IMG/VR virus record: IMGVR_UViG_3300005201_000042
Location: 22,116-86,115 of that record
From: a virus
Taxonomy: Duplodnaviria; Caudoviricetes
Direction: 5' to 3' (one strand)
Length of the DNA: 64,000 bases
In this document: positions 1-64,000 of the stretch, one piece after another
How the letters are laid out: every line of letters starts with the position of its first letter
Numbering within the stretch: position 1 is the first letter of the stretch
Translations under genes and position numbers: made by a program
The notes under the pieces: generated by a model
The model's database searches: none
What the model saw: the letters and a program-made list of their open reading frames with translations, nothing else
What the model was told of the DNA's origin: nothing

Positions 1-842
1 GTTATTCTCCTAGTACAATTCAAAGGCTTATTAACTTTTACATGAATAACCGGTCTGATGATTCTTCCAGTGATACAAGTCTTTTAAATGAGATGGCTAG
101 TATGCTTGCATCCTCTCGCATGATTAAATCTAGTTCTCCTATGATGCCTGAAACTAACGATCCAAAAATGTTATCTAGGTACCTGTCAATTTTTGACAAG
201 TTTAAATCAGGGGGGTATCCAGATATTAAGTCTGTTGTTAAGGATTTAAATTGGTTTGGAGTTCCTGTTTCAAAGGCTAAAGAACTTGTTAAGGCATGGG
301 GGAATAGTAACTTAACCTCTTCTTTTATTAGATCAGGTGCTGAAGGTGTAGACCAGCAAGCCTACAACAATTACATACAACAACTGGTTGCTACTGGCGT
401 TCCTGAAGATCAGGCTAGGCAAATGGCGGATCAGTTGGTTAATCAAATAAAGCAGAACCAGGCACAGTTTGTACAGAACATTCAACAACCTGCTCAGGGT
501 CAGAATAATTCTTCTCTTGCTGCGTCTTTTAGGAGAGTTATTAAATCAGGTCTCCCTGTCAACTACGACGATGATGAAGAACTTTGTTGTGAGATTTGTG
601 GTTCGCCTGACGGTGTTTGTATTTGTGGTGCAGAGGAATCTGTAGACGATCAGATAGAAGACTTTATTGATGGTTTGGCTCCTGAACTTAAGGGTCAAAT
701 TCAAGCTATTAATAAAGGCTTAATGACTGAGGACGAGCTATTGGAGTGGATACGGGAGCAGTTATCTGTGGGTTATAAAATAGATGAGTCTTTTGCTCCA
801 GTTATTTTAGAACAAGCTGTATGTACACTTGGAGGTATATAA
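1..842 (+). CDS. 5'-truncated modular head-associated protein (helical mini-repeats, Cys-rich knuckle CEICGSPDGVCIC)
   Basis: Frame is open from base 3 through the ATG at 42, so the gene starts upstream of the window. Contains MIKSS, FIRSG and RRVIKSG motifs shared with neighbouring head genes. Confidence 0.7.
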   Translation, partial: YSPSTIQRLINFYMNNRSDDSSSDTSLLNEMASMLASSRMIKSSSPMMPETNDPKMLSRYLSIFDKFKSGGYPDIKSVVKDLNWFGVPVSKAKELVKAWGNSNLTSSFIRSGAEGVDQQAYNNYIQQLVATGVPEDQARQMADQLVNQIKQNQAQFVQNIQQPAQGQNNSSLAASFRRVIKSGLPVNYDDDEELCCEICGSPDGVCICGAEESVDDQIEDFIDGLAPELKGQIQAINKGLMTEDELLEWIREQLSVGYKIDESFAPVILEQAVCTLGGI

Positions 843-3181
843 TGAACGACGATGAAAAGAACGAAGACATCAATGAAGATGAAAACGAAGGTGATTCTGT
901 AGACACAGCTTCTACAGGTGACGATTTCTCTCCTGATGAGGGTGAAGACTCTCTTGACTTTGGTTCTGTCAATGAAGAGGGAGAAGGTGATGTTGACGAG
1001 GGATTTATGGACGAAGTCAACTCTCTTGATGAATTCGGTTCTGACTCTCCTTCTCTCTCCAAAGAAGAGACTATAGATGCTTTACAGGCAATCACAGAAA
1101 TAGCTAATATTATTCTTGCCACTGAGGGTGTCACTGATGGTGAACAGCCTACCTCTGAAGAAGTAAACTTTGTTTTGGACGAGGTTCAGGACTTGGCGGC
1201 TGGCTTTGATAAACCTTCTGATGCTGATGATGGTACAGGTGAGGAAGACTTAAGTGCTTTACCTGCTGAGACTGAGCCTTTAGGTGAGTTTGACGAGGAG
1301 GGTTTTGACGAGGGAGTTGAAGAAGAATTCCCTGAGGAGATAGAAGCCTCTCTTGTTCGTGTCATGGTTGCTGGTAAGCCTGTAAGGTCTAGGTGTACAA
1401 GACCTGTTATCGGGCTAGAAGATATCGGTGGTGTCCCTGCTCTGCTTTGCAGTGGTGTTGGTGCAGTTCCTAACCTTGATGAGGAAGACGAGCCAGCCGC
1501 AGATGCAGTTTTTGAGACCGCAGTTCTTAATAACGGTGATTCTAAAGCTATTCAGTCTAAATTCACGAAGGTTGGTTCTTTCAAGAAATGGGTTATGCAG
1601 AGTAAAGCTCATAAATTGGCTTGGAGAATCGCTTCGTCAAAGTACAGAAGGCTTGTAAAACAGTCTGCTAAAACTCCTAGAGAAAAAGCCGCTGTTTTCT
1701 TCTTGGCTAACAGTTTATACAACAAGGTTATAAAAAGTTCTGGTAATAAACTATTTAAGACCTTCTCAGGTAAATCTCCCAGAGCTATTCGCAAGGTTAG
1801 TCTGGCTTTATCCAATCGTAAACTTGAGAACAAGTCAACAAAGGTTCTCTTCTCCGATTACAACGGGTACAGAAATTATGAAACTTGGAACGCCTCGCTT
1901 TATATAACTAAGGACGAGGCATTAAATAGCAGGGCGAGGCGGTTAGCTCAGTCTGGCGTAAGAGATTACGACAAGTTTATTCAGTCTATGGGTTTGGCTG
2001 GCAAGAAAACGCCTGATGGTGTTGAGTGGTCAAGTTCAAAGATTGATCGTGGGCAGATGGGAGAAGTTCTGTCTAATTTAACAAGTTCAGTTCGTGGAGG
2101 TTCTGGTATGAATAAAAGACCAGTGAGGTCAGCAACTCAAGCAGACAAACAAGGTGATTTAGTAACTGTACAAGACGACACAAAGACAGGTGTTAGTCTT
2201 TCAGGTCAAACTTTATCTGATAGTGCTATTGAGGACTCTAATACTGAAAGAGTGCTAAATGTGGATGGTGGAGATACCTCTCAGATAACTGACGTAAACA
2301 ACACTGGTGATGATGGTGACCTTGTAGCAGACCTTGACGCAGGTACAGAAGTAAGTGCTTCTGAGTATGGGTTTGATAATCAGGAGATGGTTGGTGTTGA
2401 ACTCCCCATTGAAAATGAGAATCAGACCCAGGTATTGGAAATGAAATCCATTGGTTCAGGTGTTTATATACTACAGCAATCTTATATTTCTCCAGGTGCT
2501 GGTAGGCTTTCTTTCACGAAAGGTAAGGAAGCTGCTAAGATTATAAGTAGAAATACCAGACCTGCAGAAATAAAAGCCAATGTAAATCGGGTGCTTTCAC
2601 TTGGTAACACTGGTAAAGGTCTTTTACTTCGGTCTTCTCCTATCTTGGGTATTATTGCTATTGAAGCACCTTATCAGAAAGGTTTAAAGAATTCTGAGTA
2701 TTCAGTTTTCTCCAGGGTCGGTGTAAACCTTATCAATGAAAAAGGTTATTACATCCCTCAATCAAAAGGTGCTAAGAATTTTATCGCATCTGCTTCGTCT
2801 ATGAAAGGCATAAGGAGAGGTTCACAAGTAAAGAACTTATTCTCTGAGGTTGAAGGGGCTTATGTTGGTTATCTCAAAAACAAGGTTTACGGTCTGATAA
2901 AGCAGAACAAAGTGTTAAGAGCCAGTTTGGATAAATCCCTTAAAGCCGCAGCGAGAGATAGGATTTTGGCTTCGCAAGCTCTTAATAAAGAACAGAGGTC
3001 AGCAAGACAGCACGTTGCTTCGGCTATGCAAAGTCTTAATGACATAAAGAAACAAACGGCCGAAGCAGAGGCTCAGAGGGTTATTGCAAGTTCAGCTTCT
3101 GCTGTTAGGGAAAATGCTCTTAATGACAAGGCGAGAACGGAAGCTAATACTGCTCATCTTTTGAAAATGATGAGGTGGTAG
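842..3181 (+). CDS. Candidate prohead core/scaffold protein
   Basis: GGAGG RBS and TAATG overlap at 840-844. Very acidic N-terminal third and predicted coiled-coil C-terminus; many [IVL]-X-S sites; lies upstream of the portal-protease-capsid block. Confidence 0.5.
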   Translation: MNDDEKNEDINEDENEGDSVDTASTGDDFSPDEGEDSLDFGSVNEEGEGDVDEGFMDEVNSLDEFGSDSPSLSKEETIDALQAITEIANIILATEGVTDGEQPTSEEVNFVLDEVQDLAAGFDKPSDADDGTGEEDLSALPAETEPLGEFDEEGFDEGVEEEFPEEIEASLVRVMVAGKPVRSRCTRPVIGLEDIGGVPALLCSGVGAVPNLDEEDEPAADAVFETAVLNNGDSKAIQSKFTKVGSFKKWVMQSKAHKLAWRIASSKYRRLVKQSAKTPREKAAVFFLANSLYNKVIKSSGNKLFKTFSGKSPRAIRKVSLALSNRKLENKSTKVLFSDYNGYRNYETWNASLYITKDEALNSRARRLAQSGVRDYDKFIQSMGLAGKKTPDGVEWSSSKIDRGQMGEVLSNLTSSVRGGSGMNKRPVRSATQADKQGDLVTVQDDTKTGVSLSGQTLSDSAIEDSNTERVLNVDGGDTSQITDVNNTGDDGDLVADLDAGTEVSASEYGFDNQEMVGVELPIENENQTQVLEMKSIGSGVYILQQSYISPGAGRLSFTKGKEAAKIISRNTRPAEIKANVNRVLSLGNTGKGLLLRSSPILGIIAIEAPYQKGLKNSEYSVFSRVGVNLINEKGYYIPQSKGAKNFIASASSMKGIRRGSQVKNLFSEVEGAYVGYLKNKVYGLIKQNKVLRASLDKSLKAAARDRILASQALNKEQRSARQHVASAMQSLNDIKKQTAEAEAQRVIASSASAVRENALNDKARTEANTAHLLKMMRW

Positions 3182-3219
3182 TTATACAGACTTGTTATCT
3201 GGTTTACGTATTGTAAGCT
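3182..3219 (+). promoter_or_regulatory. Class I (sigma70-like) promoter
   Basis: TTATACAGAC-TTGTTA-N16-TAAGCT. Confidence 0.6.
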
Positions 3220-3244
3220 AGGTTTATCTTTTGGGGGGTATTAT

Positions 3245-4819
3245 ATGGGTACGCAATACGATAATTTCTATTGTCCAGCTGATTCAGATAATTACGGTGA
3301 TGAGCTAGCAAATTTGATGGGTGCCTTTGAGAGAGAGGAAATTTGCGAGGCTGAGTTTGTAGAAATTCTTAAGAAGAATGGGTACTCGCCTTCTCAGATT
3401 GAGGCTAATCTTAAAGAGGTTGAGTTTAATCGTACTGCATACCCTTTAGAGTTAGAATTAAAAGCAAGAGCAAGAGGGGTTAACCAATCAATGAAAAACT
3501 TTGATACATTTTTAAACGCTTGTGAGTCTATTAAATATTTAGACTCTGTTGTTAAGGAAGGGGACACTTACACCCTTATCGGTTGTGGTAAAACTTTACA
3601 GATTAAAGAACGAGTTGACAGCAAAGGCAATCGAGAAGTTCTGCTCTGGAGTAAAACCGAGCCTTCTAACCTTCACAAGGTAGTTGGTAACGATGTAGAG
3701 AAGATTCTCCCTCGCTTGGTTGTACAACACTTCACTGGTATAAAGTCTAGTGTTGAATTCACAGACCACGAAAATCACAAGCATATTTTTGAAGACGTTG
3801 GTTTCTTTCCTGTCTCTGTTCATAGTGATATGGTCAGGTTTGGGGATGCTACTGGCAGAAAATGGGTATGCAGTGCAGGTGGTTCTAACGTTCCCAATAT
3901 TACTCTGGCTTTTTACAAACTCTTGTACGATGGTCGGACGGATATGTCTGCAATGATGTTACCTAAGCTCACTCCTCTGGACGATGTTAAAGTAATCAAG
4001 TCAGGCAAAGGTGGCAAAGATGTAGAGGTTTTTGAACTTCCTAAATTCCCAGAACCTTCTGAGGATTTTATTGTGTCTTCTGTAGAAGACTTTAAGAGAG
4101 CTGTTCCTAATTACGAATCTTTTATGATGTTTCCGCATCAAGGCGATGTGCCTGCTTATGGTCATTCCATTGTTTCTGGTATGGTGGTTTCGTCTGCCGA
4201 TAGACCTTTTATTACATCTGCTGAGAAGAAGATGAGAGGGTTTATTAAGTCTTCGGATGAATTAGATTGGAAGGCTTATCAAACTTTTTCTGATATAGTT
4301 GATGGTCTCATGGCTCAGGGTTATTCTGAAGCTGACGCATTGAAACTTGCAAATGAGTTAAGAGGTAAGGACTCTGCATCATCATCCGCTAAAAGACCGA
4401 TTAAGTCAGTTACTGAGGGAAAAGGCAGTTTTCTCAACCATATGGCAAAACAAAGCGGTAAATCTATTACAGATAAACAAGGTAATCCTTTAGACCCAGA
4501 TAAAATGTATCAGGATAATGGTTCTGGCTATGAAGAGATGGGGCAATCTCTACAGTCAGGTAAGAGACCCATTAAGTCAGGTTTAACTTTTGAAGGTGTA
4601 GATCCTAAAGTCTGTGATGGTTATTTAAACTACCTTCTTGGTGGGGGTGTTCCTGTAGATAAAGCGATGGAGCTAACACAAGATTTTGTTAATCGTATAA
4701 TTGAGGACTGTGATAGGTTTGCGGTTAGTGAATATGTAAATCGTGGTATTGACGAATATAATAAAAGCCTTCCCCAATCACGGAAACAACCCCAAACTTT
4801 TACCCAGCCCACTATGTAA
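3245..4819 (+). CDS. Modular putative internal head protein
   Basis: 524 aa ORF; two KRPIKS motifs and three L-x3-G[YV]-x-E/V-x2-A helical modules. Confidence 0.6.
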   Translation: MGTQYDNFYCPADSDNYGDELANLMGAFEREEICEAEFVEILKKNGYSPSQIEANLKEVEFNRTAYPLELELKARARGVNQSMKNFDTFLNACESIKYLDSVVKEGDTYTLIGCGKTLQIKERVDSKGNREVLLWSKTEPSNLHKVVGNDVEKILPRLVVQHFTGIKSSVEFTDHENHKHIFEDVGFFPVSVHSDMVRFGDATGRKWVCSAGGSNVPNITLAFYKLLYDGRTDMSAMMLPKLTPLDDVKVIKSGKGGKDVEVFELPKFPEPSEDFIVSSVEDFKRAVPNYESFMMFPHQGDVPAYGHSIVSGMVVSSADRPFITSAEKKMRGFIKSSDELDWKAYQTFSDIVDGLMAQGYSEADALKLANELRGKDSASSSAKRPIKSVTEGKGSFLNHMAKQSGKSITDKQGNPLDPDKMYQDNGSGYEEMGQSLQSGKRPIKSGLTFEGVDPKVCDGYLNYLLGGGVPVDKAMELTQDFVNRIIEDCDRFAVSEYVNRGIDEYNKSLPQSRKQPQTFTQPTM

Positions 4820-4831
4820 CAAGTAGTGGGC
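4807..4831 (+). other. GC-rich hairpin preceding a class I promoter
   Basis: GCCCACTA-N9-TAGTGGGC; no U-tract; related hairpin at 9735-9759. Confidence 0.6.
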
Positions 4832-4847
4832 GGACAACTAAGAATAT

Positions 4848-4886
4848 CTATACACCCTTGTTTTCTAGAAGTCGCTATGCTATATT
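4848..4886 (+). promoter_or_regulatory. Class I promoter
   Basis: CTATACACCC-TTGTTT-N17-TATATT with TG extension; ATG 4 nt downstream. Confidence 0.7.
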
Positions 4887-4890
4887 AAGT

Positions 4891-5181
4891 ATGGCGGAAC
4901 AAGCTTTATCGGCAATTAACCAAACTTTGGATACTTGGTTTCTAAGTTACACTAAGAAATTGTTTGCGTACTATGGAGAAGGGACTTATGGGCATTCTGC
5001 AGAGACCAACGCTTGGCAAATATCTATTCCAGATAATAATTTGAAAGTGAGTATTGGCTGGTCTGCTGAGCAAGGGGATTATGTTTACATAGTAATCAAA
5101 GATGGTTCTAGAAAGGATGGAAGGGTTCAGAGTTTAAAGGATCTGAAACTTTTATTTCCAGATGTTTTTGGGGGGTCTTAA
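4891..5181 (+). CDS. Hypothetical protein, probably leaderless
   Basis: ATG at 4891 directly after the -10 box, no SD. Confidence 0.65.
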   Translation: MAEQALSAINQTLDTWFLSYTKKLFAYYGEGTYGHSAETNAWQISIPDNNLKVSIGWSAEQGDYVYIVIKDGSRKDGRVQSLKDLKLLFPDVFGGS

Positions 5182-6289
5182 ATTGATTAATGAACAGCAC
5201 TTGAGAAAAGAGATCCATAAATTTACGTCTTCTGTACTTTCTCAAATGTCCGAAGAGCAATTAAATAAACTTAGTAGAGACCTTCAAGAAGATTCTGATA
5301 TGCTTACGTCTTCTACTCAGTTTGTAGATGATTCTGCTAGTAACAATGGCGTTCCTTCTTATTTCATAACAAGTAGTGGGCGTATAGTAGACGATTCATA
5401 CGAAGGCGGTTTATGGGTTTCTCCTCAAGGCAAGGCTTATGAGGTTACAGGGGATCATTCGGAATATATTTTAGAGTATCCCTCTTTATTTGGAATAGAC
5501 GTTTCTGGTTTTGAATCAGACGATACCTTTGGCTTAGATGATTCTGATAGAGATGTTTTATATGAACAAGCTTATTCCAAAGGCTGGGCTAGGGTTCGCA
5601 TTGTTGACGGAGATATATTTGTAGATGTCATCCGTTCAATTAATACAGATAGGTTTCTTTCAAAGGTAGTTCAGTGTATTCTTGATTATGGCGTTCCTTA
5701 TGACTCAGCTATTCATGTTGAAGTGTTAGAGGACTCTGGTCAATATTCTAATTCAAACGAGTCTTTATCTTCTCTGCTCACAAGTCGTTACTCTGCCAAG
5801 GCTGGTCTTTTTAATGTCCAGGCGAAATGGATACAGGGTTTGCTTACGAGGGAAGAAGCTATAGCGGAGTTGGTAAAGACGGGCAAGTCCAGGGAAATAG
5901 CTAATAAGATACTGGACTCTTGGGGTACGAGGTTTTCGAGTTATACACCCTTGCATTCTGGCACGGGTATTGCTAATCTTATAATTAGCTCACCAGACAA
6001 AGATTATGAAGTAGCTAAAAGTGGTACACGTTACTGGTTAGACGGGGTTTGTAAGCGTATACAATCTAATCTTGGGAAGAAGGGTATTAAGGCTACGATA
6101 AGTCCAATAACGAACTTAACCTGGAGGGTTGTCGTGGGTCAGAAGGTTGTCTTTCAAGTTATTTACTCATCCTCTAATAATGTGGACTTCTTTGATTATA
6201 CTTATTTTAATGCCTCTGGGAAATCCTTTTCAGGTCAGGTAAGACGTATGGAAGATTTAAAGGGTTTAATTTCTAAGGTAGGGGTTTGA
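5162..6289 (+). CDS. Modular protein: GGxWxSPxG domain plus C-terminal SPDKDY domain
   Basis: Both domains have paralogues in the 10355 and/or 21399 ORFs; exact start uncertain (TTG near 5183 possible). Confidence 0.7.
   Translation: MFLGGLKLINEQHLRKEIHKFTSSVLSQMSEEQLNKLSRDLQEDSDMLTSSTQFVDDSASNNGVPSYFITSSGRIVDDSYEGGLWVSPQGKAYEVTGDHSEYILEYPSLFGIDVSGFESDDTFGLDDSDRDVLYEQAYSKGWARVRIVDGDIFVDVIRSINTDRFLSKVVQCILDYGVPYDSAIHVEVLEDSGQYSNSNESLSSLLTSRYSAKAGLFNVQAKWIQGLLTREEAIAELVKTGKSREIANKILDSWGTRFSSYTPLHSGTGIANLIISSPDKDYEVAKSGTRYWLDGVCKRIQSNLGKKGIKATISPITNLTWRVVVGQKVVFQVIYSSSNNVDFFDYTYFNASGKSFSGQVRRMEDLKGLISKVGV
5941..5979 (+). promoter_or_regulatory. Class I promoter embedded in coding sequence
   Basis: TTATACACCC-TTGCAT-N17-TAATCT, read in-frame as YTPLHSGTGIANL(IISS). 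Confidence 0.65.
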
Positions 6290-6290
6290 T

Positions 6291-6521
6291 ATGCATGACG
6301 ATGTTGATGAACAGATTCTTGGAGTTTTAAAAAATCTTTCTCCCGAGGCTCTTGCTTGTCGTGTAAAAGAAGTCAATTACTTACGAAAAAAGTACCCTGA
6401 TTTCTTTCCTAGTTCTCAGGTCTCTTCTGGTGTAAAAATTTTAAATGAAGACAGGGTTGCTCTTGACCAGGCTTTTGCAAAATTAGACCAAGAAGGCTTT
6501 AAAAGGTTGGCAAATGAATAA
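6291..6521 (+). CDS. Small hypothetical protein, paralogue of 25012-25344
   Basis: LKNLSPEA...RKKYPDFFPSSQVSSG vs IKSLSPES...RASYPNMFSSSLVTSS; same position in the duplicated cassette. Confidence 0.7.
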   Translation: MHDDVDEQILGVLKNLSPEALACRVKEVNYLRKKYPDFFPSSQVSSGVKILNEDRVALDQAFAKLDQEGFKRLANE

Positions 6522-6884
6522 AGAAGAATTTTTAACTGCTTATCGTACCTTAGTTAAAAGAGCATTTAATTTTTCGGAGATTGGTCGGTGTGAGGGTCTA
6601 TTGGCTTTAGAGTCCCTTGTTGACAAAGATAAGGTTGATAAAAGGGATATTTTGAATATGGTGTTCAGCTTGTAATTGATGGTACGGAGCCTGCTTTTTT
6701 GGATAAGATTTTGTCTAATTTAATATCCTTAGAAGAAAATGCCTATTTAACACATTTTAAAACTATTCAAAAAGAGGCTGTGTTGACTCTTCAGAGTAAT
6801 GCAAATACTCGCCTTCTGATGCTTTTACTAAACTCCTATTCTGATCTTCCATTAAGTGACCCTATCTTCGGTTTGCAAGAATAG
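6514..6884 (+). pseudogene. Frameshifted copy of the MotA-cytoplasmic-domain-like gene
   Basis: MNKEEFLTAYR...GRCEGLLALE then one T missing at ~6650 (GATATTTTGAA) relative to the intact paralogue at 25337; the downstream frame continues FEYGVQLVIDGTEP to TAG 6884. Could be an assembly error. Confidence 0.7.
6829..6880 (+). repeat. 52-bp exact direct repeat (second copy 25656-25707)
   Basis: TAAACTCCTATTCTGATCTTCCATTAAGTGACCCTATCTTCGGTTTGCAAGA is identical in both places. Confidence 0.9.
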
Positions 6885-6941
6885 TATTCCTCCCTTGTCT
6901 CTTCTCTGCTGGTATGATACCTTGATGGTAAGAGGTATTGT

Positions 6942-7817
6942 ATGAATAAACAAGTATTTATAGGTTCTGTAGACAAGTACGAGGAGGTCTCTTTCCTCAC
7001 CGAGGCTGCAATGCAGGAGCAACTTCGAAGTAATAAAGATATTTTAAGCATGGGTCAGGATGGTGTTCGTGTCATTGGTTTTGAGGTTCCATGGAGAAAA
7101 TCAGACAAAAAGAACGGTAGGATTGATCTTTTAATAGATTACGAGCTTTTTGTGGCTGTTGTGGAGCTTAAAAATGATAAGTTAACCCTTGATCATTTAG
7201 CCCAGTTAATGTCTTATTTAGATGGTTCTTCTGTTAAGGAGAGTGTCCCTCTCTATTATGATGCAGAACTTTCACAGAGAAAAGGGTTAGAATCAGAGAC
7301 CCGAGGTATTTTAGTTGGTTTCTCATGGGATTTCGACCTTCTGGCTCAGATTAGAGGGGATTCTAAGTTAAAATCGAGGGTTGCTCTTGTTTCATACAAC
7401 CGTTTTAAAGATTCTAATGACCAGTATTTTCATGTGGTGGACTTGGTTCATCCCTTTGATTTTACAAAAAGAGATTATTCTAAGTATACTCTTGAGGGTG
7501 ACTCTACTCCATATGTTAAGAATTGGGTTGTCTATGCCTGTGTTAAGAGGTTTTTAGCGGATAACAATTCTGTTTCTTTCAAGAACTTAAAGGATAAAAT
7601 TAAAGATGAAGAGGATACTTACACAAAACGGGTTCCTATTCTTCTTGAGGCTGGTAACTTAGATGATCACAAATATAAAGACCGCTACCTTATAAATAAA
7701 CCTCTTAAATGTGGGGAGGTGACTTTTGTTGTTCAAGGTTATTGGACAATTGGGGATGAGGAGCTTTATAAGAATATTGCTATTAATTTAGGTTACCCAT
7801 TAACTAAGCTTAACTAG
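6942..7817 (+). CDS. PD-(D/E)XK nuclease, NucS/EndoMS-C-terminal (DUF91)-like, with an extra C-terminal domain
   Basis: E..Q..L, GRIDLL, VVELK, AQL.SY and RGILVG motifs in canonical order. Confidence 0.7.
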   Translation: MNKQVFIGSVDKYEEVSFLTEAAMQEQLRSNKDILSMGQDGVRVIGFEVPWRKSDKKNGRIDLLIDYELFVAVVELKNDKLTLDHLAQLMSYLDGSSVKESVPLYYDAELSQRKGLESETRGILVGFSWDFDLLAQIRGDSKLKSRVALVSYNRFKDSNDQYFHVVDLVHPFDFTKRDYSKYTLEGDSTPYVKNWVVYACVKRFLADNNSVSFKNLKDKIKDEEDTYTKRVPILLEAGNLDDHKYKDRYLINKPLKCGEVTFVVQGYWTIGDEELYKNIAINLGYPLTKLN

Positions 7818-7826
7818 TTTCTCTCC

Positions 7827-7837
7827 TTTCGTATAAG
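7827..7837 (+). promoter_or_regulatory. Class II motif TTTCGTATAAG
   Basis: Exact 11-mer, intergenic. Confidence 0.55.
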
Positions 7838-7877
7838 GTGTCTAAGCACTAAACTATTCTTCTCTTTCCTTTGTTGC

Positions 7878-7885
7878 TTTATATA
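7878..7885 (+). promoter_or_regulatory. Class III (late-like) motif TTTATATA
   Basis: Upstream of the 7927 head-protein gene. Confidence 0.55.
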
Positions 7886-7926
7886 ACAAGTGCAAGCGGT
7901 AATGTTTATGTTGTTGGGGGTATATA

Positions 7927-9750
7927 ATGAGTGTTGTTCATTCTTCAGTTAAGAGACCTATTAAGTCTCTTGTCCAGCCTTCTGCTCGACATGGTTCTAA
8001 TTCTCGTTCAGATAAAGAAATGTGGGACTCTTATTGGAACCATGAGCCTTTTCTTTCTGACGCAGGTAAGTTTAACTTACCTGCCTATATAGACAATTTC
8101 AGAAGGGGTCTTGCAGATGAGGAATCTCTTAGGGCTTTTCTTTTGTCTCAGGGTTATGAGGAGTCTGTGGTGGAGTTTGTCTTAAATAAAGAGGTGGAGA
8201 GAAAAAAACAAATAGACGAATACAACTCCACCACAGGTAATAGTATGTCTTATTCTTCACTTAAGAGACCTGTTAAGTCTTCTTCCTCTAACCTTAAATC
8301 CCTAGTAAAATCAGCAAAAGAGTTTCAGTTCAAATTATTTGACACAGGGGCTTTCCAACTTGACTTATCGCAAGACAACAACGGCTCTCCTTTATGCTCA
8401 AGCATAAAAGGTTCAATTGACGCAGGTGCGGTTCTCTCAATTGCCAGCAGGGATGGTTACACGTTCCACGACCTCTCTCAAGGGGTTAATTTGTCTGGTT
8501 CTCCTATCCTTGATGAATACAAGTCCTTACTAACGTCCACAGCTTCTCTTACGCCTGTGGAATACAAACCTATCAAACGCCAACTTGAAACTTGGGTACT
8601 TTCTGGCAAAGAGTTAGACAAAGAGCTTGCTTCGTGGGGTTTAAACAACCCAGGGCAGGTTTTCCAGTCGATGAAGGTGTTAGGGATTGATCTTTCGGGT
8701 AAGGATACTGTGCCTGTTCGGTCTTCTGTTCAACAAGGACAACGCTTGGGTTTTAAGAAGCCCGTTGCTTCAACAGGCAATGGGCAGTTAGTCAAATCCA
8801 GTAACGACATTTATACAAGATACTTAAGTCTTCTTAATGAGGGGATCTCTGACAGACATGCAAGAAATCAATTAGTGGAAGAGTTTGGTCAATCTGCTGA
8901 GGGTGATTCTTATGCCTCTTTTATTGACGAAGTAGAGGCTCAAGATGGGGGTCAATTTTTAGGTTCAAGTGCTGCGCCTGACTCTGACGTAGGCATAGCT
9001 TTGCAGTATGTTTTTGATAATGACATTCCTCACGATTTTGAACGGGTTTATGAGGCTCTGGTTATGTCTGGCTTATGGGAAGGTGAGGATGAGGATTCTG
9101 TATTTGACCTTGCCTTCTTGGTTTGTAACGAGTTAGGTGTTCCTCTTGCATCCTCTGTTAAGAGGTCTATTAAGTCTTCTGCTGGGGGCTTTGGTACAGA
9201 TGATTATTACAAACTTAAAACTGTTTATATGCATAATCTTCTTCGCCAGGGTTATTCTGAAGAAGACGCGGATAGGATGGCTGATGAATATGTAGTAAAC
9301 TTCCGAGGTGATTTAGAAACAGAAGGTGAGGGTGCAATTCAGAGAAACTGGAACAAGTCTAACCCCACGTCTCCCATGCAGTTTGATGTAAACTCTTCTA
9401 ACAAACGCATCCCCATTCAGCAAGACTTTAAGGGCATGTTGGAGATGATAAAAAACTGGCTTAAGAGGGTGCATGAGGGTCTAATGGAGCAAAGCGTTTT
9501 TTACTCCAACCTTATGCGACTTTTGAGAGGTAATGGTTACCCTGGGAGCAAGGCGAATACTATTTATGAGGAGTTAATGGCTGGTAAACCTGTAGAGGCT
9601 GTTATGGCCAGTCTTCGGCGTGTGGGGAGTTCTGCTTCTGTGGGAGATTATTGGGGAGATGAGGAGAGGCATCGCAGATTTTCTTCTGTTTCAAGGTCTA
9701 AGGCTGTAGATAAGCAACCCACGGGTTTTCAGAAGCCCACTGCTCGGTAG
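7927..9750 (+). CDS. Modular putative internal head polyprotein
   Basis: Starts MSVVHSSVKRPIKS; further KRPVKSS and KRSIKSS; four L-x3-G[YI]-x-E-like helical modules. Confidence 0.65.
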   Translation: MSVVHSSVKRPIKSLVQPSARHGSNSRSDKEMWDSYWNHEPFLSDAGKFNLPAYIDNFRRGLADEESLRAFLLSQGYEESVVEFVLNKEVERKKQIDEYNSTTGNSMSYSSLKRPVKSSSSNLKSLVKSAKEFQFKLFDTGAFQLDLSQDNNGSPLCSSIKGSIDAGAVLSIASRDGYTFHDLSQGVNLSGSPILDEYKSLLTSTASLTPVEYKPIKRQLETWVLSGKELDKELASWGLNNPGQVFQSMKVLGIDLSGKDTVPVRSSVQQGQRLGFKKPVASTGNGQLVKSSNDIYTRYLSLLNEGISDRHARNQLVEEFGQSAEGDSYASFIDEVEAQDGGQFLGSSAAPDSDVGIALQYVFDNDIPHDFERVYEALVMSGLWEGEDEDSVFDLAFLVCNELGVPLASSVKRSIKSSAGGFGTDDYYKLKTVYMHNLLRQGYSEEDADRMADEYVVNFRGDLETEGEGAIQRNWNKSNPTSPMQFDVNSSNKRIPIQQDFKGMLEMIKNWLKRVHEGLMEQSVFYSNLMRLLRGNGYPGSKANTIYEELMAGKPVEAVMASLRRVGSSASVGDYWGDEERHRRFSSVSRSKAVDKQPTGFQKPTAR

Positions 9751-9759
9751 GTGGTGGGC
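9735..9759 (+). other. GC-rich hairpin preceding a class I promoter
   Basis: GCCCAC...GTGGGC with wobble-extended stem; same context as 4807-4831. Confidence 0.55.
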
Positions 9760-9778
9760 GTTCTAAAGACCGTCAAAG

Positions 9779-9817
9779 TTATACATCCTTGTTATCTCAA
9801 GATTCCAGTCGTATACT
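9779..9817 (+). promoter_or_regulatory. Class I promoter
   Basis: TTATACATCC-TTGTTA-N17-TATACT; ATG 7 nt downstream. Confidence 0.7.
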
Positions 9818-9824
9818 ATTTGAC

Positions 9825-10352
9825 ATGAGCAGGAAAACCGATAAAACTAAACAGAGTCTCTCTCTAATGACTAAGGAAGAACAGGAAAGTTTCTGGCTTT
9901 CACAAGTAAAAAGAAAGAATGCTATCTGGTCAATGTCTATGGTGGGGGATTTAACGGAACTTCCTGAGGGAGTGCCTTCGCCTGTTTATGAGGGTGGTCA
10001 ACAAATTGGGGTTGTGGATATTCCTTCTGAGCTTTATAAGCTTGTAGACATAAGTAGAAGTGTAATTGTGTTTGCTTCTAATATAACTAGCGATGGGGCT
10101 TCTAGTGCTTTCACGATTAATGCTCTGGGTGCTTGGGATGTTCCAGAGGTGGATTTTAATTGGGGCTTAACACAAGGGGTCAGAGATTTGGCTTTTAGGT
10201 GTAAGCGTTTATATCCTTGTAATGTTCCAAAGGGCTTTAATATAGATAGTCTTATTGAGTTGTTAACTAACGGGAACGTAAGATCTTTTATTCTGGATTA
10301 TGGTAAGTTACAAGATAATGTAAAAGAGATAATAAGGCAAAGGGGTCTTTAA
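9825..10352 (+). CDS. Hypothetical protein, probably leaderless
   Basis: ATG 9825 just after the -10 box; ORF from the track. Confidence 0.65.
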   Translation: MSRKTDKTKQSLSLMTKEEQESFWLSQVKRKNAIWSMSMVGDLTELPEGVPSPVYEGGQQIGVVDIPSELYKLVDISRSVIVFASNITSDGASSAFTINALGAWDVPEVDFNWGLTQGVRDLAFRCKRLYPCNVPKGFNIDSLIELLTNGNVRSFILDYGKLQDNVKEIIRQRGL

Positions 10353-10354
10353 CA

Positions 10355-12289
10355 ATGGCAGTAGAATTTGACGATGTAAAAGAGATAGTTCGGGCTGTGG
10401 CTCTCCGCTTGGATAGTCCTTCATCCAAATATAGTTTTATCTTTTCAGAGTCAGATGATGCAGTTGAGGTTAGTATCGAGGTTTCTGGTTCTCTTGACCC
10501 AATATTTGTTTTTGTGGTTGATGCAGAGCGGTTCAGGGTTCTCAAAGCTTTAGACCTTGATCAAGACAGCTACGTTTCTTTCGCTTATCACAGTCATGTA
10601 GAGCTTCTATCTTATATAATTCAATACTTCTACCCTGTTTATTTTAAGCTTTCTAATTACGGTACTCTTAATTCTATGTTATCAAGGGTTTTGGGTAAGC
10701 GAATTAGGATATGGAAAGATTTACTCAGGGTTATCTGTGAGGCTGGTCAGGTTGAGTTTTACGATCGAGGTAAGGTCTTTAAAGTGTTAGAAACTAATTT
10801 TGCCTATAATTTAGAAAATCAAACTCTCACGGTTTCTGGAGAGTTGAATGATGTTTATAAATGTCGAACCACTATGGAACTTATTACAACCTTGTTTACG
10901 GTTTTGGCTTACATTTTCCAGTTAAATGAGTTAGAGATAAACCCTCTTTTCGGTGTTCAACTTGTTGAAGAAGGGGATGATTCTTTATTTGACGCTGAGA
11001 TGGCTATGGGTGAAGACATTGATTCTATGGGTATGGGTGGGGGCGATATCGGTGGGGACATGGGAGAAGGGGAAGATTTAAGTAACGAGTTTGTCCCTGC
11101 TGGAGATTCTGTGGAGAATACTGCGCCAGATATGAGTGAAGGTAAGAATGAGATTATGGACGAGGTTAATGCTAATTACTCTCCTTCTAAAGGCAATAAG
11201 CCTATTTTGTCTGCTTTTATCACATCAGGGGGAGGTGCATGGTTTTCTCCTCAAGGAAAGTTTTACCTGCTCGATAGTTCTCATGAACAATTTGTGAATG
11301 AGAACGGAAGTCTTTTTAATTGTCCTACTTCGTTAAGTGGAGACGACCTTGTTTCTCATGCTTTAACTAAGGGCTGGGTACGTATTCGAGGAGAACAGTC
11401 AGATATTAACGTAGAAATTCACTCTGGTTCACGATGTGTTTCAAGGTTGTCTGCTGTGGCTCATTACTTGGTTAGTGAGGCAGGTCACGATCCATCCAGC
11501 TCTATTGCTTTAGATATTTACAGCTCTCCTGAGAATAAGGGAGTTTCTATAAGGTGCACCTTACAAGAGTTAATGGACGAATCTGCATCTATCCCTTCTT
11601 ATTTAACTTCTGCAAAGAATTACACAGTGGTTGAAGAAGCTGTCTACAAATCAGGGGGAGTTAAAGAACCAGTCTTTTCTGACTACGATGATAATATAGT
11701 TTTAGAGGCTTCTACTTCAGTCACTCCTGTACATAATGTTAGTGCTGCCCTCTTGGAAATTTTAGGTTTATGTGTGGAATACGCTAGAGAAGTTTCAGTG
11801 GCTTTTTCAAGGCTTGCAGCTGGTCGGTTTTTGATGAGTGCAAAAGGTGGTAGTGGTGTTGAGGAAGATGTGTCTGATTTTCTTGCCTATCTTAGTAAAA
11901 CAGAGTCTTATATAAGTCAGATTAACAGCAGATTAAGAGACGCAAAAAGACTTCAAGATGCAGGTTTACGAGGGAGTATTCAAGTAAAAGAGACTAATAG
12001 GTTTATTGATTCTCTTAACGACCGTAATTTGTCTATAGGTGCAGACTTCTTTGATTTATTAGAGCGGACAAAGGAAGCAGAGGAGGATTTGAAGGTTCTC
12101 CTGTCTGCTGTTGAGAAGGCTAAGTCCTCAATAGGAAATATGAGAAAATTGTTTTCTGAAACGGACGAGTTAATAACATATTTGGAAGTTCATAGTCCAA
12201 ATATAAAAGGGAAGGTGAATCATATAATACTTCCTTCCACAGAAGATCCTGACAAGCAAATAGTTTCTGAGGCTGTGTTTACAGAGTAA
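10355..12289 (+). CDS. Modular protein with acidic linker, GGxWxSPxG domain and C-terminal coiled coil
   Basis: 644 aa; FITSGGGAWFSPQGK...GWVRIR. Confidence 0.65.
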   Translation: MAVEFDDVKEIVRAVALRLDSPSSKYSFIFSESDDAVEVSIEVSGSLDPIFVFVVDAERFRVLKALDLDQDSYVSFAYHSHVELLSYIIQYFYPVYFKLSNYGTLNSMLSRVLGKRIRIWKDLLRVICEAGQVEFYDRGKVFKVLETNFAYNLENQTLTVSGELNDVYKCRTTMELITTLFTVLAYIFQLNELEINPLFGVQLVEEGDDSLFDAEMAMGEDIDSMGMGGGDIGGDMGEGEDLSNEFVPAGDSVENTAPDMSEGKNEIMDEVNANYSPSKGNKPILSAFITSGGGAWFSPQGKFYLLDSSHEQFVNENGSLFNCPTSLSGDDLVSHALTKGWVRIRGEQSDINVEIHSGSRCVSRLSAVAHYLVSEAGHDPSSSIALDIYSSPENKGVSIRCTLQELMDESASIPSYLTSAKNYTVVEEAVYKSGGVKEPVFSDYDDNIVLEASTSVTPVHNVSAALLEILGLCVEYAREVSVAFSRLAAGRFLMSAKGGSGVEEDVSDFLAYLSKTESYISQINSRLRDAKRLQDAGLRGSIQVKETNRFIDSLNDRNLSIGADFFDLLERTKEAEEDLKVLLSAVEKAKSSIGNMRKLFSETDELITYLEVHSPNIKGKVNHIILPSTEDPDKQIVSEAVFTE

Positions 12290-12290
12290 C

Positions 12291-12301
12291 TTTCGTATAA
12301 G
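12291..12301 (+). promoter_or_regulatory. Class II motif TTTCGTATAAG
   Basis: Exact 11-mer immediately after the stop at 12289. Confidence 0.6.
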
Positions 12302-12511
12302 TTGGTTGAGGTTTGTATAAACAAGGGTAGCCCTATCTTTAAGGAGGCGTTATGATAATCAATTATACAGAAGTGCATCACTTTGTTGGGGATCGCATTT
12401 CTTATGTGGACGGTTGTGCAGTTATAACCAACGGTGGTAAGTTTGTGAATCGTGTTCCTATTGAATCAATAGTGTCTATAGAAGAGGATGACGATGTTGA
12501 GGAGGTCTCTC

Positions 12512-12703
12512 ATGAATCTTAAACCTGGTGACGTTGTACAGTTAAATGGTTCTAAAGTTAAAATGGTTGTAGAGTGGGTGGATAAAAATAAAGTTCATTG
12601 TGTGTGGTTTGATCTTCAGAACTCCCTTGAAAGAGATTCCTTTAGTCATGAATGTCTCTTTCAAGATTTTCCAATATCGGGTTTAAGGTATGACATACAA
12701 TGA
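12512..12703 (+). CDS. YodC/DUF2158-like small beta protein
   Basis: LKPGDVVQL...MVV...VHCVWFD...F pattern; GGAGG RBS. Confidence 0.6.
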   Translation: MNLKPGDVVQLNGSKVKMVVEWVDKNKVHCVWFDLQNSLERDSFSHECLFQDFPISGLRYDIQ

Positions 12704-12965
12704 TTTAGTTTCATTCCTTCGTTCCACCTGCCCTGCTCATATTGAAGTAATGATGGGTGAAGACGATATGCTCTGTGTGGACGATCATACCTCTGGTTCT
12801 CAAGCCTATATTAAATACTCAGGTGGTTTAGACTTTTCACTTCAAGGTGTACACAATGACGACAAGACAGACACTAAAATATTTTCATTTAAAAACGAAG
12901 CCGAGATGTTAGCAATAATCACCCCAAAAGTTTTAGAGCTGTTGGACGGTGTCCGTAGGGTGTAG
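12690..12965 (+). CDS. Hypothetical protein
   Basis: 91 aa ORF coupled to the upstream gene. Confidence 0.6.
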   Translation: MTYNDLVSFLRSTCPAHIEVMMGEDDMLCVDDHTSGSQAYIKYSGGLDFSLQGVHNDDKTDTKIFSFKNEAEMLAIITPKVLELLDGVRRV

Positions 12966-12976
12966 CTATTCCATAC

Positions 12977-12984
12977 TTTATATA
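12977..12984 (+). promoter_or_regulatory. Class III motif TTTATATA
   Basis: Upstream of the portal RBS (AGGAGG). Confidence 0.6.
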
Positions 12985-13003
12985 AGTAGGAGGAGTTTAT
13001 GCT

Positions 13004-15043
13004 ATGCCGATGTTCACGTCTTTAAAAAGTAGGCTACCGCAGATAGGTGAGAAATTACAAAAGTTTATTTTAGGTGCAGATGACGAAGAGTTAATTTCAA
13101 GGGTAAAAAACTACACTAATCACGCTAGTTATGGAGCAGACATCTGGGGTGATTCTTCCTCTATGCAGACTCTTGGCTTGCTTCGTGAAGTCCCTGCAAT
13201 GCTTCGAGATCCTATTATTCAATCTTGTATCGGTATTATTATGGAGACTTCTTTTCAGATGAATGATAAGAATAAAGTTCTCTGGCCTGTGTCTTCTTAT
13301 GATTCAATCAAGAAGGAGTTAGAAAACTTCCATGAAAAAGTAAACATGAGCCAGCACGCAGTTATTCTGGGGTTTAATCTTTTACCGTGGGGTAATTTGC
13401 CTTACAAGCACCACTTTGATAAAGATGGTAAATTCTCAGACTTTACTCCTATTCCAGACTTCACAAAGGTTGTTCCTGTTGTTGTTTCTGGTAAGACCTT
13501 AGGGTTTATGGTTGGTAATCAGTTTTGTTTCCCTTACGAGTTTTCTTATGCTCAGTTAGAGTTCTATAAAAATCTTGGGGGGATTTACAAAAGTAACTTT
13601 GTACAGTTCTCAGGGAATATGGACGGTAAAGATGTATTCGGAGAGGACTTTCAGAATGAGTTTGTTGTTGCACCTTCTTATTTGTCCACTGCGGCAAGAC
13701 CGTGGAAGAATATAAATATAATTGAAGACGCTCTACTTTTAAATCGAATGGATCAATCTAATTACTACAGAATATTCTCAGTTCTGGTCGGAGGTTCTGT
13801 TACTTCTAAGTCAGCTATAAGGACTCTTAACTACTATCGTAACTTGTTTAAGAAGGTTCGCAGGGTGTCTTATAATTCTTCTGGTATGGCTTCATCTGGT
13901 GTAGGGAATGAGTTTGAGATAATACTTCCTAAAACTGAAAAACAGGGTTTAGAGGTTACTGACGTGGGAGGAACCGTGGATATTAAGGCTCTTAAAGACC
14001 TTGATGTTCAGTACAACAAGCTTTTTGCGGCTCTTAAGGTTCAACCCTCTCAGATTGGTTTTGGAGAGGAGCAGACAAACGCTATCGGGGATACTAATGG
14101 ACAGTCTTACGACCGGCGTTTAGCAAGAACCTGTAAGATGCTGGTTTACTCCGTTCAAAAGACAATCAAGAATTTTGATTATCTATACCTTCGCTCTCGA
14201 GGTTATGATGTTTCTTTAGATGACTGGTCTTATGGTTCTGTTTCTCTTTCTGTGTTGGAGGATCAAGATAGGGGTACAACTCTAAAAACTGCAATTGAAA
14301 ATTTAAAGAGTTTTGCTGAGGTTCTCACTTCTTTACAACTTCAAGAATACAATAAGTCTTATCTGGTTGAATCTGTCTTAGGTTCTGCTCTGTCTTCTGT
14401 TGGAGTGGATGTGAAAGAGCTATTAAAAGTTCCAGAGGGTCAGGAAGCACCTATGGAAGCAGAAGGTGGAGCTGAGGGTGCACCTCCCCTGTTAGCATCT
14501 AGGCAACCCAACCAAATAAATTATAAGAACGCCTATCTAACAAGTATGTTTGATACTATGGAGACAGTTAAGCTAGCTTCTCCAGAGATTATACAGTCCA
14601 TGCGAGCTTCTATGTTGGGAAAGGCAGATTCAAATGTTAAAATGATTTCATCTTCAAAAGGTTCTAATATTTTGCCAGCTGCTATTTTGGATGATACTAC
14701 TGCTTATACCTATCCTGAAGAAGCCCAGGTTGATTTAACTGGTCAAGTTGGTTTTATTCAAGGTGAGACTTCACAGATTGTTAGTGACTTGAATAAAGCT
14801 AAATCAAAGAAGTGTGAGGATATGGCTACACTTGATTTTAATACGTCTATTTTAGTTCCAAGTGATTTAAAGATGACTCTTGGAGATTACAACACTGCTG
14901 GTATCCGTGCTTTGGGTACAGGTTACATTAACTCAAGGGGTGAGGTAATTCTCACGAACAAGGCTGATGTGGCTACTTTCTTATCGATGAAGCGGTCTGG
15001 TTTACTGTCTTGTTTGGTTTCGCGGCTTTATCAGGTTCCGTAG
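13004..15043 (+). CDS. Portal protein, T4 gp20-like
   Basis: IIEDALLLNR...YRIFSVLVG and FEIILP...GLEVTDVGG...LDVQYNKLFAALKVQPSQ match gp20-family blocks. Confidence 0.85.
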   Translation: MPMFTSLKSRLPQIGEKLQKFILGADDEELISRVKNYTNHASYGADIWGDSSSMQTLGLLREVPAMLRDPIIQSCIGIIMETSFQMNDKNKVLWPVSSYDSIKKELENFHEKVNMSQHAVILGFNLLPWGNLPYKHHFDKDGKFSDFTPIPDFTKVVPVVVSGKTLGFMVGNQFCFPYEFSYAQLEFYKNLGGIYKSNFVQFSGNMDGKDVFGEDFQNEFVVAPSYLSTAARPWKNINIIEDALLLNRMDQSNYYRIFSVLVGGSVTSKSAIRTLNYYRNLFKKVRRVSYNSSGMASSGVGNEFEIILPKTEKQGLEVTDVGGTVDIKALKDLDVQYNKLFAALKVQPSQIGFGEEQTNAIGDTNGQSYDRRLARTCKMLVYSVQKTIKNFDYLYLRSRGYDVSLDDWSYGSVSLSVLEDQDRGTTLKTAIENLKSFAEVLTSLQLQEYNKSYLVESVLGSALSSVGVDVKELLKVPEGQEAPMEAEGGAEGAPPLLASRQPNQINYKNAYLTSMFDTMETVKLASPEIIQSMRASMLGKADSNVKMISSSKGSNILPAAILDDTTAYTYPEEAQVDLTGQVGFIQGETSQIVSDLNKAKSKKCEDMATLDFNTSILVPSDLKMTLGDYNTAGIRALGTGYINSRGEVILTNKADVATFLSMKRSGLLSCLVSRLYQVP

Positions 15044-15052
15044 TGGTGTTTT

Positions 15053-15612
15053 ATGGTAATTAGTCTAACTGAAGACGAGTATAAAGCCTTAAGAGATGGA
15101 ATGCTAAATACTCCCTATGAGTCAAACGGCATTAGAACTCTATTTACTGGTCTGTCAAATAATACCCGCTCTGTTATCTCAGTCAATGCAGAGACAGGTC
15201 TGTGCAAGTTCTACTTTGGTGACTATGACATGGATTTACCAAGAGGATGGTGAGTGTATATGGCTTGTTACGAATGTGGTTTCCTTTGGAAGTTGTCATG
15301 TAGGTTTTCCAATTACGTCAGGTGTGTGGATTATCCTTTTGTTAAGTGGGATAACTGTTCTGATTGTGTGGTTATTTCTTGGTGTCCTTATAAATTAAAC
15401 AGCAAGGAGTGCAGGTTACACAGGAGATGTGGAAAATAAAAGACACTGAACTTATATGGGAAGATTCTCCCTTCGATCCCTCAGAATTTATGTGGCTGAA
15501 TAGTGGTTTTGATATCTCAACTAATATCATACACAGTGTTGAACGTATAAATAACCCAATACGTAAGAAACCACTTTTACTTAATGATCTTATAGAGATA
15601 TTGTCTATTTAA
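15053..15612 (+). CDS. Three small hypothetical ORFs (15053-15253, 15254-15439 Cys-rich, 15409-15612)
   Basis: Tandem short plus-strand ORFs filling the portal-protease gap. Confidence 0.45.
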
Positions 15613-15633
15613 GTTGTCCTCTTTTGCACTCAC

Positions 15634-15641
15634 TTTATATA
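15634..15641 (+). promoter_or_regulatory. Class III motif TTTATATA
   Basis: Upstream of the protease RBS (GAGG). Confidence 0.6.
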
Positions 15642-15660
15642 CAAGTGAGCGAGGTGACCG

Positions 15661-16716
15661 ATGGGACAATGGATTTTCGGTAAGGCATCCCCTGTTTCTT
15701 TGTCTGATAAAGGCAAGCAGTTATTAAAATCTTCAGGTTGTATTGTAAGTGATTATGTTGGTGAGTCTGGTTCTTCCAGCAATGGTCTTCTCTGTACCTT
15801 TAAATCTGTTCCTATTGCCTTCTACGACGTTCCTACGCTCAATCAGATGGTATTTAGCCGTAAGCTCTGGGAATGTCTGTTAGAGAACCAATATCTCAAA
15901 CAATCAATGGAGAACGGTTCACACTATGGAGAGGCTAAACACGCCGACCGTGATGAGGTTTATCTTGATGAAATAGCTTGCAGGGTGAACAAGTTCTGGT
16001 TCGGTGATAACAATATTCTTTTGGGTGATGTAGACATTCCAGACACTCCTAAAGGACGAATTGTTCATTCCCTTGCTAAAATCAGCAGGGTTGGTATATC
16101 TTCCAGGGGTTTTGGCGAGTTAAGGAACAGGGACGATGGTTTAAAGGACGTTATTCCTGACCAGTATATGCACGTCTGCTGGGACATGGTTGCTTTCCCT
16201 GCTGTGCCTGACGCTCACATGACTTTAATTACTGGGGATTCACCTTATGACGAGACAATCAATATGTCCACGGAGCTTCGTAACTTGATAAGGGAGGCTT
16301 ATCAAAGGAATCCTAAAGACAAGGCTTTACAAAAGTTGGTTTCCACTGCAAAGATACCCACTGGTAAGAAGTACGATTTTTCACTTAAAAATGATCTAGA
16401 CAGAGCAATAATCTCTCATGAGTTAAAGAGGAGAAATAGTTATCCACCCTTGCATTCTAGAGGCATAAGTCGTATAATGAGTTCTAGAAGAACAATTTCT
16501 GCAGCAGTGGCTTATATTTCACAGGCAGTAGGTTCTTTTTATACTGGGGCTTCTTGGAGATTGTCTGTTGAAAATCTACCTGAGGCTACTTTGGATAATA
16601 AGGGTTCTGTTCAGTCTCTTAGTATTTACTATAAGGTAACTAATAAAGAGAGTAGAAAAACTTTTAATATCCGTGCAGTGGTTTCTTCAAATGGTTTTCA
16701 GTTAAGGAGGGGTTAG
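15661..16716 (+). CDS. Prohead core protease, T4 gp21-like, with C-terminal extension
   Basis: GEAKH (catalytic His), TPKGRI, GISSRGFG (catalytic Ser), WDMVAFPA. Confidence 0.88.
   Translation: MGQWIFGKASPVSLSDKGKQLLKSSGCIVSDYVGESGSSSNGLLCTFKSVPIAFYDVPTLNQMVFSRKLWECLLENQYLKQSMENGSHYGEAKHADRDEVYLDEIACRVNKFWFGDNNILLGDVDIPDTPKGRIVHSLAKISRVGISSRGFGELRNRDDGLKDVIPDQYMHVCWDMVAFPAVPDAHMTLITGDSPYDETINMSTELRNLIREAYQRNPKDKALQKLVSTAKIPTGKKYDFSLKNDLDRAIISHELKRRNSYPPLHSRGISRIMSSRRTISAAVAYISQAVGSFYTGASWRLSVENLPEATLDNKGSVQSLSIYYKVTNKESRKTFNIRAVVSSNGFQLRRG
16440..16478 (+). promoter_or_regulatory. Class I promoter embedded in the protease gene
   Basis: TTATCCACCC-TTGCAT-N17-TATAAT, read as YPPLHSRGISRIM(SS). 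Confidence 0.7.
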
Positions 16717-16718
16717 TT

Positions 16719-16907
16719 ATGGCTCAAGTTGTTAAGATTACTAAGGAGAATGAGAACAAGTACTTTTTTGACTTTAATGAGAAAGCTATCTTAAGTGGTA
16801 TGGAATCCGCTATTCCCCAGTTAGAGTCTTGGGGGGTGATTCCTAAACAATCTCCAAGAAGTAAAGAGAAAATTGCATCTACATTAAAAATTCTTAGTGG
16901 TAAATAA
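16719..16907 (+). CDS. Small hypothetical protein
   Basis: GGAGG-like RBS; C-half resembles the +1 frame of 16941-17169. Confidence 0.6.
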   Translation: MAQVVKITKENENKYFFDFNEKAILSGMESAIPQLESWGVIPKQSPRSKEKIASTLKILSGK

Positions 16908-16940
16908 TATTGTTTTAGTTATTTCTAAAGGGGGTCAGAG

Positions 16941-17169
16941 ATGGCAGAACGGATAATAATCAAAACTCCAGACCGTGTTATAACGGGAGATGAAGCCTTA
17001 AATTACCCTCTCTATAAATTGGGATTTTAAAGCTCAGTTGGAAGCCAGTCTTCCTCAACTAGATGCTTTACTTCGTTCTCATGGTGTTTCCGATCAGGTT
17101 CCTTCTAAAGACAAAGTAGCTGCTTCTCTGGATAAGTATAACAAACAGCATAATATTGTTGCTTCTTAA
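16941..17169 (+). CDS. Small gene interrupted by a +1 frameshift at GGA-TTT-TAA
   Basis: Frame 0 stops at 17028-17030; the +1 frame (KAQLEASLPQL...PSKDKVAASL) resembles MESAIPQL...PRSKEKIASTL of the upstream gene. Confidence 0.55.
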
Positions 17170-17175
17170 TAACTA

Positions 17176-17496
17176 ATGACCTTCTACCACAGAATTAGTG
17201 AGGAGCGATGGAAACAGATACAAGAAGACGGTGAGTTGTTTGGCATTTCCTGTGGTTTGGACGGCTGGGATAAGGTAAATAAAGACAGGGTTAACCGAAT
17301 GCGTTACACTTATCTTTCTCCTGATGACTGGGGAGAAAGTTATGGTACGGTTCTGTTAGTTGTTGAGTACGAGCCTAAGCGAGAGGACTTTGGTAAGAAA
17401 CATAACTACGGTTTTGATCCACCCCCAGGTCAACATTGTATTCAATTTTCTGTGTTTGAGCCTATTCCTTTATCTCAAGTAAAAAGAGTAAACTAG
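17176..17496 (+). CDS. Small protein with ADP-ribosyltransferase-fold-like motifs
   Basis: FYHRIS...IQEDG, TYLS, YGTVLLVV pattern. Confidence 0.4.
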   Translation: MTFYHRISEERWKQIQEDGELFGISCGLDGWDKVNKDRVNRMRYTYLSPDDWGESYGTVLLVVEYEPKREDFGKKHNYGFDPPPGQHCIQFSVFEPIPLSQVKRVN

Positions 17497-17612
17497 TTTT
17501 ATTTTCCCTATAATTCAAAAATTAAATATATTTTCTATTTTCTCTCCTCGATGATCTGTGTAAATAACTCTTGATATATTTCTGAAAAATCCTCGATTTT
17601 AATTTTCTTGTT

Positions 17613-17620
17613 TCTATATA
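17613..17620 (+). promoter_or_regulatory. Class III variant TCTATATA upstream of the capsid gene
   Basis: TATATA core in an AT-rich intergenic region. Confidence 0.5.
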
Positions 17621-17662
17621 AAAACATCCTAACAAGGAAATTTATTTAACGAGGTTAAACAA

Positions 17663-19129
17663 ATGATTGAATCAATGGATGAACAGGGTGTACGTTCTGC
17701 TCTGGCTAGTCGGTTTCAGAATGTAGCTGCTTCGGCAGGTGGGGGTAAACCCAGCATATATCAAGATCTAATTGCAAGTTCTGCCGCAGCTTACCAGAGG
17801 AAGTGGAAAAAAGAACTTCCCCAGTCTGTTAAAGCGGTTCTAATGCAGTCTCTTGATAAGATGACCCAGATATTCCAGAACCGTGATCGGGTTTCGAGAG
17901 AAACAATCATGTCTGCGGTGTCAGATATAGCTAAAGTAGACAATCCTATTACTCTGGCTTACAACCTGATGTCAATTCTTATTCCTAACTTTGCTTACAC
18001 TGAGGTTATCGGAATTCAGCCCATTCCTACAAAGGAATCTCCTGTTTTCTATCCGAGGATTGTGGCGAATGAGAATAGGAATAATGTGACAAAAGGCTCT
18101 GTTCTGCTTGGGTCAACAAACTGGACAGCAAGTAACTCGTTCACAACTAACCAGGTAGCTTCTCCTGTGACTGTTGGTAATACTACGGCTCTTTCTTTTA
18201 CTGCACCTGAAGGTAATATTACGCCGGGTAGCCTTGCGATTACATTGAAGCTTGTAGGCTTGGGTACTTACGTGGTGTTTGATGATGGTAAAGGGGTTTT
18301 AGTTCCTATTTCTGGTGTCACTGCCTCTACGGCTGGTACAGTAAACTACGCTACTGGTGGGGTTTCTTTAACCTTAGCCGCAGCGGCTCCAGCTAACTCA
18401 TCGGCATCCGCTCGCTATCGTTATGAGTTTGCAGATACTACAAAACCTGCACAGGCTAAGCTTGAATGGGTAACTGAGAAAGTACGTGCAGAACCCTACA
18501 GAATTCGCACAATTTACGAACTTGATGATTTCTTCCAGGTCAAGCAAGTTCTGAGCAACTACGATATTGACTCGGTTCTTTCAAGTTCGGTGGCAGGTTA
18601 TATAAACAAAGAAATCAGCGGGAATGTCTTTGATGACATTCTTCTGAAGACTGATGCTGACTTTGCGTGGAATTCGTCTAATCCGAGTGGTGTTGCTTGG
18701 GCGTTGCACAGGTTGTCTTTAATGCAGACATTTGTAAGGGCTGGCAATGGTATTCGTCAGAACATTGCACGTGCTGGAGGTAATATTGCCATCTGCGGTA
18801 ATGAGTGGATGAACTTCATTGAGACTTTGGGTGACGATCTTTGGAAACCAGAGAAGTTTACTGAAGAACCAATAGGGCCTTACGTTGCAGGTACTTTGGC
18901 TGGTAAATTCAAGATTCTTAAGAATCAGGATTACCCTGATACCAAAGCGGCAATGGTGTACAAAAGGGATGACGTGGATGCTTCAATTGTTGGTGGTGTG
19001 TTCATCGGTTTGTATGCTACTAACCCAGTGGCAATGGACGACCTTAAGGTTATTCAGGGCATGGGCACTCAGTTTGGGTGGCTCAAGACCTTTGATAACT
19101 CAATAGTGTCTCTTACGTTACAGCAGTAG
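17663..19129 (+). CDS. Major capsid protein, T4 gp23-like (HK97 fold)
   Basis: LIPNFAYTEVIGIQPI (cf. IA.D.CGVQPM), AKLEWVTEKVRAEPYRI, INKEISGNVFDDI; GAGG RBS; followed by a terminator. Confidence 0.9.
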   Translation: MIESMDEQGVRSALASRFQNVAASAGGGKPSIYQDLIASSAAAYQRKWKKELPQSVKAVLMQSLDKMTQIFQNRDRVSRETIMSAVSDIAKVDNPITLAYNLMSILIPNFAYTEVIGIQPIPTKESPVFYPRIVANENRNNVTKGSVLLGSTNWTASNSFTTNQVASPVTVGNTTALSFTAPEGNITPGSLAITLKLVGLGTYVVFDDGKGVLVPISGVTASTAGTVNYATGGVSLTLAAAAPANSSASARYRYEFADTTKPAQAKLEWVTEKVRAEPYRIRTIYELDDFFQVKQVLSNYDIDSVLSSSVAGYINKEISGNVFDDILLKTDADFAWNSSNPSGVAWALHRLSLMQTFVRAGNGIRQNIARAGGNIAICGNEWMNFIETLGDDLWKPEKFTEEPIGPYVAGTLAGKFKILKNQDYPDTKAAMVYKRDDVDASIVGGVFIGLYATNPVAMDDLKVIQGMGTQFGWLKTFDNSIVSLTLQQ

Positions 19130-19139
19130 TTAGAATTGT

Positions 19140-19170
19140 GTCTGCCCTAGCCTTCTAGGGCAGACTTCTT
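19140..19170 (+). terminator. Intrinsic terminator after the capsid gene
   Basis: GTCTGCCCTAG-CCTT-CTAGGGCAGAC then TTCTT. Confidence 0.7.
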
Positions 19171-19228
19171 ATAAATGTTATACCTTTGTGGGTATGTGGA
19201 TTGAAATAACTAAATCAAGGAGAGGAAA

Positions 19229-19711
19229 ATGTCAGATAAGAGTAAGAAAGAGTCAGGTGCGGAGCCTGAGTCTCTTTTGGTTATGCCAGTTAGTGGTAAG
19301 TACTGTGAGATAATATCAGGTTCGGAGTCTTTTAAGATATGGAAGGTTCATCCGAATACTCCTGATTCTATTGGAACAAAGATTCCTTATGATGTTGGTG
19401 TTGAGTTTCTAAGTAAGACACCACCTGTTATCACTGTAGTTCCTGTGGTTAAAGATGGGAAGTTTGTTTCCCAGCTTTTAGAGGAAGACCAGGCAAAGAT
19501 TCAAGAAGCTTTAGCTAGAGGTTTCTCTGGCGGTAGGAATTATAACGAGGATACCACTAAAGGTGTTGCTGTTACTGATCCGAAGGCTTTAGAGAAAACT
19601 GCTAAGCTACTTCAGGAACAGACTGTGAAAAACAAGGTTTTAGAAGACCAGCTTGCTGACCTTACTTCAAGGTTGGTTAATTTAGAGAAGTCAGGAGCTT
19701 CTGGCAAATAG
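19229..19711 (+). CDS. Hypothetical protein with C-terminal coiled coil
   Basis: AGGAG RBS; 160 aa. Confidence 0.65.
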   Translation: MSDKSKKESGAEPESLLVMPVSGKYCEIISGSESFKIWKVHPNTPDSIGTKIPYDVGVEFLSKTPPVITVVPVVKDGKFVSQLLEEDQAKIQEALARGFSGGRNYNEDTTKGVAVTDPKALEKTAKLLQEQTVKNKVLEDQLADLTSRLVNLEKSGASGK

Positions 19712-19714
19712 CTT

Positions 19715-20434
19715 ATGGTTTCTATTCGAACACGTAAGAAGTCCGAGTTAACGGCTTATTTAGAGAGACGTACTTCAAAGATGCCTATCGTGTTGGATCA
19801 AGATGACTTTCATTTACAAATAGAGCGAGGAGTTAGTTTGCTTAATGATGAGCTTTTTAACCCTCGCTCTGTTTTATTAACCAATGCCAAGAATGGTTTA
19901 CTGGATGTCACTGCTTTTAATATTGATGAAATATGTACAGTTTATTATTCACAAGACACTGTAAGTAATCTGCTGGCTGGCATGGATTTGGGTGTTGGTT
20001 TCCTTCCACTCATTGAATCTCAAACAATGCCTATTTCTTCTCTTGAGTCTACGATTGATTTATTGGTTTTGAAGAGTGTAATAAACATGGTTCAAAGAAA
20101 AATGTTTAACTCCACTGATTATGTTTTACTTCCTATAGATTCAAATGGTCATCAGTATTTAGAGGTTAGGAATCCAGGTAATTTATTCTGGGTTGAGTAC
20201 CTGCCTTATATAAATCCCAACGACAATGAGTGGGCTTTATACGAGAATGAGTATCTATTCCTTTCTGAGTTGTGCTATGCATATATTTGTCATGCTAACG
20301 TTGAGGCTCAGGCTCAGGCTTCTATTCTTGGTGTTGGTAAAGAGGCTGTTAATTTAGTTCAGTACTGGGATCAGAAGATAGAAAAAATAATAAAAAATTT
20401 TCAAGACGGTTCTATCATAAATTACATGGGTTAA
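19715..20434 (+). CDS. Probable head completion/neck protein (gp13-like position)
   Basis: Size and position after the capsid gene; weak motif support. Confidence 0.5.
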   Translation: MVSIRTRKKSELTAYLERRTSKMPIVLDQDDFHLQIERGVSLLNDELFNPRSVLLTNAKNGLLDVTAFNIDEICTVYYSQDTVSNLLAGMDLGVGFLPLIESQTMPISSLESTIDLLVLKSVINMVQRKMFNSTDYVLLPIDSNGHQYLEVRNPGNLFWVEYLPYINPNDNEWALYENEYLFLSELCYAYICHANVEAQAQASILGVGKEAVNLVQYWDQKIEKIIKNFQDGSIINYMG

Positions 20435-20711
20435 TTGTATTGGAGGTTACTATGGATGCAAAACAAGTTACAGATTTAGGTGTATTTAAAAGTCACTCCT
20501 CTAAGAGTCTTTTTTCTTCTAAATATGACACTGCAATAAAGAAGTTTTCCAGACAAAAAAAGGGTAAACGAACTATGTAGTTACGACATAGCTGTGTGAC
20601 TGTCTAATAAATTTCCTGAGTTATCTGTGAGTGAGGCGATGGCTAAGTTGAAGCAACTTCGTGCTGATTTGCCTGTTAATCATGGATATAACGGCTTATT
20701 TATGTAGTGTT

Positions 20712-20749
20712 TTATACACACTTGTTATATAAATTCCTTCTGTTAAGGT
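20712..20749 (+). promoter_or_regulatory. Class I promoter
   Basis: TTATACACAC-TTGTTA-N16-TAAGGT with TG extension. Confidence 0.75.
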
Positions 20750-20778
20750 AGTAATATCTTGATTAAAGGAGTAGGAAA

Positions 20779-21355
20779 ATGAAAAAAGAAAAAGATGAGC
20801 AATTGAAAGAAGCTATTATTGACAATCTGCTTTACATTGTGGCTCAAGCTCTTAAGCAAGTAGATCGGTTGAGATCTGGGGATTTAGACGGAACTCTTTT
20901 GAACGACGTTAGGTCATCAAGAGAAAGCATTGAAAAATTGGCTTATGTAAGAGCCAGAGAGCTTATCTGAAAAATGTTTAAATCTTAATTAAAGGAGGGA
21001 TGAAATGAGTACAAATGGGTTTTCCGAAAAAGAATTCTTAGAGGGTAAGGTTTTACGTTATCTTATATTTCTTAAAGATGACCTGATGGAGAGAGGTTAC
21101 ACGGAAGAAGGTGCTGAGAAAGCTATTGCAGGTGCTTTACCTTACTGTATATTCCAACATGCACAATTAAACAAAATAGGTTAGCTTATGAAAAGTAAGT
21201 ACTCTGTTGAGAAGAGAACCGCTGACGAACGCTTTACTCTTACAATTCCAGGTTTGGACTATGCTGTTGGGGATGTTTACTTTGTTTTAAAAGAGCATGA
21301 GCAAGTTGTCGCTTGGGCACATACAGAGGATGGTGCTTGGGCTTGTAGACTCTAA
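20779..21355 (+). CDS. Accessory cassette of three small ORFs (20779-20970, 21004-21183, 21188-21355)
   Basis: Strong RBS (AAAGGAG) at the first two; bounded by a class I promoter and a terminator. The last two ORFs were read manually. Confidence 0.65.
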
Positions 21356-21393
21356 CTTAACGCCATCCTTCGGGATGGCTTTCGTTTTATATA
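21352..21393 (+). terminator. UUCG-loop terminator fused to a class III promoter (repeat of 26240-26282)
   Basis: CTAACTTAACGCCATCC-TTCG-GGATGGCTTT..GTTTTATATA; near-identical second copy. Confidence 0.85.
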
Positions 21394-21398
21394 CTAAT

Positions 21399-24300
21399 AT
21401 GAATAATTTTGTCTCTGTGTCTTCAAAGCCTTTAGTTATACGAATATCATCCTCTGCTAATCCAGGCTATATTTCAAAAGCTGTAACTACTGTTAAGAGG
21501 TTTCTAGACAACGTTGGTGCTTGGTATAAGTATCACAGAAGCAATAAATCGAATAGTGAGTATTTTCTGGTTGAACGTCCGAATGACAGGATGTCTCCGG
21601 AGGTTGACGTTCGTGTTTCAGATCACAATCTCCCACACGTATATGATCAACCAGACCTAGATATTGACCCCAGTTCTCCAGGTCGTATTGGTTCTTACTC
21701 TGTTCCAGAGGCTCTAGACTTGCTTGAGGGCTTCTTTGACGGGGAATACGTAAATATAGTTGAGGGTGAGCCTATTGTGTCTTCTAAAACTTATACACCC
21801 TTGTATTATGGCAATCGCAAGGGTATTATAAAGAGTAGTAGACGGGAGGCAACGCTTGAACGGTTTAACAAGATTGAGCAAACTCAACCAGATGTATGGC
21901 GTATATTACATACAAAGGCATCCGATCCTAGTATGCAGGGTTATAATACCCTTTTGGGTGTGGGTTCTTGGGACTATCACCAAGATTCAACTTTAGCTGG
22001 TTTGATTAGGGATTCTTGGAAAAAAGGTTATACTACTTTCTTCTTGGAAGACAACGAGGTTGTTCATGGTTTTTTAGCTTTTATGGTTAGTGGTGATACA
22101 ATTTATAATGTTAAGACTTTTTCAGTGGTTAGGGACGTTAAAAACGGAGAGGATTTAAAGAGGTTTGTGAGGGATTACGTGCCAAACTATAATTTAGTTT
22201 GGGAGGCACGTGAGGACAACAAAGCATGTAAGCGTTACGAGGATATAACGAGGTTGTATGGTGGTACTGTTACACCGAGTACAGAAAATCCTAACCATCT
22301 CATTTTTAAGATTAGAAAGGGGTCTGTGCCGAATTCCACACGGGTTTCTTTACATTCTCATAGCAGGTTGGAGCAAAGCTATAAAAATAGGTTTTCCTCA
22401 TCCTCACCCACGGTTTGCAGTGAGTTCGGAGCTTCTTTTAAGCAGTTTTCACTGGAGAATAGTTCTTCTGCAATCAAGAATAGACGATTTACAAGAAACA
22501 TTAAAATCTTAAGTACTTTTAACGAACAAGCCTATTCAGATTGGTTTTTAGAAGAATCCTCTAGGTTTCTTGGTAAATCTGAGGATGAAGTTCTTTCTCT
22601 CCCAAATTACAAAGATAAGCTAGACACTTTTTTGGATGAGGCACGTGAATGGCATTCTATGTCTCAAGAGGAAAGGGAAAGGTGGTATTTGTCAGGTGCT
22701 GGTAGAACTATTTGTACGTCTTCTGTTGTGCGTTTTTTATGGGCGGATAAGTCTTATCCATCCTTGTATTCTAAACTTTCTCAAGGTAATATTAACAAGT
22801 CTATGGGTCGTAAGTTTATTTTTAATTCCAAAGAGATGCTCTCAGGCGGTGTTTGGATAAGCCCTTCTGGAGATATGTTTGGTGTTCCTTTGACTCATAT
22901 AAAAGCTGTAATAGAAGACCCTGCTAAGTTTGGTTTATCTGTTGAACAGTTAAAGGCTATTTACAATAAGCATAACGAGGGTATTGGATCAGAGGGGGAC
23001 GCAAGAGACGAGGTTATTTCTTTGCTCATTTTTAATGGCTGGGTAAGAATTAGGTTTTACCCAGGCGAGTATTTTCATGTAGAGTTAAATAAATTAAGTC
23101 AAAAATATAAAAATGTTTTATTCTCTTGGGCTTCTAAAGTGATCAGTAAGTCTCCAGAGAAGAAAGCTCTTTCTGTCATTATTTGCGAGAGACTAGGAAA
23201 TTTTGAATATTCTTTTAAATTAGAAGATTTGCAGGTTTCTTTTGTTTCTTCTGGTAAAACTGGAGATTTAGCTTATTGGATAAGTCCTTCGGGAGAGCTT
23301 ATAAGTACGCATGGTAGTCATACAAGTACAGTAGTGGAAACTCCTGAGGTTTTTGGTTTTACAGAGGAAGAAGTTAATACTTTATTTTCGGTCGGTGAGG
23401 AGGAAGCTGTTCTTAAGTGTTTAATAGGTAACGGTTGGATAAGGCTTCGTTATCAGGCTGGTTGTTATTTTGTCTCTGTGTTGTCTTTGTCTCCAGAGAC
23501 CCAGCAAAGGTTGCAGAACTGGGCTTTGCATGAGGGGAACGAAGATAAGGATACTACAGTTATTATTGAGATGTTGGTTTCATTTAACGTTATAAAGGTT
23601 ACTTTACGAGATGTTTCTAGAGGTGTTTTTTCACATGATGCTTCCCTGCCTATCCATTCATCGGTTGATTATGATGAGTGGAGTCTTATTCCTAGTAGTC
23701 TTAGAACAATAGGAAACGCACAACTAATCGAGTCTGCTACTATTCAAGACCTATTAGACGAGAACGATAAGAACCCAGAGTTTACTCACAGGGCAGAGCA
23801 TTTAGACGCTACGAAGGCTCAGGGTGATTCAGAAATTACTCGCTGTTACGCTTCCACAGTCGAGTTAAGAACCAAGTCTGAGCATTTTAAGGAGAATAAT
23901 ACCTATTATCGGCAATGGGTACTTTTTAAGGATTTTGTTTCAATAGCACGGGACAAGAAGATCAAACTTGAGGACGCTGTGGATTATGCTATTAACTTTT
24001 GTGATATAACTATTAGATGTTCCTGCCCTGATTTTTTGTATAGAGGGTACTCTTACATGGGTGATCAGCTTGGTTATCTTTATGGTCTCCCAAGAGAGAA
24101 GCGGTTTCCTAAAAGAAATAACCCCAATCTTAAGCTTGCGGTTTGTAAGCACTCGGATATAGCATTAGAACATCTCCTTAAAAATAAAGAGAAACTTATA
24201 AAAATGTTTGGTGTATATTACAAGAGGATAAAAGAGACTCCACCTGACACTATGATTGCTGTCCCTGCTAAAGCCGCAGAGGAAAAGAAAGAGGAGTCTA

Positions 24301-25010
24301 TTGAGGACTTCTTAGCTGGTTTTGACGAGGATGGAAATAAAATATCAGAAGAAAAAGCAGACCTTAAAGAAGATGACGGTGTTGAGACTATTTCAGAACA
24401 AGACCCTGACTCTGGTGTTATTAAAATAGACACAAAACTTGCCGAGGGTAATTTACCGCCAGACCAGCAGGTTAAGTACGCAGGCGATGAAGATAAACCT
24501 GTGGACGAAAACACTCTAGAAAATGTGGCTGATTCTATTTCCGATGAGGAAGAAGAGGAATTAGCCACTCAGATTGACGAAGCTTCTCTTTCTGGTTCTC
24601 CTAGGAATGATAATGAGAAGTTCATGCACGAGTGGTCTTTCCAGCGGTTTAAACCTAATACTTATACAGACTTGTATCCTAATAATTATCATGCTAGTCT
24701 TATAACAAGTTCACCAGACAAAGATTATGAACCTGCTAAGTCTTATGTAAGAAACTGGTTGGACAGTATTTGTAAGAGTGTTCAAGCGAACCTAAAAAAG
24801 AAGGGTGTTGTTTCTACAATAAGTCCTGTAACAGGTTTGACTTGGAAAGTAGCAGTAGGTCAGAAGGATGTTCTTAAAATAGACCTTTCCTTCCCTTCTG
24901 GTAATTACTGCTTTAGTTATACATATTTAGATAGAACAAGTAAATCATTTTCAGGAAAGACTATGAAAATGGATGCTTTAATACAGCTTGTTCCAAAGGT
25001 TGGGGTTTGA
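21399..25010 (+). CDS. Large multidomain (polyvalent-like) protein: RVSDH domain, GNAT-like domain, two GGxWxSPxG domains, SWIM-type Zn finger, acidic region, SPDKDY domain
   Basis: Start moved from 21297 to 21399 because the upstream part spans a terminator. CSCPDF...CKH is SWIM-like; domains are separated by [IVL]-X-S-S. Confidence 0.75.
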   Translation: MNNFVSVSSKPLVIRISSSANPGYISKAVTTVKRFLDNVGAWYKYHRSNKSNSEYFLVERPNDRMSPEVDVRVSDHNLPHVYDQPDLDIDPSSPGRIGSYSVPEALDLLEGFFDGEYVNIVEGEPIVSSKTYTPLYYGNRKGIIKSSRREATLERFNKIEQTQPDVWRILHTKASDPSMQGYNTLLGVGSWDYHQDSTLAGLIRDSWKKGYTTFFLEDNEVVHGFLAFMVSGDTIYNVKTFSVVRDVKNGEDLKRFVRDYVPNYNLVWEAREDNKACKRYEDITRLYGGTVTPSTENPNHLIFKIRKGSVPNSTRVSLHSHSRLEQSYKNRFSSSSPTVCSEFGASFKQFSLENSSSAIKNRRFTRNIKILSTFNEQAYSDWFLEESSRFLGKSEDEVLSLPNYKDKLDTFLDEAREWHSMSQEERERWYLSGAGRTICTSSVVRFLWADKSYPSLYSKLSQGNINKSMGRKFIFNSKEMLSGGVWISPSGDMFGVPLTHIKAVIEDPAKFGLSVEQLKAIYNKHNEGIGSEGDARDEVISLLIFNGWVRIRFYPGEYFHVELNKLSQKYKNVLFSWASKVISKSPEKKALSVIICERLGNFEYSFKLEDLQVSFVSSGKTGDLAYWISPSGELISTHGSHTSTVVETPEVFGFTEEEVNTLFSVGEEEAVLKCLIGNGWIRLRYQAGCYFVSVLSLSPETQQRLQNWALHEGNEDKDTTVIIEMLVSFNVIKVTLRDVSRGVFSHDASLPIHSSVDYDEWSLIPSSLRTIGNAQLIESATIQDLLDENDKNPEFTHRAEHLDATKAQGDSEITRCYASTVELRTKSEHFKENNTYYRQWVLFKDFVSIARDKKIKLEDAVDYAINFCDITIRCSCPDFLYRGYSYMGDQLGYLYGLPREKRFPKRNNPNLKLAVCKHSDIALEHLLKNKEKLIKMFGVYYKRIKETPPDTMIAVPAKAAEEKKEESIEDFLAGFDEDGNKISEEKADLKEDDGVETISEQDPDSGVIKIDTKLAEGNLPPDQQVKYAGDEDKPVDENTLENVADSISDEEEEELATQIDEASLSGSPRNDNEKFMHEWSFQRFKPNTYTDLYPNNYHASLITSSPDKDYEPAKSYVRNWLDSICKSVQANLKKKGVVSTISPVTGLTWKVAVGQKDVLKIDLSFPSGNYCFSYTYLDRTSKSFSGKTMKMDALIQLVPKVGV
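21791..21829 (+). promoter_or_regulatory. Class I promoter embedded in coding sequence
   Basis: TTATACACCC-TTGTAT-N17-TATTAT, read as YTPLYYGNRKGII(KSS). Confidence 0.65.
24662..24700 (+). promoter_or_regulatory. Class I promoter embedded in coding sequence
   Basis: TTATACAGAC-TTGTAT-N17-TAGTCT, read as YTDLYPNNYHASL(ITSS). Confidence 0.6.
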
Positions 25011-25011
25011 T

Positions 25012-25344
25012 ATGCCTAAGTTTAAAGATGAGACTGACAGGCTTTTGTTTGAGGGTATAAAAAGTCTCTCTCCTGAGTCTTTTGTTAGGCTTAAGGGTGA
25101 GATTGAGCAAGCAAGAGCTTCTTATCCAAATATGTTTTCTAGTTCTCTTGTTACTAGCTCAGTTAATGGAAAGCAAAGAAGGAAATCTGGAAAACCAACA
25201 GAAGATGAAGAAATTAGATCTGATAATTCTCACTTGGTTGTTCGGGGTCTAAATAAAGAGGAAAGAATCGCTTTGTTGTTAAAAGCTCATCCTTCTTATT
25301 CTTATGAGGCTATTTCTTCTCTCGTAGATGGCAATTATGAATAA
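25012..25344 (+). CDS. Small hypothetical protein, paralogue of 6291-6521
   Basis: Same GGGGTTTGATATG junction as copy 1. Confidence 0.7.
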   Translation: MPKFKDETDRLLFEGIKSLSPESFVRLKGEIEQARASYPNMFSSSLVTSSVNGKQRRKSGKPTEDEEIRSDNSHLVVRGLNKEERIALLLKAHPSYSYEAISSLVDGNYE

Positions 25345-25711
25345 TAAAGAAGAATTTTTAACGGCTTATCGTGCTGTTGTTGAACGAGCTTTAAAGCTTT
25401 CTGAAGTGGCTCGGCGTGAGGGTTTATTAGCTTTAGAAGAATCTATTGACGTGGACAAAGCTAGGAATCGAGATGTTTTCGAATATGGGCTTCAGTTTGT
25501 TGTCGATGGTACAGAGCCAGCAATACTAAATAAGATATTATCCAATATAATTGAGCAAGAAGAGAACGTTTATAAATCGCATTTAATGGTCATTCAAAAA
25601 GAGGCTGTTTTGGCTATCCAAGAAGGAATGACTGTTAGACTTCTTGCTTGTCTTTTAAACTCCTATTCTGATCTTCCATTAAGTGACCCTATCTTCGGTT
25701 TGCAAGATTAA
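25337..25711 (+). CDS. Stand-alone MotA-cytoplasmic-domain-like protein (no TM helices)
   Basis: LSEVARREGLLALEE...GLQFVVDGTEPAILNKILSNII matches the MotA/PomA cytoplasmic loop signature. Confidence 0.75.
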   Translation: MNNKEEFLTAYRAVVERALKLSEVARREGLLALEESIDVDKARNRDVFEYGLQFVVDGTEPAILNKILSNIIEQEENVYKSHLMVIQKEAVLAIQEGMTVRLLACLLNSYSDLPLSDPIFGLQD

Positions 25712-25720
25712 ATTAAATAG

Positions 25721-25758
25721 TTATACACTCTTGTTATATTATTCTCTTGTGTTAATGT
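25721..25758 (+). promoter_or_regulatory. Class I promoter
   Basis: TTATACACTC-TTGTTA-N16-TAATGT with TG extension. Confidence 0.7.
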
Positions 25759-25790
25759 TAATATATCAAATTTTATTAAGAAGTGAGTTT

Positions 25791-26222
25791 ATGAAAAAGG
25801 AATTTAATTTTAGGTCAGATGGTTTGGAGATTAACGGGAAATTTTATAAAGGTCAGTGGTTAAGTGACCGTTGGCATAACGGAGAAGTTACTTCCACACT
25901 CCCTGCACCACCTGTAGAGTTCCATGTTCCTCAGAAATCGAACTTTCCAAAGAATACAGGGCTGGATTTTGTTCTTGGTACCCGTCCGAATAGAGTAGGA
26001 ATTATTTTTGATGTGGTAGTTTTTGATACTAACCATGAATTTTACAATAAGGCTTTAAAATCTTGGGTTGCTTATGTAACCAACGATTTAACTGAAACTG
26101 CGTCTAACTTTAAAGATTTGCTTACAAAAGATGATTACCCTGAGTATGCAAAGAAGTATGTATCTGATCTTCTTGATAATAACCTGAGAAATCAAGCTAT
26201 TTTGAAAAGTTTGGTGGCTTAA
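25791..26222 (+). CDS. Single-gene accessory cassette, hypothetical protein
   Basis: Lies between a class I promoter and the UUCG terminator. Confidence 0.65.
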   Translation: MKKEFNFRSDGLEINGKFYKGQWLSDRWHNGEVTSTLPAPPVEFHVPQKSNFPKNTGLDFVLGTRPNRVGIIFDVVVFDTNHEFYNKALKSWVAYVTNDLTETASNFKDLLTKDDYPEYAKKYVSDLLDNNLRNQAILKSLVA

Positions 26223-26239
26223 TTTTAATTAAATCTTGC

Positions 26240-26282
26240 CTAACTTAACGCCATCCTTCGGGATGGCTTTTTGTTTTATATA
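26240..26282 (+). terminator. UUCG-loop terminator fused to a class III promoter
   Basis: GCCATCC-TTCG-GGATGGC-TTTTT then TTTATATA. Confidence 0.85.
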
Positions 26283-26287
26283 TCATT

Positions 26288-26782
26288 ATGGGTTATGAAA
26301 ATCTCTCTACTTATGATTTCTTTTTACGGTTTCAAGATAAGTGTTTAGAAAAAGTTGGCCAACCTTGTACTATTTGGGTTCCTAAACAACAAGTAACTCT
26401 TGGGTATGAGGATCTGGGTAAATGGGTTGAGCAATGGACAGGGGTTTCTAACATTTCTAATTCCTTTTCTGTTTTTCAAGCAAATATTTGGATTGAGTTT
26501 AATGTTAAGCGTGGTGTTTATTACCACTTTAATTTAGATCCTAATGATGAAGATAATAAACAACTTGTAATGGCTTATCTCCCTACAAATTCTCTTGTTC
26601 GTGAAGGAGCTTTTATTAGAACGGCTGTTTCTGATGGGGCTAGTGTTTGGGGTGACCATACATTCTCTGTTGTAAGGGTAGTTGAGGAAGGGCAATTTAA
26701 AACTTTAAAGCGTACTTATTTTCTTCGTCCAGTTGTTTCTGCTGAGTTAAATAGTTTATTGGATGTCAGGAGTGTAAAGTGA
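26288..26782 (+). CDS. Probable neck/head-tail connector (gp14-like position)
   Basis: Position before the terminator-like and sheath genes; leaderless ATG. Confidence 0.45.
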   Translation: MGYENLSTYDFFLRFQDKCLEKVGQPCTIWVPKQQVTLGYEDLGKWVEQWTGVSNISNSFSVFQANIWIEFNVKRGVYYHFNLDPNDEDNKQLVMAYLPTNSLVREGAFIRTAVSDGASVWGDHTFSVVRVVEEGQFKTLKRTYFLRPVVSAELNSLLDVRSVK

Positions 26783-27477
26783 TAGGAGGTAATCTTTCCA
26801 CTTACGTAACTTTTAAGTTATTTCAACTTTTTAAAGATCGTCTCCTTCCCCTTGTGAATGAGTATCGGAGAGATGATAAAACTACTGACATTTACAAACA
26901 CATCTTCCTTGCACCTGAATCTTTCTCAAAAAAACGAGCTTTTCAGGTTAGGGGTGTGTCTTCTCCCTTTGTTTGTTTGTGGGCGGCTTCTCCTTTGTCT
27001 TATAATAAGGCTTTTTACTCACGGTCTGTTCTTCCCATTGATTTTGAGTATACAGACTGTTTAAAGTGTGATCCCTGCACAAAAGATAAAGACTGTCCAG
27101 GTTTAAAGATGGACAGAGGTTTTCTTTACGATTACGAGCAGAAATTTGAATTATCCTCTAGTTCTTTCTTTGCAGACTTTAGGGCATCTATCATGCAAGA
27201 TTTATTGGGCATGGATCGGATTCGATATTTCGATATTAATGTTGATGAGCTTTTACCCGGATACTCTTGTAAAATAGAACTTCTGTTAGAAAATTTAGTT
27301 CAAAATGAGACTGTTGATCAGGTTGGTGGTAACAGGTCTTTTGATTTAGGTGCTAAATACAACTTAAAAATAACTCTTCCAGTTCTTTCTAAACCAGAGT
27401 TATACATAACAAAAATTAAAGCTTTCTCTGCTAACTTAGCAGATTGGTTAGCAGAATCTAAAGAACTAACTCCTTAA
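26779..27477 (+). CDS. Probable tail terminator/sheath stabiliser (gp15-like position) with Cys-rich insert
   Basis: Position; F.L....Y.L.IT.P-like C-terminus; CLKCDPC...C insert. Confidence 0.45.
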   Translation: MIGGNLSTYVTFKLFQLFKDRLLPLVNEYRRDDKTTDIYKHIFLAPESFSKKRAFQVRGVSSPFVCLWAASPLSYNKAFYSRSVLPIDFEYTDCLKCDPCTKDKDCPGLKMDRGFLYDYEQKFELSSSSFFADFRASIMQDLLGMDRIRYFDINVDELLPGYSCKIELLLENLVQNETVDQVGGNRSFDLGAKYNLKITLPVLSKPELYITKIKAFSANLADWLAESKELTP

Positions 27478-27486
27478 TTTATTTGC

Positions 27487-27494
27487 TTTATATA
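27487..27494 (+). promoter_or_regulatory. Class III motif TTTATATA
   Basis: Heads the sheath operon. Confidence 0.6.
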
Positions 27495-27512
27495 TCACTG
27501 ACGGAGGTTGTG

Positions 27513-27782
27513 ATGGCTTTTGTAATAAAAAATTCAAGTCGGTATGTGGGAGAGGTTCAGATTAATGGTGAATGGGTTATTGTTCATCCAGGCGAGTCTG
27601 TCACTTCTAAAGTGAAGCCTCCACCTTTATCTCCAAATCTAAAAGTATATTTTGTTGATGATACTAAAGTAAATGCACAAAGGTCTACTCATAAAAAAGA
27701 TCAAAAGGGAAAGAACCAGGACAAAACCTCTGATAAAGGTGTTGCTTCAGATGCATCTGTTCCTTCCAGTCCTATATCTTAA
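27513..27782 (+). CDS. Small hypothetical virion-module protein
   Basis: GGAGG RBS; immediately before the sheath gene. Confidence 0.6.
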   Translation: MAFVIKNSSRYVGEVQINGEWVIVHPGESVTSKVKPPPLSPNLKVYFVDDTKVNAQRSTHKKDQKGKNQDKTSDKGVASDASVPSSPIS

Positions 27783-27793
27783 CGGAGAATTTT

Positions 27794-29353
27794 ATGGATA
27801 AAAAATCGGGAGTTTATTACTATTTATCAGATAATTCACTTCGTGTTGGCGGTAGCTCTTCTTTTGCAGGCATCGTTCCTATGTACACTGTAAAAGGTGA
27901 CGTGGGTAAATTAATCAAGGTAAATGCTAGGGATTATCGGGAGAAATTGGGGTTTGACCTATCTTACAATCAAAATTATGTGGGTTTAGATAGAATTCTT
28001 TCTTCAGTGGCAAATGTTGAAGTCTTACGTTGTAACTTAAGTCCGACAGTTGCTTATAAGATATGGGAGGAGGATGGTGATCCTCTTGTTTACGTTCCTG
28101 ATGCTTATGGCAGTGCAGACGCTGTAGAGGGGGCTTCTCTTTTAAATACTGTTTGGGTAGCAATGACTTCTCCAGGGTCATGGGGGGATAATCATTTTGT
28201 TTGTTTTTCTGTGGAGGGTACTATAGGGAATATAGATGCAGTCTATACTCTTCATAATTATACTGTGGTTAAGGGGGTCTCTTCACTTATTGGAAACTAC
28301 AAATTCTCTCTTTCTGAGGCCTCAGATATTTATTATAAGAATATTTCCTTTGGGGATATAGTTTTTGGTTTTAAAGGTGATTTTCCGTCTGACCCATCAT
28401 TTTTTGTAGATGTTGCTCGTGATGGTCTTCCTAACGATCCTATTTACAGATTGCATCCAGGTAGTAATGGCTCTAAGGTGTCCTCTGCTCTGGATGTTTC
28501 TGGTCTTTTTGCTGCTATAGACAAGTCACCGGCAAATATAGTGGTAATGAATGGTTTTATTGAGGCTCCTGAAAATAGGGATCAGGGGGTGGCTGTTATC
28601 CAAGCTATCTATAATTACTGTGGTCAACAAGACAGGTCAGTTCTATTGGATGCCCCTGTTCTTACAGAGTCAGGTATATTAAGGGCTTCTGAGGGTTTAT
28701 ATGAGTGGTCTAAAAATCTTCTAAGCAGGGAGTTTGGGCAGTTTGTTCAGGTAGCAGCCAGACCAGATCAAATGGTTATTGACGATGTTACTATCCTAAT
28801 ACAGCCATCTGTTTTCTTGTTTCAGATTTACGCAAGGATGTTTGCTAATTACGGTCATATTAATTTTGTTCCTGCAGGTAATACTTACGGGTCTGTCTCG
28901 GTTAGTAATCTTATGGATTCTGATTTCCATTTGTACGGAGATGAGCTTAAGACAAATAGGATTAATTACTTGACTGATACTTCTCAGGGAGTTTGTATGT
29001 GGGAGTATCGAACCTTGTACAATCAAGGAGGTTCAGACTTATCCTATTCTAATACTCCATATATTTTAAGAGATTTAAAAGGGCGATTGATGTCATTTAT
29101 GGAAAATTTTACTTTTAGGTATTCTACTCCTATTGACTTACTAACAATTCGTTCTGGTTTAGATTCTATATTAAGTTACTTTGTAAGGAATTTTTTCTTA
29201 GTGAATTATGTTTTGAATGTCCCTTCTTTTGAGGAAGCTCAAGCGGCTGGTAGGGAATTAGATATTGAAATAGCTGTTGCAGTTATTAATTCTGCAGATG
29301 TAATTACCCTCAAGGTTAATCTCCAGAATGCGGCTAGTTTAAGGGCATCTTAA
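27794..29353 (+). CDS. Contractile tail sheath protein
   Basis: SGVYYYLSDNS N-terminus, VLLDAP, QPS, ELKTNRINYL, GVCMWEYRTL, ELDIEIAV - sheath-family blocks. Confidence 0.85.
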   Translation: MDKKSGVYYYLSDNSLRVGGSSSFAGIVPMYTVKGDVGKLIKVNARDYREKLGFDLSYNQNYVGLDRILSSVANVEVLRCNLSPTVAYKIWEEDGDPLVYVPDAYGSADAVEGASLLNTVWVAMTSPGSWGDNHFVCFSVEGTIGNIDAVYTLHNYTVVKGVSSLIGNYKFSLSEASDIYYKNISFGDIVFGFKGDFPSDPSFFVDVARDGLPNDPIYRLHPGSNGSKVSSALDVSGLFAAIDKSPANIVVMNGFIEAPENRDQGVAVIQAIYNYCGQQDRSVLLDAPVLTESGILRASEGLYEWSKNLLSREFGQFVQVAARPDQMVIDDVTILIQPSVFLFQIYARMFANYGHINFVPAGNTYGSVSVSNLMDSDFHLYGDELKTNRINYLTDTSQGVCMWEYRTLYNQGGSDLSYSNTPYILRDLKGRLMSFMENFTFRYSTPIDLLTIRSGLDSILSYFVRNFFLVNYVLNVPSFEEAQAAGRELDIEIAVAVINSADVITLKVNLQNAASLRAS

Positions 29354-29364
29354 GGAGGTAGTAG

Positions 29365-29961
29365 ATGTTTAAGATTTTGGATAAATTATTACTTTCAGGT
29401 ATGTCTCTTTCGATTACAGATATGAAAACAAGTGTAGGGGAGCTTCAGCGTAATTATTTATTTAAGTTAGAAGTTGAGAGCTACCCGTCATTAGTTGACG
29501 CTGAGTTTGATAAAGCAAAGTCTCTTAGTAAGGGTGTTGACTTGTATTTAACAAAGGGTATTTGGCCTGAGAGGAAGACTAATCCTATTGCTGTTCCGTG
29601 GTCAGGGGAGACTTATTATCACTCTGGTAAAGACGAGTCTAATAAGATAGGTCAGCTAACCTTCAGGTTAGATGAAGGCATGGCTATTAAAGATTTCTGG
29701 GAGGCTTGTAAAAATTTAACTGGAAATCTGGAGAATCACGCGGCTATTAATAAACCCTTTCAAACTCTTACTTTGGGTATTTATATGGTGAATGTGGGTA
29801 AGAATAAAGTAACTGATTATAGAAGGCTTGTGGATGTTCTGGTTTATTCTGTGGAGACTCTTGATCTTGGGAAGGAGAGTGATGGTATTGCTACATTTAC
29901 GGTAAGCATTTCTTGGGATAGGCAAGAAAAAGACAATTCTAAACGTGGTCAGACTATTTAG
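29365..29961 (+). CDS. Tail tube protein, T4 gp19-like
   Basis: P.RKTNPIAVPWSGETYYHSG...LTFRLDE...FWE; follows the sheath gene. Confidence 0.8.
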   Translation: MFKILDKLLLSGMSLSITDMKTSVGELQRNYLFKLEVESYPSLVDAEFDKAKSLSKGVDLYLTKGIWPERKTNPIAVPWSGETYYHSGKDESNKIGQLTFRLDEGMAIKDFWEACKNLTGNLENHAAINKPFQTLTLGIYMVNVGKNKVTDYRRLVDVLVYSVETLDLGKESDGIATFTVSISWDRQEKDNSKRGQTI

Positions 29962-29978
29962 GCAAGGAAGGATGATGA

Positions 29979-30680
29979 ATGGCTGTCGGTCTTCCAGGTG
30001 GTATGGGTATTCCAGGAATATCAAATTCTCCAGCATTTATAACTGGTGAGCCTCGCAGAGAGTATTTATTTAAGTTTTTGTTGGTGTCTGCTCTTTCTCC
30101 ATCTGAGAAAAAGAAGCCTTCATGGGTTATTTCTTTACTTTCAAATGTGTTTTTGACCTATGTGTCCAGTTTGGCAGAGCAGGTTAATTTACCTCCTTCT
30201 AAACTTACGATTGGAAATGTGGCATTAAGCACCCTGCAATATCCTTATGTTAAAGGTTTTGAGACCCCGAATTTTTCTGTGGTTTATTTGGAAGATGAGT
30301 TAGGGTCTGTCTTCAGGTTTCATAAGATGTGGCAGGATAATATAAGGGGTTCTTCTGAAGATGTAGATTCTCTTACAGGTGGGGATAAAGTTTCTGGTGG
30401 TTCTGGACTTCAATTTGAACCTTTGGGGAATGTTTGTTGTACAGCTGTTTACTCCCCTACGAAGCCTTTACCATTACCTATTCCCTTGCCTGTGGATCTT
30501 CCTTTAGGTGCAGATGTTTTCCCTTATGTTTTTCCTTCGGAGATTCAACGGTCACCTGCTAATAAAAGCGGGGCAAATTTAGCAAAAGTGACAGTAACGT
30601 ATACGAGGGTACCAGATATTAGTGAGTGGAACTACTCCAAAAGAGGGTCAAAAGCGGTTTCATTGAAAGATGTAGATTAG
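29979..30680 (+). CDS. Tube-fold baseplate/tube initiator (gp54/gp48-like)
   Basis: VNLPPSKLT...FSVVYLEDE...FHKMWQD...VTVTYT tube-like pattern. Confidence 0.55.
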   Translation: MAVGLPGGMGIPGISNSPAFITGEPRREYLFKFLLVSALSPSEKKKPSWVISLLSNVFLTYVSSLAEQVNLPPSKLTIGNVALSTLQYPYVKGFETPNFSVVYLEDELGSVFRFHKMWQDNIRGSSEDVDSLTGGDKVSGGSGLQFEPLGNVCCTAVYSPTKPLPLPIPLPVDLPLGADVFPYVFPSEIQRSPANKSGANLAKVTVTYTRVPDISEWNYSKRGSKAVSLKDVD

Positions 30681-30689
30681 GAGGGATTT

Positions 30690-31463
30690 ATGGGAAGAAC
30701 AAAGTTTAAGTTAGCTACGGGGTCTCTTTCATACTTGAAAGAAGTTACAATCGATTTGGAGTTAAAGGCTAAACATTACGATGCTTTAGTGGCAGCAGAT
30801 GAGAATTCATATGAACGTGCTGTGTTGGGTGCTTTAAAGGATTTAATGGATGAAGACCCATTTCAGTTGACAATGCAAGAGTTATATCACTTGTGGTTAT
30901 ATGTGAAGGTCACTTCTCTTGGGTCTAAGATCACAACTAACGTGCGGTGTAGACACATTGTACGTGATTCTCATGGGGATCGTGAGTGTGGCTGTCTTAA
31001 CACTACGGACTACTCTCTTTTGGAGTCTGATATTGTTTACGCATCTAAAGATTTCAAAATTCCTGAGATCACATTTATTTCTGGGGGTAAATCACAGCTT
31101 TATGAGATTCGTCCACCGACAATGGCTCAGGAGTTGGACTTATTTGCTTACTTTCAAGAGAAAGGTGTTTCAAAGAGCTCTCTTTTGGAAGATAAATTGC
31201 AAACTTTAGAGTATGCAAAACATCGCATATTAATTCACTTAAGGAATAAGGAAACTGGAGACAGTTTTTTTGATCGTCAACAGCGGGAGATGGCTGTTAA
31301 AGACATAGCAGATAATTCTTTATTGTTTCTAAAAACTGCGGGGGAGAAGATGAAGCAGGTTAATTCTTTTGGAGTTTCTCATCAGCGAATGAATTTAATT
31401 TGTAAGGAGTGTGGTGGAAAGTTATCTTTCCACCTACCTCTGCAAGCTGGATTATCTATGTAA
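30690..31463 (+). CDS. Baseplate hub/tail assembly chaperone (gp26-like)
   Basis: LTMQELYHLWLYV...S.G, C..C ribbon, IRPPT, terminal CKECG. Confidence 0.65.
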   Translation: MGRTKFKLATGSLSYLKEVTIDLELKAKHYDALVAADENSYERAVLGALKDLMDEDPFQLTMQELYHLWLYVKVTSLGSKITTNVRCRHIVRDSHGDRECGCLNTTDYSLLESDIVYASKDFKIPEITFISGGKSQLYEIRPPTMAQELDLFAYFQEKGVSKSSLLEDKLQTLEYAKHRILIHLRNKETGDSFFDRQQREMAVKDIADNSLLFLKTAGEKMKQVNSFGVSHQRMNLICKECGGKLSFHLPLQAGLSM

Positions 31464-31668
31464 TTATGGTGATGATGTATTTCATCTTCATAAGAATGTT
31501 ATTGTGCCATTATGCTGGCTTGGGTTTGGGTCAATAAAGGATTTATTAGATTTACCGATTTCTTTACTTAATCGGTATTCAAAGATAATGGAGGAAGAAG
31601 GGATGATGGATAAATTTCATTCTTTTAGAGACCCTTATTATAGGTCTAAGCTAAGAGGGCTTTTCTAA
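31411..31668 (+). CDS. Small chaperone partner (gp51/gpT-like), start uncertain
   Basis: LGFGSIKDLLDLPISLLNRYSKIMEEE; overlaps the upstream gene in the +1 frame. Confidence 0.5.
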   Translation: MVESYLSTYLCKLDYLCNYGDDVFHLHKNVIVPLCWLGFGSIKDLLDLPISLLNRYSKIMEEEGMMDKFHSFRDPYYRSKLRGLF

Positions 31669-33989
31669 TGGCTATTGAGCTTCCTTCTGGGGATTCTGGT
31701 ACTAGAAATCTTCCTGTTCCTGTTGCACCCTCTTTTCCAGCAGGTCTTGGTGAAAGAGGTGTCTCGGCTTCCCCAAAAGTTAAAGATGGTTTAGAGCCTA
31801 TAATCATGTCAATGGATTTAATAAACGAGTCTATTGACATGATAGCTTCTGTTGTTTCTGAATCAGACATGAAGCAATTTTCTGTGTCAGATCTTGACAA
31901 GCTATTTCAAAAGTATCTCTCCAAGCAAGCTCTCTCTGACGCCATCACTTTAGCTTTTACGAAACAAAGTCCACCAGCAATAGATTCTTCTTTACTGGTT
32001 CGGCAACAGGTAAAGGCTAATGAAGTGATTCAGAAACAACCGTCTGGCAGATTTGAAGATGTATTTTCTAAGCGGTCTTCGTCTTTAAAGAGTTCCAGTA
32101 CTAAAAAAGGTGGATCTTTTGAAGATGGTTATAACAAAGTAGTTGACACTGCCTATACGACTACTCACGATCCTCTGAAGTTGCTTGATAAACTTATCCC
32201 AAGTCTTGCAGGCTTATTCAAGAAAGGTTCAAAAGAAAAATCAAATAAGAAAGAGTCTTTTTATGGGCAGGGGGATGTAGAAGAGGGGTCTTTTTACGGT
32301 TCTTTTGGCTCTCAGGCTTCAAAGTCTATAAGAAGCACTATGAGAAGCATCGAAGGTGTTTCGGACGTAGGAGGTTATTTTGCAGGAGGCAGACCTCTTG
32401 GTACTGCTACAGATCCTATTTATATATTAAATGCTAAAGAAGATGGGGTTACATCATCGAAGGATGATATTCAAGAGGAGGCAATTAAGGTAGGTATTCA
32501 AGCAGATAAAACTTTAACAGATACTTTAGAAGATCCGGAGCAGTCTTCTTTTGCAAATTTTGTAACTGCTGGGGGTGATAGGAAAGGTTCTGGTTCAAAG
32601 AAAGATGGCAAAGAGAAAGATTCAGGTTGGAAAACAGTTTTAATTGTGGGTATGGTTCTAGCAGCTTTAGTAATTTTCAAAGATGTTGTTGAGAAGATAT
32701 TTGACAAGGTTCTAATTCCTTTGGGTGAGATTTTGATTGATTTCTTACAGGCGTTAAAAGAACCTTTTATAGCATTTATTTCAGCTTTTCTTGATGTGGC
32801 TGTGGTAGTTTTTGGTATCATCAAGGATGTTCTGGAGGCAATAAAACCTTACTTAATTCAGATGGCAGAGGCATTCTGTAGCATATTTGTTGTCTGGTTA
32901 GGCATTGTACAGGAAATTCTTTTAGCAGTTAAGCCTTATATAATTTCAATTGCAGAGGTTATTGCTGGTACTGTTTTGGTTGTCTTAACCATCATCAAAG
33001 ATATTTTGGTGGCTATTGCACCCCATCTTATTTTTATTGCTGGTCTTTTTGGGGGTATTGCTGTAAAGATAGTGGGGGCTATTGATAATGTTGTAAGTAT
33101 AATAACTTATCCTCTTCGAATAATGGCAAAGATTTTGGATACGCTTGAGCCTCATATAATTAGAATTGCAAACTTTGTAGGTGGTGTTATAGCAGATTGG
33201 TTTGAGAATAATGAGGATAAGATAAAGTCAATAATGACCCATTTGTCAAATATAGCAAGTGGTGTAGCTCAAATTGTATCCTCGTTTTTAAGTGGTTTTG
33301 GGAAGCATTCAGAAGGTATAGGTGATGCTGTTGGAGGCATCCTTGAGAAAACTTTAACAAGTATCGACAGTTTTCTTGGTAAATTAACCCCTATTTTAGA
33401 TAGAGTGTCAGATGGTCTTTTTTCAATAGCGGGGGTCTTTGCCAATATTTTTGGGGATGTAGGGAAGGCTGCAGGTGAATTAGGAAATAGGGCATGGAAT
33501 GCTACAGGGGGACGGTTTCTAAGGTGGACAGGTCTTATTTCAGATGAAGATGAGTCAAGGTCATCAAGCTCTCCTGCCTCTTTTGAGGTTTTAAAGGATG
33601 TCTTAGGTATAGATTCTTCAAGCGATCAAATTGTTCTTTTACAAGGTATTCATAAAAATGTAGAGGTGATTGCAAATCTTTTATTTGAGGTTCATAAAGA
33701 GGTTGCCTCATCTATAATCAGTGCTAAGAAGTCTAACGATCTAATTATTTCTTCTGACGGTCAGATTTTTGAGCCTTCTCCTCAAGACTCTATCTTTGCA
33801 GTTAAGAACGGCAGTGTTTCTCTTCAACCTTCTTACCCTGTTTCCAGTGTTTCCGCCAATCCAAGTGTAGGCACAGAGTCAACTCAGAAGTCCCAGACTT
33901 CTAATGTGACAAATGTATATAATTCGTCTTCAAATGTGGATTTAAGTGGTATAAATCCTTTTTCTGAGTTTTGTCCTGTTGGGGTTTAA
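31668..33989 (+). CDS. Tape measure-like protein
   Basis: 773 aa with long periodic aliphatic helical repeats; located between chaperone and baseplate genes. Confidence 0.7.
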   Translation: MAIELPSGDSGTRNLPVPVAPSFPAGLGERGVSASPKVKDGLEPIIMSMDLINESIDMIASVVSESDMKQFSVSDLDKLFQKYLSKQALSDAITLAFTKQSPPAIDSSLLVRQQVKANEVIQKQPSGRFEDVFSKRSSSLKSSSTKKGGSFEDGYNKVVDTAYTTTHDPLKLLDKLIPSLAGLFKKGSKEKSNKKESFYGQGDVEEGSFYGSFGSQASKSIRSTMRSIEGVSDVGGYFAGGRPLGTATDPIYILNAKEDGVTSSKDDIQEEAIKVGIQADKTLTDTLEDPEQSSFANFVTAGGDRKGSGSKKDGKEKDSGWKTVLIVGMVLAALVIFKDVVEKIFDKVLIPLGEILIDFLQALKEPFIAFISAFLDVAVVVFGIIKDVLEAIKPYLIQMAEAFCSIFVVWLGIVQEILLAVKPYIISIAEVIAGTVLVVLTIIKDILVAIAPHLIFIAGLFGGIAVKIVGAIDNVVSIITYPLRIMAKILDTLEPHIIRIANFVGGVIADWFENNEDKIKSIMTHLSNIASGVAQIVSSFLSGFGKHSEGIGDAVGGILEKTLTSIDSFLGKLTPILDRVSDGLFSIAGVFANIFGDVGKAAGELGNRAWNATGGRFLRWTGLISDEDESRSSSSPASFEVLKDVLGIDSSSDQIVLLQGIHKNVEVIANLLFEVHKEVASSIISAKKSNDLIISSDGQIFEPSPQDSIFAVKNGSVSLQPSYPVSSVSANPSVGTESTQKSQTSNVTNVYNSSSNVDLSGINPFSEFCPVGV

Positions 33990-34327
33990 CCCTTTCTAAG
34001 TGTCCATAGGTTTCCCATGGAGTCGTAAAGTTCTATATCTGGGTTCGGTGTGGCAACAGCAATAAGTATTAACGGTGCAAAGAACATAAGTAGTCCCACC
34101 ACTGTTTTTTGAATGTCTCCGCTAAGGATTCCTACCCACGATCCGAGGAACCAAGCTGCAATGTACAAGAATCCTTTTGAGTTAATAAATCTTATTGCAC
34201 CTGTTTTAACCTCGTTTTCTATAATGATGCATATTATAAGCCAAATTAGTAAAGCAGCTACTGTCAGCACAACTACTTTCAAAACCGCACCTAGTATGAA
34301 CTTCCCGATATTTACAAGTACTTCCAT
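33986..34327 (-). CDS. Inserted membrane protein (about 3 TM segments)
   Basis: Only credible minus-strand gene; GAAAGGAG RBS before the ATG at 34327; has its own class I promoter. Confidence 0.7.
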   Translation of the reverse strand: MEVLVNIGKFILGAVLKVVVLTVAALLIWLIICIIIENEVKTGAIRFINSKGFLYIAAWFLGSWVGILSGDIQKTVVGLLMFFAPLILIAVATPNPDIELYDSMGNLWTLRKG

Positions 34328-34349
34328 AGTTTCTCCTTTCTGTTTAATT

Positions 34350-34388
34350 ACTGTAGCATATGATAGAGGTATAAACAAGTGTCTATAA
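34350..34388 (-). promoter_or_regulatory. Class I promoter (minus strand)
   Basis: TTATAGACAC-TTGTTT-N17-TACAGT with TG extension. Confidence 0.7.
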
Positions 34389-34394
34389 GCTTAT

Positions 34395-34402
34395 TTTATA
34401 TA
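34395..34402 (+). promoter_or_regulatory. Class III motif TTTATATA
   Basis: 5 nt before the ATG at 34408. Confidence 0.6.
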
Positions 34403-34407
34403 TGTAC

Positions 34408-35262
34408 ATGGCTTTAGGTATGCTGTTAAGCGGTTTTTCTCCTATAACTCTTTATGACAGGTATACTCTTCCTTCAGAGAAGGCTTCTACGAATGCTTGT
34501 CAGGTGAGGATACACTGTCCAGGGAAGCAAAGAACAATTTATGCTATGTTATCAGAAGGGTTTGTTATCTCATCTAAATCTGAGTGGAAGAGTCTTTTTG
34601 GTAGTGGGGGCAGTGGTGTTGCTGGTGCTGATCTTGGAAAGGTTATAGGGATAATAGATAATTCTGCTCAGTTTATTGCTGGGTATACTTTACGTCAACC
34701 TTATTTTGGACGTAAGTACTGGTGTGGTACAGACCCATTAAAGTTTTCTCTTACTTTTCAGTTTGTTTCTTTTTCCGATGCAAAAGCTGATGTGTATGAC
34801 CCTATGGTAAGCTTGCTGTCTCTTCTTTATCCTCGAAAGAGTTCTTTAGATGAAACGGCTCATTTATTTGAGGCTTATTTTATTCCGGGACCCAACTTAT
34901 TTTACAATGTTTCTTCAGGTTCCAATGGTGATGATGGAGATAGAGTTGAGATTACTATGGGGAATTTTTTGAGCTTTAAAGGTTGTTATATTAATTCTGT
35001 GTCTTTTCACGTGGAGAATTCATTTAGTACAGATGGTTATCCAAATTGTGTCAAGGCAGAGATGGCATTTGAAACTATGGACGTTGCTTTTGTGAATGGT
35101 GATGGAGCTTTTATGGAGAAAGGGTTTGGGGATGCTTCTGTGGATATTGGTGATGGGGTGGCTTCTCTTAAAGAGTTAGCTAATCATTTGTTTGAGGAAG
35201 GGAAAAATCTGGTTACCAAGACAAAGGATGTACTTTCAGGTTTTTTGTCTTTAAAATTTTAA
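34408..35262 (+). CDS. Baseplate tube-cap/initiator-like protein
   Basis: W..TDPLKFSLTFQF...GNFLSFKGCYINSVSF...P....AEMAFET tube-fold pattern. Confidence 0.55.
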   Translation: MALGMLLSGFSPITLYDRYTLPSEKASTNACQVRIHCPGKQRTIYAMLSEGFVISSKSEWKSLFGSGGSGVAGADLGKVIGIIDNSAQFIAGYTLRQPYFGRKYWCGTDPLKFSLTFQFVSFSDAKADVYDPMVSLLSLLYPRKSSLDETAHLFEAYFIPGPNLFYNVSSGSNGDDGDRVEITMGNFLSFKGCYINSVSFHVENSFSTDGYPNCVKAEMAFETMDVAFVNGDGAFMEKGFGDASVDIGDGVASLKELANHLFEEGKNLVTKTKDVLSGFLSLKF

Positions 35263-35274
35263 ATAGGAGTTTAT

Positions 35275-35517
35275 ATGTTTTTAGCCTCTTCAACTCTTCC
35301 TTATTCACTTTATTTTTTAATGATTGATAAGATGTCTAATATAGACGGTGCCTTTTCTCATCGACCAGACAAGCTAATTTCTGTTCATTACGGAACTGAT
35401 TTTTTTGCAGAAGCTTTTTGTAATGAGGCAAGTAATGTTTCTCCTATTTCTTTAGAAACAGGTACGAAGTATTTACTGCCTTCAAGGTTGTTCCAGAAAC
35501 ATTTTATGGGTGTTTAA
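35275..35517 (+). CDS. Small baseplate protein (gp53/LysM-like)
   Basis: RPDKLISVHYGT...N...LETGTKYLLP. Confidence 0.55.
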   Translation: MFLASSTLPYSLYFLMIDKMSNIDGAFSHRPDKLISVHYGTDFFAEAFCNEASNVSPISLETGTKYLLPSRLFQKHFMGV

Positions 35518-36336
35518 ATGGAGTCTCTTATTAATCTTGATGAAAATGCTAATCTAGTCACTAGAGCTTCCTTAACACAGGATTTTAGAGACGTACACTC
35601 TAAATGCTGGGTAGTTTTTTCTTTACCGGTTGACACATATTTTAGAGAGGGTTCTGGTTTTACTTGCTGGGGCACACAATGGGAGGCAATTTCTTATAAG
35701 AAGATTGCTGTCAATGAGGGAGTCTTTACTTACTCTGTTATTGGTTATCCTTTTGGTATTTCTTCTGTCGTGGCTTCAAAGCAGGTTTCTCTATCTAACC
35801 TAGCTAGAGATAGAGGTGTTTCATTTGATTCAAAGGTTTCAACAGATTTTAATTTTGAGTTTCCTCTTCGGAATCTTCCTCTTGGGGTTTTGCTTTATAA
35901 GTACAGGTATAATTCTATAGAGGTTAATGTATCTGATCCTGCACAAGCTTGGTTTATATTTTATGACGAGAGGGGTCTAGTTGGACAGACTTACGCTTCT
36001 ATGGCTCGAGGTGAGCTAAAGACGTATGATATGGATATGTGTCGTTTTATGGGTGGTTCTGTAAGTTTTGTGAGAGACTATCAGGCTACAGGTTACTTTC
36101 GAGACCACCCTCCGAGCAAGCATTCGTATAAGAGGTTAATTAGTTCATTTATTGGGGATAAGTTTGATGTCAAAGGAAGGTTTCCAGCTATGATTGGTTC
36201 CAGGTATAAGTTTTCAGGAGAAGAGGAAACTTTAGCTTCGAAGTATAATAAGTTAATTTTAGTGAGGCAGAAGTACGATTCAACGAAACTTCCTTTACCG
36301 TGGACGTTAACTTTTGGTCAATTGTTGGTAGGTTAA
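35518..36336 (+). CDS. Probable baseplate hub protein
   Basis: Position between the gp53-like and spike genes. Confidence 0.45.
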   Translation: MESLINLDENANLVTRASLTQDFRDVHSKCWVVFSLPVDTYFREGSGFTCWGTQWEAISYKKIAVNEGVFTYSVIGYPFGISSVVASKQVSLSNLARDRGVSFDSKVSTDFNFEFPLRNLPLGVLLYKYRYNSIEVNVSDPAQAWFIFYDERGLVGQTYASMARGELKTYDMDMCRFMGGSVSFVRDYQATGYFRDHPPSKHSYKRLISSFIGDKFDVKGRFPAMIGSRYKFSGEEETLASKYNKLILVRQKYDSTKLPLPWTLTFGQLLVG

Positions 36337-36337
36337 T

Positions 36338-37084
36338 ATGGGAGGTGTTTTATGTAAGGGTGATCCTTCTGGTGTGGAGGCAACAGGTGTTTATCAGGGT
36401 GTTTTAGTTGAAGACATGATTGACACTGTTAAGAGGGTAAAGAAGCCTTTTATAGATGTTTTTATTGAGGGTATGTTTTTTAAAGATGCTGATTATCCTC
36501 TTACGTATGTTCCAATGTTTAATATGGTTCTGCCTCTAAAAAAAGATCAAAAAGTGTTTGTATATTTTAATCAAGATAACCAGCGTTATCCTGTGTTGTG
36601 GAAGCTAGCAGATGAAGTAAGTAAAGAGTATATAGATAAATACGGGTTTCCTAAGGGTGGCTTGGTTTCCTTCCCTGATGCTGAGGATACCACTGAAGTA
36701 ACAAAGTTTTCGGACTTCTGCTGGTTTATTGGCACAAAATCTTATGGAGTGTTTAACTGGGGTGAACAATGTGTTTTATTAAACAAAGATAGCATCATAA
36801 CAAATGCTAGAGGCAGTTTGCAATATAAATCTGGAGGAGACTTTGTAGTTGAGTCTTTTAATGATATTATATTGAAGTCTACTGCAGGGAAGGTGACTTT
36901 AAATGGGACGGGTCAAGATTTAGGTTCAGTATTGTGTGATCTTGTTCAGCATCTTCTTACCTATCTTCCTACAGCTACTGTTGCTCTTCCTACAGGGTCT
37001 GTGTGCCCTGTTTATTCTCCAACGTTTATGTCTGACTTAAATTCTGTCTTAGGTAGTTTTCAAACAGGTTTCAAAGGTAGTTAA
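36338..37084 (+). CDS. Baseplate spike (gp5/gpV-like OB fold plus beta-helix)
   Basis: VPMFNMVLPLKKDQKVFVYF...YPVLW; C-terminal beta-strand repeats. Confidence 0.6.
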   Translation: MGGVLCKGDPSGVEATGVYQGVLVEDMIDTVKRVKKPFIDVFIEGMFFKDADYPLTYVPMFNMVLPLKKDQKVFVYFNQDNQRYPVLWKLADEVSKEYIDKYGFPKGGLVSFPDAEDTTEVTKFSDFCWFIGTKSYGVFNWGEQCVLLNKDSIITNARGSLQYKSGGDFVVESFNDIILKSTAGKVTLNGTGQDLGSVLCDLVQHLLTYLPTATVALPTGSVCPVYSPTFMSDLNSVLGSFQTGFKGS

Positions 37085-37211
37085 TTTTAATCATAATTTA
37101 GATTTTCGTGGGGGTGAGTGTGAAGGAACCAAAGATACTAACACATATGTAATCATAAAACAGAGTGTATTTATTACTAGAATATTATTTATTAAAGTTA
37201 AGTGTCTTTCT

Positions 37212-37219
37212 TTTATATA
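37212..37219 (+). promoter_or_regulatory. Class III motif TTTATATA
   Basis: 5 nt before the ATG at 37225. Confidence 0.6.
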
Positions 37220-37224
37220 TTGTT

Positions 37225-37488
37225 ATGGTCGAGTTCTCAGAAAACCTATCTAAGCGGTATGAAGGTGGTTCTGCCACTGTACAACGTGCTTATTACAGGT
37301 TAGCTGTCAGGGTTGGTGAGATTCCTTATTTTGGTAGAGGTTTAGACCTACAAGATTTCCCTATTGGGGAAGATATATCAGGTGCTGTTCTTAGTGTTCT
37401 GTCTGATCTTAATGCAGATATTGATGTTTCTGGGGACAGAGTCTGTGTTGCAGGGGTTATGTTAGATGTTCCAAGAGGTTCCTTTTGA
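37225..37488 (+). CDS. gp25-like baseplate wedge initiator
   Basis: VRVGEIPYFGRGL (cf. T..GE.P....FG). Confidence 0.55.
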   Translation: MVEFSENLSKRYEGGSATVQRAYYRLAVRVGEIPYFGRGLDLQDFPIGEDISGAVLSVLSDLNADIDVSGDRVCVAGVMLDVPRGSF

Positions 37489-39671
37489 GTGACTTTTTAA
37501 CGCATTTCAGGTCTTTTTTCTCTGATGAGGAGCGGGAGTCAGAGCTTTACAAGATTCTAGCCACCATTGGTGTAAATACTGAAAAAACAATTTTAGAAGA
37601 ATTAAATGCTGAGGTACGCAGATCTTCTGAGGCTTCTATGTTTTCAGAAAACAAATTAAGGAGCTGGCTTGCTTTTTTCTTAACCCCTGTACGGAATGCT
37701 GTTTCTGCTACTGGTTTTGGTCGTGTTGTTCTTAACTCTATGAAAGATAGTAAAGATAATCTTGCTACTGTTTCTAAAGGGGCTATTTTAATAGGGCGAA
37801 ATGGTAAGGAGTATCAAATACAGAATGATCTTACCTTAGATTTAGGTTGTTCTACTCCATTCTCTTTTGTTCAGGGTACCGAGGTGGTTCTTGACCAGCC
37901 TTATTCAGAGTTTATTGCTATTCCTCTTGGGAGTAGTATGGTTGATCTGTCTTACACGAAGGTTTCATATTCAGGGGTTAGTGGGAGTGGTGTTATTCCT
38001 CAGGTAGCTACTTTTCCTTCTTACCCAAAAGATTTAGAAGAAGTTTTCCCTGATGTTAATGCTGCAGTTCATAATTTTGCAGGCGGTGTTGTAGGTTATA
38101 CTTCTCTGTGGAATCCTTTATTAAAGAGTATGAAGTCACTGTGGGATGCTGTGGTAGGTGTTAGTGTTCGTCCACGTTCTGGTTTTTTTCCTTTTATTTT
38201 TAATAATACTTTATATATAAAGATTTTTCCAGGTGGAAACTCTGGTGATGTAGACTATGTTCCTTTTCCAGAAGGTCAAACTGTACATATTTCATATTTG
38301 ATTTCAGATGGGGCAGCTGGTAATCTTTCTCAAAACGAGTTGATGTCTTTTAGTGGAGACAGCAGTCCTAAAACTGAAGATAATGTGGACGTAGATGTCA
38401 CTCTTTATAATGACGAAGCTATAAGTGGTGTTAATCCTCCCATCCAATCAGAATTAGTGAATAAACTAAGACAGCATTTCTTTGCATCTACTCACATTTC
38501 GTCTATTCCAGAGTACTCTGCGTGGTTCTTATCTCAGGCAGGTATTGGTGATTGTTTAGTTGTTTCTGATTTTGAACGTTGGCGGTTATCTAATAGGAAG
38601 GATTTTACTGGTTTTGACTTGACTGGAGCTATGAGTGTTTATCTGGTACATGACAATGGTACTATTGTTATTCCTAGAACTCCGGCTGGTTATATTCCTT
38701 TTATAACCAATATAAACAACAGGCTAGTTTCTCTTATGGATGCTGCTTTCTTAGAATACAAGGAGCCTCGAGTATTCTGGCATTATTTTGTAGTTCAGTT
38801 CAGAGCGGTTTCATCTGAGGTTGCTTTTATAGAACACGTGAAGGCGGCTTTACGAGATTTGTATTCTATTTTGTGGGTTCGGCAGAGTGGTTCCTCTCTA
38901 TTTAGAGATTTAGACATGAATTTAATTACGGATGCCGTTAAGGGAAATTTTGATGTTTCTGGTCTTAGGATTACTCCTTATCATTATTACGAGTATGTGT
39001 CTTCTCGTTTTGTTGGGGTTATTTCGGAAGGTTCTGAGGGTGAAGGTTCTGAGGGTGAAGGTTCTGAGGGTGAAGGTTCTGAGGGTGAAGGTTCTAAGTT
39101 TATGGTTTCAATCCCAATTTATTATGGAGAGAAGCCAGGGGGTTGGTACGAGTACTGGGAGGTTAATTCCGAAGGAGAGCTAGGGCATTATGAAAGGGTT
39201 AACGGTCTTTTAGATTTTAAAAACGGGGTTATTGACGAGGCTAATTTTATCCCAGGTTCTCCTTATGGTATCTATAAGGAGTTTATTGAACTTGGAGGGA
39301 ATGCTTGTAAGATATACCGTTACGAGGCAAGATTACTTTCTGAGGGTGACCCCTCTGCTGGCTGGGATTGGTCATCTTTATATCTTGATCCAAATCCTTT
39401 TGAGGCTGGGGTTAGGAAAAATGACAGTGTTACTTTTAATATCTGGAATTTGGCTCCAGGTGTTTTGAGGTGTTTTTGGGGAATAGCTAATGAGGGGTTA
39501 GTTCCTGTTGGGAATAACTTGTCTTCTGATTTTGGTATTAGGAAGCTTCCTAATATAATAGAGGTCTCTCAAGGTGGGAGTTTGTATGTTGGAGCTATTC
39601 CTTCTACTGGACATCTTCCTTCTGGGACAACTTACTTTGGGGATTCAGTACGTTTTGAAAAATATTCTTAA
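37485..39671 (+). CDS. Baseplate wedge protein (gp6/gpJ-like)
   Basis: NAVSATG, FVQGT, ISYLISDGAAGN, EAISGVNP...EL, PEY..W; 728 aa. Confidence 0.7.
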   Translation: MSDFLTHFRSFFSDEERESELYKILATIGVNTEKTILEELNAEVRRSSEASMFSENKLRSWLAFFLTPVRNAVSATGFGRVVLNSMKDSKDNLATVSKGAILIGRNGKEYQIQNDLTLDLGCSTPFSFVQGTEVVLDQPYSEFIAIPLGSSMVDLSYTKVSYSGVSGSGVIPQVATFPSYPKDLEEVFPDVNAAVHNFAGGVVGYTSLWNPLLKSMKSLWDAVVGVSVRPRSGFFPFIFNNTLYIKIFPGGNSGDVDYVPFPEGQTVHISYLISDGAAGNLSQNELMSFSGDSSPKTEDNVDVDVTLYNDEAISGVNPPIQSELVNKLRQHFFASTHISSIPEYSAWFLSQAGIGDCLVVSDFERWRLSNRKDFTGFDLTGAMSVYLVHDNGTIVIPRTPAGYIPFITNINNRLVSLMDAAFLEYKEPRVFWHYFVVQFRAVSSEVAFIEHVKAALRDLYSILWVRQSGSSLFRDLDMNLITDAVKGNFDVSGLRITPYHYYEYVSSRFVGVISEGSEGEGSEGEGSEGEGSEGEGSKFMVSIPIYYGEKPGGWYEYWEVNSEGELGHYERVNGLLDFKNGVIDEANFIPGSPYGIYKEFIELGGNACKIYRYEARLLSEGDPSAGWDWSSLYLDPNPFEAGVRKNDSVTFNIWNLAPGVLRCFWGIANEGLVPVGNNLSSDFGIRKLPNIIEVSQGGSLYVGAIPSTGHLPSGTTYFGDSVRFEKYS
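39027..39095 (+). repeat. Perfect 15-bp tandem repeat (GAAGGTTCTGAGGGT x4.6) encoding EGSEG
   Basis: Four identical units plus 9 nt. Confidence 0.95.
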
Positions 39672-40287
39672 TTTTGAAAGAAACATTGAAAAATATGTGT
39701 TAAAAAATACTCCTTCAAATCTTCCTGTAATATCTAAATATGTTGAATGTTACATGAAGGCGATGTTTAGGTCTGAGCTTATCAATCAGTCTCTTAATAA
39801 TTTAGAAGCTTGTTTTGGTGATGGTTTAGAGTCTTCTCAAGTTTTTGATAATGGTAAAAATGAATATGTAGAGACTTGGTCTGAGGGGGATTGTACACAC
39901 TTTATTTTAAAAGATTTTTGTTCTATTGTAGGTTTTACTTACAAGCCAGAGTATAAAGAGGCTATCTTACGGTCATTTAATTTCAAAGGTATTCAATTTT
40001 ATAGGTGGTTATTTTCTACATACTTAGAGGTTCCTATTCTCGATATTTATGTATCAAGGAGTGTTGAGGAGACAAGTTGGTCTGTTACCGATCCAGAAGA
40101 TAAGTCAGCTTTCACAGATATTCCAGGAGCTTTCACGGATCTTTCTGTTCGTGGTTTCACATTGTTGAATATTATGTTTAGATCAAGAGATAAGGAAAAG
40201 GTTTTTACAAAGTTGAATAAATACAAGGATCTTTTTTCTATGGTTTTACCTGCACGTTTCTTTGTGAATTTTTTCTTTGGTGCTTAA
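39574..40287 (+). CDS. Probable baseplate wedge partner (gp7/gpI-like); start likely near 39670
   Basis: FNFKGIQFYRWLF (cf. KGT..GI) and terminal LPARF. Confidence 0.5.
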   Translation: MGVCMLELFLLLDIFLLGQLTLGIQYVLKNILNFERNIEKYVLKNTPSNLPVISKYVECYMKAMFRSELINQSLNNLEACFGDGLESSQVFDNGKNEYVETWSEGDCTHFILKDFCSIVGFTYKPEYKEAILRSFNFKGIQFYRWLFSTYLEVPILDIYVSRSVEETSWSVTDPEDKSAFTDIPGAFTDLSVRGFTLLNIMFRSRDKEKVFTKLNKYKDLFSMVLPARFFVNFFFGA

Positions 40288-40311
40288 ATAGTATTGTTTT
40301 ACATATATAGT

Positions 40312-42075
40312 ATGGCATTAGAGATTGTTTATAAGTTTCACACTCCTTTAGAGAGTCACTTACTTTCAAAGCCTTTTTTTGCCACATCTCACGAGGGCTG
40401 GGTTTATGAGCCTACTTTCAGATCAAATGGTGGGGATATATTTCTTTCAAACCTTTCTTTTTTTTACGCTGGTCGAGAGGTTTTGGGTTATGATGACGAA
40501 TTTGCTACTCAACGTCTTTTTCATGTCACCTATCCAGAAGGTCTCTCTTATTCAGATCTTTCTCCAAGTAATCCTCCTGTTGCTATCGGGTTTTGTTTTC
40601 CTTATATGTTTGATAGAGATCAGCTAATTTCTAACTCCTTATTTTATTTGCTTAAAGAAGAAGACTTCCCTTTTAATGGTTTTATTTTAGGCAGGCTTTA
40701 TCATGATGGTTCTAAGTGGTGTTTTTCTACGGGCTGTACTGATTTTGCAGATAGGTATTTCATTGATAATAGTTTAACTAGTCTTCGGGTAGCGGAAAAG
40801 CCGCTAAGAGGTGACTCTTATACTCCTTTTTGTCCTCATTTTTTTCTTAAGCATTATAACTCTGTTACAGAGTCTTCTCTTATCCTACTTCCCCACGTTA
40901 ATGGTGACTTAGTCACTACAAAGGTACTTTCTTCTGAGGGTGTTTTCCTAGAAGATCCTGTAGAGGACAATTACTATGCACTTGGTTATCGTGGGGTGGT
41001 TTCTGGGGATAAGGGCTTAGAAGATAGCTACGAGATACCATTTGAAGTTTTAGGTTCGGGGGAGACTCAAGAAGAAGCTCTAAAGGCTTGTTTAGATCCT
41101 GTGTCTGGTTTATTTAACGTGCCTATAGCTTTAGTTAAGTGGTCTTTATCAGAAAGCGAGATAATTCACTTCTCTAAGATTAATTGTCTTCCCTCTTCTC
41201 GATCAAGTTTTCTTATTGCTGTCTTAAGAGACTCCGATTTAGCAATTTCCCAAAATAAAATAGCAGAAGGTTATCCGGAGCCTTCAAAAAACAGCCTTGT
41301 GTACGTAGTTTTTACTAATGGTAATTTAAATCCTGCTATGAAGTTGAATATTCGTTTGGGGTCTTCAGGAGGTTATTTAAGGAATGTTATTTTTAACGAC
41401 ACAGCCAGTAATCCAGGTTTGTTTAATCCAGGCGATGTTGTTTTATTTCATTTTGATGGCGAGTCATACACTCAATTGTTGTCAACCAGTTTTCAAGCTC
41501 GAACTATTGCTTCAGAGGACTCAGGTAGGTTGTTAACTGGTGGTGAGGATGACGGTTCATTTGGGGAGTCTCTTCCTGTAGTTTCTAATATAGACGACAA
41601 TTCTGCTGATATGGCTATCCCTAATGTTGAGGCTATTAAAAATTATATTACTGAGTTTGCTTTTAAGAAGATATATCCACCAGGTGCTATTTATATGACT
41701 ACGACGCCTATTCCAGATTTAAATGATTTCTTAGGTTGTCGATGGGAGCCATGGGGACAAGGTCGTGTTCCCATTGGTGTTGGTGTTGGCGTAGCTAACT
41801 CTTCTTCTGGTCTTCACGCTATTGGGATACCTGTTGCTCCAACTATTTCAGAAGCGAATACGAGGGGTGGGGCTGCTACACATACGTTGACTGTGGCAGA
41901 AATGCCAAGTCATTCCCACTCTCTAGTACGTGTACATCAGTCTAGTTCTGGCTATGATGGTTTGTCTTATTTTGGTCTTCGGGGTAGCGGATCTACAGGC
42001 TCTGCAGGTGGTGGTGGTGCACATAATAATATCCAACCATATGTATCATGTTATATGTATAAGAGATTAGCTTAA
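40312..42075 (+). CDS. Baseplate/short-fibre protein with gp10-like C-terminal domain
   Basis: IYPPGAIY...WEPWGQGRVPIG...GGAATHTLTVAEMPSHSH...AHNNIQPY..YMYKRLA. Confidence 0.75.
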   Translation: MALEIVYKFHTPLESHLLSKPFFATSHEGWVYEPTFRSNGGDIFLSNLSFFYAGREVLGYDDEFATQRLFHVTYPEGLSYSDLSPSNPPVAIGFCFPYMFDRDQLISNSLFYLLKEEDFPFNGFILGRLYHDGSKWCFSTGCTDFADRYFIDNSLTSLRVAEKPLRGDSYTPFCPHFFLKHYNSVTESSLILLPHVNGDLVTTKVLSSEGVFLEDPVEDNYYALGYRGVVSGDKGLEDSYEIPFEVLGSGETQEEALKACLDPVSGLFNVPIALVKWSLSESEIIHFSKINCLPSSRSSFLIAVLRDSDLAISQNKIAEGYPEPSKNSLVYVVFTNGNLNPAMKLNIRLGSSGGYLRNVIFNDTASNPGLFNPGDVVLFHFDGESYTQLLSTSFQARTIASEDSGRLLTGGEDDGSFGESLPVVSNIDDNSADMAIPNVEAIKNYITEFAFKKIYPPGAIYMTTTPIPDLNDFLGCRWEPWGQGRVPIGVGVGVANSSSGLHAIGIPVAPTISEANTRGGAATHTLTVAEMPSHSHSLVRVHQSSSGYDGLSYFGLRGSGSTGSAGGGGAHNNIQPYVSCYMYKRLA

Positions 42076-42230
42076 TTAGAGGTGTTTTATGAATATTTCA
42101 ACATCAATAGATTTTTCCTTATCTGTTAAGTCTATGTCTTATATGATCGTAGTAGAATTCTTTGGTAGTGGGTTGTCTATTTCTGAAGAGGAGGTTCTAC
42201 TCCGTATAGAGATAATAAGGAGGTCAGAAA

Positions 42231-42584
42231 ATGATCCAGTTGTTGCGGAGTCCTATTGAGGGTGGTTCTGTTGTAATTCGGTTATCTTTTAGGGATTTAA
42301 CCGGTTGTAATTACGAACCTTTAGATGGTTCTGTTAATTTTTCTCTATATGCTCAACATACATCTGGGGATACATGGGAGATAGTAAATAACAAACATGA
42401 GACTCCTCTTGAGTCTGCATCTGTAGTTGATATTATCCTTCAAGGTGACGATTTAGTTTTACTTCCAGATTGCACAACGAAACGCCGAGTAATTGTTAAT
42501 TGGTTATACTTACGCAATGGTGAGGAGACAATAGGGAGGGACATGGTAGATTTCTCTGTCACTCCACTTCCTGTGCTGGCGTAA
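42231..42584 (+). CDS. Hypothetical beta-rich protein
   Basis: GGAGG RBS; 117 aa. Confidence 0.6.
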   Translation: MIQLLRSPIEGGSVVIRLSFRDLTGCNYEPLDGSVNFSLYAQHTSGDTWEIVNNKHETPLESASVVDIILQGDDLVLLPDCTTKRRVIVNWLYLRNGEETIGRDMVDFSVTPLPVLA

Positions 42585-42593
42585 GAGGTTACA

Positions 42594-42749
42594 ATGAGAA
42601 ATAGTTATACACCCTTGCATTCCAACAGCAAACATCGTATAATGAGTTCAACATCTGGTTTTGAGCATGCAAATGATATTGTAGGGTTGAAGAAGTCTCT
42701 CTCAACTTACTTTTCTAGGTTAATGGGGGTGTATTATGTACAAGAATGA
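42594..42749 (+). CDS. 51-aa mini-gene whose 5' end duplicates the protease promoter-linker
   Basis: Read manually: MRNSYTPLHSNSKHRIMSS...; GAGGT RBS. Confidence 0.5.
   Translation: MRNSYTPLHSNSKHRIMSSTSGFEHANDIVGLKKSLSTYFSRLMGVYYVQE
42605..42643 (+). promoter_or_regulatory. Class I promoter
   Basis: TTATACACCC-TTGCAT-N17-TATAAT. Confidence 0.75.
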
Positions 42750-42930
42750 TAAAAGACCTCTAACTCCAGAGACTGCACGGGAAGTGGATGAATACTTAGA
42801 TTCCCAAGGTTACTTTGAGAGTATAATGAAAAAGGCTTATCCCAAGAAGCAATCCTCACACAGTATTTCTGCTTCTTTTAAAAAGGATTTAGAGAGATTT
42901 ATTGCTTCTCATGAGTTAAAAAAGAGTTGA
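42736..42930 (+). CDS. Small hypothetical protein
   Basis: 64 aa ORF. Confidence 0.55.
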   Translation: MYKNDKRPLTPETAREVDEYLDSQGYFESIMKKAYPKKQSSHSISASFKKDLERFIASHELKKS

Positions 42931-42957
42931 ATACTTTAAGGGTTGTAATGTCTAATC

Positions 42958-42968
42958 TTTCGTATAAG
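42958..42968 (+). promoter_or_regulatory. Class II motif TTTCGTATAAG
   Basis: 5 nt before the exonuclease ATG. Confidence 0.65.
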
Positions 42969-42973
42969 GCTGT

Positions 42974-43927
42974 ATGGGAGTTCCTATTGCCTTAGTTGAC
43001 TTATCATGGGTTTTATACAAATTTCGTTTTTATTATAAGAATCAATGTCGGCATCTTTCTGATGGTAAACTACTACCTACTGGTCATGTTTACGGAACTA
43101 TACACATTATTCACGAGTTAGCTAAACATTATAAAGCTGTAGTTCTTTGTGTGGACTCTCATGCACCTCACCGTTATGAGGCTCTCCCAAACTACAAGGC
43201 TGGTCGGCACGCTTCCACTGGTGATCCTTATGAAGACTACAAAATAATGACTGATCTTATGAACACTCTGAAAATATGTGTTTTTGATAAGAACGTGTGG
43301 TACATAAAGCATGAAGGTATGGAGTCAGACGATATAATAGCTTCTTGGATTGCTACTGCTGGGGATAAATGGGACTTGCATTGTTACTTTAACGATAACG
43401 ATATTTTACAGACTAAGGGAAATTACCATTGGTTCAAGTCTTTTAACGAGCCTGAGGTTGACCGCAGAGCATATATTAAAGAGAAGTACGGTGTTGATTT
43501 GGATTACCTGCCTGTGTGGTACAAGGTGGTTCGGGGTGATTCCAGTGATGGCGTTCCTGCTTCTATCCCACGGTTTCCTACTAAGAAGCTGGTTTCTATT
43601 TGTGAGGAATCAGACAGAGATTGTTTTGCTGGTAATGGTTGGTTTTATCGGGGGAATTGGTTTTTGGAGCAAACAGGCTTAATTCCAGACGAGTATCATT
43701 ATGTTGTACCTGAATCTGCACAGGTTCCTTCAATAAAGTCTGTCTCTGTGGAAGAGTCCATGAAGCTTAAATGTATGATAGATACTATCACACGAAATCT
43801 GGTTGTGGTCTCTCCACGCATTTTAGACATATCTGAGTTTAAGTTAAAGCGTTTGGAGATGTCTTATGCAGAGGGTCAGGAGTTGCTTGCATATTATGAG
43901 ATTACTGATTTTGTTCTGGGAGGCTAG
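42974..43927 (+). CDS. 5'-3' exonuclease/flap endonuclease (PolI N-terminal/T4 RNase H-like)
   Basis: LVDLS, VLCVD, RYE..PNYKAGR, ESDDIIA, NDNDILQ, RGDSSDG. Confidence 0.88.
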   Translation: MGVPIALVDLSWVLYKFRFYYKNQCRHLSDGKLLPTGHVYGTIHIIHELAKHYKAVVLCVDSHAPHRYEALPNYKAGRHASTGDPYEDYKIMTDLMNTLKICVFDKNVWYIKHEGMESDDIIASWIATAGDKWDLHCYFNDNDILQTKGNYHWFKSFNEPEVDRRAYIKEKYGVDLDYLPVWYKVVRGDSSDGVPASIPRFPTKKLVSICEESDRDCFAGNGWFYRGNWFLEQTGLIPDEYHYVVPESAQVPSIKSVSVEESMKLKCMIDTITRNLVVVSPRILDISEFKLKRLEMSYAEGQELLAYYEITDFVLGG

Positions 43928-43932
43928 TCTTA

Positions 43933-44184
43933 ATGTTGATGGACACTAAAGGCTTTGTCTGGCGTTATAACAGGTTCACTGGTTCTTTAGAGAAGTCTTT
44001 TCAACGTAATTTTTCATGGGAGTGGAGTCTGCTATGTCAGAGACCTTTCCCATTTAACAACAATACGGTAGAGGTAAAGCAAGCTAGAGGGTTTAAAAGT
44101 CTAAAAGGTGGGACTCGTTCTACAAAGTCCTTAAAGAGAAAGACAAGAGCTTCTAAAGCTAAGGTGATGATACATGATAAGTGA
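43933..44184 (+). CDS. Small basic hypothetical protein
   Basis: 83 aa ORF. Confidence 0.45.
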   Translation: MLMDTKGFVWRYNRFTGSLEKSFQRNFSWEWSLLCQRPFPFNNNTVEVKQARGFKSLKGGTRSTKSLKRKTRASKAKVMIHDK

Positions 44185-44187
44185 AAC

Positions 44188-44226
44188 TTATACACCCTTG
44201 TTTTCAGTGTTCTTCTCCCGTACAAT
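44188..44226 (+). promoter_or_regulatory. Class I promoter
   Basis: TTATACACCC-TTGTTT-N17-TACAAT; ATG 5 nt downstream. Confidence 0.7.
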
Positions 44227-44231
44227 GTCTT

Positions 44232-44945
44232 ATGGTTAACGAAGAAGCCAAGCTAAGCAGAATCTCTTTAAACTCTGTTCGTATTGAAAACATGCATCTT
44301 GCTGTTTCTGGTTATGTTTATATGTTGGTGAAGTGTGGCAATGTTTGGTCTGTTCGGTGGGTGGATGGCGTTGAGAAGGGTAAGATTCCTTATATTTTAG
44401 CTAATAGATTTGAAACTGGGGGGGATGGAGTTGTTAGTCGAGATGTTGCTTATGCTAGGCTTATGAAGTTTGGGGTTTGTAAAGATGACTTAGGTTGTTG
44501 GGAAATTGCTGGTATAGATATGGATAACGATATTTTGTACTTAAATTCCAAATTAGTTCATAGTTCTTCTAAGAGAAAGGAGGTTAAGGGCTTGTTTGAT
44601 TTTATTACCAATATGGCTAAAATGTCCAAGAGGTTTGGTAGTGGTGAGTTGAGAATGCATTTTTTGGGGGATGGTGAGAGGGACGAGGATAATAAACCCC
44701 ATCTTCACTTTAAAGTGGGTCAGCAATCTTTGGCTTCTATTGCAGTGGACTCCAGTGACATTATAAAAGGTGAGTTACCTAGAAATTATAGAAAGGATAT
44801 TTTAAGGTGTATTGAAGAAAATCGTTTGTATTACAAATTCTGTTGGGATTTTTTAACTAAGCAAAAAATGTTCACCAACGAGTATGCTGGGAGAGAGCCA
44901 GAGTTTACAGAACGATTACGCAGGGACAACCCTAATATAAGGTAG
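44232..44945 (+). CDS. Two-domain protein with C-terminal DUF4160-like domain
   Basis: E...PHLHF...ASIAV...IIKGELP...W pattern after a VHSS linker. Confidence 0.55.
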   Translation: MVNEEAKLSRISLNSVRIENMHLAVSGYVYMLVKCGNVWSVRWVDGVEKGKIPYILANRFETGGDGVVSRDVAYARLMKFGVCKDDLGCWEIAGIDMDNDILYLNSKLVHSSSKRKEVKGLFDFITNMAKMSKRFGSGELRMHFLGDGERDEDNKPHLHFKVGQQSLASIAVDSSDIIKGELPRNYRKDILRCIEENRLYYKFCWDFLTKQKMFTNEYAGREPEFTERLRRDNPNIR

Positions 44946-44951
44946 CTAATC

Positions 44952-44961
44952 TTCGTATATG
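44952..44961 (+). promoter_or_regulatory. Class II variant TTCGTATATG
   Basis: 7 nt before the helicase ATG. Confidence 0.55.
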
Positions 44962-44968
44962 AACGGTA

Positions 44969-46636
44969 ATGGTTCCAGCAAATATAAAGAGTTTTAACTC
45001 CTTTCAAACTTCTTTTATTAAATGGGCAGTCAATAAACGGGCAATGCTGTTACAAAGCCCACCAGGAGCAGGAAAAAGCATAGCTTCTATGGGTTTGTTT
45101 CTTTTCCTTCGCCAACAACTTGGTGCTGGTAAGATGCTGGTTGTTACTGCTAAGAAAAACGCAGACGCTTTCAAGAAGGCGAATATAAAAAAGCTATTAC
45201 TTTTAACTTTATTTTCTAAGGAAGACACAGCAGTTTTATATAATGGTTATGATTTTCCTGCCGATATCTATATCATTTCCAACACTCTGCTTACTTCTAT
45301 TGTTAGTAATGGTAACGATGTTCAAAAAAGAGCTTTAACCGAGCTTCTTAAAAAGACAACTGTACTTTGTATTGATGAGATTCACGGTTATCGGAGTTAT
45401 GACTCCGCACGAACGAAGGCAATGAAGAAGGTTACGGATTATTATCATCGGTTGATTGTAAGAGACCCTCAAGCTCATAGGTTAATTGGTATAACTGCCA
45501 CTCCTATCTTTAAAGAGATTGATAATCTTCACCCTCTGTTTAGTCTGCTCTGTTCTCCCAACCCTTTAGGTACATGGAGGAGCTTTTTGGCTAATTATTG
45601 TGTGGTAAAAGAACAAGCCGCTTACGGTAGGAAAAAGGTTTACTCTGGGGCTGGTAGTCATTCATTCCGAGCCGCTGTTTCTTTTAATAAAATTGTTGGT
45701 TATAAGAATCTCTCTCAACTTCACAGTATTGTAGATCCTTTTATCTTTGTTTGGAATGAGACTGATTTTACTTTTAACTTCAATCTACACTATTATTCTC
45801 TTTTGCCTAGTGAGATGGAATCTTATAAGGCTAATCTCAAAGGCTTGGGTTTAGATAAAACTTACGCTATTGATTTAGAGGTTAACGGTGAGCATCTCTG
45901 GGCTTACCGTAATAAGTCAGATACATTCTATCTGCCAGATCGAAGGCAGGTACGAACGGACTGTTTATCTCTTGGGCTTAACCTTTTGTATGATAATAAA
46001 CCTGCTGTTGTAAAGGGAATCTATGAGAAAACTATAGCCTCTACCAACTTTGCCACGAGAGCAGTAAAAGCCCAGCAGTGTAATTCCAGGGCGGTTAATA
46101 AACTAGCTGTGATTACGGAGTTGGTCAAGAGTCAGGACATAGGTGTCTTGATTTACTTTAACTTTCTGGAGTCAGTGGAAGCCGCCAAGAAACATTTAAT
46201 GCAGGCTTTCCCCACTCGGAGGGTTGTTGTTTTAACTGGGGGTACCCAAAGGTTTAATCAGGTAGTGTCATCTATTGGAAAGAATGACATTGTTTTAATG
46301 AGTTCGGTTGCCTCTCAATCGTTAGATATGTATATTCCCAGGTTAATTATTGCTGAGTGCTTTGGTTTAACGCCAGGGAAGATTGAGCAGCTGGTTGGTC
46401 GTATGACAAGGGAGAATGCAGAATATCGGTCTGTGGATGTGTCTATTGTGTTAAGGCAGGGGGACAATGTGGAGACCTATTTTTACGAGAAGTTGAGGCA
46501 TCGGTTACGCACGGCTAAGACAAATGTGTTTGTTACGAAGGATAGTCTCCCTGCCTCTGCTTCCATTGCAGGTATGCCAGAACATTTAATTGACGAGGAT
46601 TATTTAAAGAAGCGGTTACTTTGGAATTTGTCGTAG
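44969..46636 (+). CDS. Superfamily 2 (SNF2-like) helicase
   Basis: PGAGKS, DEIH, TATP, QLVGRMTR motifs. Confidence 0.85.
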   Translation: MVPANIKSFNSFQTSFIKWAVNKRAMLLQSPPGAGKSIASMGLFLFLRQQLGAGKMLVVTAKKNADAFKKANIKKLLLLTLFSKEDTAVLYNGYDFPADIYIISNTLLTSIVSNGNDVQKRALTELLKKTTVLCIDEIHGYRSYDSARTKAMKKVTDYYHRLIVRDPQAHRLIGITATPIFKEIDNLHPLFSLLCSPNPLGTWRSFLANYCVVKEQAAYGRKKVYSGAGSHSFRAAVSFNKIVGYKNLSQLHSIVDPFIFVWNETDFTFNFNLHYYSLLPSEMESYKANLKGLGLDKTYAIDLEVNGEHLWAYRNKSDTFYLPDRRQVRTDCLSLGLNLLYDNKPAVVKGIYEKTIASTNFATRAVKAQQCNSRAVNKLAVITELVKSQDIGVLIYFNFLESVEAAKKHLMQAFPTRRVVVLTGGTQRFNQVVSSIGKNDIVLMSSVASQSLDMYIPRLIIAECFGLTPGKIEQLVGRMTRENAEYRSVDVSIVLRQGDNVETYFYEKLRHRLRTAKTNVFVTKDSLPASASIAGMPEHLIDEDYLKKRLLWNLS

Positions 46637-46752
46637 ATGGTTAAAGGAGGTTAAAATGCACCTTTATTTAAGCGAGGATGAAACTAATTTTCTTTTGGAT
46701 GTTTTAAGAGATTCAAACTATAAGTTAGAGAATACACCAGATTGTAAGCTTT

Positions 46753-47337
46753 GTGAGTCCCTTAGGTTTCGTATCCTTGCAAATAAGCAGCGTACAGAAC
46801 ATGGTGAATTTGGAGTTGAAGTTAGTGTCTGACGCTCTTGACCTACGGAACTCTCAACTCAAAGGCTATTTAAGGGAGTTCTATTGTAAGCCTGATATGA
46901 ACCCTGTTCTCTGGTCTACTGCCAAGGCTTGTTTAGACAACGCTAAGGCTTCGTTTTACGGGGTCAGGTTCTCTGATGACCTAGCTATGCACCAGTTTGC
47001 TCTTGCTGTGCTTTTATCCTCTGGTAAGCAGTTTAATTGGTATCACACGCAGAGTTTCAGGGTTGTTCAAGATAACTTGGACGATAGAATGCTTCTTACT
47101 GATTATCCTAATTATGACATTGTCTTTATAACGCATGATCGAGGGACAATGTACAATAAGGTTCTAGGGCAGATGGTTAATCAAGTGGCAATCCTTCGGG
47201 CACCTCAAAAGACTTTCTTTTTTGACCGAGGTGGTTTTCCTGTTATTGATTTAATAACTCCTATTGTTTCTGTGTCTGACTTATCTAACTTTGCATCTAA
47301 GGCAAAATCTTTAGCTAGTAATGGGGATAATCTATGA
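46753..47337 (+). CDS. Possible degenerate helicase loader
   Basis: YDIVFI...MVNQVAILR...T resembles the DnaC-type Walker B region; lies before the helicase; no Walker A. Confidence 0.3.
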   Translation: MSPLGFVSLQISSVQNMVNLELKLVSDALDLRNSQLKGYLREFYCKPDMNPVLWSTAKACLDNAKASFYGVRFSDDLAMHQFALAVLLSSGKQFNWYHTQSFRVVQDNLDDRMLLTDYPNYDIVFITHDRGTMYNKVLGQMVNQVAILRAPQKTFFFDRGGFPVIDLITPIVSVSDLSNFASKAKSLASNGDNL

Positions 47338-47499
47338 TTGTGGATTTAACAATGGATCAAGTGGAGTCAATCATTGCTTTAATCGAATATAGCCGTTCTC
47401 TTCACGTTACTAGTTCAGTTTTCATATCACGTGCATTTGGATCCTCTATGGACAATGTATTGGTAATTTTAGATCAGGTAAAATCTAAGGAGCTTATAA

Positions 47500-48840
47500 A
47501 TGATTGTGCCTGACGAGGTTCTTGCTGGCTTTTATCATCTAAGTTGCATTGAAGACGAAGCCATAGCTGAGGCAGAAGCAAAAGTATTAAAAGACAGACT
47601 CTATTTCATTCCTGACAATTATAAGCAGTGGTTCTCATGGTTTTTAGACTACTTTGCGTCTTATAACTTGTTTCCTTCATGGGGAAAGGTAAAATCTCAG
47701 ATGGGTTTGGACAGGGACATGGTTCTCTCTGTTCAAGATGCCAGAGATATCCATGCAAAGAACCTAGCTGTTTGGGAGTCTGATTTTCTAGCTGAGAAAC
47801 TAACAAAGGTTCCTTTAGTTGAACGCAGGGATATATTGGTTAAGCTGTCTAATGTTCTCTCTGCTGATACTCAGGTATCTGTTTCTTTAGACTCACTAAA
47901 TGACTTTGATATTAACGGGGCAATAATCAAGAAGGAATCTGGTCAAGGTCAGTTTTTTTCAATGTTTACTCAACATTTAAATACCCAGTGTATTGTTAAT
48001 CCAGGAACTGTTATTTCAATTCTTGGGGGACCGGGCATGGGTAAGAGTATGGCGGCTCTTAACTTGGCTTATCTTAATTCTGTTCTGGGTAGTTTAAACT
48101 CTCTTTATATTTACCTTGAGAACACAGTGAACGCTTATAATATTGAGCTTATGGCAAGGCATTCATATACAAATGGAATGCTTATTGAGAACGCCACGAT
48201 GAAGCGAGGTATTGATCCTGATGAGTCCACTGCTGTCAAAAAGGTTCAAGAGCTACTAGACTCTTTAAACAATGATAGGAGAGGTAACATTTTCTTCGCT
48301 CCATTCTCTCGGTTTAATCCTGAACCTTTACGGTTTGCCAATCAGTTAGGCAAGTATGTAATGGAACATAATATACAAGTTGTCATTGTGGACTATCTCC
48401 AGCGGTGCAAGTCTTTCACCCCATTGAAGTGGGATGGTAGGGAGTATATTAATCAGATAATGTCTTCCTTTAGTTCTGCGGCTCAAGGTAGTTTCAGTTC
48501 TAATCCTTTTGTAGGCATAATGCTTTCTCAGTTAACAAGGGCGGCTGAGGAGAAGTGGTTAAAAACAAAGGGTGTAGGTATGACTATTTATGACTCTGTT
48601 GAGGCACCTTCTATTGAACGGGATTCGTATATTGTGTTAGGCATTTACGCCGACCCTGCGCTTCGGTCTAACCAGAACATGGTTTACAAGCTTCTAAAAA
48701 ATCGGGACGAGGCGGCTGATGTTGGTACGGTGTTGACTACTGCTTTACCACAGTATTGTTATATGGGGGATGTTCAGTCTGGGCAGTCTGTTCCTACTTT
48801 TACGCAGGAAGACGCTAAGACTTTGTTGGATATTTATTGA
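47500..48840 (+). CDS. dnaB: Replicative DnaB-like (SF4) helicase
   Basis: GGPGMGKS, VIVDYLQ, LSQLTR, SIERD, KNRD. Confidence 0.85.
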   Translation: MIVPDEVLAGFYHLSCIEDEAIAEAEAKVLKDRLYFIPDNYKQWFSWFLDYFASYNLFPSWGKVKSQMGLDRDMVLSVQDARDIHAKNLAVWESDFLAEKLTKVPLVERRDILVKLSNVLSADTQVSVSLDSLNDFDINGAIIKKESGQGQFFSMFTQHLNTQCIVNPGTVISILGGPGMGKSMAALNLAYLNSVLGSLNSLYIYLENTVNAYNIELMARHSYTNGMLIENATMKRGIDPDESTAVKKVQELLDSLNNDRRGNIFFAPFSRFNPEPLRFANQLGKYVMEHNIQVVIVDYLQRCKSFTPLKWDGREYINQIMSSFSSAAQGSFSSNPFVGIMLSQLTRAAEEKWLKTKGVGMTIYDSVEAPSIERDSYIVLGIYADPALRSNQNMVYKLLKNRDEAADVGTVLTTALPQYCYMGDVQSGQSVPTFTQEDAKTLLDIY

Positions 48841-49371
48841 TGGGAGGGTGTATGTGGAAAGGGAAAATTTTATCTACTGATGTTGATGTTAAGGTAAACA
48901 TGGGAGATTATAGGGTTCTAATTTTCAATGTTGACCCTGTAGGTTTTTCTCTTGCTTCTGAAGACAGGTATTCTTCTAAGGAAGAGGATCTTGTTCCCAG
49001 TGTTAATCTGTCAGACTTATCTAATATTGTTTCATGGGCTTATAACCTAGGCTATGAGAGTGGTCATAACGAAGCAACTGAGAGTCCTAAAACTACAGGT
49101 GTAAGTGTATGAGAAACTTTCCTCTAACACCTTTCGGGGTTCTTGTTTGTGCTTTGTTAATTTTAGTTATAATTCTGTTTTTTTGTGTCTATTTTTAAGG
49201 AGGTAAGACAGTGAGAGTATGTAAAGGAAAAAGACAGTACACAATCAAACTAGTAGTTGCTAGTAATTTTGTTTTAGATGATGTAGTCAGGTATATTAAT
49301 TCTAGGTTAAGAAAATTTGACATTTTAGATCTTCTAGTACACACTACGCCGAAGAAGTTTGATGATGGAGA

Positions 49372-50308
49372 TTGTGTATGACCTATTCTTTTGTTGGTAT
49401 AGTAAAAAGGAACTCCCAGTCGATGAGGGTTCTAGTTGTTTCAGAGGAAGGCAGGTACTACGTTTGGACAACCTCTTCTACTGACGGTAGTCTTTATTTA
49501 AGAGAAGGTATGTCTATTCCTTCGGAGGAATTAGAGCTGGCTAATCAAAGACAGATTAACATTGGACGGGGTGAAGTTTGGACTCCTAATTCATCTAAAG
49601 TACGAGAAGAAATGATTTATATTGGTGTGGTCAGCGGTGGTAAGGCACGAAAAACAATCTTGGTTAAGCATAAAGAGGATTCTTCTAATCCATATTATTT
49701 TATTTATGCTGTTCCTTCGGACTTTTTAACTGGTTTATATCCAGGAGACCACCTTTTAGTAGATACTAGGAAGATGTCTGTGGCACGTCCAGACCATATA
49801 GATGCAGGGTTAGGAAATGGAAAACTTAAAAGAAAAAGACGAGTTTCTGTATCGTGAACCTATAAAAGGTGATGTGCAGAAATTCTTAGTAACTTTCCAC
49901 TCAGATAAAGGCATTAGTGTCAGTAACACCATATCTCACGAGGATTTCACTGTCTCTAACAAGGTCTATCCAGACGGTTCTTATTATTTAGAGGGTGTTG
50001 GTTCTTTTTTCCCTGAAACGGAGGAATGGAAACGAAAGTATCAAGATAGCTTATATCTTCGTGTTAGTCAGATCCAGTTTACGGTTTACTTTGTGCAGGC
50101 TGTGAAGAGGGGTAAGGTAAACACAAGAGCTTTAGTTGTTAACGATGAGGGTGTTTGTTATCATACCTTTGTTCCTACGTTTCCTTCTCCACGGTTTGGG
50201 CAGAGCTATGAGAAGTTGTTTATGGACTTAGAGGTGGTTTCCGTAATCCCTATAAAAGACTTGCTAAAGAAAGTAGGGTTAGCAAGGATGAGTGATTTAA
50301 CTTTATGA
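49372..50308 (+). CDS. Two adjacent paralogous hypothetical proteins (49372-49857, 49817-50308)
   Basis: FVGIVKR...RVLVVSEEG vs FVQAVKR...RALVVNDEG. Confidence 0.55.
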
Positions 50309-50592
50309 CCTTAAAAGACTACATGGTTGCACGGGGCTGGGTTCGTTCCAACTCTAACAAGTGCTTGTGTCCTTTTCATAACGACCGTTCTGCTTCTGCT
50401 ATTCTTAATCCAAACAGTATTTATTGTTTTACCTGTGGTCAGCTTTACTCACTGTGGGACTTTCAACAGGCTTTTGGTATTTTTCTTGACAAGGTTGACG
50501 AGGGTGATTCTCGGTGCTTAAGTGCAATTAAGGGAGATTTTGCTTATCAATATAACCAGGTTCTTTTTTCTTATCCTTTTACGGTTAGCTAG
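50305..50592 (+). CDS. Stand-alone CHC2 primase-type zinc finger
   Basis: CPFHND.SAS...YCFTCG...WDF. Confidence 0.75.
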   Translation: MTLKDYMVARGWVRSNSNKCLCPFHNDRSASAILNPNSIYCFTCGQLYSLWDFQQAFGIFLDKVDEGDSRCLSAIKGDFAYQYNQVLFSYPFTVS

Positions 50593-50630
50593 TTATACAC
50601 ACTTGTTATATAATTCTTATTTGCTAATGT
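50593..50630 (+). promoter_or_regulatory. Class I promoter
   Basis: TTATACACAC-TTGTTA-N16-TAATGT with TG extension. Confidence 0.75.
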
Positions 50631-50661
50631 TAAAGTATCAAATCAATTAAGGAGAAAGATT

Positions 50662-52050
50662 ATGAGAACAGAAAAACGTGAGTTATTTAACGTAGGGGAG
50701 ATAAAGGATGGAAGAGAGAATTTCATTTTCTCCAACGGTTTTTCATTCGGTATGAGAGCGGGTGCACAATCTTTAATTAAAATGTTGCAGAACGATATAA
50801 ACGAAAAACAGTTAAGGGATGTTGACGCAATAAAAATGCTCATCTTTGATACTTGGAAATCAATCTGTATAGACAACACAAACTTTATTGTTGAGGCTCC
50901 TCATAACTAAAAACTGTAAGCTTTGCGGTGCTAAGATGGTTTGGGAAAATCCTTATGTTCATGGTCATTTTCACGAAGGGGACGCTAATATTGAGGATTG
51001 GGATATCTGTTCTGACTGCATGATAGAGCATTGCTGTCAGACAAATTGTCTTGGCTGTGGATATGGTACATACCCTATTTGCAGGTTTTTGGAAACGAAA
51101 AAACTTTATATGGAAAACGAGTAAATTATGGAAAAGGTAAAAACAGGAACAAACGAAAAAGGTATAAGGGCTGTTGTTGAAAAGGCGACTAAAAGAGCCA
51201 ATTGGTATAAGGAGACTTATCCGAAGGCTAATGATTTTGAGAAACGGCTTGCTAACCAATTTTGGGGTGTTATCCATCGTTGGAGGAAGTCTCACTTTTT
51301 AACCATTCCGCAGGATGATCTTCTTTTTGGTTTAATCAAAGAGGCTGGTTTCTAATATGAACGGACATGCTAAGAAAGGTGGAGAGATAGGTATTAATGG
51401 TGCTTTCTATGAAGGTGGTCAGTTTCTGCCTTCTACGACAAATGAGAAAGGCACATCTAGTCGCAGAGGAGATAGAAAGATTGAAATAGAGCCTTATGTG
51501 TGGGTAGAATATTCAGGGAAGCTTGCTGAGGGTGAGGTTGTAGACGGGTTTTACAGGTTTTTCTCTTCAGATTATAAGACTATCTATGGAAATGATTACG
51601 CTTCTTTTATCCTTCCTTATAAGAAAGCATGGGACGAAGGTAAGCGGTTTCGTATTTTTGAGCGTACTTCTCATGGTATGCGTTTACTGCGTTTCGAATA
51701 AAAAGGGTTAAATCATGGATGAAAAAGTAAAGCTTAATAAATGTGCTTGTGGTGCAACTATTCCAGAAGGTTATCGAGATGGCAAGTATTGTGTGGATTG
51801 CTGGCATAAGAATAAGGCGTTTATAGACAAGATAAAGTCTGTCTCTATTAATCCTAAGTTTAAGAGGTAGTTTAATGGAAGAACTGAGTTTGACGAAAGA
51901 ACAGAGGCTTGCTTGTATTCTTAAGAGATTACAGAATATAGCTCATAGTGCAGATAAAGTTCCATTGTACTTGGAAGCTTTGGATGCAAGGATTTTATGG
52001 TCTTACATTGATGAGATCCAGAGCTTGGTTGGCTATCAAATGGAATAAGC
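50662..52050 (+). CDS. Cluster of small early-type hypothetical ORFs (incl. 50662-50910, 50888-51124, 51128-51355, 51357-51701)
   Basis: Tightly packed short ORFs after a class I promoter; several are Cys-rich. Confidence 0.6.
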
Positions 52051-52053
52051 GGG

Positions 52054-52091
52054 TTATCCACGCTTGTTTTCCTGTGCTGGGGTGTTATACT
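52054..52091 (+). promoter_or_regulatory. Class I promoter
   Basis: TTATCCACGC-TTGTTT-N16-TATACT. Confidence 0.7.
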
Positions 52092-52110
52092 TTCTTTAAG
52101 GAGTTAAGTT

Positions 52111-52805
52111 ATGATTGAATCTCTAAAAGATTTAGGAGTTGAGTTTGTGGGGGCACGACCATTAAAAAATGGTCGTATTGCTCTGTCTTATAGGAATATT
52201 CAAACTAGAGATGAAGAAGTCAGGGTATATAACGTATGGGAGGATTTTAAAGATCGTAGGTACGACCCTGAGATTGACCATCTGTTTGACCCAGAGTTTT
52301 TCTCTACGATGTTTTATTATGCTGGGTGTGTTTGTTGGACTTTCCAAATGGAGTTTCCTTTAGAAGATTTATATACATGGAGTGACCTTGTGGAGGAGGA
52401 CTTCTATTGTCTAGTGTAATTTTTTCTCTTGGTAAAGTCATGGTAAATTCACGCTTTTCTAATCTGTTTCTTACTATTGATAATAAGGGTACGAAACAGT
52501 GTAAGCATCATCTCCCTCATGGGCATATTTTATACAAAAAAGAAAGAGGTGCTGTCATTTCTCTTGACTCTCCTTTTGATATTCTGGCTGGAGAGAATAC
52601 TTCAGAACATCGTCATATAGACCTTGTTAGAATATTTCTAAAAGAACATACGTTATATATTCACTTCGCATGGGATTACTATGCAGAACAGACTGTTTAT
52701 GCTAAGGAATATGCTGACCCTGCTGTCAAGGCTCAGTGCCATCGCTGGGCTAGTGAGAACTTTCGAAGTGGTTCTATTCAAATTAATTCTAAGTTAACTT
52801 TTTAA
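52111..52805 (+). CDS. Two hypothetical ORFs (52111-52419, 52407-52805)
   Basis: AAGGAG RBS at 52098; ORF track. Confidence 0.6.
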
Positions 52806-52815
52806 TATCTCTAAT

Positions 52816-52826
52816 TTTCGTATAAG
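52816..52826 (+). promoter_or_regulatory. Class II motif TTTCGTATAAG
   Basis: Upstream of the DNA polymerase gene. Confidence 0.65.
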
Positions 52827-52850
52827 TCCTCATACCTGTGGGAGGGGACT

Positions 52851-55073
52851 ATGCCTTATAATGCCTATGCTCAGAAATCCGAATTTCGTAAAGAATCTAA
52901 GAATTCTTACGTTCCATATTACGGAAAAACTAGTTGGGGCAAAGTCCCTCAGAAATTAGGTTTCAAGCCTAATGTTCAGATAATAAAGAAGTCTAATTTT
53001 GAGCAAATATTTAATCAAGTAAAAGAAGCAGACTTTGTTTCTCTGGATACTGAGACGACAAGCCTTAAATGGGATGAAGCAGATTTAATAACTATTAACG
53101 TTGGTCTCCCTGACAATAATAACTTTATTGGTTTTTACTACACTGGTTTCTTTGATGAAGATAAGCAGTGTAACTTGGCAGTTAAAGAAGATTTAGACCG
53201 CTTGCTTATTCTTATCTTATCCAAGCCTGTTGTCTTTATGTGGAATCGTTACTACGACCAGCAGATATTAATGCACTGTCTTGGTTTCCGTGAAGACCAG
53301 TTCTGGACTTGTTACGATGGGTTGGATCTGCTCTGGTTAATGGATTCTAATGTAAAGGCTGGTTTAACTTTAAAGCAATCTGCACAAGACTTTTTAGGAA
53401 TTCCTAACTGGGGATTGGAAGAAGATGTCTGGGAAGATATCCGCGCCATTGATCCTAAACTTCTAATTGTCTATGGCAGTTACGACGCTTATGCTACTTT
53501 GGAGCTTGGGTCGCAATTATATAAATTATTTAAGAAGCACTATCCTTTTATGCTTCAACTTCACTTAGAGTTTAAAAACGCCTTATTTGCTTATAAAGAA
53601 CAACACCAACTCCTTGATGTACCTTATATTGAGAACTTAGCTACTGAGGTTGCTAAGTTGACGGAGGAGGTAAAGTCACAGTTTTTTGAGTCTTACGGTG
53701 TTATCAATCTCAACTCTAACCCTCAAAAGTCTGATCTGCTGTTAAAACTCGGTTACAGCACAGGTGTTTGGAACAAGCCTAAGAAAGACGGGACGATGGT
53801 AATGAGCACTAAAGAAGAGCTGCTACAGGCTCTTGCCGACAAGGGGTGTGAACCTGCCAAGTTAATGATACGAGCTTCTAAACTGACAAAGTTACAAACT
53901 TCTTATCTTACGCCAATGTTGGAGGCTGGTAAGTCTGGGAAGCCCATCCGATTTCACTTTAGAGACCATGATACGGCTACGCTTCGTCTTTCTGCTGGGA
54001 AGTACATGGTTAATCGAAAGGTTTATGATTACTACCTCCCTATTAGTATGCAGACGATTCCCAAACCTCACAAGGTTTGCAGGGAGTTAAACTACAATCC
54101 AGAGACGTTTGAGTTTGATTTTTTGGACGAAGGCAAGGGTCAGTATTACGTTGAGACTGGTTCACCTGACATGAATGTCCGAGCCGCATTCTGTGCCTCT
54201 CCAAACGGTGTAATAATTAAGTCAGACTTTGCACAGCAGGAGTTGCTTGTAGGGGCATCTTTGTCTAATGAAACTACATGGCTAGACGCTATAAAATCTG
54301 GTAAAGATTTACATAAATCTACGGGAAGGAGTGTTTATGGAAGAGATATAGTGGGGGATGAGAGAGGGGTTATAAAAGCAGTAAATTTTGGGGTGCTTTA
54401 CGAAGTTGAGAATCCTGAGTTTGTGGTTGCTAATATAACTGGCTGGCCTATTGAACGTGCTAGAGAGTTTTTTGTGAAGTATAAGTCAGCTCTTCCTCGA
54501 TTATATGCATGGAAAGACAAAGTTATGTTAGAAGGTCGAACCACAGGAAGTATAAAGAACTTATATGGTTTTGAGCGGCGTGTTTATTCTTATTATCACA
54601 CGGCAAATAGACAAATGCACAAGTTTGGGGATCGAACTTGTGTTTCTCAGTCTATTCAAGGTCTTTGTGCAATAATGATGCGAATTCTTATGGTTAAGTT
54701 TTGGAAGATGTTGTGTCTATCAAAGGGTAAATACTACGGTGCAGGTATTTATCCTCTGCTAAGTCTTCATGATGAACTGGCTTTCCGGGCAGATGATAAA
54801 TCTGTTCTTCCTGAGTTCCTACCTGATTTAAGAAATACGATGTCATCTGTAACTCCTTCTGATTGGACTGTTAAGTTGAAGGCAGAAATTGAGCTTGGTC
54901 ATAACTACGGTCAGACCTTTGTCGTGCATCAAAATGCTAAAGGGTTATGGGTTCCAAAAGAAGAGGAGCGAAATGAAGACAAGCCTGTGGTTTCTCCTTC
55001 TGTTGTTACGGCTTCTATGGTTGATGATTGGATATCTGAGACAGAAGATGAATTAGAGGGTTTTAATTTTTAA
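52851..55073 (+). CDS. polA: Family A DNA polymerase with 3'-5' exonuclease
   Basis: DTETT exo motif, YDAY, TLRLS, DFAQQEL (motif A), K..NFG.LY (motif B), HDEL (motif C). Confidence 0.92.
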   Translation: MPYNAYAQKSEFRKESKNSYVPYYGKTSWGKVPQKLGFKPNVQIIKKSNFEQIFNQVKEADFVSLDTETTSLKWDEADLITINVGLPDNNNFIGFYYTGFFDEDKQCNLAVKEDLDRLLILILSKPVVFMWNRYYDQQILMHCLGFREDQFWTCYDGLDLLWLMDSNVKAGLTLKQSAQDFLGIPNWGLEEDVWEDIRAIDPKLLIVYGSYDAYATLELGSQLYKLFKKHYPFMLQLHLEFKNALFAYKEQHQLLDVPYIENLATEVAKLTEEVKSQFFESYGVINLNSNPQKSDLLLKLGYSTGVWNKPKKDGTMVMSTKEELLQALADKGCEPAKLMIRASKLTKLQTSYLTPMLEAGKSGKPIRFHFRDHDTATLRLSAGKYMVNRKVYDYYLPISMQTIPKPHKVCRELNYNPETFEFDFLDEGKGQYYVETGSPDMNVRAAFCASPNGVIIKSDFAQQELLVGASLSNETTWLDAIKSGKDLHKSTGRSVYGRDIVGDERGVIKAVNFGVLYEVENPEFVVANITGWPIERAREFFVKYKSALPRLYAWKDKVMLEGRTTGSIKNLYGFERRVYSYYHTANRQMHKFGDRTCVSQSIQGLCAIMMRILMVKFWKMLCLSKGKYYGAGIYPLLSLHDELAFRADDKSVLPEFLPDLRNTMSSVTPSDWTVKLKAEIELGHNYGQTFVVHQNAKGLWVPKEEERNEDKPVVSPSVVTASMVDDWISETEDELEGFNF

Positions 55074-55084
55074 AAGGATTTTGA

Positions 55085-55701
55085 ATGGCAAAATTAACGG
55101 TTACACGGATTATCCGCTCTGGTAAAAAGTCTCAATCAAGGGTAGAGACTTCGGATGGTCATCAGCTTGTAATAGACCATAGCGTTGGTAAGCCTTATGT
55201 GGGTATGGAGCTAGATATTGAGGACTTGAGTTCAACAAAGAGTGAGTTACGTCCATTACGGAAGGGGGACAAGTATCCAGAGCTTTTACCTGCTATGGAT
55301 GTCTTATAGATGTGTATGAGGAATCCTTCTCTTTATGATAAGCCAGCAGGTCTACTAGAAGTTATTAAGGTGGTTATTCTTACCCTTGTGGTCGCTGGTC
55401 TTGTTTTTGTTTGGTCTTTTGGAATTACTAAGATAGCTGAGGAAAATGCTAAGAAAATGAAGGAGTCTGGTACTATAAAAGGTATACAAATAATAATTGA
55501 AAGGGAGGAAGATGTTGAATGAAAGTAGTAATTGAACATGGTGAGTACAAAGGCAGTCCCACGGTATCTATCCGTAAGGATACGGTTGAACAGAACAGCT
55601 ATCCTTTTACCTTTGGGTTAGCTAAGGCAAAGTTGCTATTGGCGGCTTTACAACAAGAGCCTACCTTTGTTGAGAAATTCATAGACAACTTTGACGATTA
55701 A
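55085..55701 (+). CDS. Three small ORFs (55085-55309, 55310-55522 with one TM helix, 55519-55701)
   Basis: Coupled short ORFs; the last has FTFGLAKAKLLL, typical of small phage proteins. Confidence 0.55.
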
Positions 55702-55702
55702 G

Positions 55703-55740
55703 TTATACAAGCTTGTTTTTCTTTATCTATGTGTTACTCT
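55703..55740 (+). promoter_or_regulatory. Class I promoter
   Basis: TTATACAAGC-TTGTTT-N16-TACTCT with TG extension. Confidence 0.55.
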
Positions 55741-56502
55741 AGTTCTAAGAGGTATTTTATGGAAGGTTTTACGTTTTTTAATTTAAATAACGAGGATCCA
55801 GATCCTCGTAAGGCTGACTTTGTTCGGCAGGAGGCTGTGTTTTTTACTTCTGTAAAAGAGTCCATTCAGTCTGGAGCTGGTCTAAGTAGAATTTTACAAC
55901 ATAGAAAAGAGGCTGATCTTGTTTTTATTTCTGCCTTTCGAACTGGAGATAATCCTTCTGAGGGAGGTTATGGTTTTTACAAAGATGGGGAGGTGGACTC
56001 TCTCGGTAATGCTCATAAGGATGGGGAGGCTGTTAGTAGAAATGAAAATCAGAGAAGGAGTAAATCTCTTGCACAAGAGATAAAACGTCTAGGTTATGGC
56101 TTTGTTAAGGTTGAGGGACATTACGATGGAAAAGTAGAAGAATCTTACTGTGTAATTAATTACAAGGAAAATACTCAAGATTTTATACAGAATTTATCTC
56201 AGCTTGCTAATAAGTTTGGTCAAGATTCTATTCTTGTTGCTCCAAAGGGTGTTTCTGCTTTTTTCTATAGCTTTGATGGTTCTAAGGATGTTCTTAAAAA
56301 CGATCTCTCTGTTCTTGAGGATGCAGTTAAGAATTACACATCTGTTAAAGGGCATCATTTTGCTTTTAGTGTCTTGGATGTTGGGGGACGAGATAGTTTA
56401 TCCCCTATTAGAGGTGGTATGAAGGTTCTTATTCCTACAGGTAGTCGAAAGGAATTATTACAAGAAAGAAATACAAATCATTTACTGAAGTTAATGAGAT
56501 AA
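55729..56502 (+). CDS. Conserved large-phage protein (DUF3293-like); likely start 55759
   Basis: LSRI..H...ISAFR...EN.RR...L...I...GYGF.KVEG.Y...EES...KFGQDSILV. Confidence 0.55.
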   Translation: MCYSSSKRYFMEGFTFFNLNNEDPDPRKADFVRQEAVFFTSVKESIQSGAGLSRILQHRKEADLVFISAFRTGDNPSEGGYGFYKDGEVDSLGNAHKDGEAVSRNENQRRSKSLAQEIKRLGYGFVKVEGHYDGKVEESYCVINYKENTQDFIQNLSQLANKFGQDSILVAPKGVSAFFYSFDGSKDVLKNDLSVLEDAVKNYTSVKGHHFAFSVLDVGGRDSLSPIRGGMKVLIPTGSRKELLQERNTNHLLKLMR

Positions 56503-56526
56503 TCTATCTTTTTTCCTTTCTAAAAC

Positions 56527-56548
56527 ACCATCCTTCGGGATGGTTTTT
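56527..56548 (+). terminator. UUCG-loop terminator, third family member
   Basis: ACCATCC-TTCG-GGATGGT-TTTT, abutting a class I promoter. Confidence 0.8.
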
Positions 56549-56551
56549 ATT

Positions 56552-56589
56552 TTATACACACTTGTTATACATTTCTCTTCTGTTAAGGT
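56552..56589 (+). promoter_or_regulatory. Class I promoter
   Basis: TTATACACAC-TTGTTA-N16-TAAGGT with TG extension. Confidence 0.75.
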
Positions 56590-56991
56590 TAAATTATAAA
56601 ATTTTAAAAGAAGGAAGTGAAGCAGACCTGAACAGTGGTCACGGCTTCCTTCTTTAATTAAGGAGGAAATTATGAATAATTCAAAGGTTTTAACTGCAAT
56701 CAACTGTAGTGATTCTACTTTAAGGGTTGATATGCTTGATGGACGTTTTTATCGTTTTGACTCTATGGAGGAGTTACAGAAGTTTTTTGTTGTCTTGGGT
56801 GTTCTCTCTAACGGAGATTATGCTGTTCAAGAAAAAGGAGCTGTCTAATGACAAGAAAGGAAGAAAATAAACTCTATGAAGAGTATGAGGCAGAATTAGA
56901 GGCTTACGGGTGGGATTACGACTGTTTGACATTTTGTGAGTGGTTAGAGGCAAGAGCGAATAGAGAGCAAATAGGTGCTTAGTTAACTTAT

Positions 56992-57002
56992 TTTCGTATA
57001 AG
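56992..57002 (+). promoter_or_regulatory. Class II motif TTTCGTATAAG
   Basis: Heads the Zn-ribbon-ssb-radC unit. Confidence 0.65.
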
Positions 57003-57014
57003 GGTTGTATCTTA

Positions 57015-57326
57015 TTGGAGGTTAAAATGGCAGTGGTAAATAAGAAAACCGTATCTGTTGAGAAGATGTTTGAGTGTGATAGGTGTAAGAAGACAAAATC
57101 TATGAGTCTGTCTTTAGAGTTAACAGATTCTATTCGTCAAAGTGATAGGTGGTACTTTTCTCAAGATAATGACGACTGCTTGTGTCCTGATTGTTTAAGG
57201 CTAATTATTCAATCTTGGTATACACAGCAAAATATAGATAATTTCCAGTTATCTAGTTCAATTGGGGATTCTCAAAAGATGCCTAACAAACCCCATGTAA
57301 AACGTTCTAAGAAGGTTGTTGCCTAA
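57015..57326 (+). CDS. Small Zn-binding protein
   Basis: CDRC...CPDC; likely ATG at 57027. Confidence 0.6.
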   Translation: MEVKMAVVNKKTVSVEKMFECDRCKKTKSMSLSLELTDSIRQSDRWYFSQDNDDCLCPDCLRLIIQSWYTQQNIDNFQLSSSIGDSQKMPNKPHVKRSKKVVA

Positions 57327-57352
57327 ATAATTTTATTTTAAGGAGTATATAA

Positions 57353-57781
57353 ATGAACAATTTGAACAGTATTTTAGTTGAAGGTAATCTGGTACGGGAT
57401 GCTCTTATCCGCACCACGTCAAAGGGTACTCAAGTGTGTAACTTTACTATGGCATCTAATCGGTGGTACAAATCAGAGAATGGCATGGAGAAAGAGGTTT
57501 CTTTCTTTGATGTTACTGCTTGGGGTAAGCTTGGAGAGGCATGTTATAATAAGGGTAAGAAAGGTCGTGGTGTGCGTGTGCTGGGTAGGTTAAAACAAGA
57601 TCGCTGGGTTGGTGAAGACGGTAAGAACAGGAGTAAGGTTTTTATTTTAGCTGAGCATGTTGAGTTCAGACCTGAGTTCAAGAAAGAGTCTCCTCAAGAA
57701 GAGACTACGGATTACGAGGAGTCCTCTGTTAGTCTATCTGATTCTTTAGTGGACGAGCTTGTTGAGGCTGTTCAGGAGTAA
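57353..57781 (+). CDS. ssb: Bacterial-type single-stranded DNA-binding protein
   Basis: LNSILVEGNLVRD...SNR...EVSFFDV..WG.L...KGRGVRV.GRLKQDRW...AEHVEFRP. Confidence 0.93.
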   Translation: MNNLNSILVEGNLVRDALIRTTSKGTQVCNFTMASNRWYKSENGMEKEVSFFDVTAWGKLGEACYNKGKKGRGVRVLGRLKQDRWVGEDGKNRSKVFILAEHVEFRPEFKKESPQEETTDYEESSVSLSDSLVDELVEAVQE

Positions 57782-57787
57782 TGGTTT

Positions 57788-58264
57788 ATGACGGGGTTTC
57801 ATATTATACGTCCAGCAGATGTCTACCCTTGTGTTTCCGAGTACGCTAACTGTAGGCAAGAGAACTTTTTAGTTCTAACTCTTACTGGGGCACATGATGT
57901 TATCAATACGCATCACATATCGAAAGGTTTAGTAAATAAAACTATTGTGCATCCCAGGGAATGTTATTTCCCAGCGATTGTGGACAACGCATCGGCGGTT
58001 ATTTTTGCTCATAACCACCCTAGTGGCAGGGTTGAGTTTTCTCCTGATGATGTAGACTTATCTAAACGGTTATGTATGGCGGGGGAGATTTTAGGGTTTC
58101 ATGTTGTTGATCATATTGTTTTTGCAAGAAATAACGCCTATCGGTCTTTACGTGAGACAGGCGATTTTCCAGACGAGTTTGACGATGAAGAGCTTGATCA
58201 GTATGTGGCTGATCTGTCTTTTAATAAGCACGAAAAATGGAATTTGTTAGGAGTGGATATATGA
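57788..58264 (+). CDS. RadC-like JAB/MPN domain protein
   Basis: QENF, VHPRE, AHNHPSG...S..D, DHIV. Confidence 0.9.
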   Translation: MTGFHIIRPADVYPCVSEYANCRQENFLVLTLTGAHDVINTHHISKGLVNKTIVHPRECYFPAIVDNASAVIFAHNHPSGRVEFSPDDVDLSKRLCMAGEILGFHVVDHIVFARNNAYRSLRETGDFPDEFDDEELDQYVADLSFNKHEKWNLLGVDI

Positions 58265-58435
58265 AACAAAAGATTATTAAGTACGAGTTATTTGTTACTG
58301 TCCCTGTGGAGTGGAAGCTTGAACCAATAGCACAACGTATTAATGCTGGTGTGGAAGAAACGCTTAAGCCAATACATACGGAGCTTTATCTTATTAAAGA
58401 AGGTGAAGAACAAGAGATTATTTAGTAACTCTTAT

Positions 58436-58507
58436 TCCAAGGTAGTTCAGAGGTAGAACGGCTAACTGCAAGTTAGTATGTCATTGGTTCGAGTCCAATT
58501 CTTGGAT
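58436..58507 (+). tRNA. trnC: tRNA-Cys(GCA), CCA not encoded
   Basis: Folds as a cloverleaf: TCCAAGG/TCTTGGA acceptor, GTTC/GAAC D-stem, GCTAA-CTGCAAG-TTAGT anticodon arm, ATTGG-TTCGAGT-CCAAT T-arm; U discriminator as expected for Cys. Confidence 0.88.
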
Positions 58508-58530
58508 AAAATTTATAAGAAGGGGTAATT

Positions 58531-61017
58531 ATGGCAAGCACGGGTAATTTAAGTGATTTACAATACGAGTGTCAAGCTCGAGGTTTAACCGTTATTGGTT
58601 CTGGTAAAGATGGTAAGATTAAGAAGATGGACTGTGTAAAGGCTTTGGAGAAGTGGTCTTTAGACGGTTTGTCTTCTCAAGGTTTACTTCTGCCAGGTTG
58701 TAATTGGATACATAATACTATTGAGAGCCCTCAGCTTGCCGAGCCTCAAAATGTGTTTAAGACGGACACACAATTTAAATCTTTTATTGATCGCAGTGAT
58801 ATTTCAGCAGAACAAAAAATGGATGGTTGTTTTAGTTATGACTCGCCAGTCTTATTGTCTGATGGTTCTTTACTTCCTATTGGAGAGATAGTAGAAAATA
58901 ATTTAGCTGTGGAGGTGTTATCTTACAATGAAAAAACTGGCACGATAGAGCCTAAGAGAGTTATTGGATGGTACAATAATGGCACAAAGTATTCCTCCGA
59001 ATGGTTACAAGTTGGTGTTCCAAGAGGGAAGACTGAGACAACTGGTTTTGGGAGACGTGTGGGATATGGGGGAGAGAACTGTAGAAGAACTTATGTAACA
59101 AAGAGTCACCAATTTTTTAATGGTAACGGTTACTCAAGGATCGACTCTACAGATTTTGCTTATGCTCTTGTTACAGAGCCTAATGTTTATCAAGAGCAGG
59201 TAATTATGGGTTCTTTACTTGGGGATGGGTGTTTAATTTCTGATATTAAGGGAGATTCTGTTTCAACCAGGTTTCAAAGTGGTCATTGTGCCAAGCAAAA
59301 AGAATATACGGGTGCTATTTCAAAAGTTCTTGGTTGTTTTTTAAACAAGAACTCTTACTATAAGTCTGGCTTTGGATCTGTTATGTATGGGCTTGCATCT
59401 CACGCTTTTCCGTTTTTGAAATCTATTTATTTACAAGAATATGTCAATGGAAAAAAGTGTTTTTCAAAGAGTTTTGCAGACAAACTTCAGCCATTAGCGT
59501 TAGCTATTTGGTATATGGATGACGGTAGTTTAGAATGGGGTAATTTGGAGGATGCTAGGTCTACAGGAAAGAGTTTGCTAGGAAGGACTTTCAATTCTAA
59601 GTCTTCTTTACTTTTTCATACTCACGGGTTTGATTACGATACTGTGTGTGCTTTGTCCTCGTGGTTTATCTCTAGAGGTATGGCTATAGAGATTGTTCAT
59701 GATCCAAGATGGGAAGATCCTCTAAGATATAATTTTTTACGTTTGTCTGGAGATTCAGTAGACTTCTTCTGTCAAATAATTGCTCCTTATATTCATCCTT
59801 CAATGGCATACAAACTGCCTTCACAGTACCGTTGTTTAGCAGGGGCTGTTAAGTGGTGGGATTTTTCTAAAGAGGTTTTAAGATTAAAGAAAGTCCCTAT
59901 AAAAAAGCATTTTTGTGCTAAACAAAATAAAATAAAAAATGTGAATTTTCAAGGTGGTAGAACTGCTTATGACATAGAAATAGAAGGGAATCACAACTAT
60001 TTTGTAGATGGCTTCTTAGTTCATAATTGTCGTATGATTACAACCTTCTTTCCAGGTGTTGGTTTTGAACTGTTTTCTCGCAATCGGAGTGTAGAAAATT
60101 ATTTATTTTGTTCTTACAATGACCAAGTTTACGGTTGGCAACAAGATATTACAAGGGACATTCTTCCCTTCTCTTTTGTTATTGACGGAGAGCTTATATC
60201 ATTAAACCCCTCGGTTAATGGAAGGATTGTTATTGATACAATGTTAGCCGCTGTCGTAGCTATGTTAGGAATGAATCAGTTAGATTCTCATAGAATGCAG
60301 GCTGAGGCAGGTTATCCTTTACGGTTTGAGGCTTTTGACTGCTTGATGTTTAATGGTCAGTCTTTAATTAACGATTCCTTACTTAATCGAAGGAAATATC
60401 TGGACGAGGTTGTTACAAAACTTCATGAGGCTGCTGATCGTCTTTCCCTTCCCCAGTTGAAGTGGGTTGAGAAAGTTAGAATTGTTAGAGGCGGTTATAA
60501 GGATAAATTCTCTTTCTACCAAGAGGTTATCAGCAAAGGCGGTGAGGGGTTGGTCTTGAAGGCAGATGGCTCTGTCTACAATGGCAAGGAAGCAAGAGGT
60601 GGTTTGGGTGCAGGTTTTATTAAGTGGAAACGCAACACAAGCGAGTCTATTGGTGGGAGCATTGACGCTTTCATTGATGGTCGCTTTACGCCAGGTGAAG
60701 GCAAATATTCTGGCATGGTTGGTGCTGTTGGATTTTCTGTACACCTGCTTCCTTCTGGTGAGGTTCATCCTATTGCCATGATCTCTGGTATATCTGACGA
60801 TATGAGGAGAGCTATAACCTCTCAAGATGTCAATGGTTCTGTGGTTATTAATCCCTCTTGGCTTGGTCGTGTAGCAGAGATTGAAGGTCAAGACATATCT
60901 TCTAAGTCAAGGGCTTTATCCCACGCCAGGATTTTACGGTTTAGGGACGGTGCAGATGCAAAATCTCCGGCACAGTGTGTAATACAAGAAGCAATGTTGA
61001 ACGATATGATTTTATAG
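58531..61017 (+). CDS. lig: ATP-dependent DNA ligase precursor containing an intein
   Basis: EQKMDG|C-R motif I, IDGE, FEAFD, GEGLVLK, KWK, OB-fold C-terminus. Confidence 0.9.
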   Translation: MASTGNLSDLQYECQARGLTVIGSGKDGKIKKMDCVKALEKWSLDGLSSQGLLLPGCNWIHNTIESPQLAEPQNVFKTDTQFKSFIDRSDISAEQKMDGCFSYDSPVLLSDGSLLPIGEIVENNLAVEVLSYNEKTGTIEPKRVIGWYNNGTKYSSEWLQVGVPRGKTETTGFGRRVGYGGENCRRTYVTKSHQFFNGNGYSRIDSTDFAYALVTEPNVYQEQVIMGSLLGDGCLISDIKGDSVSTRFQSGHCAKQKEYTGAISKVLGCFLNKNSYYKSGFGSVMYGLASHAFPFLKSIYLQEYVNGKKCFSKSFADKLQPLALAIWYMDDGSLEWGNLEDARSTGKSLLGRTFNSKSSLLFHTHGFDYDTVCALSSWFISRGMAIEIVHDPRWEDPLRYNFLRLSGDSVDFFCQIIAPYIHPSMAYKLPSQYRCLAGAVKWWDFSKEVLRLKKVPIKKHFCAKQNKIKNVNFQGGRTAYDIEIEGNHNYFVDGFLVHNCRMITTFFPGVGFELFSRNRSVENYLFCSYNDQVYGWQQDITRDILPFSFVIDGELISLNPSVNGRIVIDTMLAAVVAMLGMNQLDSHRMQAEAGYPLRFEAFDCLMFNGQSLINDSLLNRRKYLDEVVTKLHEAADRLSLPQLKWVEKVRIVRGGYKDKFSFYQEVISKGGEGLVLKADGSVYNGKEARGGLGAGFIKWKRNTSESIGGSIDAFIDGRFTPGEGKYSGMVGAVGFSVHLLPSGEVHPIAMISGISDDMRRAITSQDVNGSVVINPSWLGRVAEIEGQDISSKSRALSHARILRFRDGADAKSPAQCVIQEAMLNDMIL
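58828..60027 (+). mobile_element. 400-aa intein with LAGLIDADG homing endonuclease
   Basis: Starts CFSYDSPVLL, block B VTKSH, GSLLGDG and WYMDDG motifs, ends YDIEIEGNHNYFVDGFLVHN followed by Cys+1. Confidence 0.95.
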
Positions 61018-61025
61018 GAGGTGTT

Positions 61026-61512
61026 ATGGGTATACTTTATTTTCCAGATGACAATGATTTCTCATATAGAGGAGCTTGTAGTAAGGATGCAAAGGACGAT
61101 CTAATTAGGACGGTTATTGTAGTTGTATCAGACTCCAATATATTAAAGTCACTTACCATTTCAGATTGGATTTCGGCAGGTTTAGCAGCTAGTGATTTTT
61201 ACGGAGAGGACTTCTCAAATAAGGAGTCTTCTCGTTTAGTGAGTTTAAAAAGAGGATCTTGACTGCAGTGGGGGTATTGTAATGTTCCATACATTCACGG
61301 ATGAAGAATATAAGGATTATCAAGCGTGGCAGGAGAAGTATTGTAAACTTTCAGAATTTAAATGTGATGTATTGCATAATGGTGATCTTTTCTTCCAACG
61401 GAACGTCACTCCTTGTCAGAAAGGGCGGGATTATTGTTGTGACTCCTGTTCTATTGGTTTACTTATCCCAGGAAAATGTGTATCAGGAAAGGAGGTGCGT
61501 TTCAGCAAGTAA
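61026..61512 (+). CDS. Two small hypothetical ORFs (61026-61262, 61282-61512 Cys-rich)
   Basis: GGAGG RBS at 61016-61021; ORF track. Confidence 0.55.
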
Positions 61513-61588
61513 GTGTATAGAAAAACACGGTTTATGTTAAGGGTGTTTAAATAACCTTACATACACTTTCTCTTTTTATATCATTAGT

Positions 61589-61670
61589 ATAGCCTCACAA
61601 GTTCCTCCTAGATTAAGGTTACGCTTCCTTATTCTTAACTCCTTTCTTGTGGGGCTATTTTTCTTATTTT
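61589..61670 (+). ncRNA. Candidate small RNA: 13-bp closing stem, 44-nt loop with three anti-SD motifs, U-tract
   Basis: ATAGCCTCACAAG/CTTGTGGGGCTAT stem; TTCCTCCT, CTTCCTT and CTCCTTT in the loop; TTTATATC 6 nt upstream. Confidence 0.45.
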
Positions 61671-61675
61671 ATATA
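61668..61675 (+). promoter_or_regulatory. Class III motif TTTATATA
   Basis: 8 nt before the ATG at 61684. Confidence 0.6.
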
Positions 61676-61683
61676 GTGGTAAG

Positions 61684-62013
61684 ATGGTGACAGATAACAA
61701 AGAGTCTGGTGTCTTTTTTAAAATTGACGATAATTCTAGATTTTTTCACTCTGATTTTTTAGATTCTCTAGGAGGTTTAAAAAAACCTTACCATCAAGAT
61801 CAGTCTGGTTCTTCAAGTAGTTCTCCCTTTAGGTTACGGATAGATAATAAAGGCATTATTATTCTTATAGGTTCTGATCCACTTCCTAACTTTTTTTTGG
61901 ATAATTCTACTGGGATGTTGTGTTATTCAGATGAAGTAGAAGGTTCTCCGTCAACAGATAATATTTATCTCAGTTCTGATGGAAATGTGGTGTTGAATGA
62001 TGGTGGTGATTAA
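61684..62013 (+). CDS. Hypothetical tail-associated protein
   Basis: F.IDNKG and F.LDNSTGML motifs; TAATG-coupled to the fibre gene. Confidence 0.55.
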   Translation: MVTDNKESGVFFKIDDNSRFFHSDFLDSLGGLKKPYHQDQSGSSSSSPFRLRIDNKGIIILIGSDPLPNFFLDNSTGMLCYSDEVEGSPSTDNIYLSSDGNVVLNDGGD

Positions 62014-64000
62014 TGGCACAAAAAGTGTTGGGGGTTGGGACAGCTTACGGTGCTTGGCTTGCCGAAGGTAACTCTGGCTCTGTGTCACAGTTTTTGGAGT
62101 CTCTTAAAGGGGAAGATGGTAAGTCTGCTTATGAGTTAGCTGTATTAGATGGTTTTGTTGGTTCACAGCTTGAGTGGATAGCTTCTCTCAAAGGGGAGAA
62201 GGGGGATGATGGGCTTACTATTGGTGTTCCTGCTGGGGGTTCTACAGGGCAGATTTTACGGAAAGCATCAGAAGATGATCTTGATACTGAGTGGTCTTCT
62301 TTTATTCCTGATGGGGGTATTCAAAAAGAGGATTTGTCTTCTAGTGTACAGGAAAGTTTAAATAATGCTGATGAGGCTATTTCAAAAAATATGGTTGGGG
62401 CTATTAATGGTGTTGCTCCCCTTACTAAAGATGGTTTGATTCCAACGAGACATCTTCCTCAGCATCAGACGGCTGTTAATGAGGCTCCTTCTAATGATTT
62501 GGCTTTTCTAAGGATGAATGAGTCGTGGATACAGCATCCAGATGAGACTGACCCTGTTTATACTGCGGATAAGCCTTCTCTTGCACGGAAAGATTATGTA
62601 AGTAATATTTTAGAAATCCACGATGAAAATGCTGAAGCTCATCCTGACATTAGGAATAGTGTTTCGTCCTCTGTTTTCTCTGCAAAGCAAGAACTTTTAA
62701 ACTCTGTTAATGTTAGCAAACAAGAACTTTTGGTAAGTCTTAATAGTAAGGTAAGTAAGGTGGGGGGGGCTGCTTCTGGTAACTTGCCTATTTTAGATTC
62801 ACAAGGCAGTTTGTTAGATAGTGGTTATTCTGCTAATGGTCTTGTTCAGGAAGATCTAGCTTTACGGTCTCTTATCAGTTCTGAAGAGCAAACAAGGCTT
62901 CAAAGAGACTCTGAAATCCTAGCTGCTTTTTCAGGTGTTAGGAACGTAGATTTAACAGGTGCTTTTTTAACTAGAGTTATTAAAGGCAGTTCTTATATCT
63001 CTAAAAATTTATTTAGTGTAGAAACTACTTTTACAGAATATAAAACCCTTGTTAGTGATTGTAATGGTACAGTCGGTGTTTATATTGGGGACTTTGATAG
63101 TTCAACAATTGAAGTAAAAACTATCACAAAAACTTCTTTAAGTAATGATGAGCCAACTCTTTTAGGTACTGTAGAGACTTTTGCTGAGCTTCCCCAAACA
63201 GTTTTAGAGGCTCTTGCTCTTCACTGGAATACTCCACGTGTAGACGATTATGCCAGGGTGAGGGTGGATGAAACGCAAGGTGATCAATCTGTTGAGTGGT
63301 ATATTTCTGCAATTGGTTCAGGGGATGGTTCTATCGAACCAGAGGAGGAAGGTGACCCCGAAGAAAACGAACCAGAAGATGGTGAGTCTTTATACGATGG
63401 GGTAATAACCTGGTCAAACCCTGTAATTATTAACACTGGGGATTATCAAGAGCAGACTTCATCTAATGATGCTGGTCGAGTTTTAACAGCTGGTGCTTCT
63501 CCAGGGACTTTTGGTGCTTCTCTAGGGGTTGATTCTGTTCCAACGGAGGATAGCCCAAGTTTAATAACATCGGGGGCAGTTTATGCTGGCATTAATAGTG
63601 TAATAAGAGTGTTTCCTTCTGAGATTTCTGCTTACGATTTTTCTATAATTAATCCTACAACTTTATCTGTTTTTGAGGGGGGGGCTTATTTAAATGGGTC
63701 ATTACTTTTTGGAAGGTCTTGTTTACAGTTTACGTCAATTTTTGCATTTTCTATCACCCCAAGATGGTCATCAGTTAAGGATATTTTTTACAGCATAGAT
63801 GGCGAGGCATGGTTACCTGCTAGTAAAAATGAAGCAATTTCTGTCTCTGCAGATAGTGTAATTAGATTCAAAAGTAACAGTACGAATATAATTAGTTCTA
63901 CGTGGACATTAAGTGGTTCAAATATAAGGGCTTTTGGGGATATTCAGTCTTTAATGGATTATTCATCAGAAGTACAATCTTCCTGTTACTCCCAAATGTT
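62013..64000 (+). CDS. Tail fibre/receptor-binding-like protein, 3'-truncated by the window edge
   Basis: Frame checked open from ATG 62013 to 64000 (absent from the ORF track): GKSAYELA..GF.G...EW..SLKG, GVAPL..DG.IP, ETDP, AHPDIR, PT..S...ITSGAVY, ending GDIQSLMD...CYSQMF. Confidence 0.8.
   Translation, partial: MAQKVLGVGTAYGAWLAEGNSGSVSQFLESLKGEDGKSAYELAVLDGFVGSQLEWIASLKGEKGDDGLTIGVPAGGSTGQILRKASEDDLDTEWSSFIPDGGIQKEDLSSSVQESLNNADEAISKNMVGAINGVAPLTKDGLIPTRHLPQHQTAVNEAPSNDLAFLRMNESWIQHPDETDPVYTADKPSLARKDYVSNILEIHDENAEAHPDIRNSVSSSVFSAKQELLNSVNVSKQELLVSLNSKVSKVGGAASGNLPILDSQGSLLDSGYSANGLVQEDLALRSLISSEEQTRLQRDSEILAAFSGVRNVDLTGAFLTRVIKGSSYISKNLFSVETTFTEYKTLVSDCNGTVGVYIGDFDSSTIEVKTITKTSLSNDEPTLLGTVETFAELPQTVLEALALHWNTPRVDDYARVRVDETQGDQSVEWYISAIGSGDGSIEPEEEGDPEENEPEDGESLYDGVITWSNPVIINTGDYQEQTSSNDAGRVLTAGASPGTFGASLGVDSVPTEDSPSLITSGAVYAGINSVIRVFPSEISAYDFSIINPTTLSVFEGGAYLNGSLLFGRSCLQFTSIFAFSITPRWSSVKDIFYSIDGEAWLPASKNEAISVSADSVIRFKSNSTNIISSTWTLSGSNIRAFGDIQSLMDYSSEVQSSCYSQM

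Follow-up and report, generated by a model that had tools for sequence, protein, structure and literature searches.

The DNA analysed here (the window: 64,000 nucleotides of a virus of the Caudoviricetes, positions 22,116 to 86,115 of IMG/VR record IMGVR_UViG_3300005201_000042) carries a T4-like head module in which a prohead protease gene lies between the genes for a gp20-like portal protein and a gp23-like major capsid protein (Table 1). We assign the protease to the T4 gp21 family from its matches to Pfam PF03420 (38.7 bits, E 9.7e-10, with the curated cut-off at 27) and to the head maturation proteases of PHROG 207 (E 6e-21). H94 and S147 align with the catalytic H85 and S140 of T4 gp21 (numbering from 10.64898/2026.03.04.709575) and are invariant in 14 of 14 aligned enzymes and in about 30 more clade members. 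Beyond residue ~275 the enzyme carries an extra C-terminal domain. Its AlphaFold model is weak (mean pLDDT 58, with 33-46 at residues 150-200, around the active site); in a Foldseek search with this model the top three matches are T4 gp21 chains of 5JBL (probability 1.00, E 2.5e-3, TM 0.47 by target), and weak matches to the HCMV and HSV proteases rank behind them. The profile of the capsid protein matches T4 gp23 structures.

By "clade" we mean the window phage together with about 135 uncultured metagenomic relatives, whose GC content spans 39 to 55%, so that their hosts probably differ. A profile scan of IMG/VR gave 10 loci and a single-protein scan of it gave none; the sample numbers of some of these relatives are probably those of rumen metagenomes. 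In a tblastn search of 50,697 phage records we found no cultured close relative, the capsid protein reaching at most 26% identity.

The remaining genes of the module encode large proteins, several of them built from recurring parts. In the table and below, the arrow marks a bond at which cleavage is predicted, and motif statistics, conservation, site homology and catalytic residues are computed from the sequences.

Table 1. Genes, tags and predicted cleavage sites of the head module (window positions unless marked). Motif counts are for [IVL]-x-S-[SAG], observed vs expected.
Feature	Position (nt)	Strand	Motif count	Assignment or context
1793-aa ORF	upstream of window		28 vs 9.3	
808-aa motif-rich protein, C-terminal part	3-842	+	9 vs 4.2 (whole protein)	starts upstream of window
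RRVIKS tag	531-548	+		in ORF 3-842; RRVIKS↓G
786-aa DUF7249 protein, motif-rich	821-3181	+	10 vs 4.0	PF23907
KRPVRS tag	2114-2131	+		in ORF 821-3181; KRPVRS↓ATQAD
524-aa motif-rich protein	3245-4819	+	11 vs 1.8	
KRPIKS tag	4391-4408	+		in ORF 3245-4819
KRPIKS tag	4562-4579	+		in ORF 3245-4819
375-aa two-module protein	5162-6289	+		self-BLAST of the phage's proteins
F-I-T-S↓S	5363-5380			in ORF 5162-6289; then W-x-SP-x-G domain
L-I-I-S↓S-PDKDY	5978-6007			in ORF 5162-6289; then shared C-terminal domain
607-aa modular protein	7927-9750	+	13 vs 3.9	
Leader M-S-V-V-H-S↓S-V-K-R-P-I-K-S↓L	7927-7968	+		N-terminus of ORF 7927-9750
KRPIKS tag	starts 7951	+		inside this leader
KRPVKS tag	8263-8280	+		in ORF 7927-9750
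KRSIKS tag	9160-9177	+		in ORF 7927-9750
644-aa protein, C-terminal coiled coil	10355-12289	+	8 vs 4.5	coiled-coil match weak, under cut-off
F-I-T-S↓G-G-G	11216-11233			in ORF 10355-12289; then W-x-SP-x-G domain
Portal protein, T4 gp20-like	13004-15043	+	3 vs 3.2 (no enrichment)	PF07230
Prohead protease, T4 gp21 family, 351 aa	15661-16716	+		PF03420, PHROG 207
Predicted self-activation site L21-L22-K23-S24↓S25	15721-15735	+		aligns with T4 gp21 L-L-I-E9↓T
Clade-specific M63	15847-15849	+		T4 R55 column
Catalytic H94	15940-15942	+		aligns with T4 H85
Clade-specific A95		+		T4 P86 column
Catalytic S147	16099-16101	+		aligns with T4 S140
Clade-specific V182	16204-16206	+		T4 A175 column
Predicted C-terminal release site I272-M-S274↓S275	16474-16485	+		between protease and C-terminal domains
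Major capsid protein, gp23-like, 488 aa	17663-19129	+		PF07068; predicted 84-residue N-terminal propeptide
Predicted capsid maturation site I82-M83-S84↓A85	17906-17917	+		clade conservation, outgroup alignment
1237-aa multi-module protein	21297-25010	+		self-BLAST of the phage's proteins
M-L-S↓G-G	22836-22853			in ORF 21297-25010; then W-x-SP-x-G domain
F-V-S-S↓G	23241-23258			in ORF 21297-25010; then W-x-SP-x-G domain
L-I-T-S↓S-PDKDY	24699-24728			in ORF 21297-25010; then shared C-terminal domain
Free-standing ORF	8951-9373 (genome)			opens M-A-R

As the table indicates, a W-x-SP-x-G domain recurs in ORFs 5162-6289, 10355-12289 and 21297-25010, and a C-terminal domain is common to the first and last of these, with a predicted site ahead of each copy listed. 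The start of the free-standing ORF coincides exactly with the point at which, in its fused paralogues, W-I-F-S↓ or P-I-L-S↓ has just ended, and this puts the module border at P1'. Homologues of ORF 7927-9750 have shuffled domains and start or end at motif sites. Elsewhere sites come in pairs: ORF 3-842 holds L-A-S↓S-R-M-I-K-S↓S, and a linker in ORF 821-3181 runs from L-T-S↓S to KRPVRS↓ATQAD, with both ends kept and the middle varying in the relatives L002 and L003. Homologues of ORF 3245-4819 are motif-rich too (22 vs 4.2 at 1753-3897 in L002, 9 vs 1.4 at 3424-4275 in L003). The product of ORF 10355-12289 is a possible scaffold-like component.

Enrichment of a serine motif in head proteins

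The original prediction held that head-region proteins are punctuated by [IVL]-x-S-[SAG], and composition-keeping shuffles find the motif enriched in that region only. The head region holds 78 copies where 39.9 are expected (z 6.2), and the tail and replication ORFs hold 76 against 70.4 (z 0.7). The signal sits in few ORFs (3-842, 821-3181, 3245-4819, 7927-9750 and one upstream of the window). Many motif copies occur within conserved stretches that are probably folded, so these need not be cut, and the several invariant ones among them may be structural.

Which residue stands at P1 can be asked without bias by trying all 20 there, with T4, Colly_1 and LIS04 as positive controls. The controls return Glu (z 5.2 for the T4 head genes, 3.2 for Colly_1 and 3.7 for LIS04), whereas the unselected loci of relatives return Ser in every case (z 3.7-10.7 singly; 462 vs 160 when pooled, z 25). 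Ser is the only strongly enriched P1 residue in these loci and Glu is not enriched there; the next residues reach z 5.8 at most, with weaker Asn, Arg and Asp signals, and part of the Asn signal arises because sites of the V-N-S↓R-K-P type are read one residue off. In a logo of 363 sites we find R/K at P6, K/R at P5, P at P4, I/V/L at P3, K at P2 and S/A/G in 56% at P1', this last bias being partly built in because the ORFs were picked for richness in [IVLM]-x-S-[SAG].

The extended form of the motif is a basic hexamer of the KRP[IV]KS type, and all seven tags that had been reported lie where they were said to lie, three of them KRPIKS. The strict form [KR][KR]P[IV][KRT]S is found 5 times, where 2000 shuffles lead one to expect 0.022 and none of them holds more than one. 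In linkers and N-terminal leaders the tag is often doubled, as hydrophobic-x-S↓[SA]-x-[KR][KR]P[IV]KS↓. ORF 7927-9750 and some relatives' proteins open with a leader of about 10 residues that ends at a predicted protease site (MKVQRPIKS↓A and MAKRLIKS↓A in relatives); most tags are internal. A related motif, G-F-Q-K-P-T-A-R, closes two of these proteins and has nothing after it to cut.

Could the motif be a by-product of Ser-rich composition, or a signal at the DNA level such as in-frame promoters or repeats? We find this hardly credible. The motif-bearing proteins are indeed Ser-rich (8-13%), but shuffles made protein by protein with composition preserved still leave z 6-25, and Ile is in 4-7-fold excess at P3. 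The tags, as originally noted, are spelled with different synonymous codons (all four Pro codons, CCA, CCG, CCC and CCT; Lys AAA or AAG; Ser TCA or TCT; other third positions vary as well), and the motif survives with K/R and I/V swaps in relatives of 46-75% capsid-protein identity. A promoter reading was also tried and rejected: none of the seven tags overlaps a sigma-70-like match, and the nearest match stops 22 nt short of the tag at 531. Nor is there an excess of such matches in the region, which holds 17 against 20.5 in shuffles.

Sites in the capsid protein and the protease

Of 135 clade capsid proteins, 134 keep the pattern I-x-S↓A at the predicted maturation site, and P2 varies there among 12 residues. 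In the corresponding columns Colly_1 has I-M-E↓A, LIS04 has L-L-E↓T and T4 gp24 has its known site L-R-E↓S, and 63 of 67 outgroup capsid representatives carry hydrophobic-x-E at most one column from the site, the outgroup Glu matching the clade Ser exactly in one alignment and lying one column off in another. The comparison with gp23 relatives that had been proposed as a check thus finds IMS where they carry x-x-E. Three further propeptide sites named with it fared less well: IMS↓A is present and conserved, but IES, LAS and IAS are not conserved in relatives. No conserved hydrophobic-x-E appears in the propeptide or in the protease leader in the clade alignments.

Both sites claimed for the protease, LLKS↓S (residues 21-25) and IMS↓S (residues 272-275), are present. 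The first aligns with L-I-E9↓T of T4 gp21, which is the end of a self-cleaved nine-residue leader (PMC9958956) and matches the gp21 logo (PMC9026906), and its S24 is invariant among 24 clade proteases. At the second, the corresponding linker of aligned relatives contains V-K-S↓G (L002), I-A-S↓S (L019) or both L-A-S↓S and I-K-S↓S (L020).

The enzyme itself also differs between the two groups. Arg fills the T4 R55 column (M63 here) in each of the 8 Glu-type proteases compared, whereas some 40 proteases of the clade have Met, Gln or Tyr there; the columns of P86, which adjoins the catalytic His (A95), and of A175 (V182) likewise differ from one group to the other. We regard M63, A95 and V182 as candidate S1-pocket changes accompanying a change at P1, a role that co-variation suggests for R55/M63.

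These observations bear on whether the motif is cut at all. It might instead serve in binding, in targeting (docking to scaffold, portal or DNA), as a flexible linker or as a basic-x-x-Ser phosphorylation site, with a protease that is Glu-specific or cuts elsewhere. Most tags are basic and lie in linkers, some copies are within conserved domains, and G-F-Q-K-P-T-A-R stands at the very C-terminus with no residue following, all of which would suit such a role. We nevertheless think it quite improbable, since neither the capsid propeptide nor the protease leader conserves a hydrophobic-x-E, the Ser sites occupy places homologous to known T4 cleavage sites, the Arg of Glu-type enzymes is lost in the clade, the motif shares the architecture of the superfamily (hydrophobic P3, free P2, small P1'), and the free-standing paralogue begins at P1'. 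That some other protease, encoded by the host or as a further enzyme by the phage, reads the motif seems very improbable: the S77 enzyme itself bears it at the place homologous to T4 self-cleavage and varies in step with the substrates, no second protease was seen in the Pfam and PHROG annotation of the head module, and the clade's hosts probably differ.

A harder case is presented by a sister lineage, L017 and L025, whose genome is otherwise Ser-type but whose capsid site reads I-K-E↓A and whose protease has Gln at column 63. L025 complicates a simple tie of column 63 to P1, and the lineage implies either that Glu is still accepted or that this capsid protein is processed differently; it suggests that P1 specificity may be relaxed and not strictly switched. 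In a search for a transitional lineage, the contig of P0140 proved to lack the protease and IMG/VR yielded no relative; a metagenome scan led to L025, Ser-type except at the capsid site.

A relaxed enzyme would accept several small or polar residues at P1, Ser being merely the commonest beside Glu, Gln and perhaps Asn or Ala. Besides L017 and L025, it would account for the enrichment of [ILV]-x-Q-[SAG] in the window's head region (z 4.2, with [ILV]-x-E at z 3.4) and in L025 (z 3.5), for residues 37-40 of the capsid protein, which read L-I-A-S↓S here and L-I-A-Q↓S in most relatives, and for the weaker Asn, Arg and Asp signals. On the other hand, the pooled relatives lack Glu enrichment and put Ser at z 25 against 5.8 or less for any other residue, part of the Asn signal comes from the shifted sites described above, and P1 Ser is invariant both at the capsid site and at S24 of the protease leader. 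On balance we judge relaxed specificity unlikely, if less so than the other alternatives.

A proposed maturation pathway

We therefore return to the reading in which the phage's own protease, of the T4 gp21 type (MEROPS S77), recognises its cleavage sites by this motif. Because Ile/Val/Leu-x-Ser takes the place of the Leu/Ile-x-Glu of its studied relatives, the enzyme probably cuts after serine and not glutamate, and its code is most likely hydrophobic (I>V,L)-x-S↓(S/A/G, sometimes others) instead of (L/I)-x-E↓. The switch of P1 from Glu to Ser originally proposed for this gp21-family enzyme is backed by the enrichment, the alignment of IMS with x-x-E, the homology to T4 self-cleavage, the Arg-to-Met change, the conservation and the start of the free-standing paralogue; I-K-E↓A in L017 and L025 speaks against it.

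Under such a code, the capsid protein, still with its 84-residue propeptide, would co-assemble in the prohead with the protease zymogen, the portal and several of the large modular proteins. The protease would then activate itself at L-L-K-S24↓S25 and release its C-terminal domain at I-M-S274↓S275, the capsid protein would be trimmed at I-M-S84↓A85, and the modular proteins would be cut at exposed sites, among which the tag in its extended form [KR][KR]-P-[IV]-[KT]-S, found in linkers and leaders and in many cases doubled, would be preferred. The change at P1 would have been accompanied by R55 to Met63, P86 to Ala95 and Ala175 to Val182. The further proposal gives S-S-x-KRP[IV]KS the putative role of a capsid-targeting tag which frees many small proteins from polyproteins, and for this the evidence is only suggestive: the tag is conserved clade-wide, leads the N-terminus of some proteins and marks module borders, but most copies are internal linkers and not leaders.

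A bolder account, which we hold only tentatively and think doubtful as a whole, is that an entire T4-like clade re-coded its capsid maturation from Glu to Ser, dozens of sites and a few S1-pocket residues (R55 to Met, P86 to Ala, A175 to Val) changing in step. L025 would then be a surviving intermediate of dual specificity, and the 6-11-residue [KR][KR]P[IV]KS tag a portable load-and-release signal for shuffling cargo domains between polyproteins.

If Ser at P1 is true, the specificity of an ancient protease fold of phages and herpesviruses can change, joint change of enzyme and substrates can be followed at named residues (R55, P86 and A175 of T4 gp21), and the gap to herpesvirus assemblin, with its small P1, narrows. 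In practice it would supply a rule from which the mature capsid and cargo proteins of a large group of uncultured phages could be predicted, and a protease and tag that are candidates for an orthogonal pair with which to load proteins into phage heads.

Comparison with known systems

The (L/I)-x-E↓ sites of T4 gp21 lie in gp23, gp24, gp22, gp21 itself and internal proteins. The clade enzyme (PF03420, S77) is its homologue with the same catalytic His and Ser, in a neighbourhood with a T4-type portal and a gp23-type capsid protein, and the sites agree in architecture (hydrophobic P3, free P2, small P1') and in place (capsid N-terminus, protease leader), with many in head-internal proteins. They differ at P1, Glu in T4 and Ser in the clade; T4's R55 is Met here, and the Pro that follows the catalytic His in T4 is gone; the clade sites have a basic-Pro extension at P6-P4; and T4 substrates are small internal proteins whereas the predicted clade substrates are large, shuffled multi-module proteins. 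The studied T4-type and giant-phage-type prohead proteases all cut after Glu (PMC9026906, PMC10052503, PMC5694885), and T4 processing fails even with Asp at P1 (PMC9026906); in the literature searched we found no T4-type prohead protease specific for Ser or another non-Glu residue. Sequence proxies count against the Glu-after-(L/I)-x trait of studied S77 members here, the family itself being defined by homology.

The giant-phage systems (phiKZ gp175, 201phi2-1, SPN3US gp245) likewise process many head and ejection proteins extensively and have redundant multiple propeptide sites (PMC9026906, PMC10052503, PMC5694885), but they cut at (S/A/G)-x-E↓, with a small P3 and Glu at P1, where the clade has a hydrophobic P3 and Ser. 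The capsid-targeting sequences of T4 (IPI-III, Alt) resemble the clade's leaders as short N-terminal segments that end in a protease site on head-associated proteins; they are not basic, whereas the clade tag is basic and mostly internal.

Release and maturation sites of herpesvirus assemblin (MEROPS S21) are of the (V/L/I)-x-A↓S type. Assemblin and gp21 belong to one protease fold superfamily (PMC5694885). The clade protease matches S77 and gave no S21 match in Pfam, and P1 is Ala in assemblin against Ser here, so the resemblance is one of site logic and not of membership. Within that logic the two agree in a hydrophobic P3, a free P2, a small uncharged P1 and a Ser-rich P1', and, as predicted for the clade, in a protease that releases itself from its C-terminal domain.

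Head module and predicted maturation sites

The source IMG/VR phage record is 86 kb long and judged 60% complete, with the window at bases 22116-86115 and all of its long ORFs on the + strand. Three genes of the head module are recognisable, those for portal, protease and capsid protein (see the table), and the sheath, tube, tape-measure, tail, helicase and polymerase genes lie 3' of it. There is no close cultured phage; identity of the capsid protein to those of Maribacter Colly/Molly, Listeria LIS04, Bacillus HSE3 and SP-15 does not exceed 26%. A search of 5.8 billion proteins finds at least 120 capsid protein relatives at 43-81% identity, and a capsid profile search of 1.8 billion representatives gives a sharp break between this clade (the phage and about 135 metagenomic relatives) and an outgroup tier. 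Further along, an 828-aa ORF (window 58531-61017) has Cys directly after K-M-D-G, a LAGLIDADG-like block and an insert that ends H-N before Cys-Arg, and by eye it looks like an ATP-dependent DNA ligase split by an intein.

Coordinates of head genes, motif-rich ORFs and domain-border sites (window positions unless marked); counts are of [IVL]-x-S-[SAG]
Feature	Position	Strand	Details
Portal, T4-type	13004-15043	+	PF07230
Protease, gp21-family	15661-16716	+	PF03420, 38.7 bits against a cut-off of 27
Capsid protein, gp23-type	17663-19129	+	PF07068
Motif-rich ORF	3-842		5 observed, 1.5 expected
Motif-rich ORF	821-3181		10 observed, 4.0 expected
Motif-rich ORF	3245-4819		11 observed, 1.8 expected
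Motif-rich ORF	7927-9750		13 observed, 3.9 expected
Hydrophobic-x-S sites before W-x-SP-x-G domains	5363-5380, 11216-11233, 22836-22853, 23241-23258
Fifth W-x-SP-x-G copy	ORF 6855-8669 (genome)
L025 capsid gene	9316-10800 (metagenome contig Ga0307375_10003547)
L025 protease fusion	6860-9256 (same contig)

In 30 aligned clade members, capsid residues I82, S84 and A85 are invariant and residue 83 is variable; 134 of 135 full-length members carry I-x-S↓A (the arrow marks the predicted cut), with 12 different residues at P2. The check originally proposed, whether IMS sits where gp23 relatives have x-x-E, comes out positive: the same alignment columns hold I-M-E↓A in Colly_1 and L-L-E↓T in LIS04. 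Also aligned in these columns is L-R-E↓S of T4 gp24, a known gp21 site whose cut removes ten residues (PMC9958956), and 63 of 67 outgroup capsid proteins have hydrophobic-x-E at most one column away.

The protease leader carries a near-invariant L-L-K-S24↓S25 (S24 is invariant in 24 sequences); its counterpart in the alignment is L-L-I-E9↓T in T4 gp21 and hydrophobic-x-E in seven other Glu-type proteases. In T4 gp21, the nine-residue leader obstructs the active site until self-cleavage takes it away (PMC9958956), and L-I-E9 matches the gp21 logo (PMC9026906). The predicted protease model, weak near the active site, has T4 gp21 (5JBL) as its best fold match, and catalytic H94 and S147 are conserved as the counterparts of T4 H85 and S140. 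Three alignment columns split the Glu-type enzymes cleanly from the clade. At T4 R55, all eight Glu-type enzymes have Arg, whereas the clade has Met (about 38 sequences), Gln (relative L004 and sister-lineage locus L025) or Tyr (relative L018); at T4 P86, which adjoins the catalytic His, Pro (8/8) stands against Ala, Lys, Thr, Arg or Gln; and at T4 A175, Ala, Asn or Gly stands against Val or Cys. Judging from this co-variation, the loss of the conserved Arg is what would be expected if a P1 carboxylate were no longer bound.

These homologous capsid and protease-leader sites appear to have changed from Glu to Ser, and we predict cleavage there. That the motif has some non-proteolytic role is unlikely, because the Ser sites stand where T4 is known to be cleaved, the clade's capsid propeptide retains no conserved Glu site and the enzyme has lost the conserved Arg.

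Tags, motif counts and module borders

All seven KRP[IV]KS-type tags start exactly where originally reported (531, 2114, 4391, 4562, 7951, 8263 and 9160), and their synonymous codons vary as claimed, with all four used for Pro, both for Lys and two for Ser. The strict form [KR][KR]P[IV][KRT]S is observed 5 times against 0.022 expected from composition-preserving shuffles. The proposed enrichment of [IVL]-x-S-[SAG] in head proteins likewise holds (78 against 39.9 expected, z 6.2), with four ORFs as main contributors, and there is none in tail and replication proteins (76 against 70.4, z 0.7, counted without a 1793-aa ORF). A by-product of composition or of the DNA itself is excluded as the source of the motif, since shuffles, codon variation and conservation at the protein level all oppose it and no promoter-like hits overlap the tags.

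Around S-[SAG] in the motif-rich proteins, Ile is 4.3-fold up at P3 and Arg 3.5-3.8-fold up at P5 and P6. Gln may be a secondary P1, because [ILV]-x-Q-[SAG] is mildly enriched in the window's head region (z 4.2), as also in L025; at capsid aa 37-40 (window 17771-17782) this phage has L-I-A-S↓S and most relatives have L-I-A-Q↓S. Invariant I-G-S-G-V-Y, L-R-S-S-x-L-G and I-A-S copies sit within conserved, probably folded segments and need not be accessible.

At genome 8951-9373, a stand-alone 140-aa gene starts with M-A-R-I-K-D; the corresponding stretch in its two fused paralogues is W-I-F-S↓M-A-R-M-Q-D and P-I-L-S↓M-A-R-G-L, so the module starts at P1'. The 1793-aa ORF (genome 9374-14755, upstream of the window) holds 28 motifs against 9.3 expected and has the P-I-L-S↓M-A-R border at its start; the putative substrate set therefore reaches beyond the reported stretch. 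Four proteins contain between them five copies of an uncharacterised domain (about 80-150 aa, starting G-G-x-W-[IV]-S-P-x-G), and all four in-window copies directly follow hydrophobic-x-S. The same is true of both copies of the C-terminal PDKDY domain common to ORFs 5162-6289 and 21297-25010, where the site is of the type L-I-[IT]-S↓S-P-D-K-D-Y. Homologues of ORF 7927-9750 have shuffled domains, and in relatives these homologues start or end at motif sites. The DUF7249 protein linker L-T-S↓S ... K-R-P-V-R-S↓A-T-Q-A-D is conserved at both ends and variable in the middle.

Two motif-rich proteins end in G-F-Q-K-P-T-A-R (window 9718-9750) and T-F-T-Q-P-T-M (window 4796-4819), and proteins of close relatives in G-F-[QT]-[KQ]-P-[TAS]-x; at aa 275-282 of ORF 7927-9750, an internal L-G-F-K-K-P-V-A-S↓T resembles such an element plus a predicted cut site. 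These ends, perhaps related to the tag, may serve in C-terminal docking.

P1 preference in relatives and the sister lineage

Each of the 12 related loci that we fetched has 2-5 ORFs close to the capsid gene in which the motif is enriched (z 4-9). Versions of the tag with K/R, I/V and K/T swaps are present there as well, often doubled (I-E-S↓S-R-R-P-V-K-S↓G) and also as an N-terminal leader (M-K-V-Q-R-P-I-K-S↓A). A logo of 363 sites gives R/K at P6, K/R at P5, P at P4, I over V and L at P3, K at P2 and S at P1, with S/A/G at P1' in 56%, a preference partly built in by picking ORFs rich in [IVLM]-x-S-[SAG]. One complete relative genome (L005/L020, IMG/VR 3300028591_000006; 142,789 bp with direct terminal repeats) has the same Ser code, and one of its proteins (L005 18067-19878) has nine tandem R-K-P-[VI]-x-S↓[AS] repeats.

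For an unbiased view, we counted [ILV]-x-P1 for all 20 P1 residues against shuffles. In T4 head genes, the positive control, Glu comes out (z 5.2), in line with the known I/L-x-E (10.64898/2026.03.04.709575), as it does in Colly_1 and LIS04. In the related loci, where all ORFs were scanned without selection, the answer is Ser at each locus (z 3.7-10.7; 462 against 160 expected when pooled, z 25), with no enrichment of Glu.

The sister lineage (P0140/L017, and L025 with 55% GC) has the capsid site I-K-E↓A. L025 is otherwise Ser-type: Ser scores z 4.9 in the scan and Glu is not enriched, the tags are E-K-K-P-V-K-S and K-S-P-I-K-S, the protease leader is R-K-L-I-K-S↓N, and protease column 63, which is Arg in the Glu-type enzymes, has Gln. 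A Glu capsid site in a Ser-type genome argues for some Glu tolerance or a transitional state, and the lineage may be an evolutionary intermediate. Relaxed protease specificity, a variant of the Glu-to-Ser reading, is the serious alternative, and the I-K-E↓A site fits the tolerance that it would entail.

Comparison with known proteases

The proteases of T4, phiKZ, 201phi2-1 and SPN3US all have Glu at P1 (PMC9026906, PMC10052503, PMC5694885), and nowhere in the literature searched is a T4-type prohead protease described as having a different P1 residue. By analogy with the T4 capsid-targeting sequence, and from a few N-terminal leaders, the tag could act as a capsid-targeting signal. The herpesvirus assemblin site is (V/L/I)-x-A↓S, and the clade's sites are like it in their hydrophobic P3, free P2, small uncharged P1 and Ser/Ala P1'. 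Assemblin has its protease fold in common with gp21 (PMC5694885). By homology, the clade's enzyme is a member of S77, the MEROPS family of T4 gp21, within which the predicted P1 specificity and the extended basic-Pro tag would be new, and we thus class the system as a variant of the T4 gp21 system.

What the first reader, a model, noticed from the sequence alone, without database searches (positions are those of the whole stretch)
25337..25711. Phage-encoded soluble MotA cytoplasmic domain: candidate flagellar motor decoy
Seen: a 124-aa protein without TM helices carrying ARREGLLALE...GLQFVVDGTEP, downstream of a class I promoter, with a second (frameshifted) copy. Established: this MotA/PomA segment holds the Arg and Glu (E. 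coli R90/E98) that contact FliG to generate torque; both are retained in both copies. Inference: a stator mimic that binds FliG and brakes or unhooks the motor, changing motility or blocking superinfection by flagellum-dependent phage. That would matter in a spirochaete host. Stand-alone homologues may also exist in host genomes, so recent capture is possible.
Basis: partly seen in the sequence, partly recalled or inferred. Interest (0 to 1): 0.8.

Follow-up and report, generated by a model that had tools for sequence, protein, structure and literature searches.

The report
Phage-borne soluble MotA stator domain
A large T4-like phage carries a small membrane-free copy of the part of the flagellar stator protein MotA that pushes on the rotor; it was captured from an undescribed Treponema family of soluble MotA domains genetically tied to soluble FliG rotor domains, so it probably binds a FliG-type domain in the infected cell.

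Summary
Window 25337-25711 (+) encodes a 124-aa acidic protein with no membrane helix. Its AlphaFold model (pLDDT 95.8) overlays the cytoplasmic domain of solved MotA/PomA stators (Z 15.9, 2.2 Å, 108 residues; next unrelated fold Z 4.0). It equals the MotA TM2-TM3 loop joined to the post-TM4 tail, with all four membrane helices gone. The torque residues Arg90 and Glu98 (E. coli numbering) are kept. A second copy (6514-6884) has a one-base frameshift in a T run.

New here: the protein belongs to a large family of about 125-aa soluble MotA domains ("sMotA"), found mainly in termite-gut-type Treponema. I found no paper on it. In host genomes sMotA lies beside, or is fused to, soluble FliG_C domains that keep the torque-helix charges. 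Some proteins carry five tandem sMotA repeats plus FliG_C. The phage record has sMotA but no FliG_C.

Best reading (about 0.55): a captured stator mimic that binds a host FliG-type domain, either rotor FliG or its soluble paralogue, and so interferes with the motor or its regulation. Binding and any effect on motility are untested; the complex predictor was unavailable. The scan had noted this same stretch once before, on the same genome.

The parts
25337..25711 (+). sMotA copy 1. An intact 124-aa membrane-free MotA cytoplasmic domain (TM2-TM3 loop plus post-TM4 tail), with R26 = EcR90 and E34 = EcE98.
24988..25344 (+). Upstream ORFan of 110-118 aa (start at TTG 24988 or ATG 25012). Its stop overlaps the sMotA start in ATGAATAA, which suggests translational coupling. 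It shows no similarity to FliG_C.
24662..24700 (+). Degenerate copy (3 mismatches) of the plus-strand repeat TTATMCACCCTTGYATT, followed by TATAAC. Function unverified.
25791..26222 (+). Downstream ORF of 143 aa with no family. It is the last gene of the apparent three-gene cassette.
26250..26277 (+). Terminator-like hairpin GCCATCC-TTCG-GGATGGC followed by a T run, closing the cassette.
6514..6884 (+). sMotA copy 2. About 65% identical to copy 1 at the protein level. One base is missing in the T run at 6650-6653, so the frame shifts from +1 to +3. dN/dS is 0.24-0.31 on both sides of the break.
6291..6522 (+). Paralogue (76 aa, 34% identity) of the upstream ORFan, with the same ATGAATAA overlap onto sMotA copy 2.
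5941..5957 (+). Exact copy of the repeated promoter-like motif, upstream of the copy 2 module.

Best explanation
The gene encodes a soluble, membrane-free copy of the MotA cytoplasmic domain, the part of the flagellar stator that contacts the FliG torque helix. A large T4-like myovirus acquired it from a Treponema-lineage family of soluble MotA domains (sMotA) and then duplicated it together with a small upstream ORF. In host genomes sMotA partners with soluble FliG_C domains. The phage carries only the MotA half. I propose that the phage protein, made from its own small cassette, uses the conserved Arg26/Glu34 face to bind a host FliG_C-type domain. The target would be the torque helix of rotor FliG, the soluble FliG_C paralogue, or both. 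By competing with the membrane stator or with host sMotA, it would uncouple or re-tune the motor or its regulatory module. Shown here: domain identity, loss of the membrane helices, retained charges, origin from the host family, the genetic link of the family to FliG_C, and purifying selection. Inferred: the physical binding, which target is used, and the effect on motility.
For: - **Fold.** The AF2 model has pLDDT 95.8 and pTM 0.90. VIA-align gives Z 15.9, rmsd 2.2 Å and 108 aligned residues against 8ucs_C (MotAB bound to FliG). The top ten hits are all MotA/PomA; the next fold scores Z 4.0.
- **Architecture.** The family profile matches MotA residues 78-136 and 221-249 of 8ucs and skips TM3-TM4. 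No membrane segment is present.
- **Torque residues.** R26 and E34 align to E. coli R90 and E98. They are at least 90% conserved across 59 family members. MotA R90/E98 pair with FliG D289/R281 (PMC7564593).
- **Neighbourhood.** In four distinct host loci sMotA directly follows a 166-182-aa FliG_C gene. In T. primitia ZAS-10 three of four sMotA loci have FliG_C adjacent or fused.
- **Fusions.** There are sMotA+FliG_C proteins of 240-256 aa and proteins with five sMotA repeats plus FliG_C.
- **Partner side.** The soluble FliG_C partners keep R281 and D288/D289. In the fusions the R90 equivalent is invariant in 45 of 45 sequences. The E98 and R281 equivalents change together, but only in one clade.
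- **Phage half only.** The phage record has no FliG_C.
- **Selection and origin.** dN/dS between the two copies is 0.24-0.31. The two copies are sisters (99/92) and group, with weaker support (84/80), beside a clade of FliG_C-paired Treponema sequences.
- **Recurrence.** Two other viral records carry their own sMotA genes.
Against: No binding test was possible. The AF2 model of a natural sMotA-FliG_C fusion gave confident domains but a pTM of only 0.59, so it does not show the two domains docked. The function of the host sMotA/FliG_C module is unknown and may not concern the motor. The host is inferred only from the homology of this one gene; the phage capsid gene was not found in 201 genomes of the family that contains T. 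primitia. A monomeric domain may bind FliG weakly compared with the MotA pentamer. Copy 2 is frameshifted in the record.
Confidence: 0.55

Rival explanations
1. Decoy for proteins that bind the stator rather than for the rotor. The soluble domain would soak up regulators that dock on the cytoplasmic base of MotA, such as the FapA clutch of spirochaetes or PilZ-type c-di-GMP brakes. That would change how many stators are engaged.
For: [quoted passage not shown] The phage protein reproduces that surface. Two host loci lie next to HD-GYP, EAL or response-regulator genes.
Against: FapA contacts all five MotA subunits, and a single domain offers only part of that surface. The consistent genomic partner of sMotA is FliG_C, not a FapA-like or PilZ gene.
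Confidence: 0.12
2. The host sMotA/FliG_C proteins are not motor regulators. They would form a separate system, for example baits or decoys of motor parts attached to TPR, LRR, MORN or AAA modules that sense or absorb phage factors. The phage copy would then interfere with that system.
For: sMotA, FliG_C and FliM domains are fused to TPR, LRR and MORN repeats. In T. primitia an LRR+AAA gene lies next to sMotA. The family is patchy (9 of 121 sampled genomes) with up to 9 copies per genome. Some copies sit in integrase-bearing elements.
Against: No known defence domain was found, and PADLOC was not run. Retention of both sides of the torque interface fits a motor-related contact more simply.
Confidence: 0.18
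3. A passenger gene with no role in infection: a recently captured host fragment that is decaying.
For: Copy 2 is frameshifted. The upstream ORF has no homologue outside this record.
Against: Copy 1 is intact. dN/dS is 0.24-0.31 on both sides of the break in copy 2. The overlapping start/stop arrangement is kept in both modules. A related sequence, P0003, groups with the phage copies. Other viral records carry the domain.
Confidence: 0.08

Closest known systems
MotA/PomA flagellar stator A subunit (PF01618; PDB 8UCS, 6YSF, 6YKM, 8BRD)
   Same: It has the same cytoplasmic-domain fold (Z up to 15.9) at 31-33% identity to Clostridium and Paenibacillus MotA. It keeps the R90 and E98 equivalents and the VVDG and AVLAIQ motifs.
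   Different: It lacks all four membrane helices, so it has no ion channel and no MotB partner. It is 124 aa instead of about 260. It scores far below the curated cut-offs (39 bits against 340; Pfam 12.5 against 22.9). It is phage-encoded.
Uncharacterised soluble MotA-domain family of Treponema and other Spirochaetota (proteins annotated 'hypothetical' or 'flagellar motor component MotA')
   Same: It is 50-62% identical to family members, has the same length and motifs, and is nested inside this family in the tree.
   Different: Host members are paired or fused with FliG_C. The phage copy has an ORFan upstream instead, and no FliG_C was found in the record.
EpsE flagellar clutch of Bacillus subtilis (PMC3000366)
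   Same: The proposed logic is the same: a soluble protein that binds FliG and disengages the rotor from the stator.
   Different: EpsE is a glycosyltransferase-family protein with no homology to MotA. It is a host regulator, not a mimic of a motor part.
FapA clutch of Borrelia burgdorferi (bioRxiv 10.64898/2026.10.14.759253)
   Same: It acts at the same interface, between the cytoplasmic base of MotA and FliG, in a spirochaete motor.
   Different: FapA masks MotA and has a β-solenoid/coiled-coil fold. Here the protein is a copy of the MotA surface itself.

Membership tests
MotA/PomA stator subunit | Four transmembrane helices forming the ion channel together with MotB | tested here: not met
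   The maximum 19-residue hydropathy is 1.35, and the profile alignment skips MotA residues 137-220. The protein is 124 aa.
MotA/PomA stator subunit | Fold of the cytoplasmic domain (TM2-TM3 loop plus C-terminal helices) | tested here: met
   Z 15.9, rmsd 2.2 Å, 108 residues against 8ucs_C. All top ten hits are MotA/PomA.
MotA/PomA stator subunit | Conserved charged residues R90 and E98 that face FliG | tested here: met
   R26 and E34 align to R90 and E98. They are nearly invariant in the family.
MotA/PomA stator subunit | Score above the curated family cut-off | tested here: not met
   Pfam MotA_ExbB gives 12.5 bits against a cut-off of 22.9. NCBIfam MotA gives 39 bits against 340.
MotA/PomA stator subunit | Adjacent motB gene | tested here: not met
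   The flanking ORFs have no MotB or OmpA hit. The rest of the record was not searched for MotB.
Soluble MotA-domain family (sMotA, uncharacterised) | A membrane-free protein or repeat of about 120-130 aa with the RREGLLALE, FVVDG, KILSNI and QKEAVLAIQ motifs | tested here: met
   347 homologues at 50-62% identity, alignment A1, and nesting in the tree.
Soluble MotA-domain family (sMotA, uncharacterised) | Adjacent or fused FliG_C domain | tested here: not met
   PF01706 was not found in the 86-kb phage record. The upstream ORF is not FliG_C-like. The record is only about 60% complete.
FliG-binding clutch or brake proteins (functional class: EpsE, YcgR) | Direct binding to FliG with loss of torque | not testable with these tools
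This needs biochemistry and motility assays.

The most novel reading that the evidence does not exclude
Termite-gut treponemes (and some other bacteria) have a soluble copy of the rotor-stator interface. It is built from MotA cytoplasmic domains, in some proteins five in one chain to match the MotA pentamer, and FliG_C domains. It forms a previously unknown layer of flagellar control. Phages have repeatedly taken the MotA half to jam the motor or this control layer. That would be the first viral mimic of a flagellar stator.
Probability: 0.3. Interest if true: 0.85.

Novelty: new variant of a known kind. Interest (0 to 1): 0.72.

Why it matters
No phage protein that imitates a flagellar motor part was found in six full-text literature searches, and no paper described a soluble MotA domain. 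If the phage protein binds FliG, it would be a natural, genetically encoded inhibitor of the rotor-stator contact. It would also be a soluble handle for structural work on an interface that is hard to capture. The host family is a finding of its own. It has hundreds of members, fusions to FliG_C, FliM, TPR and LRR domains, and five-repeat chains. This suggests an unrecognised regulatory or decoy system built from motor parts in spirochaetes, whose motility underlies their ecology and, in related species, disease.

Tried and rejected
- **Complex prediction.** Complex prediction (phage sMotA with T. primitia FliG residues 212-352) was busy twice and then declared unavailable. No result.
- **Docking in a natural fusion.** AF2 of the sMotA-FliG_C fusion P0191 gave pLDDT 88 but pTM 0.59, so it says nothing either way about docking.
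- **Upstream ORF as a diverged FliG_C.** hhalign gave probability 0.4% and blastp found nothing. The ORF has no homologue among 5.8 billion proteins. Rejected.
- **Phage databases.** INPHARED had no DNA or protein match. A single-sequence scan of IMG/VR found none; the profile scan found two.
- **Related prophages.** The phage capsid gene was not found in 201 genomes of the family that contains T. primitia. This neither supports nor excludes the host.
- **Foldseek alone.** It gave only weak E-values (0.018) because of the long gap over TM3-TM4. VIA-align resolved this.
- **N-terminus as a T4-style capsid-targeting signal.** Host homologues share the same N-terminus. Rejected.
- **Atlas.** It did not hold the phage sequence, so a host homologue was used instead.

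Full report
**1. The observation.** Window 25337-25711 (+) is an open frame of 124 codons. It carries ARREGLLALE at residues 25-34 and GLQFVVDGTEP at 51-61. The product is acidic (pI 4.7, 14 kDa). Its most hydrophobic 19-residue window averages 1.35 on the Kyte-Doolittle scale, whereas E. coli MotA has several windows above 1.6. It therefore has no membrane helix.

The similarity to MotA is not chance.
- phmmer against PDB sequences finds MotA chains at E 2e-8.
- The family profile finds them at E 5e-12.
- NCBIfam MotA, PomA and MotP models match at E 4e-10 to 2e-7, far below their full-length cut-offs.
- Pfam MotA_ExbB reaches only 12.5 bits.

The second copy is real. It lies at 6514-6884, with 62-66% protein identity split over two frames. 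The DNA alignment shows one base missing in a T run at 6650-6653.

**2. What the protein is.** The family profile aligns to two separate parts of Clostridium MotA (8ucs). Profile positions 11-72 match residues 78-136, the loop between TM2 and TM3. Positions 83-111 match residues 221-249, the segment after TM4. The protein is therefore the whole MotA cytoplasmic domain with all four membrane helices removed, not just a loop fragment.

AlphaFold2 with a 59-sequence alignment gives an all-helical model with pLDDT 95.8 and pTM 0.90. VIA-align places it on MotA of 8ucs, a MotAB stator bound to FliG, at Z 15.9, rmsd 2.2 Å and 108 residues. The ten best entries are all MotA or PomA, and the next fold scores Z 4.0. 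Foldseek alone ranked the same chains first, but with weak E-values because of the long gap.

Profile alignment to E. coli MotA, fetched from NC_000913.3, puts R26 on R90 and E34 on E98. Those two residues pair with FliG D289 and R281 (PMC7564593). Copy 2 reads GRCEGLLALE and keeps both.

**3. The phage and the cassette.** The window is part of an 86-kb IMG/VR virus record estimated to be 60% complete. All long ORFs are on the plus strand. It has a T4-type portal (13004-15043), a prohead protease (15661-16716), a Gp23-type capsid protein (17663-19129) and a tail sheath (27794-29353). No related phage was found in INPHARED.

The sMotA gene sits in a small cassette between head and tail genes.
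- A degenerate copy of a plus-strand repeat lies at 24662. The repeat, TTATMCACCCTTGYATT, has 8 copies against 0.07 expected.
- An ORFan runs from 24988 to 25344. Its stop overlaps the sMotA start in ATGAATAA.
- sMotA follows, then an unknown ORF at 25791-26222.
- A hairpin with a T run closes the cassette at 26250.

About 1 kb has been duplicated: the C-terminal module of the preceding large protein, the small ORF and sMotA (5880-6884 against 24600-25711). The two sMotA copies are sisters in the tree (99/92). dN/dS between them is 0.31 before the frameshift and 0.24 after it. Both halves of copy 2 were therefore under purifying selection for most of their divergence. The frameshift is either recent, an assembly error in a homopolymer, or bypassed. 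It could not be checked against reads.

**4. Relatives: an undescribed soluble family.** A word-indexed search found 347 proteins of about 125 aa at 50-62% identity. Almost all come from metagenomes. A few are from MAGs labelled Treponema or Spirochaetales, and many are auto-annotated 'flagellar motor component MotA'. The exhaustive profile search found 1366 proteins at E ≤ 1e-3 and 187 at E ≤ 1e-30.

The genomic context is the key result.
- On four distinct chromosomal loci the small gene directly follows a 166-182-aa gene with a FliG_C domain. The pair sits among unrelated housekeeping genes, not in flagellar operons.
- One 21.5-kb contig carries two sMotA genes, three FliG_C genes and a FliM gene.
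- The cultured Treponema primitia ZAS-10 has seven matches. One is its true 262-aa MotA. Three of its four sMotA loci have a FliG_C domain next door or in the same protein.
- Many proteins fuse the two domains. One subfamily of 240-256 aa is sMotA plus FliG_C.
- Six cluster representatives have exactly five tandem sMotA repeats, the number of MotA subunits in a stator. Four of the five I scanned also carry one or two FliG_C domains.
- Other fusions add FliG_M, FliM, TPR, LRR or MORN modules.

The soluble FliG_C partners keep the torque-helix charges R281 and D288/D289, mapped on E. coli FliG. In 45 fusion proteins the R90 equivalent is invariant. The E98 and R281 equivalents change together, acidic with Arg and Thr with Asn, but this rests on essentially one clade.

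The family is patchy. Matches at sMotA level were found in 9 of 121 sampled genomes of the T. primitia family, with up to nine copies per genome. The ESM Atlas lists several clusters of 108-151-aa 'hypothetical proteins' with this fold, mostly from Spirochaetota. It also lists a 309-aa FliG_C cluster from Bacillota that matches the same fold. Six full-text literature searches found no paper on a soluble MotA domain or a phage stator mimic.

**5. The phage copy within the family.** The phage pair, together with P0003, forms a supported clade (99/90). That clade groups, with weaker support (84/80), beside a clade of FliG_C-paired Treponema sequences. The gene thus came from the host family and not from a full-length motA. 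The phage record contains no FliG_C. Its upstream ORF is not FliG_C-like and has no homologue elsewhere. Two other IMG/VR records carry their own versions: L012 ORF 7977-8324 (115 aa, 49% identity) and L013 ORF 7860-8342 (160 aa, 31% identity). Neither record has FliG_C. A close relative, P0012, lies in an integrase-bearing element. The host of the phage is inferred only from this gene. The capsid gene was not found in 201 genomes of the family that contains T. primitia.

**6. Mechanism.** Both sides of the electrostatic rotor-stator contact are conserved in soluble proteins that are encoded together or fused. The simplest reading is that sMotA and FliG_C domains bind each other through the canonical interface. 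A phage that expresses only the MotA half would compete for FliG_C-type domains, either the rotor torque helix or the soluble paralogue. This would uncouple stators or disturb whatever the host module controls. That part is inference.

Direct tests failed or were uninformative. The complex predictor was unavailable. The AF2 model of a natural fusion had confident domains but pTM 0.59, so it does not show docking.

A serious rival comes from recent in situ work. In Borrelia the clutch protein FapA binds the cytoplasmic base of MotA and masks R89, D97 and R235. A soluble MotA surface could instead titrate such regulators. A third possibility is that the host family is a decoy or sensor system built from motor parts. 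That is suggested by the TPR, LRR and AAA partners and by the patchy, multi-copy distribution.

**7. Verdict.** The identity as a captured soluble stator domain is secure. The decoy idea is plausible and is now backed by gene-fusion and neighbourhood evidence, but binding and phenotype remain untested. The kind of protein is known (a MotA domain). The stand-alone soluble form, its link to soluble FliG_C, the five-repeat chains and its presence in phages are new as far as I could find.

Noticed in passing
window 6830-6880 and 25657-25707: The last 51 nt of the two sMotA copies are 100% identical, while the rest of the genes are about 70% identical. This could be recent gene conversion or a conserved DNA/RNA element. 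The block occurs only at these two places in the window.
   Followed up: partly
window 4848, 5941, 16440, 21791, 22754, 42605, 44188, 52054 (+): The motif TTATMCACCCTTGYATT occurs 8 times, all on the plus strand (0.07 expected), often inside long ORFs. A TATAAT-like box follows 17-23 nt later. It is probably a phage promoter class, but this is unverified.
   Followed up: partly
window 5880-6290 and 24600-25010: The duplication that carries sMotA also includes the C-terminal module (about 130 aa) of the large upstream proteins (5162-6289 and 21297-25010). Those two proteins therefore share a tail module.
   Followed up: no
P0121-P0126 (metagenomic proteins): These proteins have exactly five tandem soluble MotA domains, the MotA pentamer number. 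P0121, P0122, P0123 and P0125 also carry one or two FliG_C domains, and P0121 carries TPR repeats and FliG_M as well. P0126 was not scanned.
   Followed up: partly
L096:2391-6455 (Treponema primitia ZAS-10): This locus encodes an LRR+AAA-ATPase protein (784 aa), then sMotA (122 aa), then a 344-aa protein with an N-terminal FliG_C domain and an unknown C-terminal part.
   Followed up: no
contig of P0046/P0078 (ENA ERZ27257348, 21.5 kb, no DNA held): This island holds two sMotA genes, three FliG_C genes, a full FliM and many small ORFs without Pfam hits. It may be a mobile element that collects motor-part paralogues.
   Followed up: no
L010:8288-13431 and L101:5946-7544: Host sMotA/FliG_C genes lie next to HD-GYP, EAL, response-regulator and dCache genes in two loci. 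This is a weak hint of a link to c-di-GMP signalling.
   Followed up: no
L012:7977-8324 and L013:7860-8342: Two other IMG/VR records, flagged as proviruses of 86.6 and 53.9 kb, carry their own soluble MotA-domain genes with the RREGLL motif. The tree does not place them with this phage's copies (long branches). Neither record has FliG_C.
   Followed up: partly
alignment A5 (sMotA-FliG_C fusions): The MotA E98 equivalent and the FliG R281 equivalent change together, Glu/Asp with Arg and Thr with Asn. The change is concentrated in one clade, so it is roughly one evolutionary event.
   Followed up: partly
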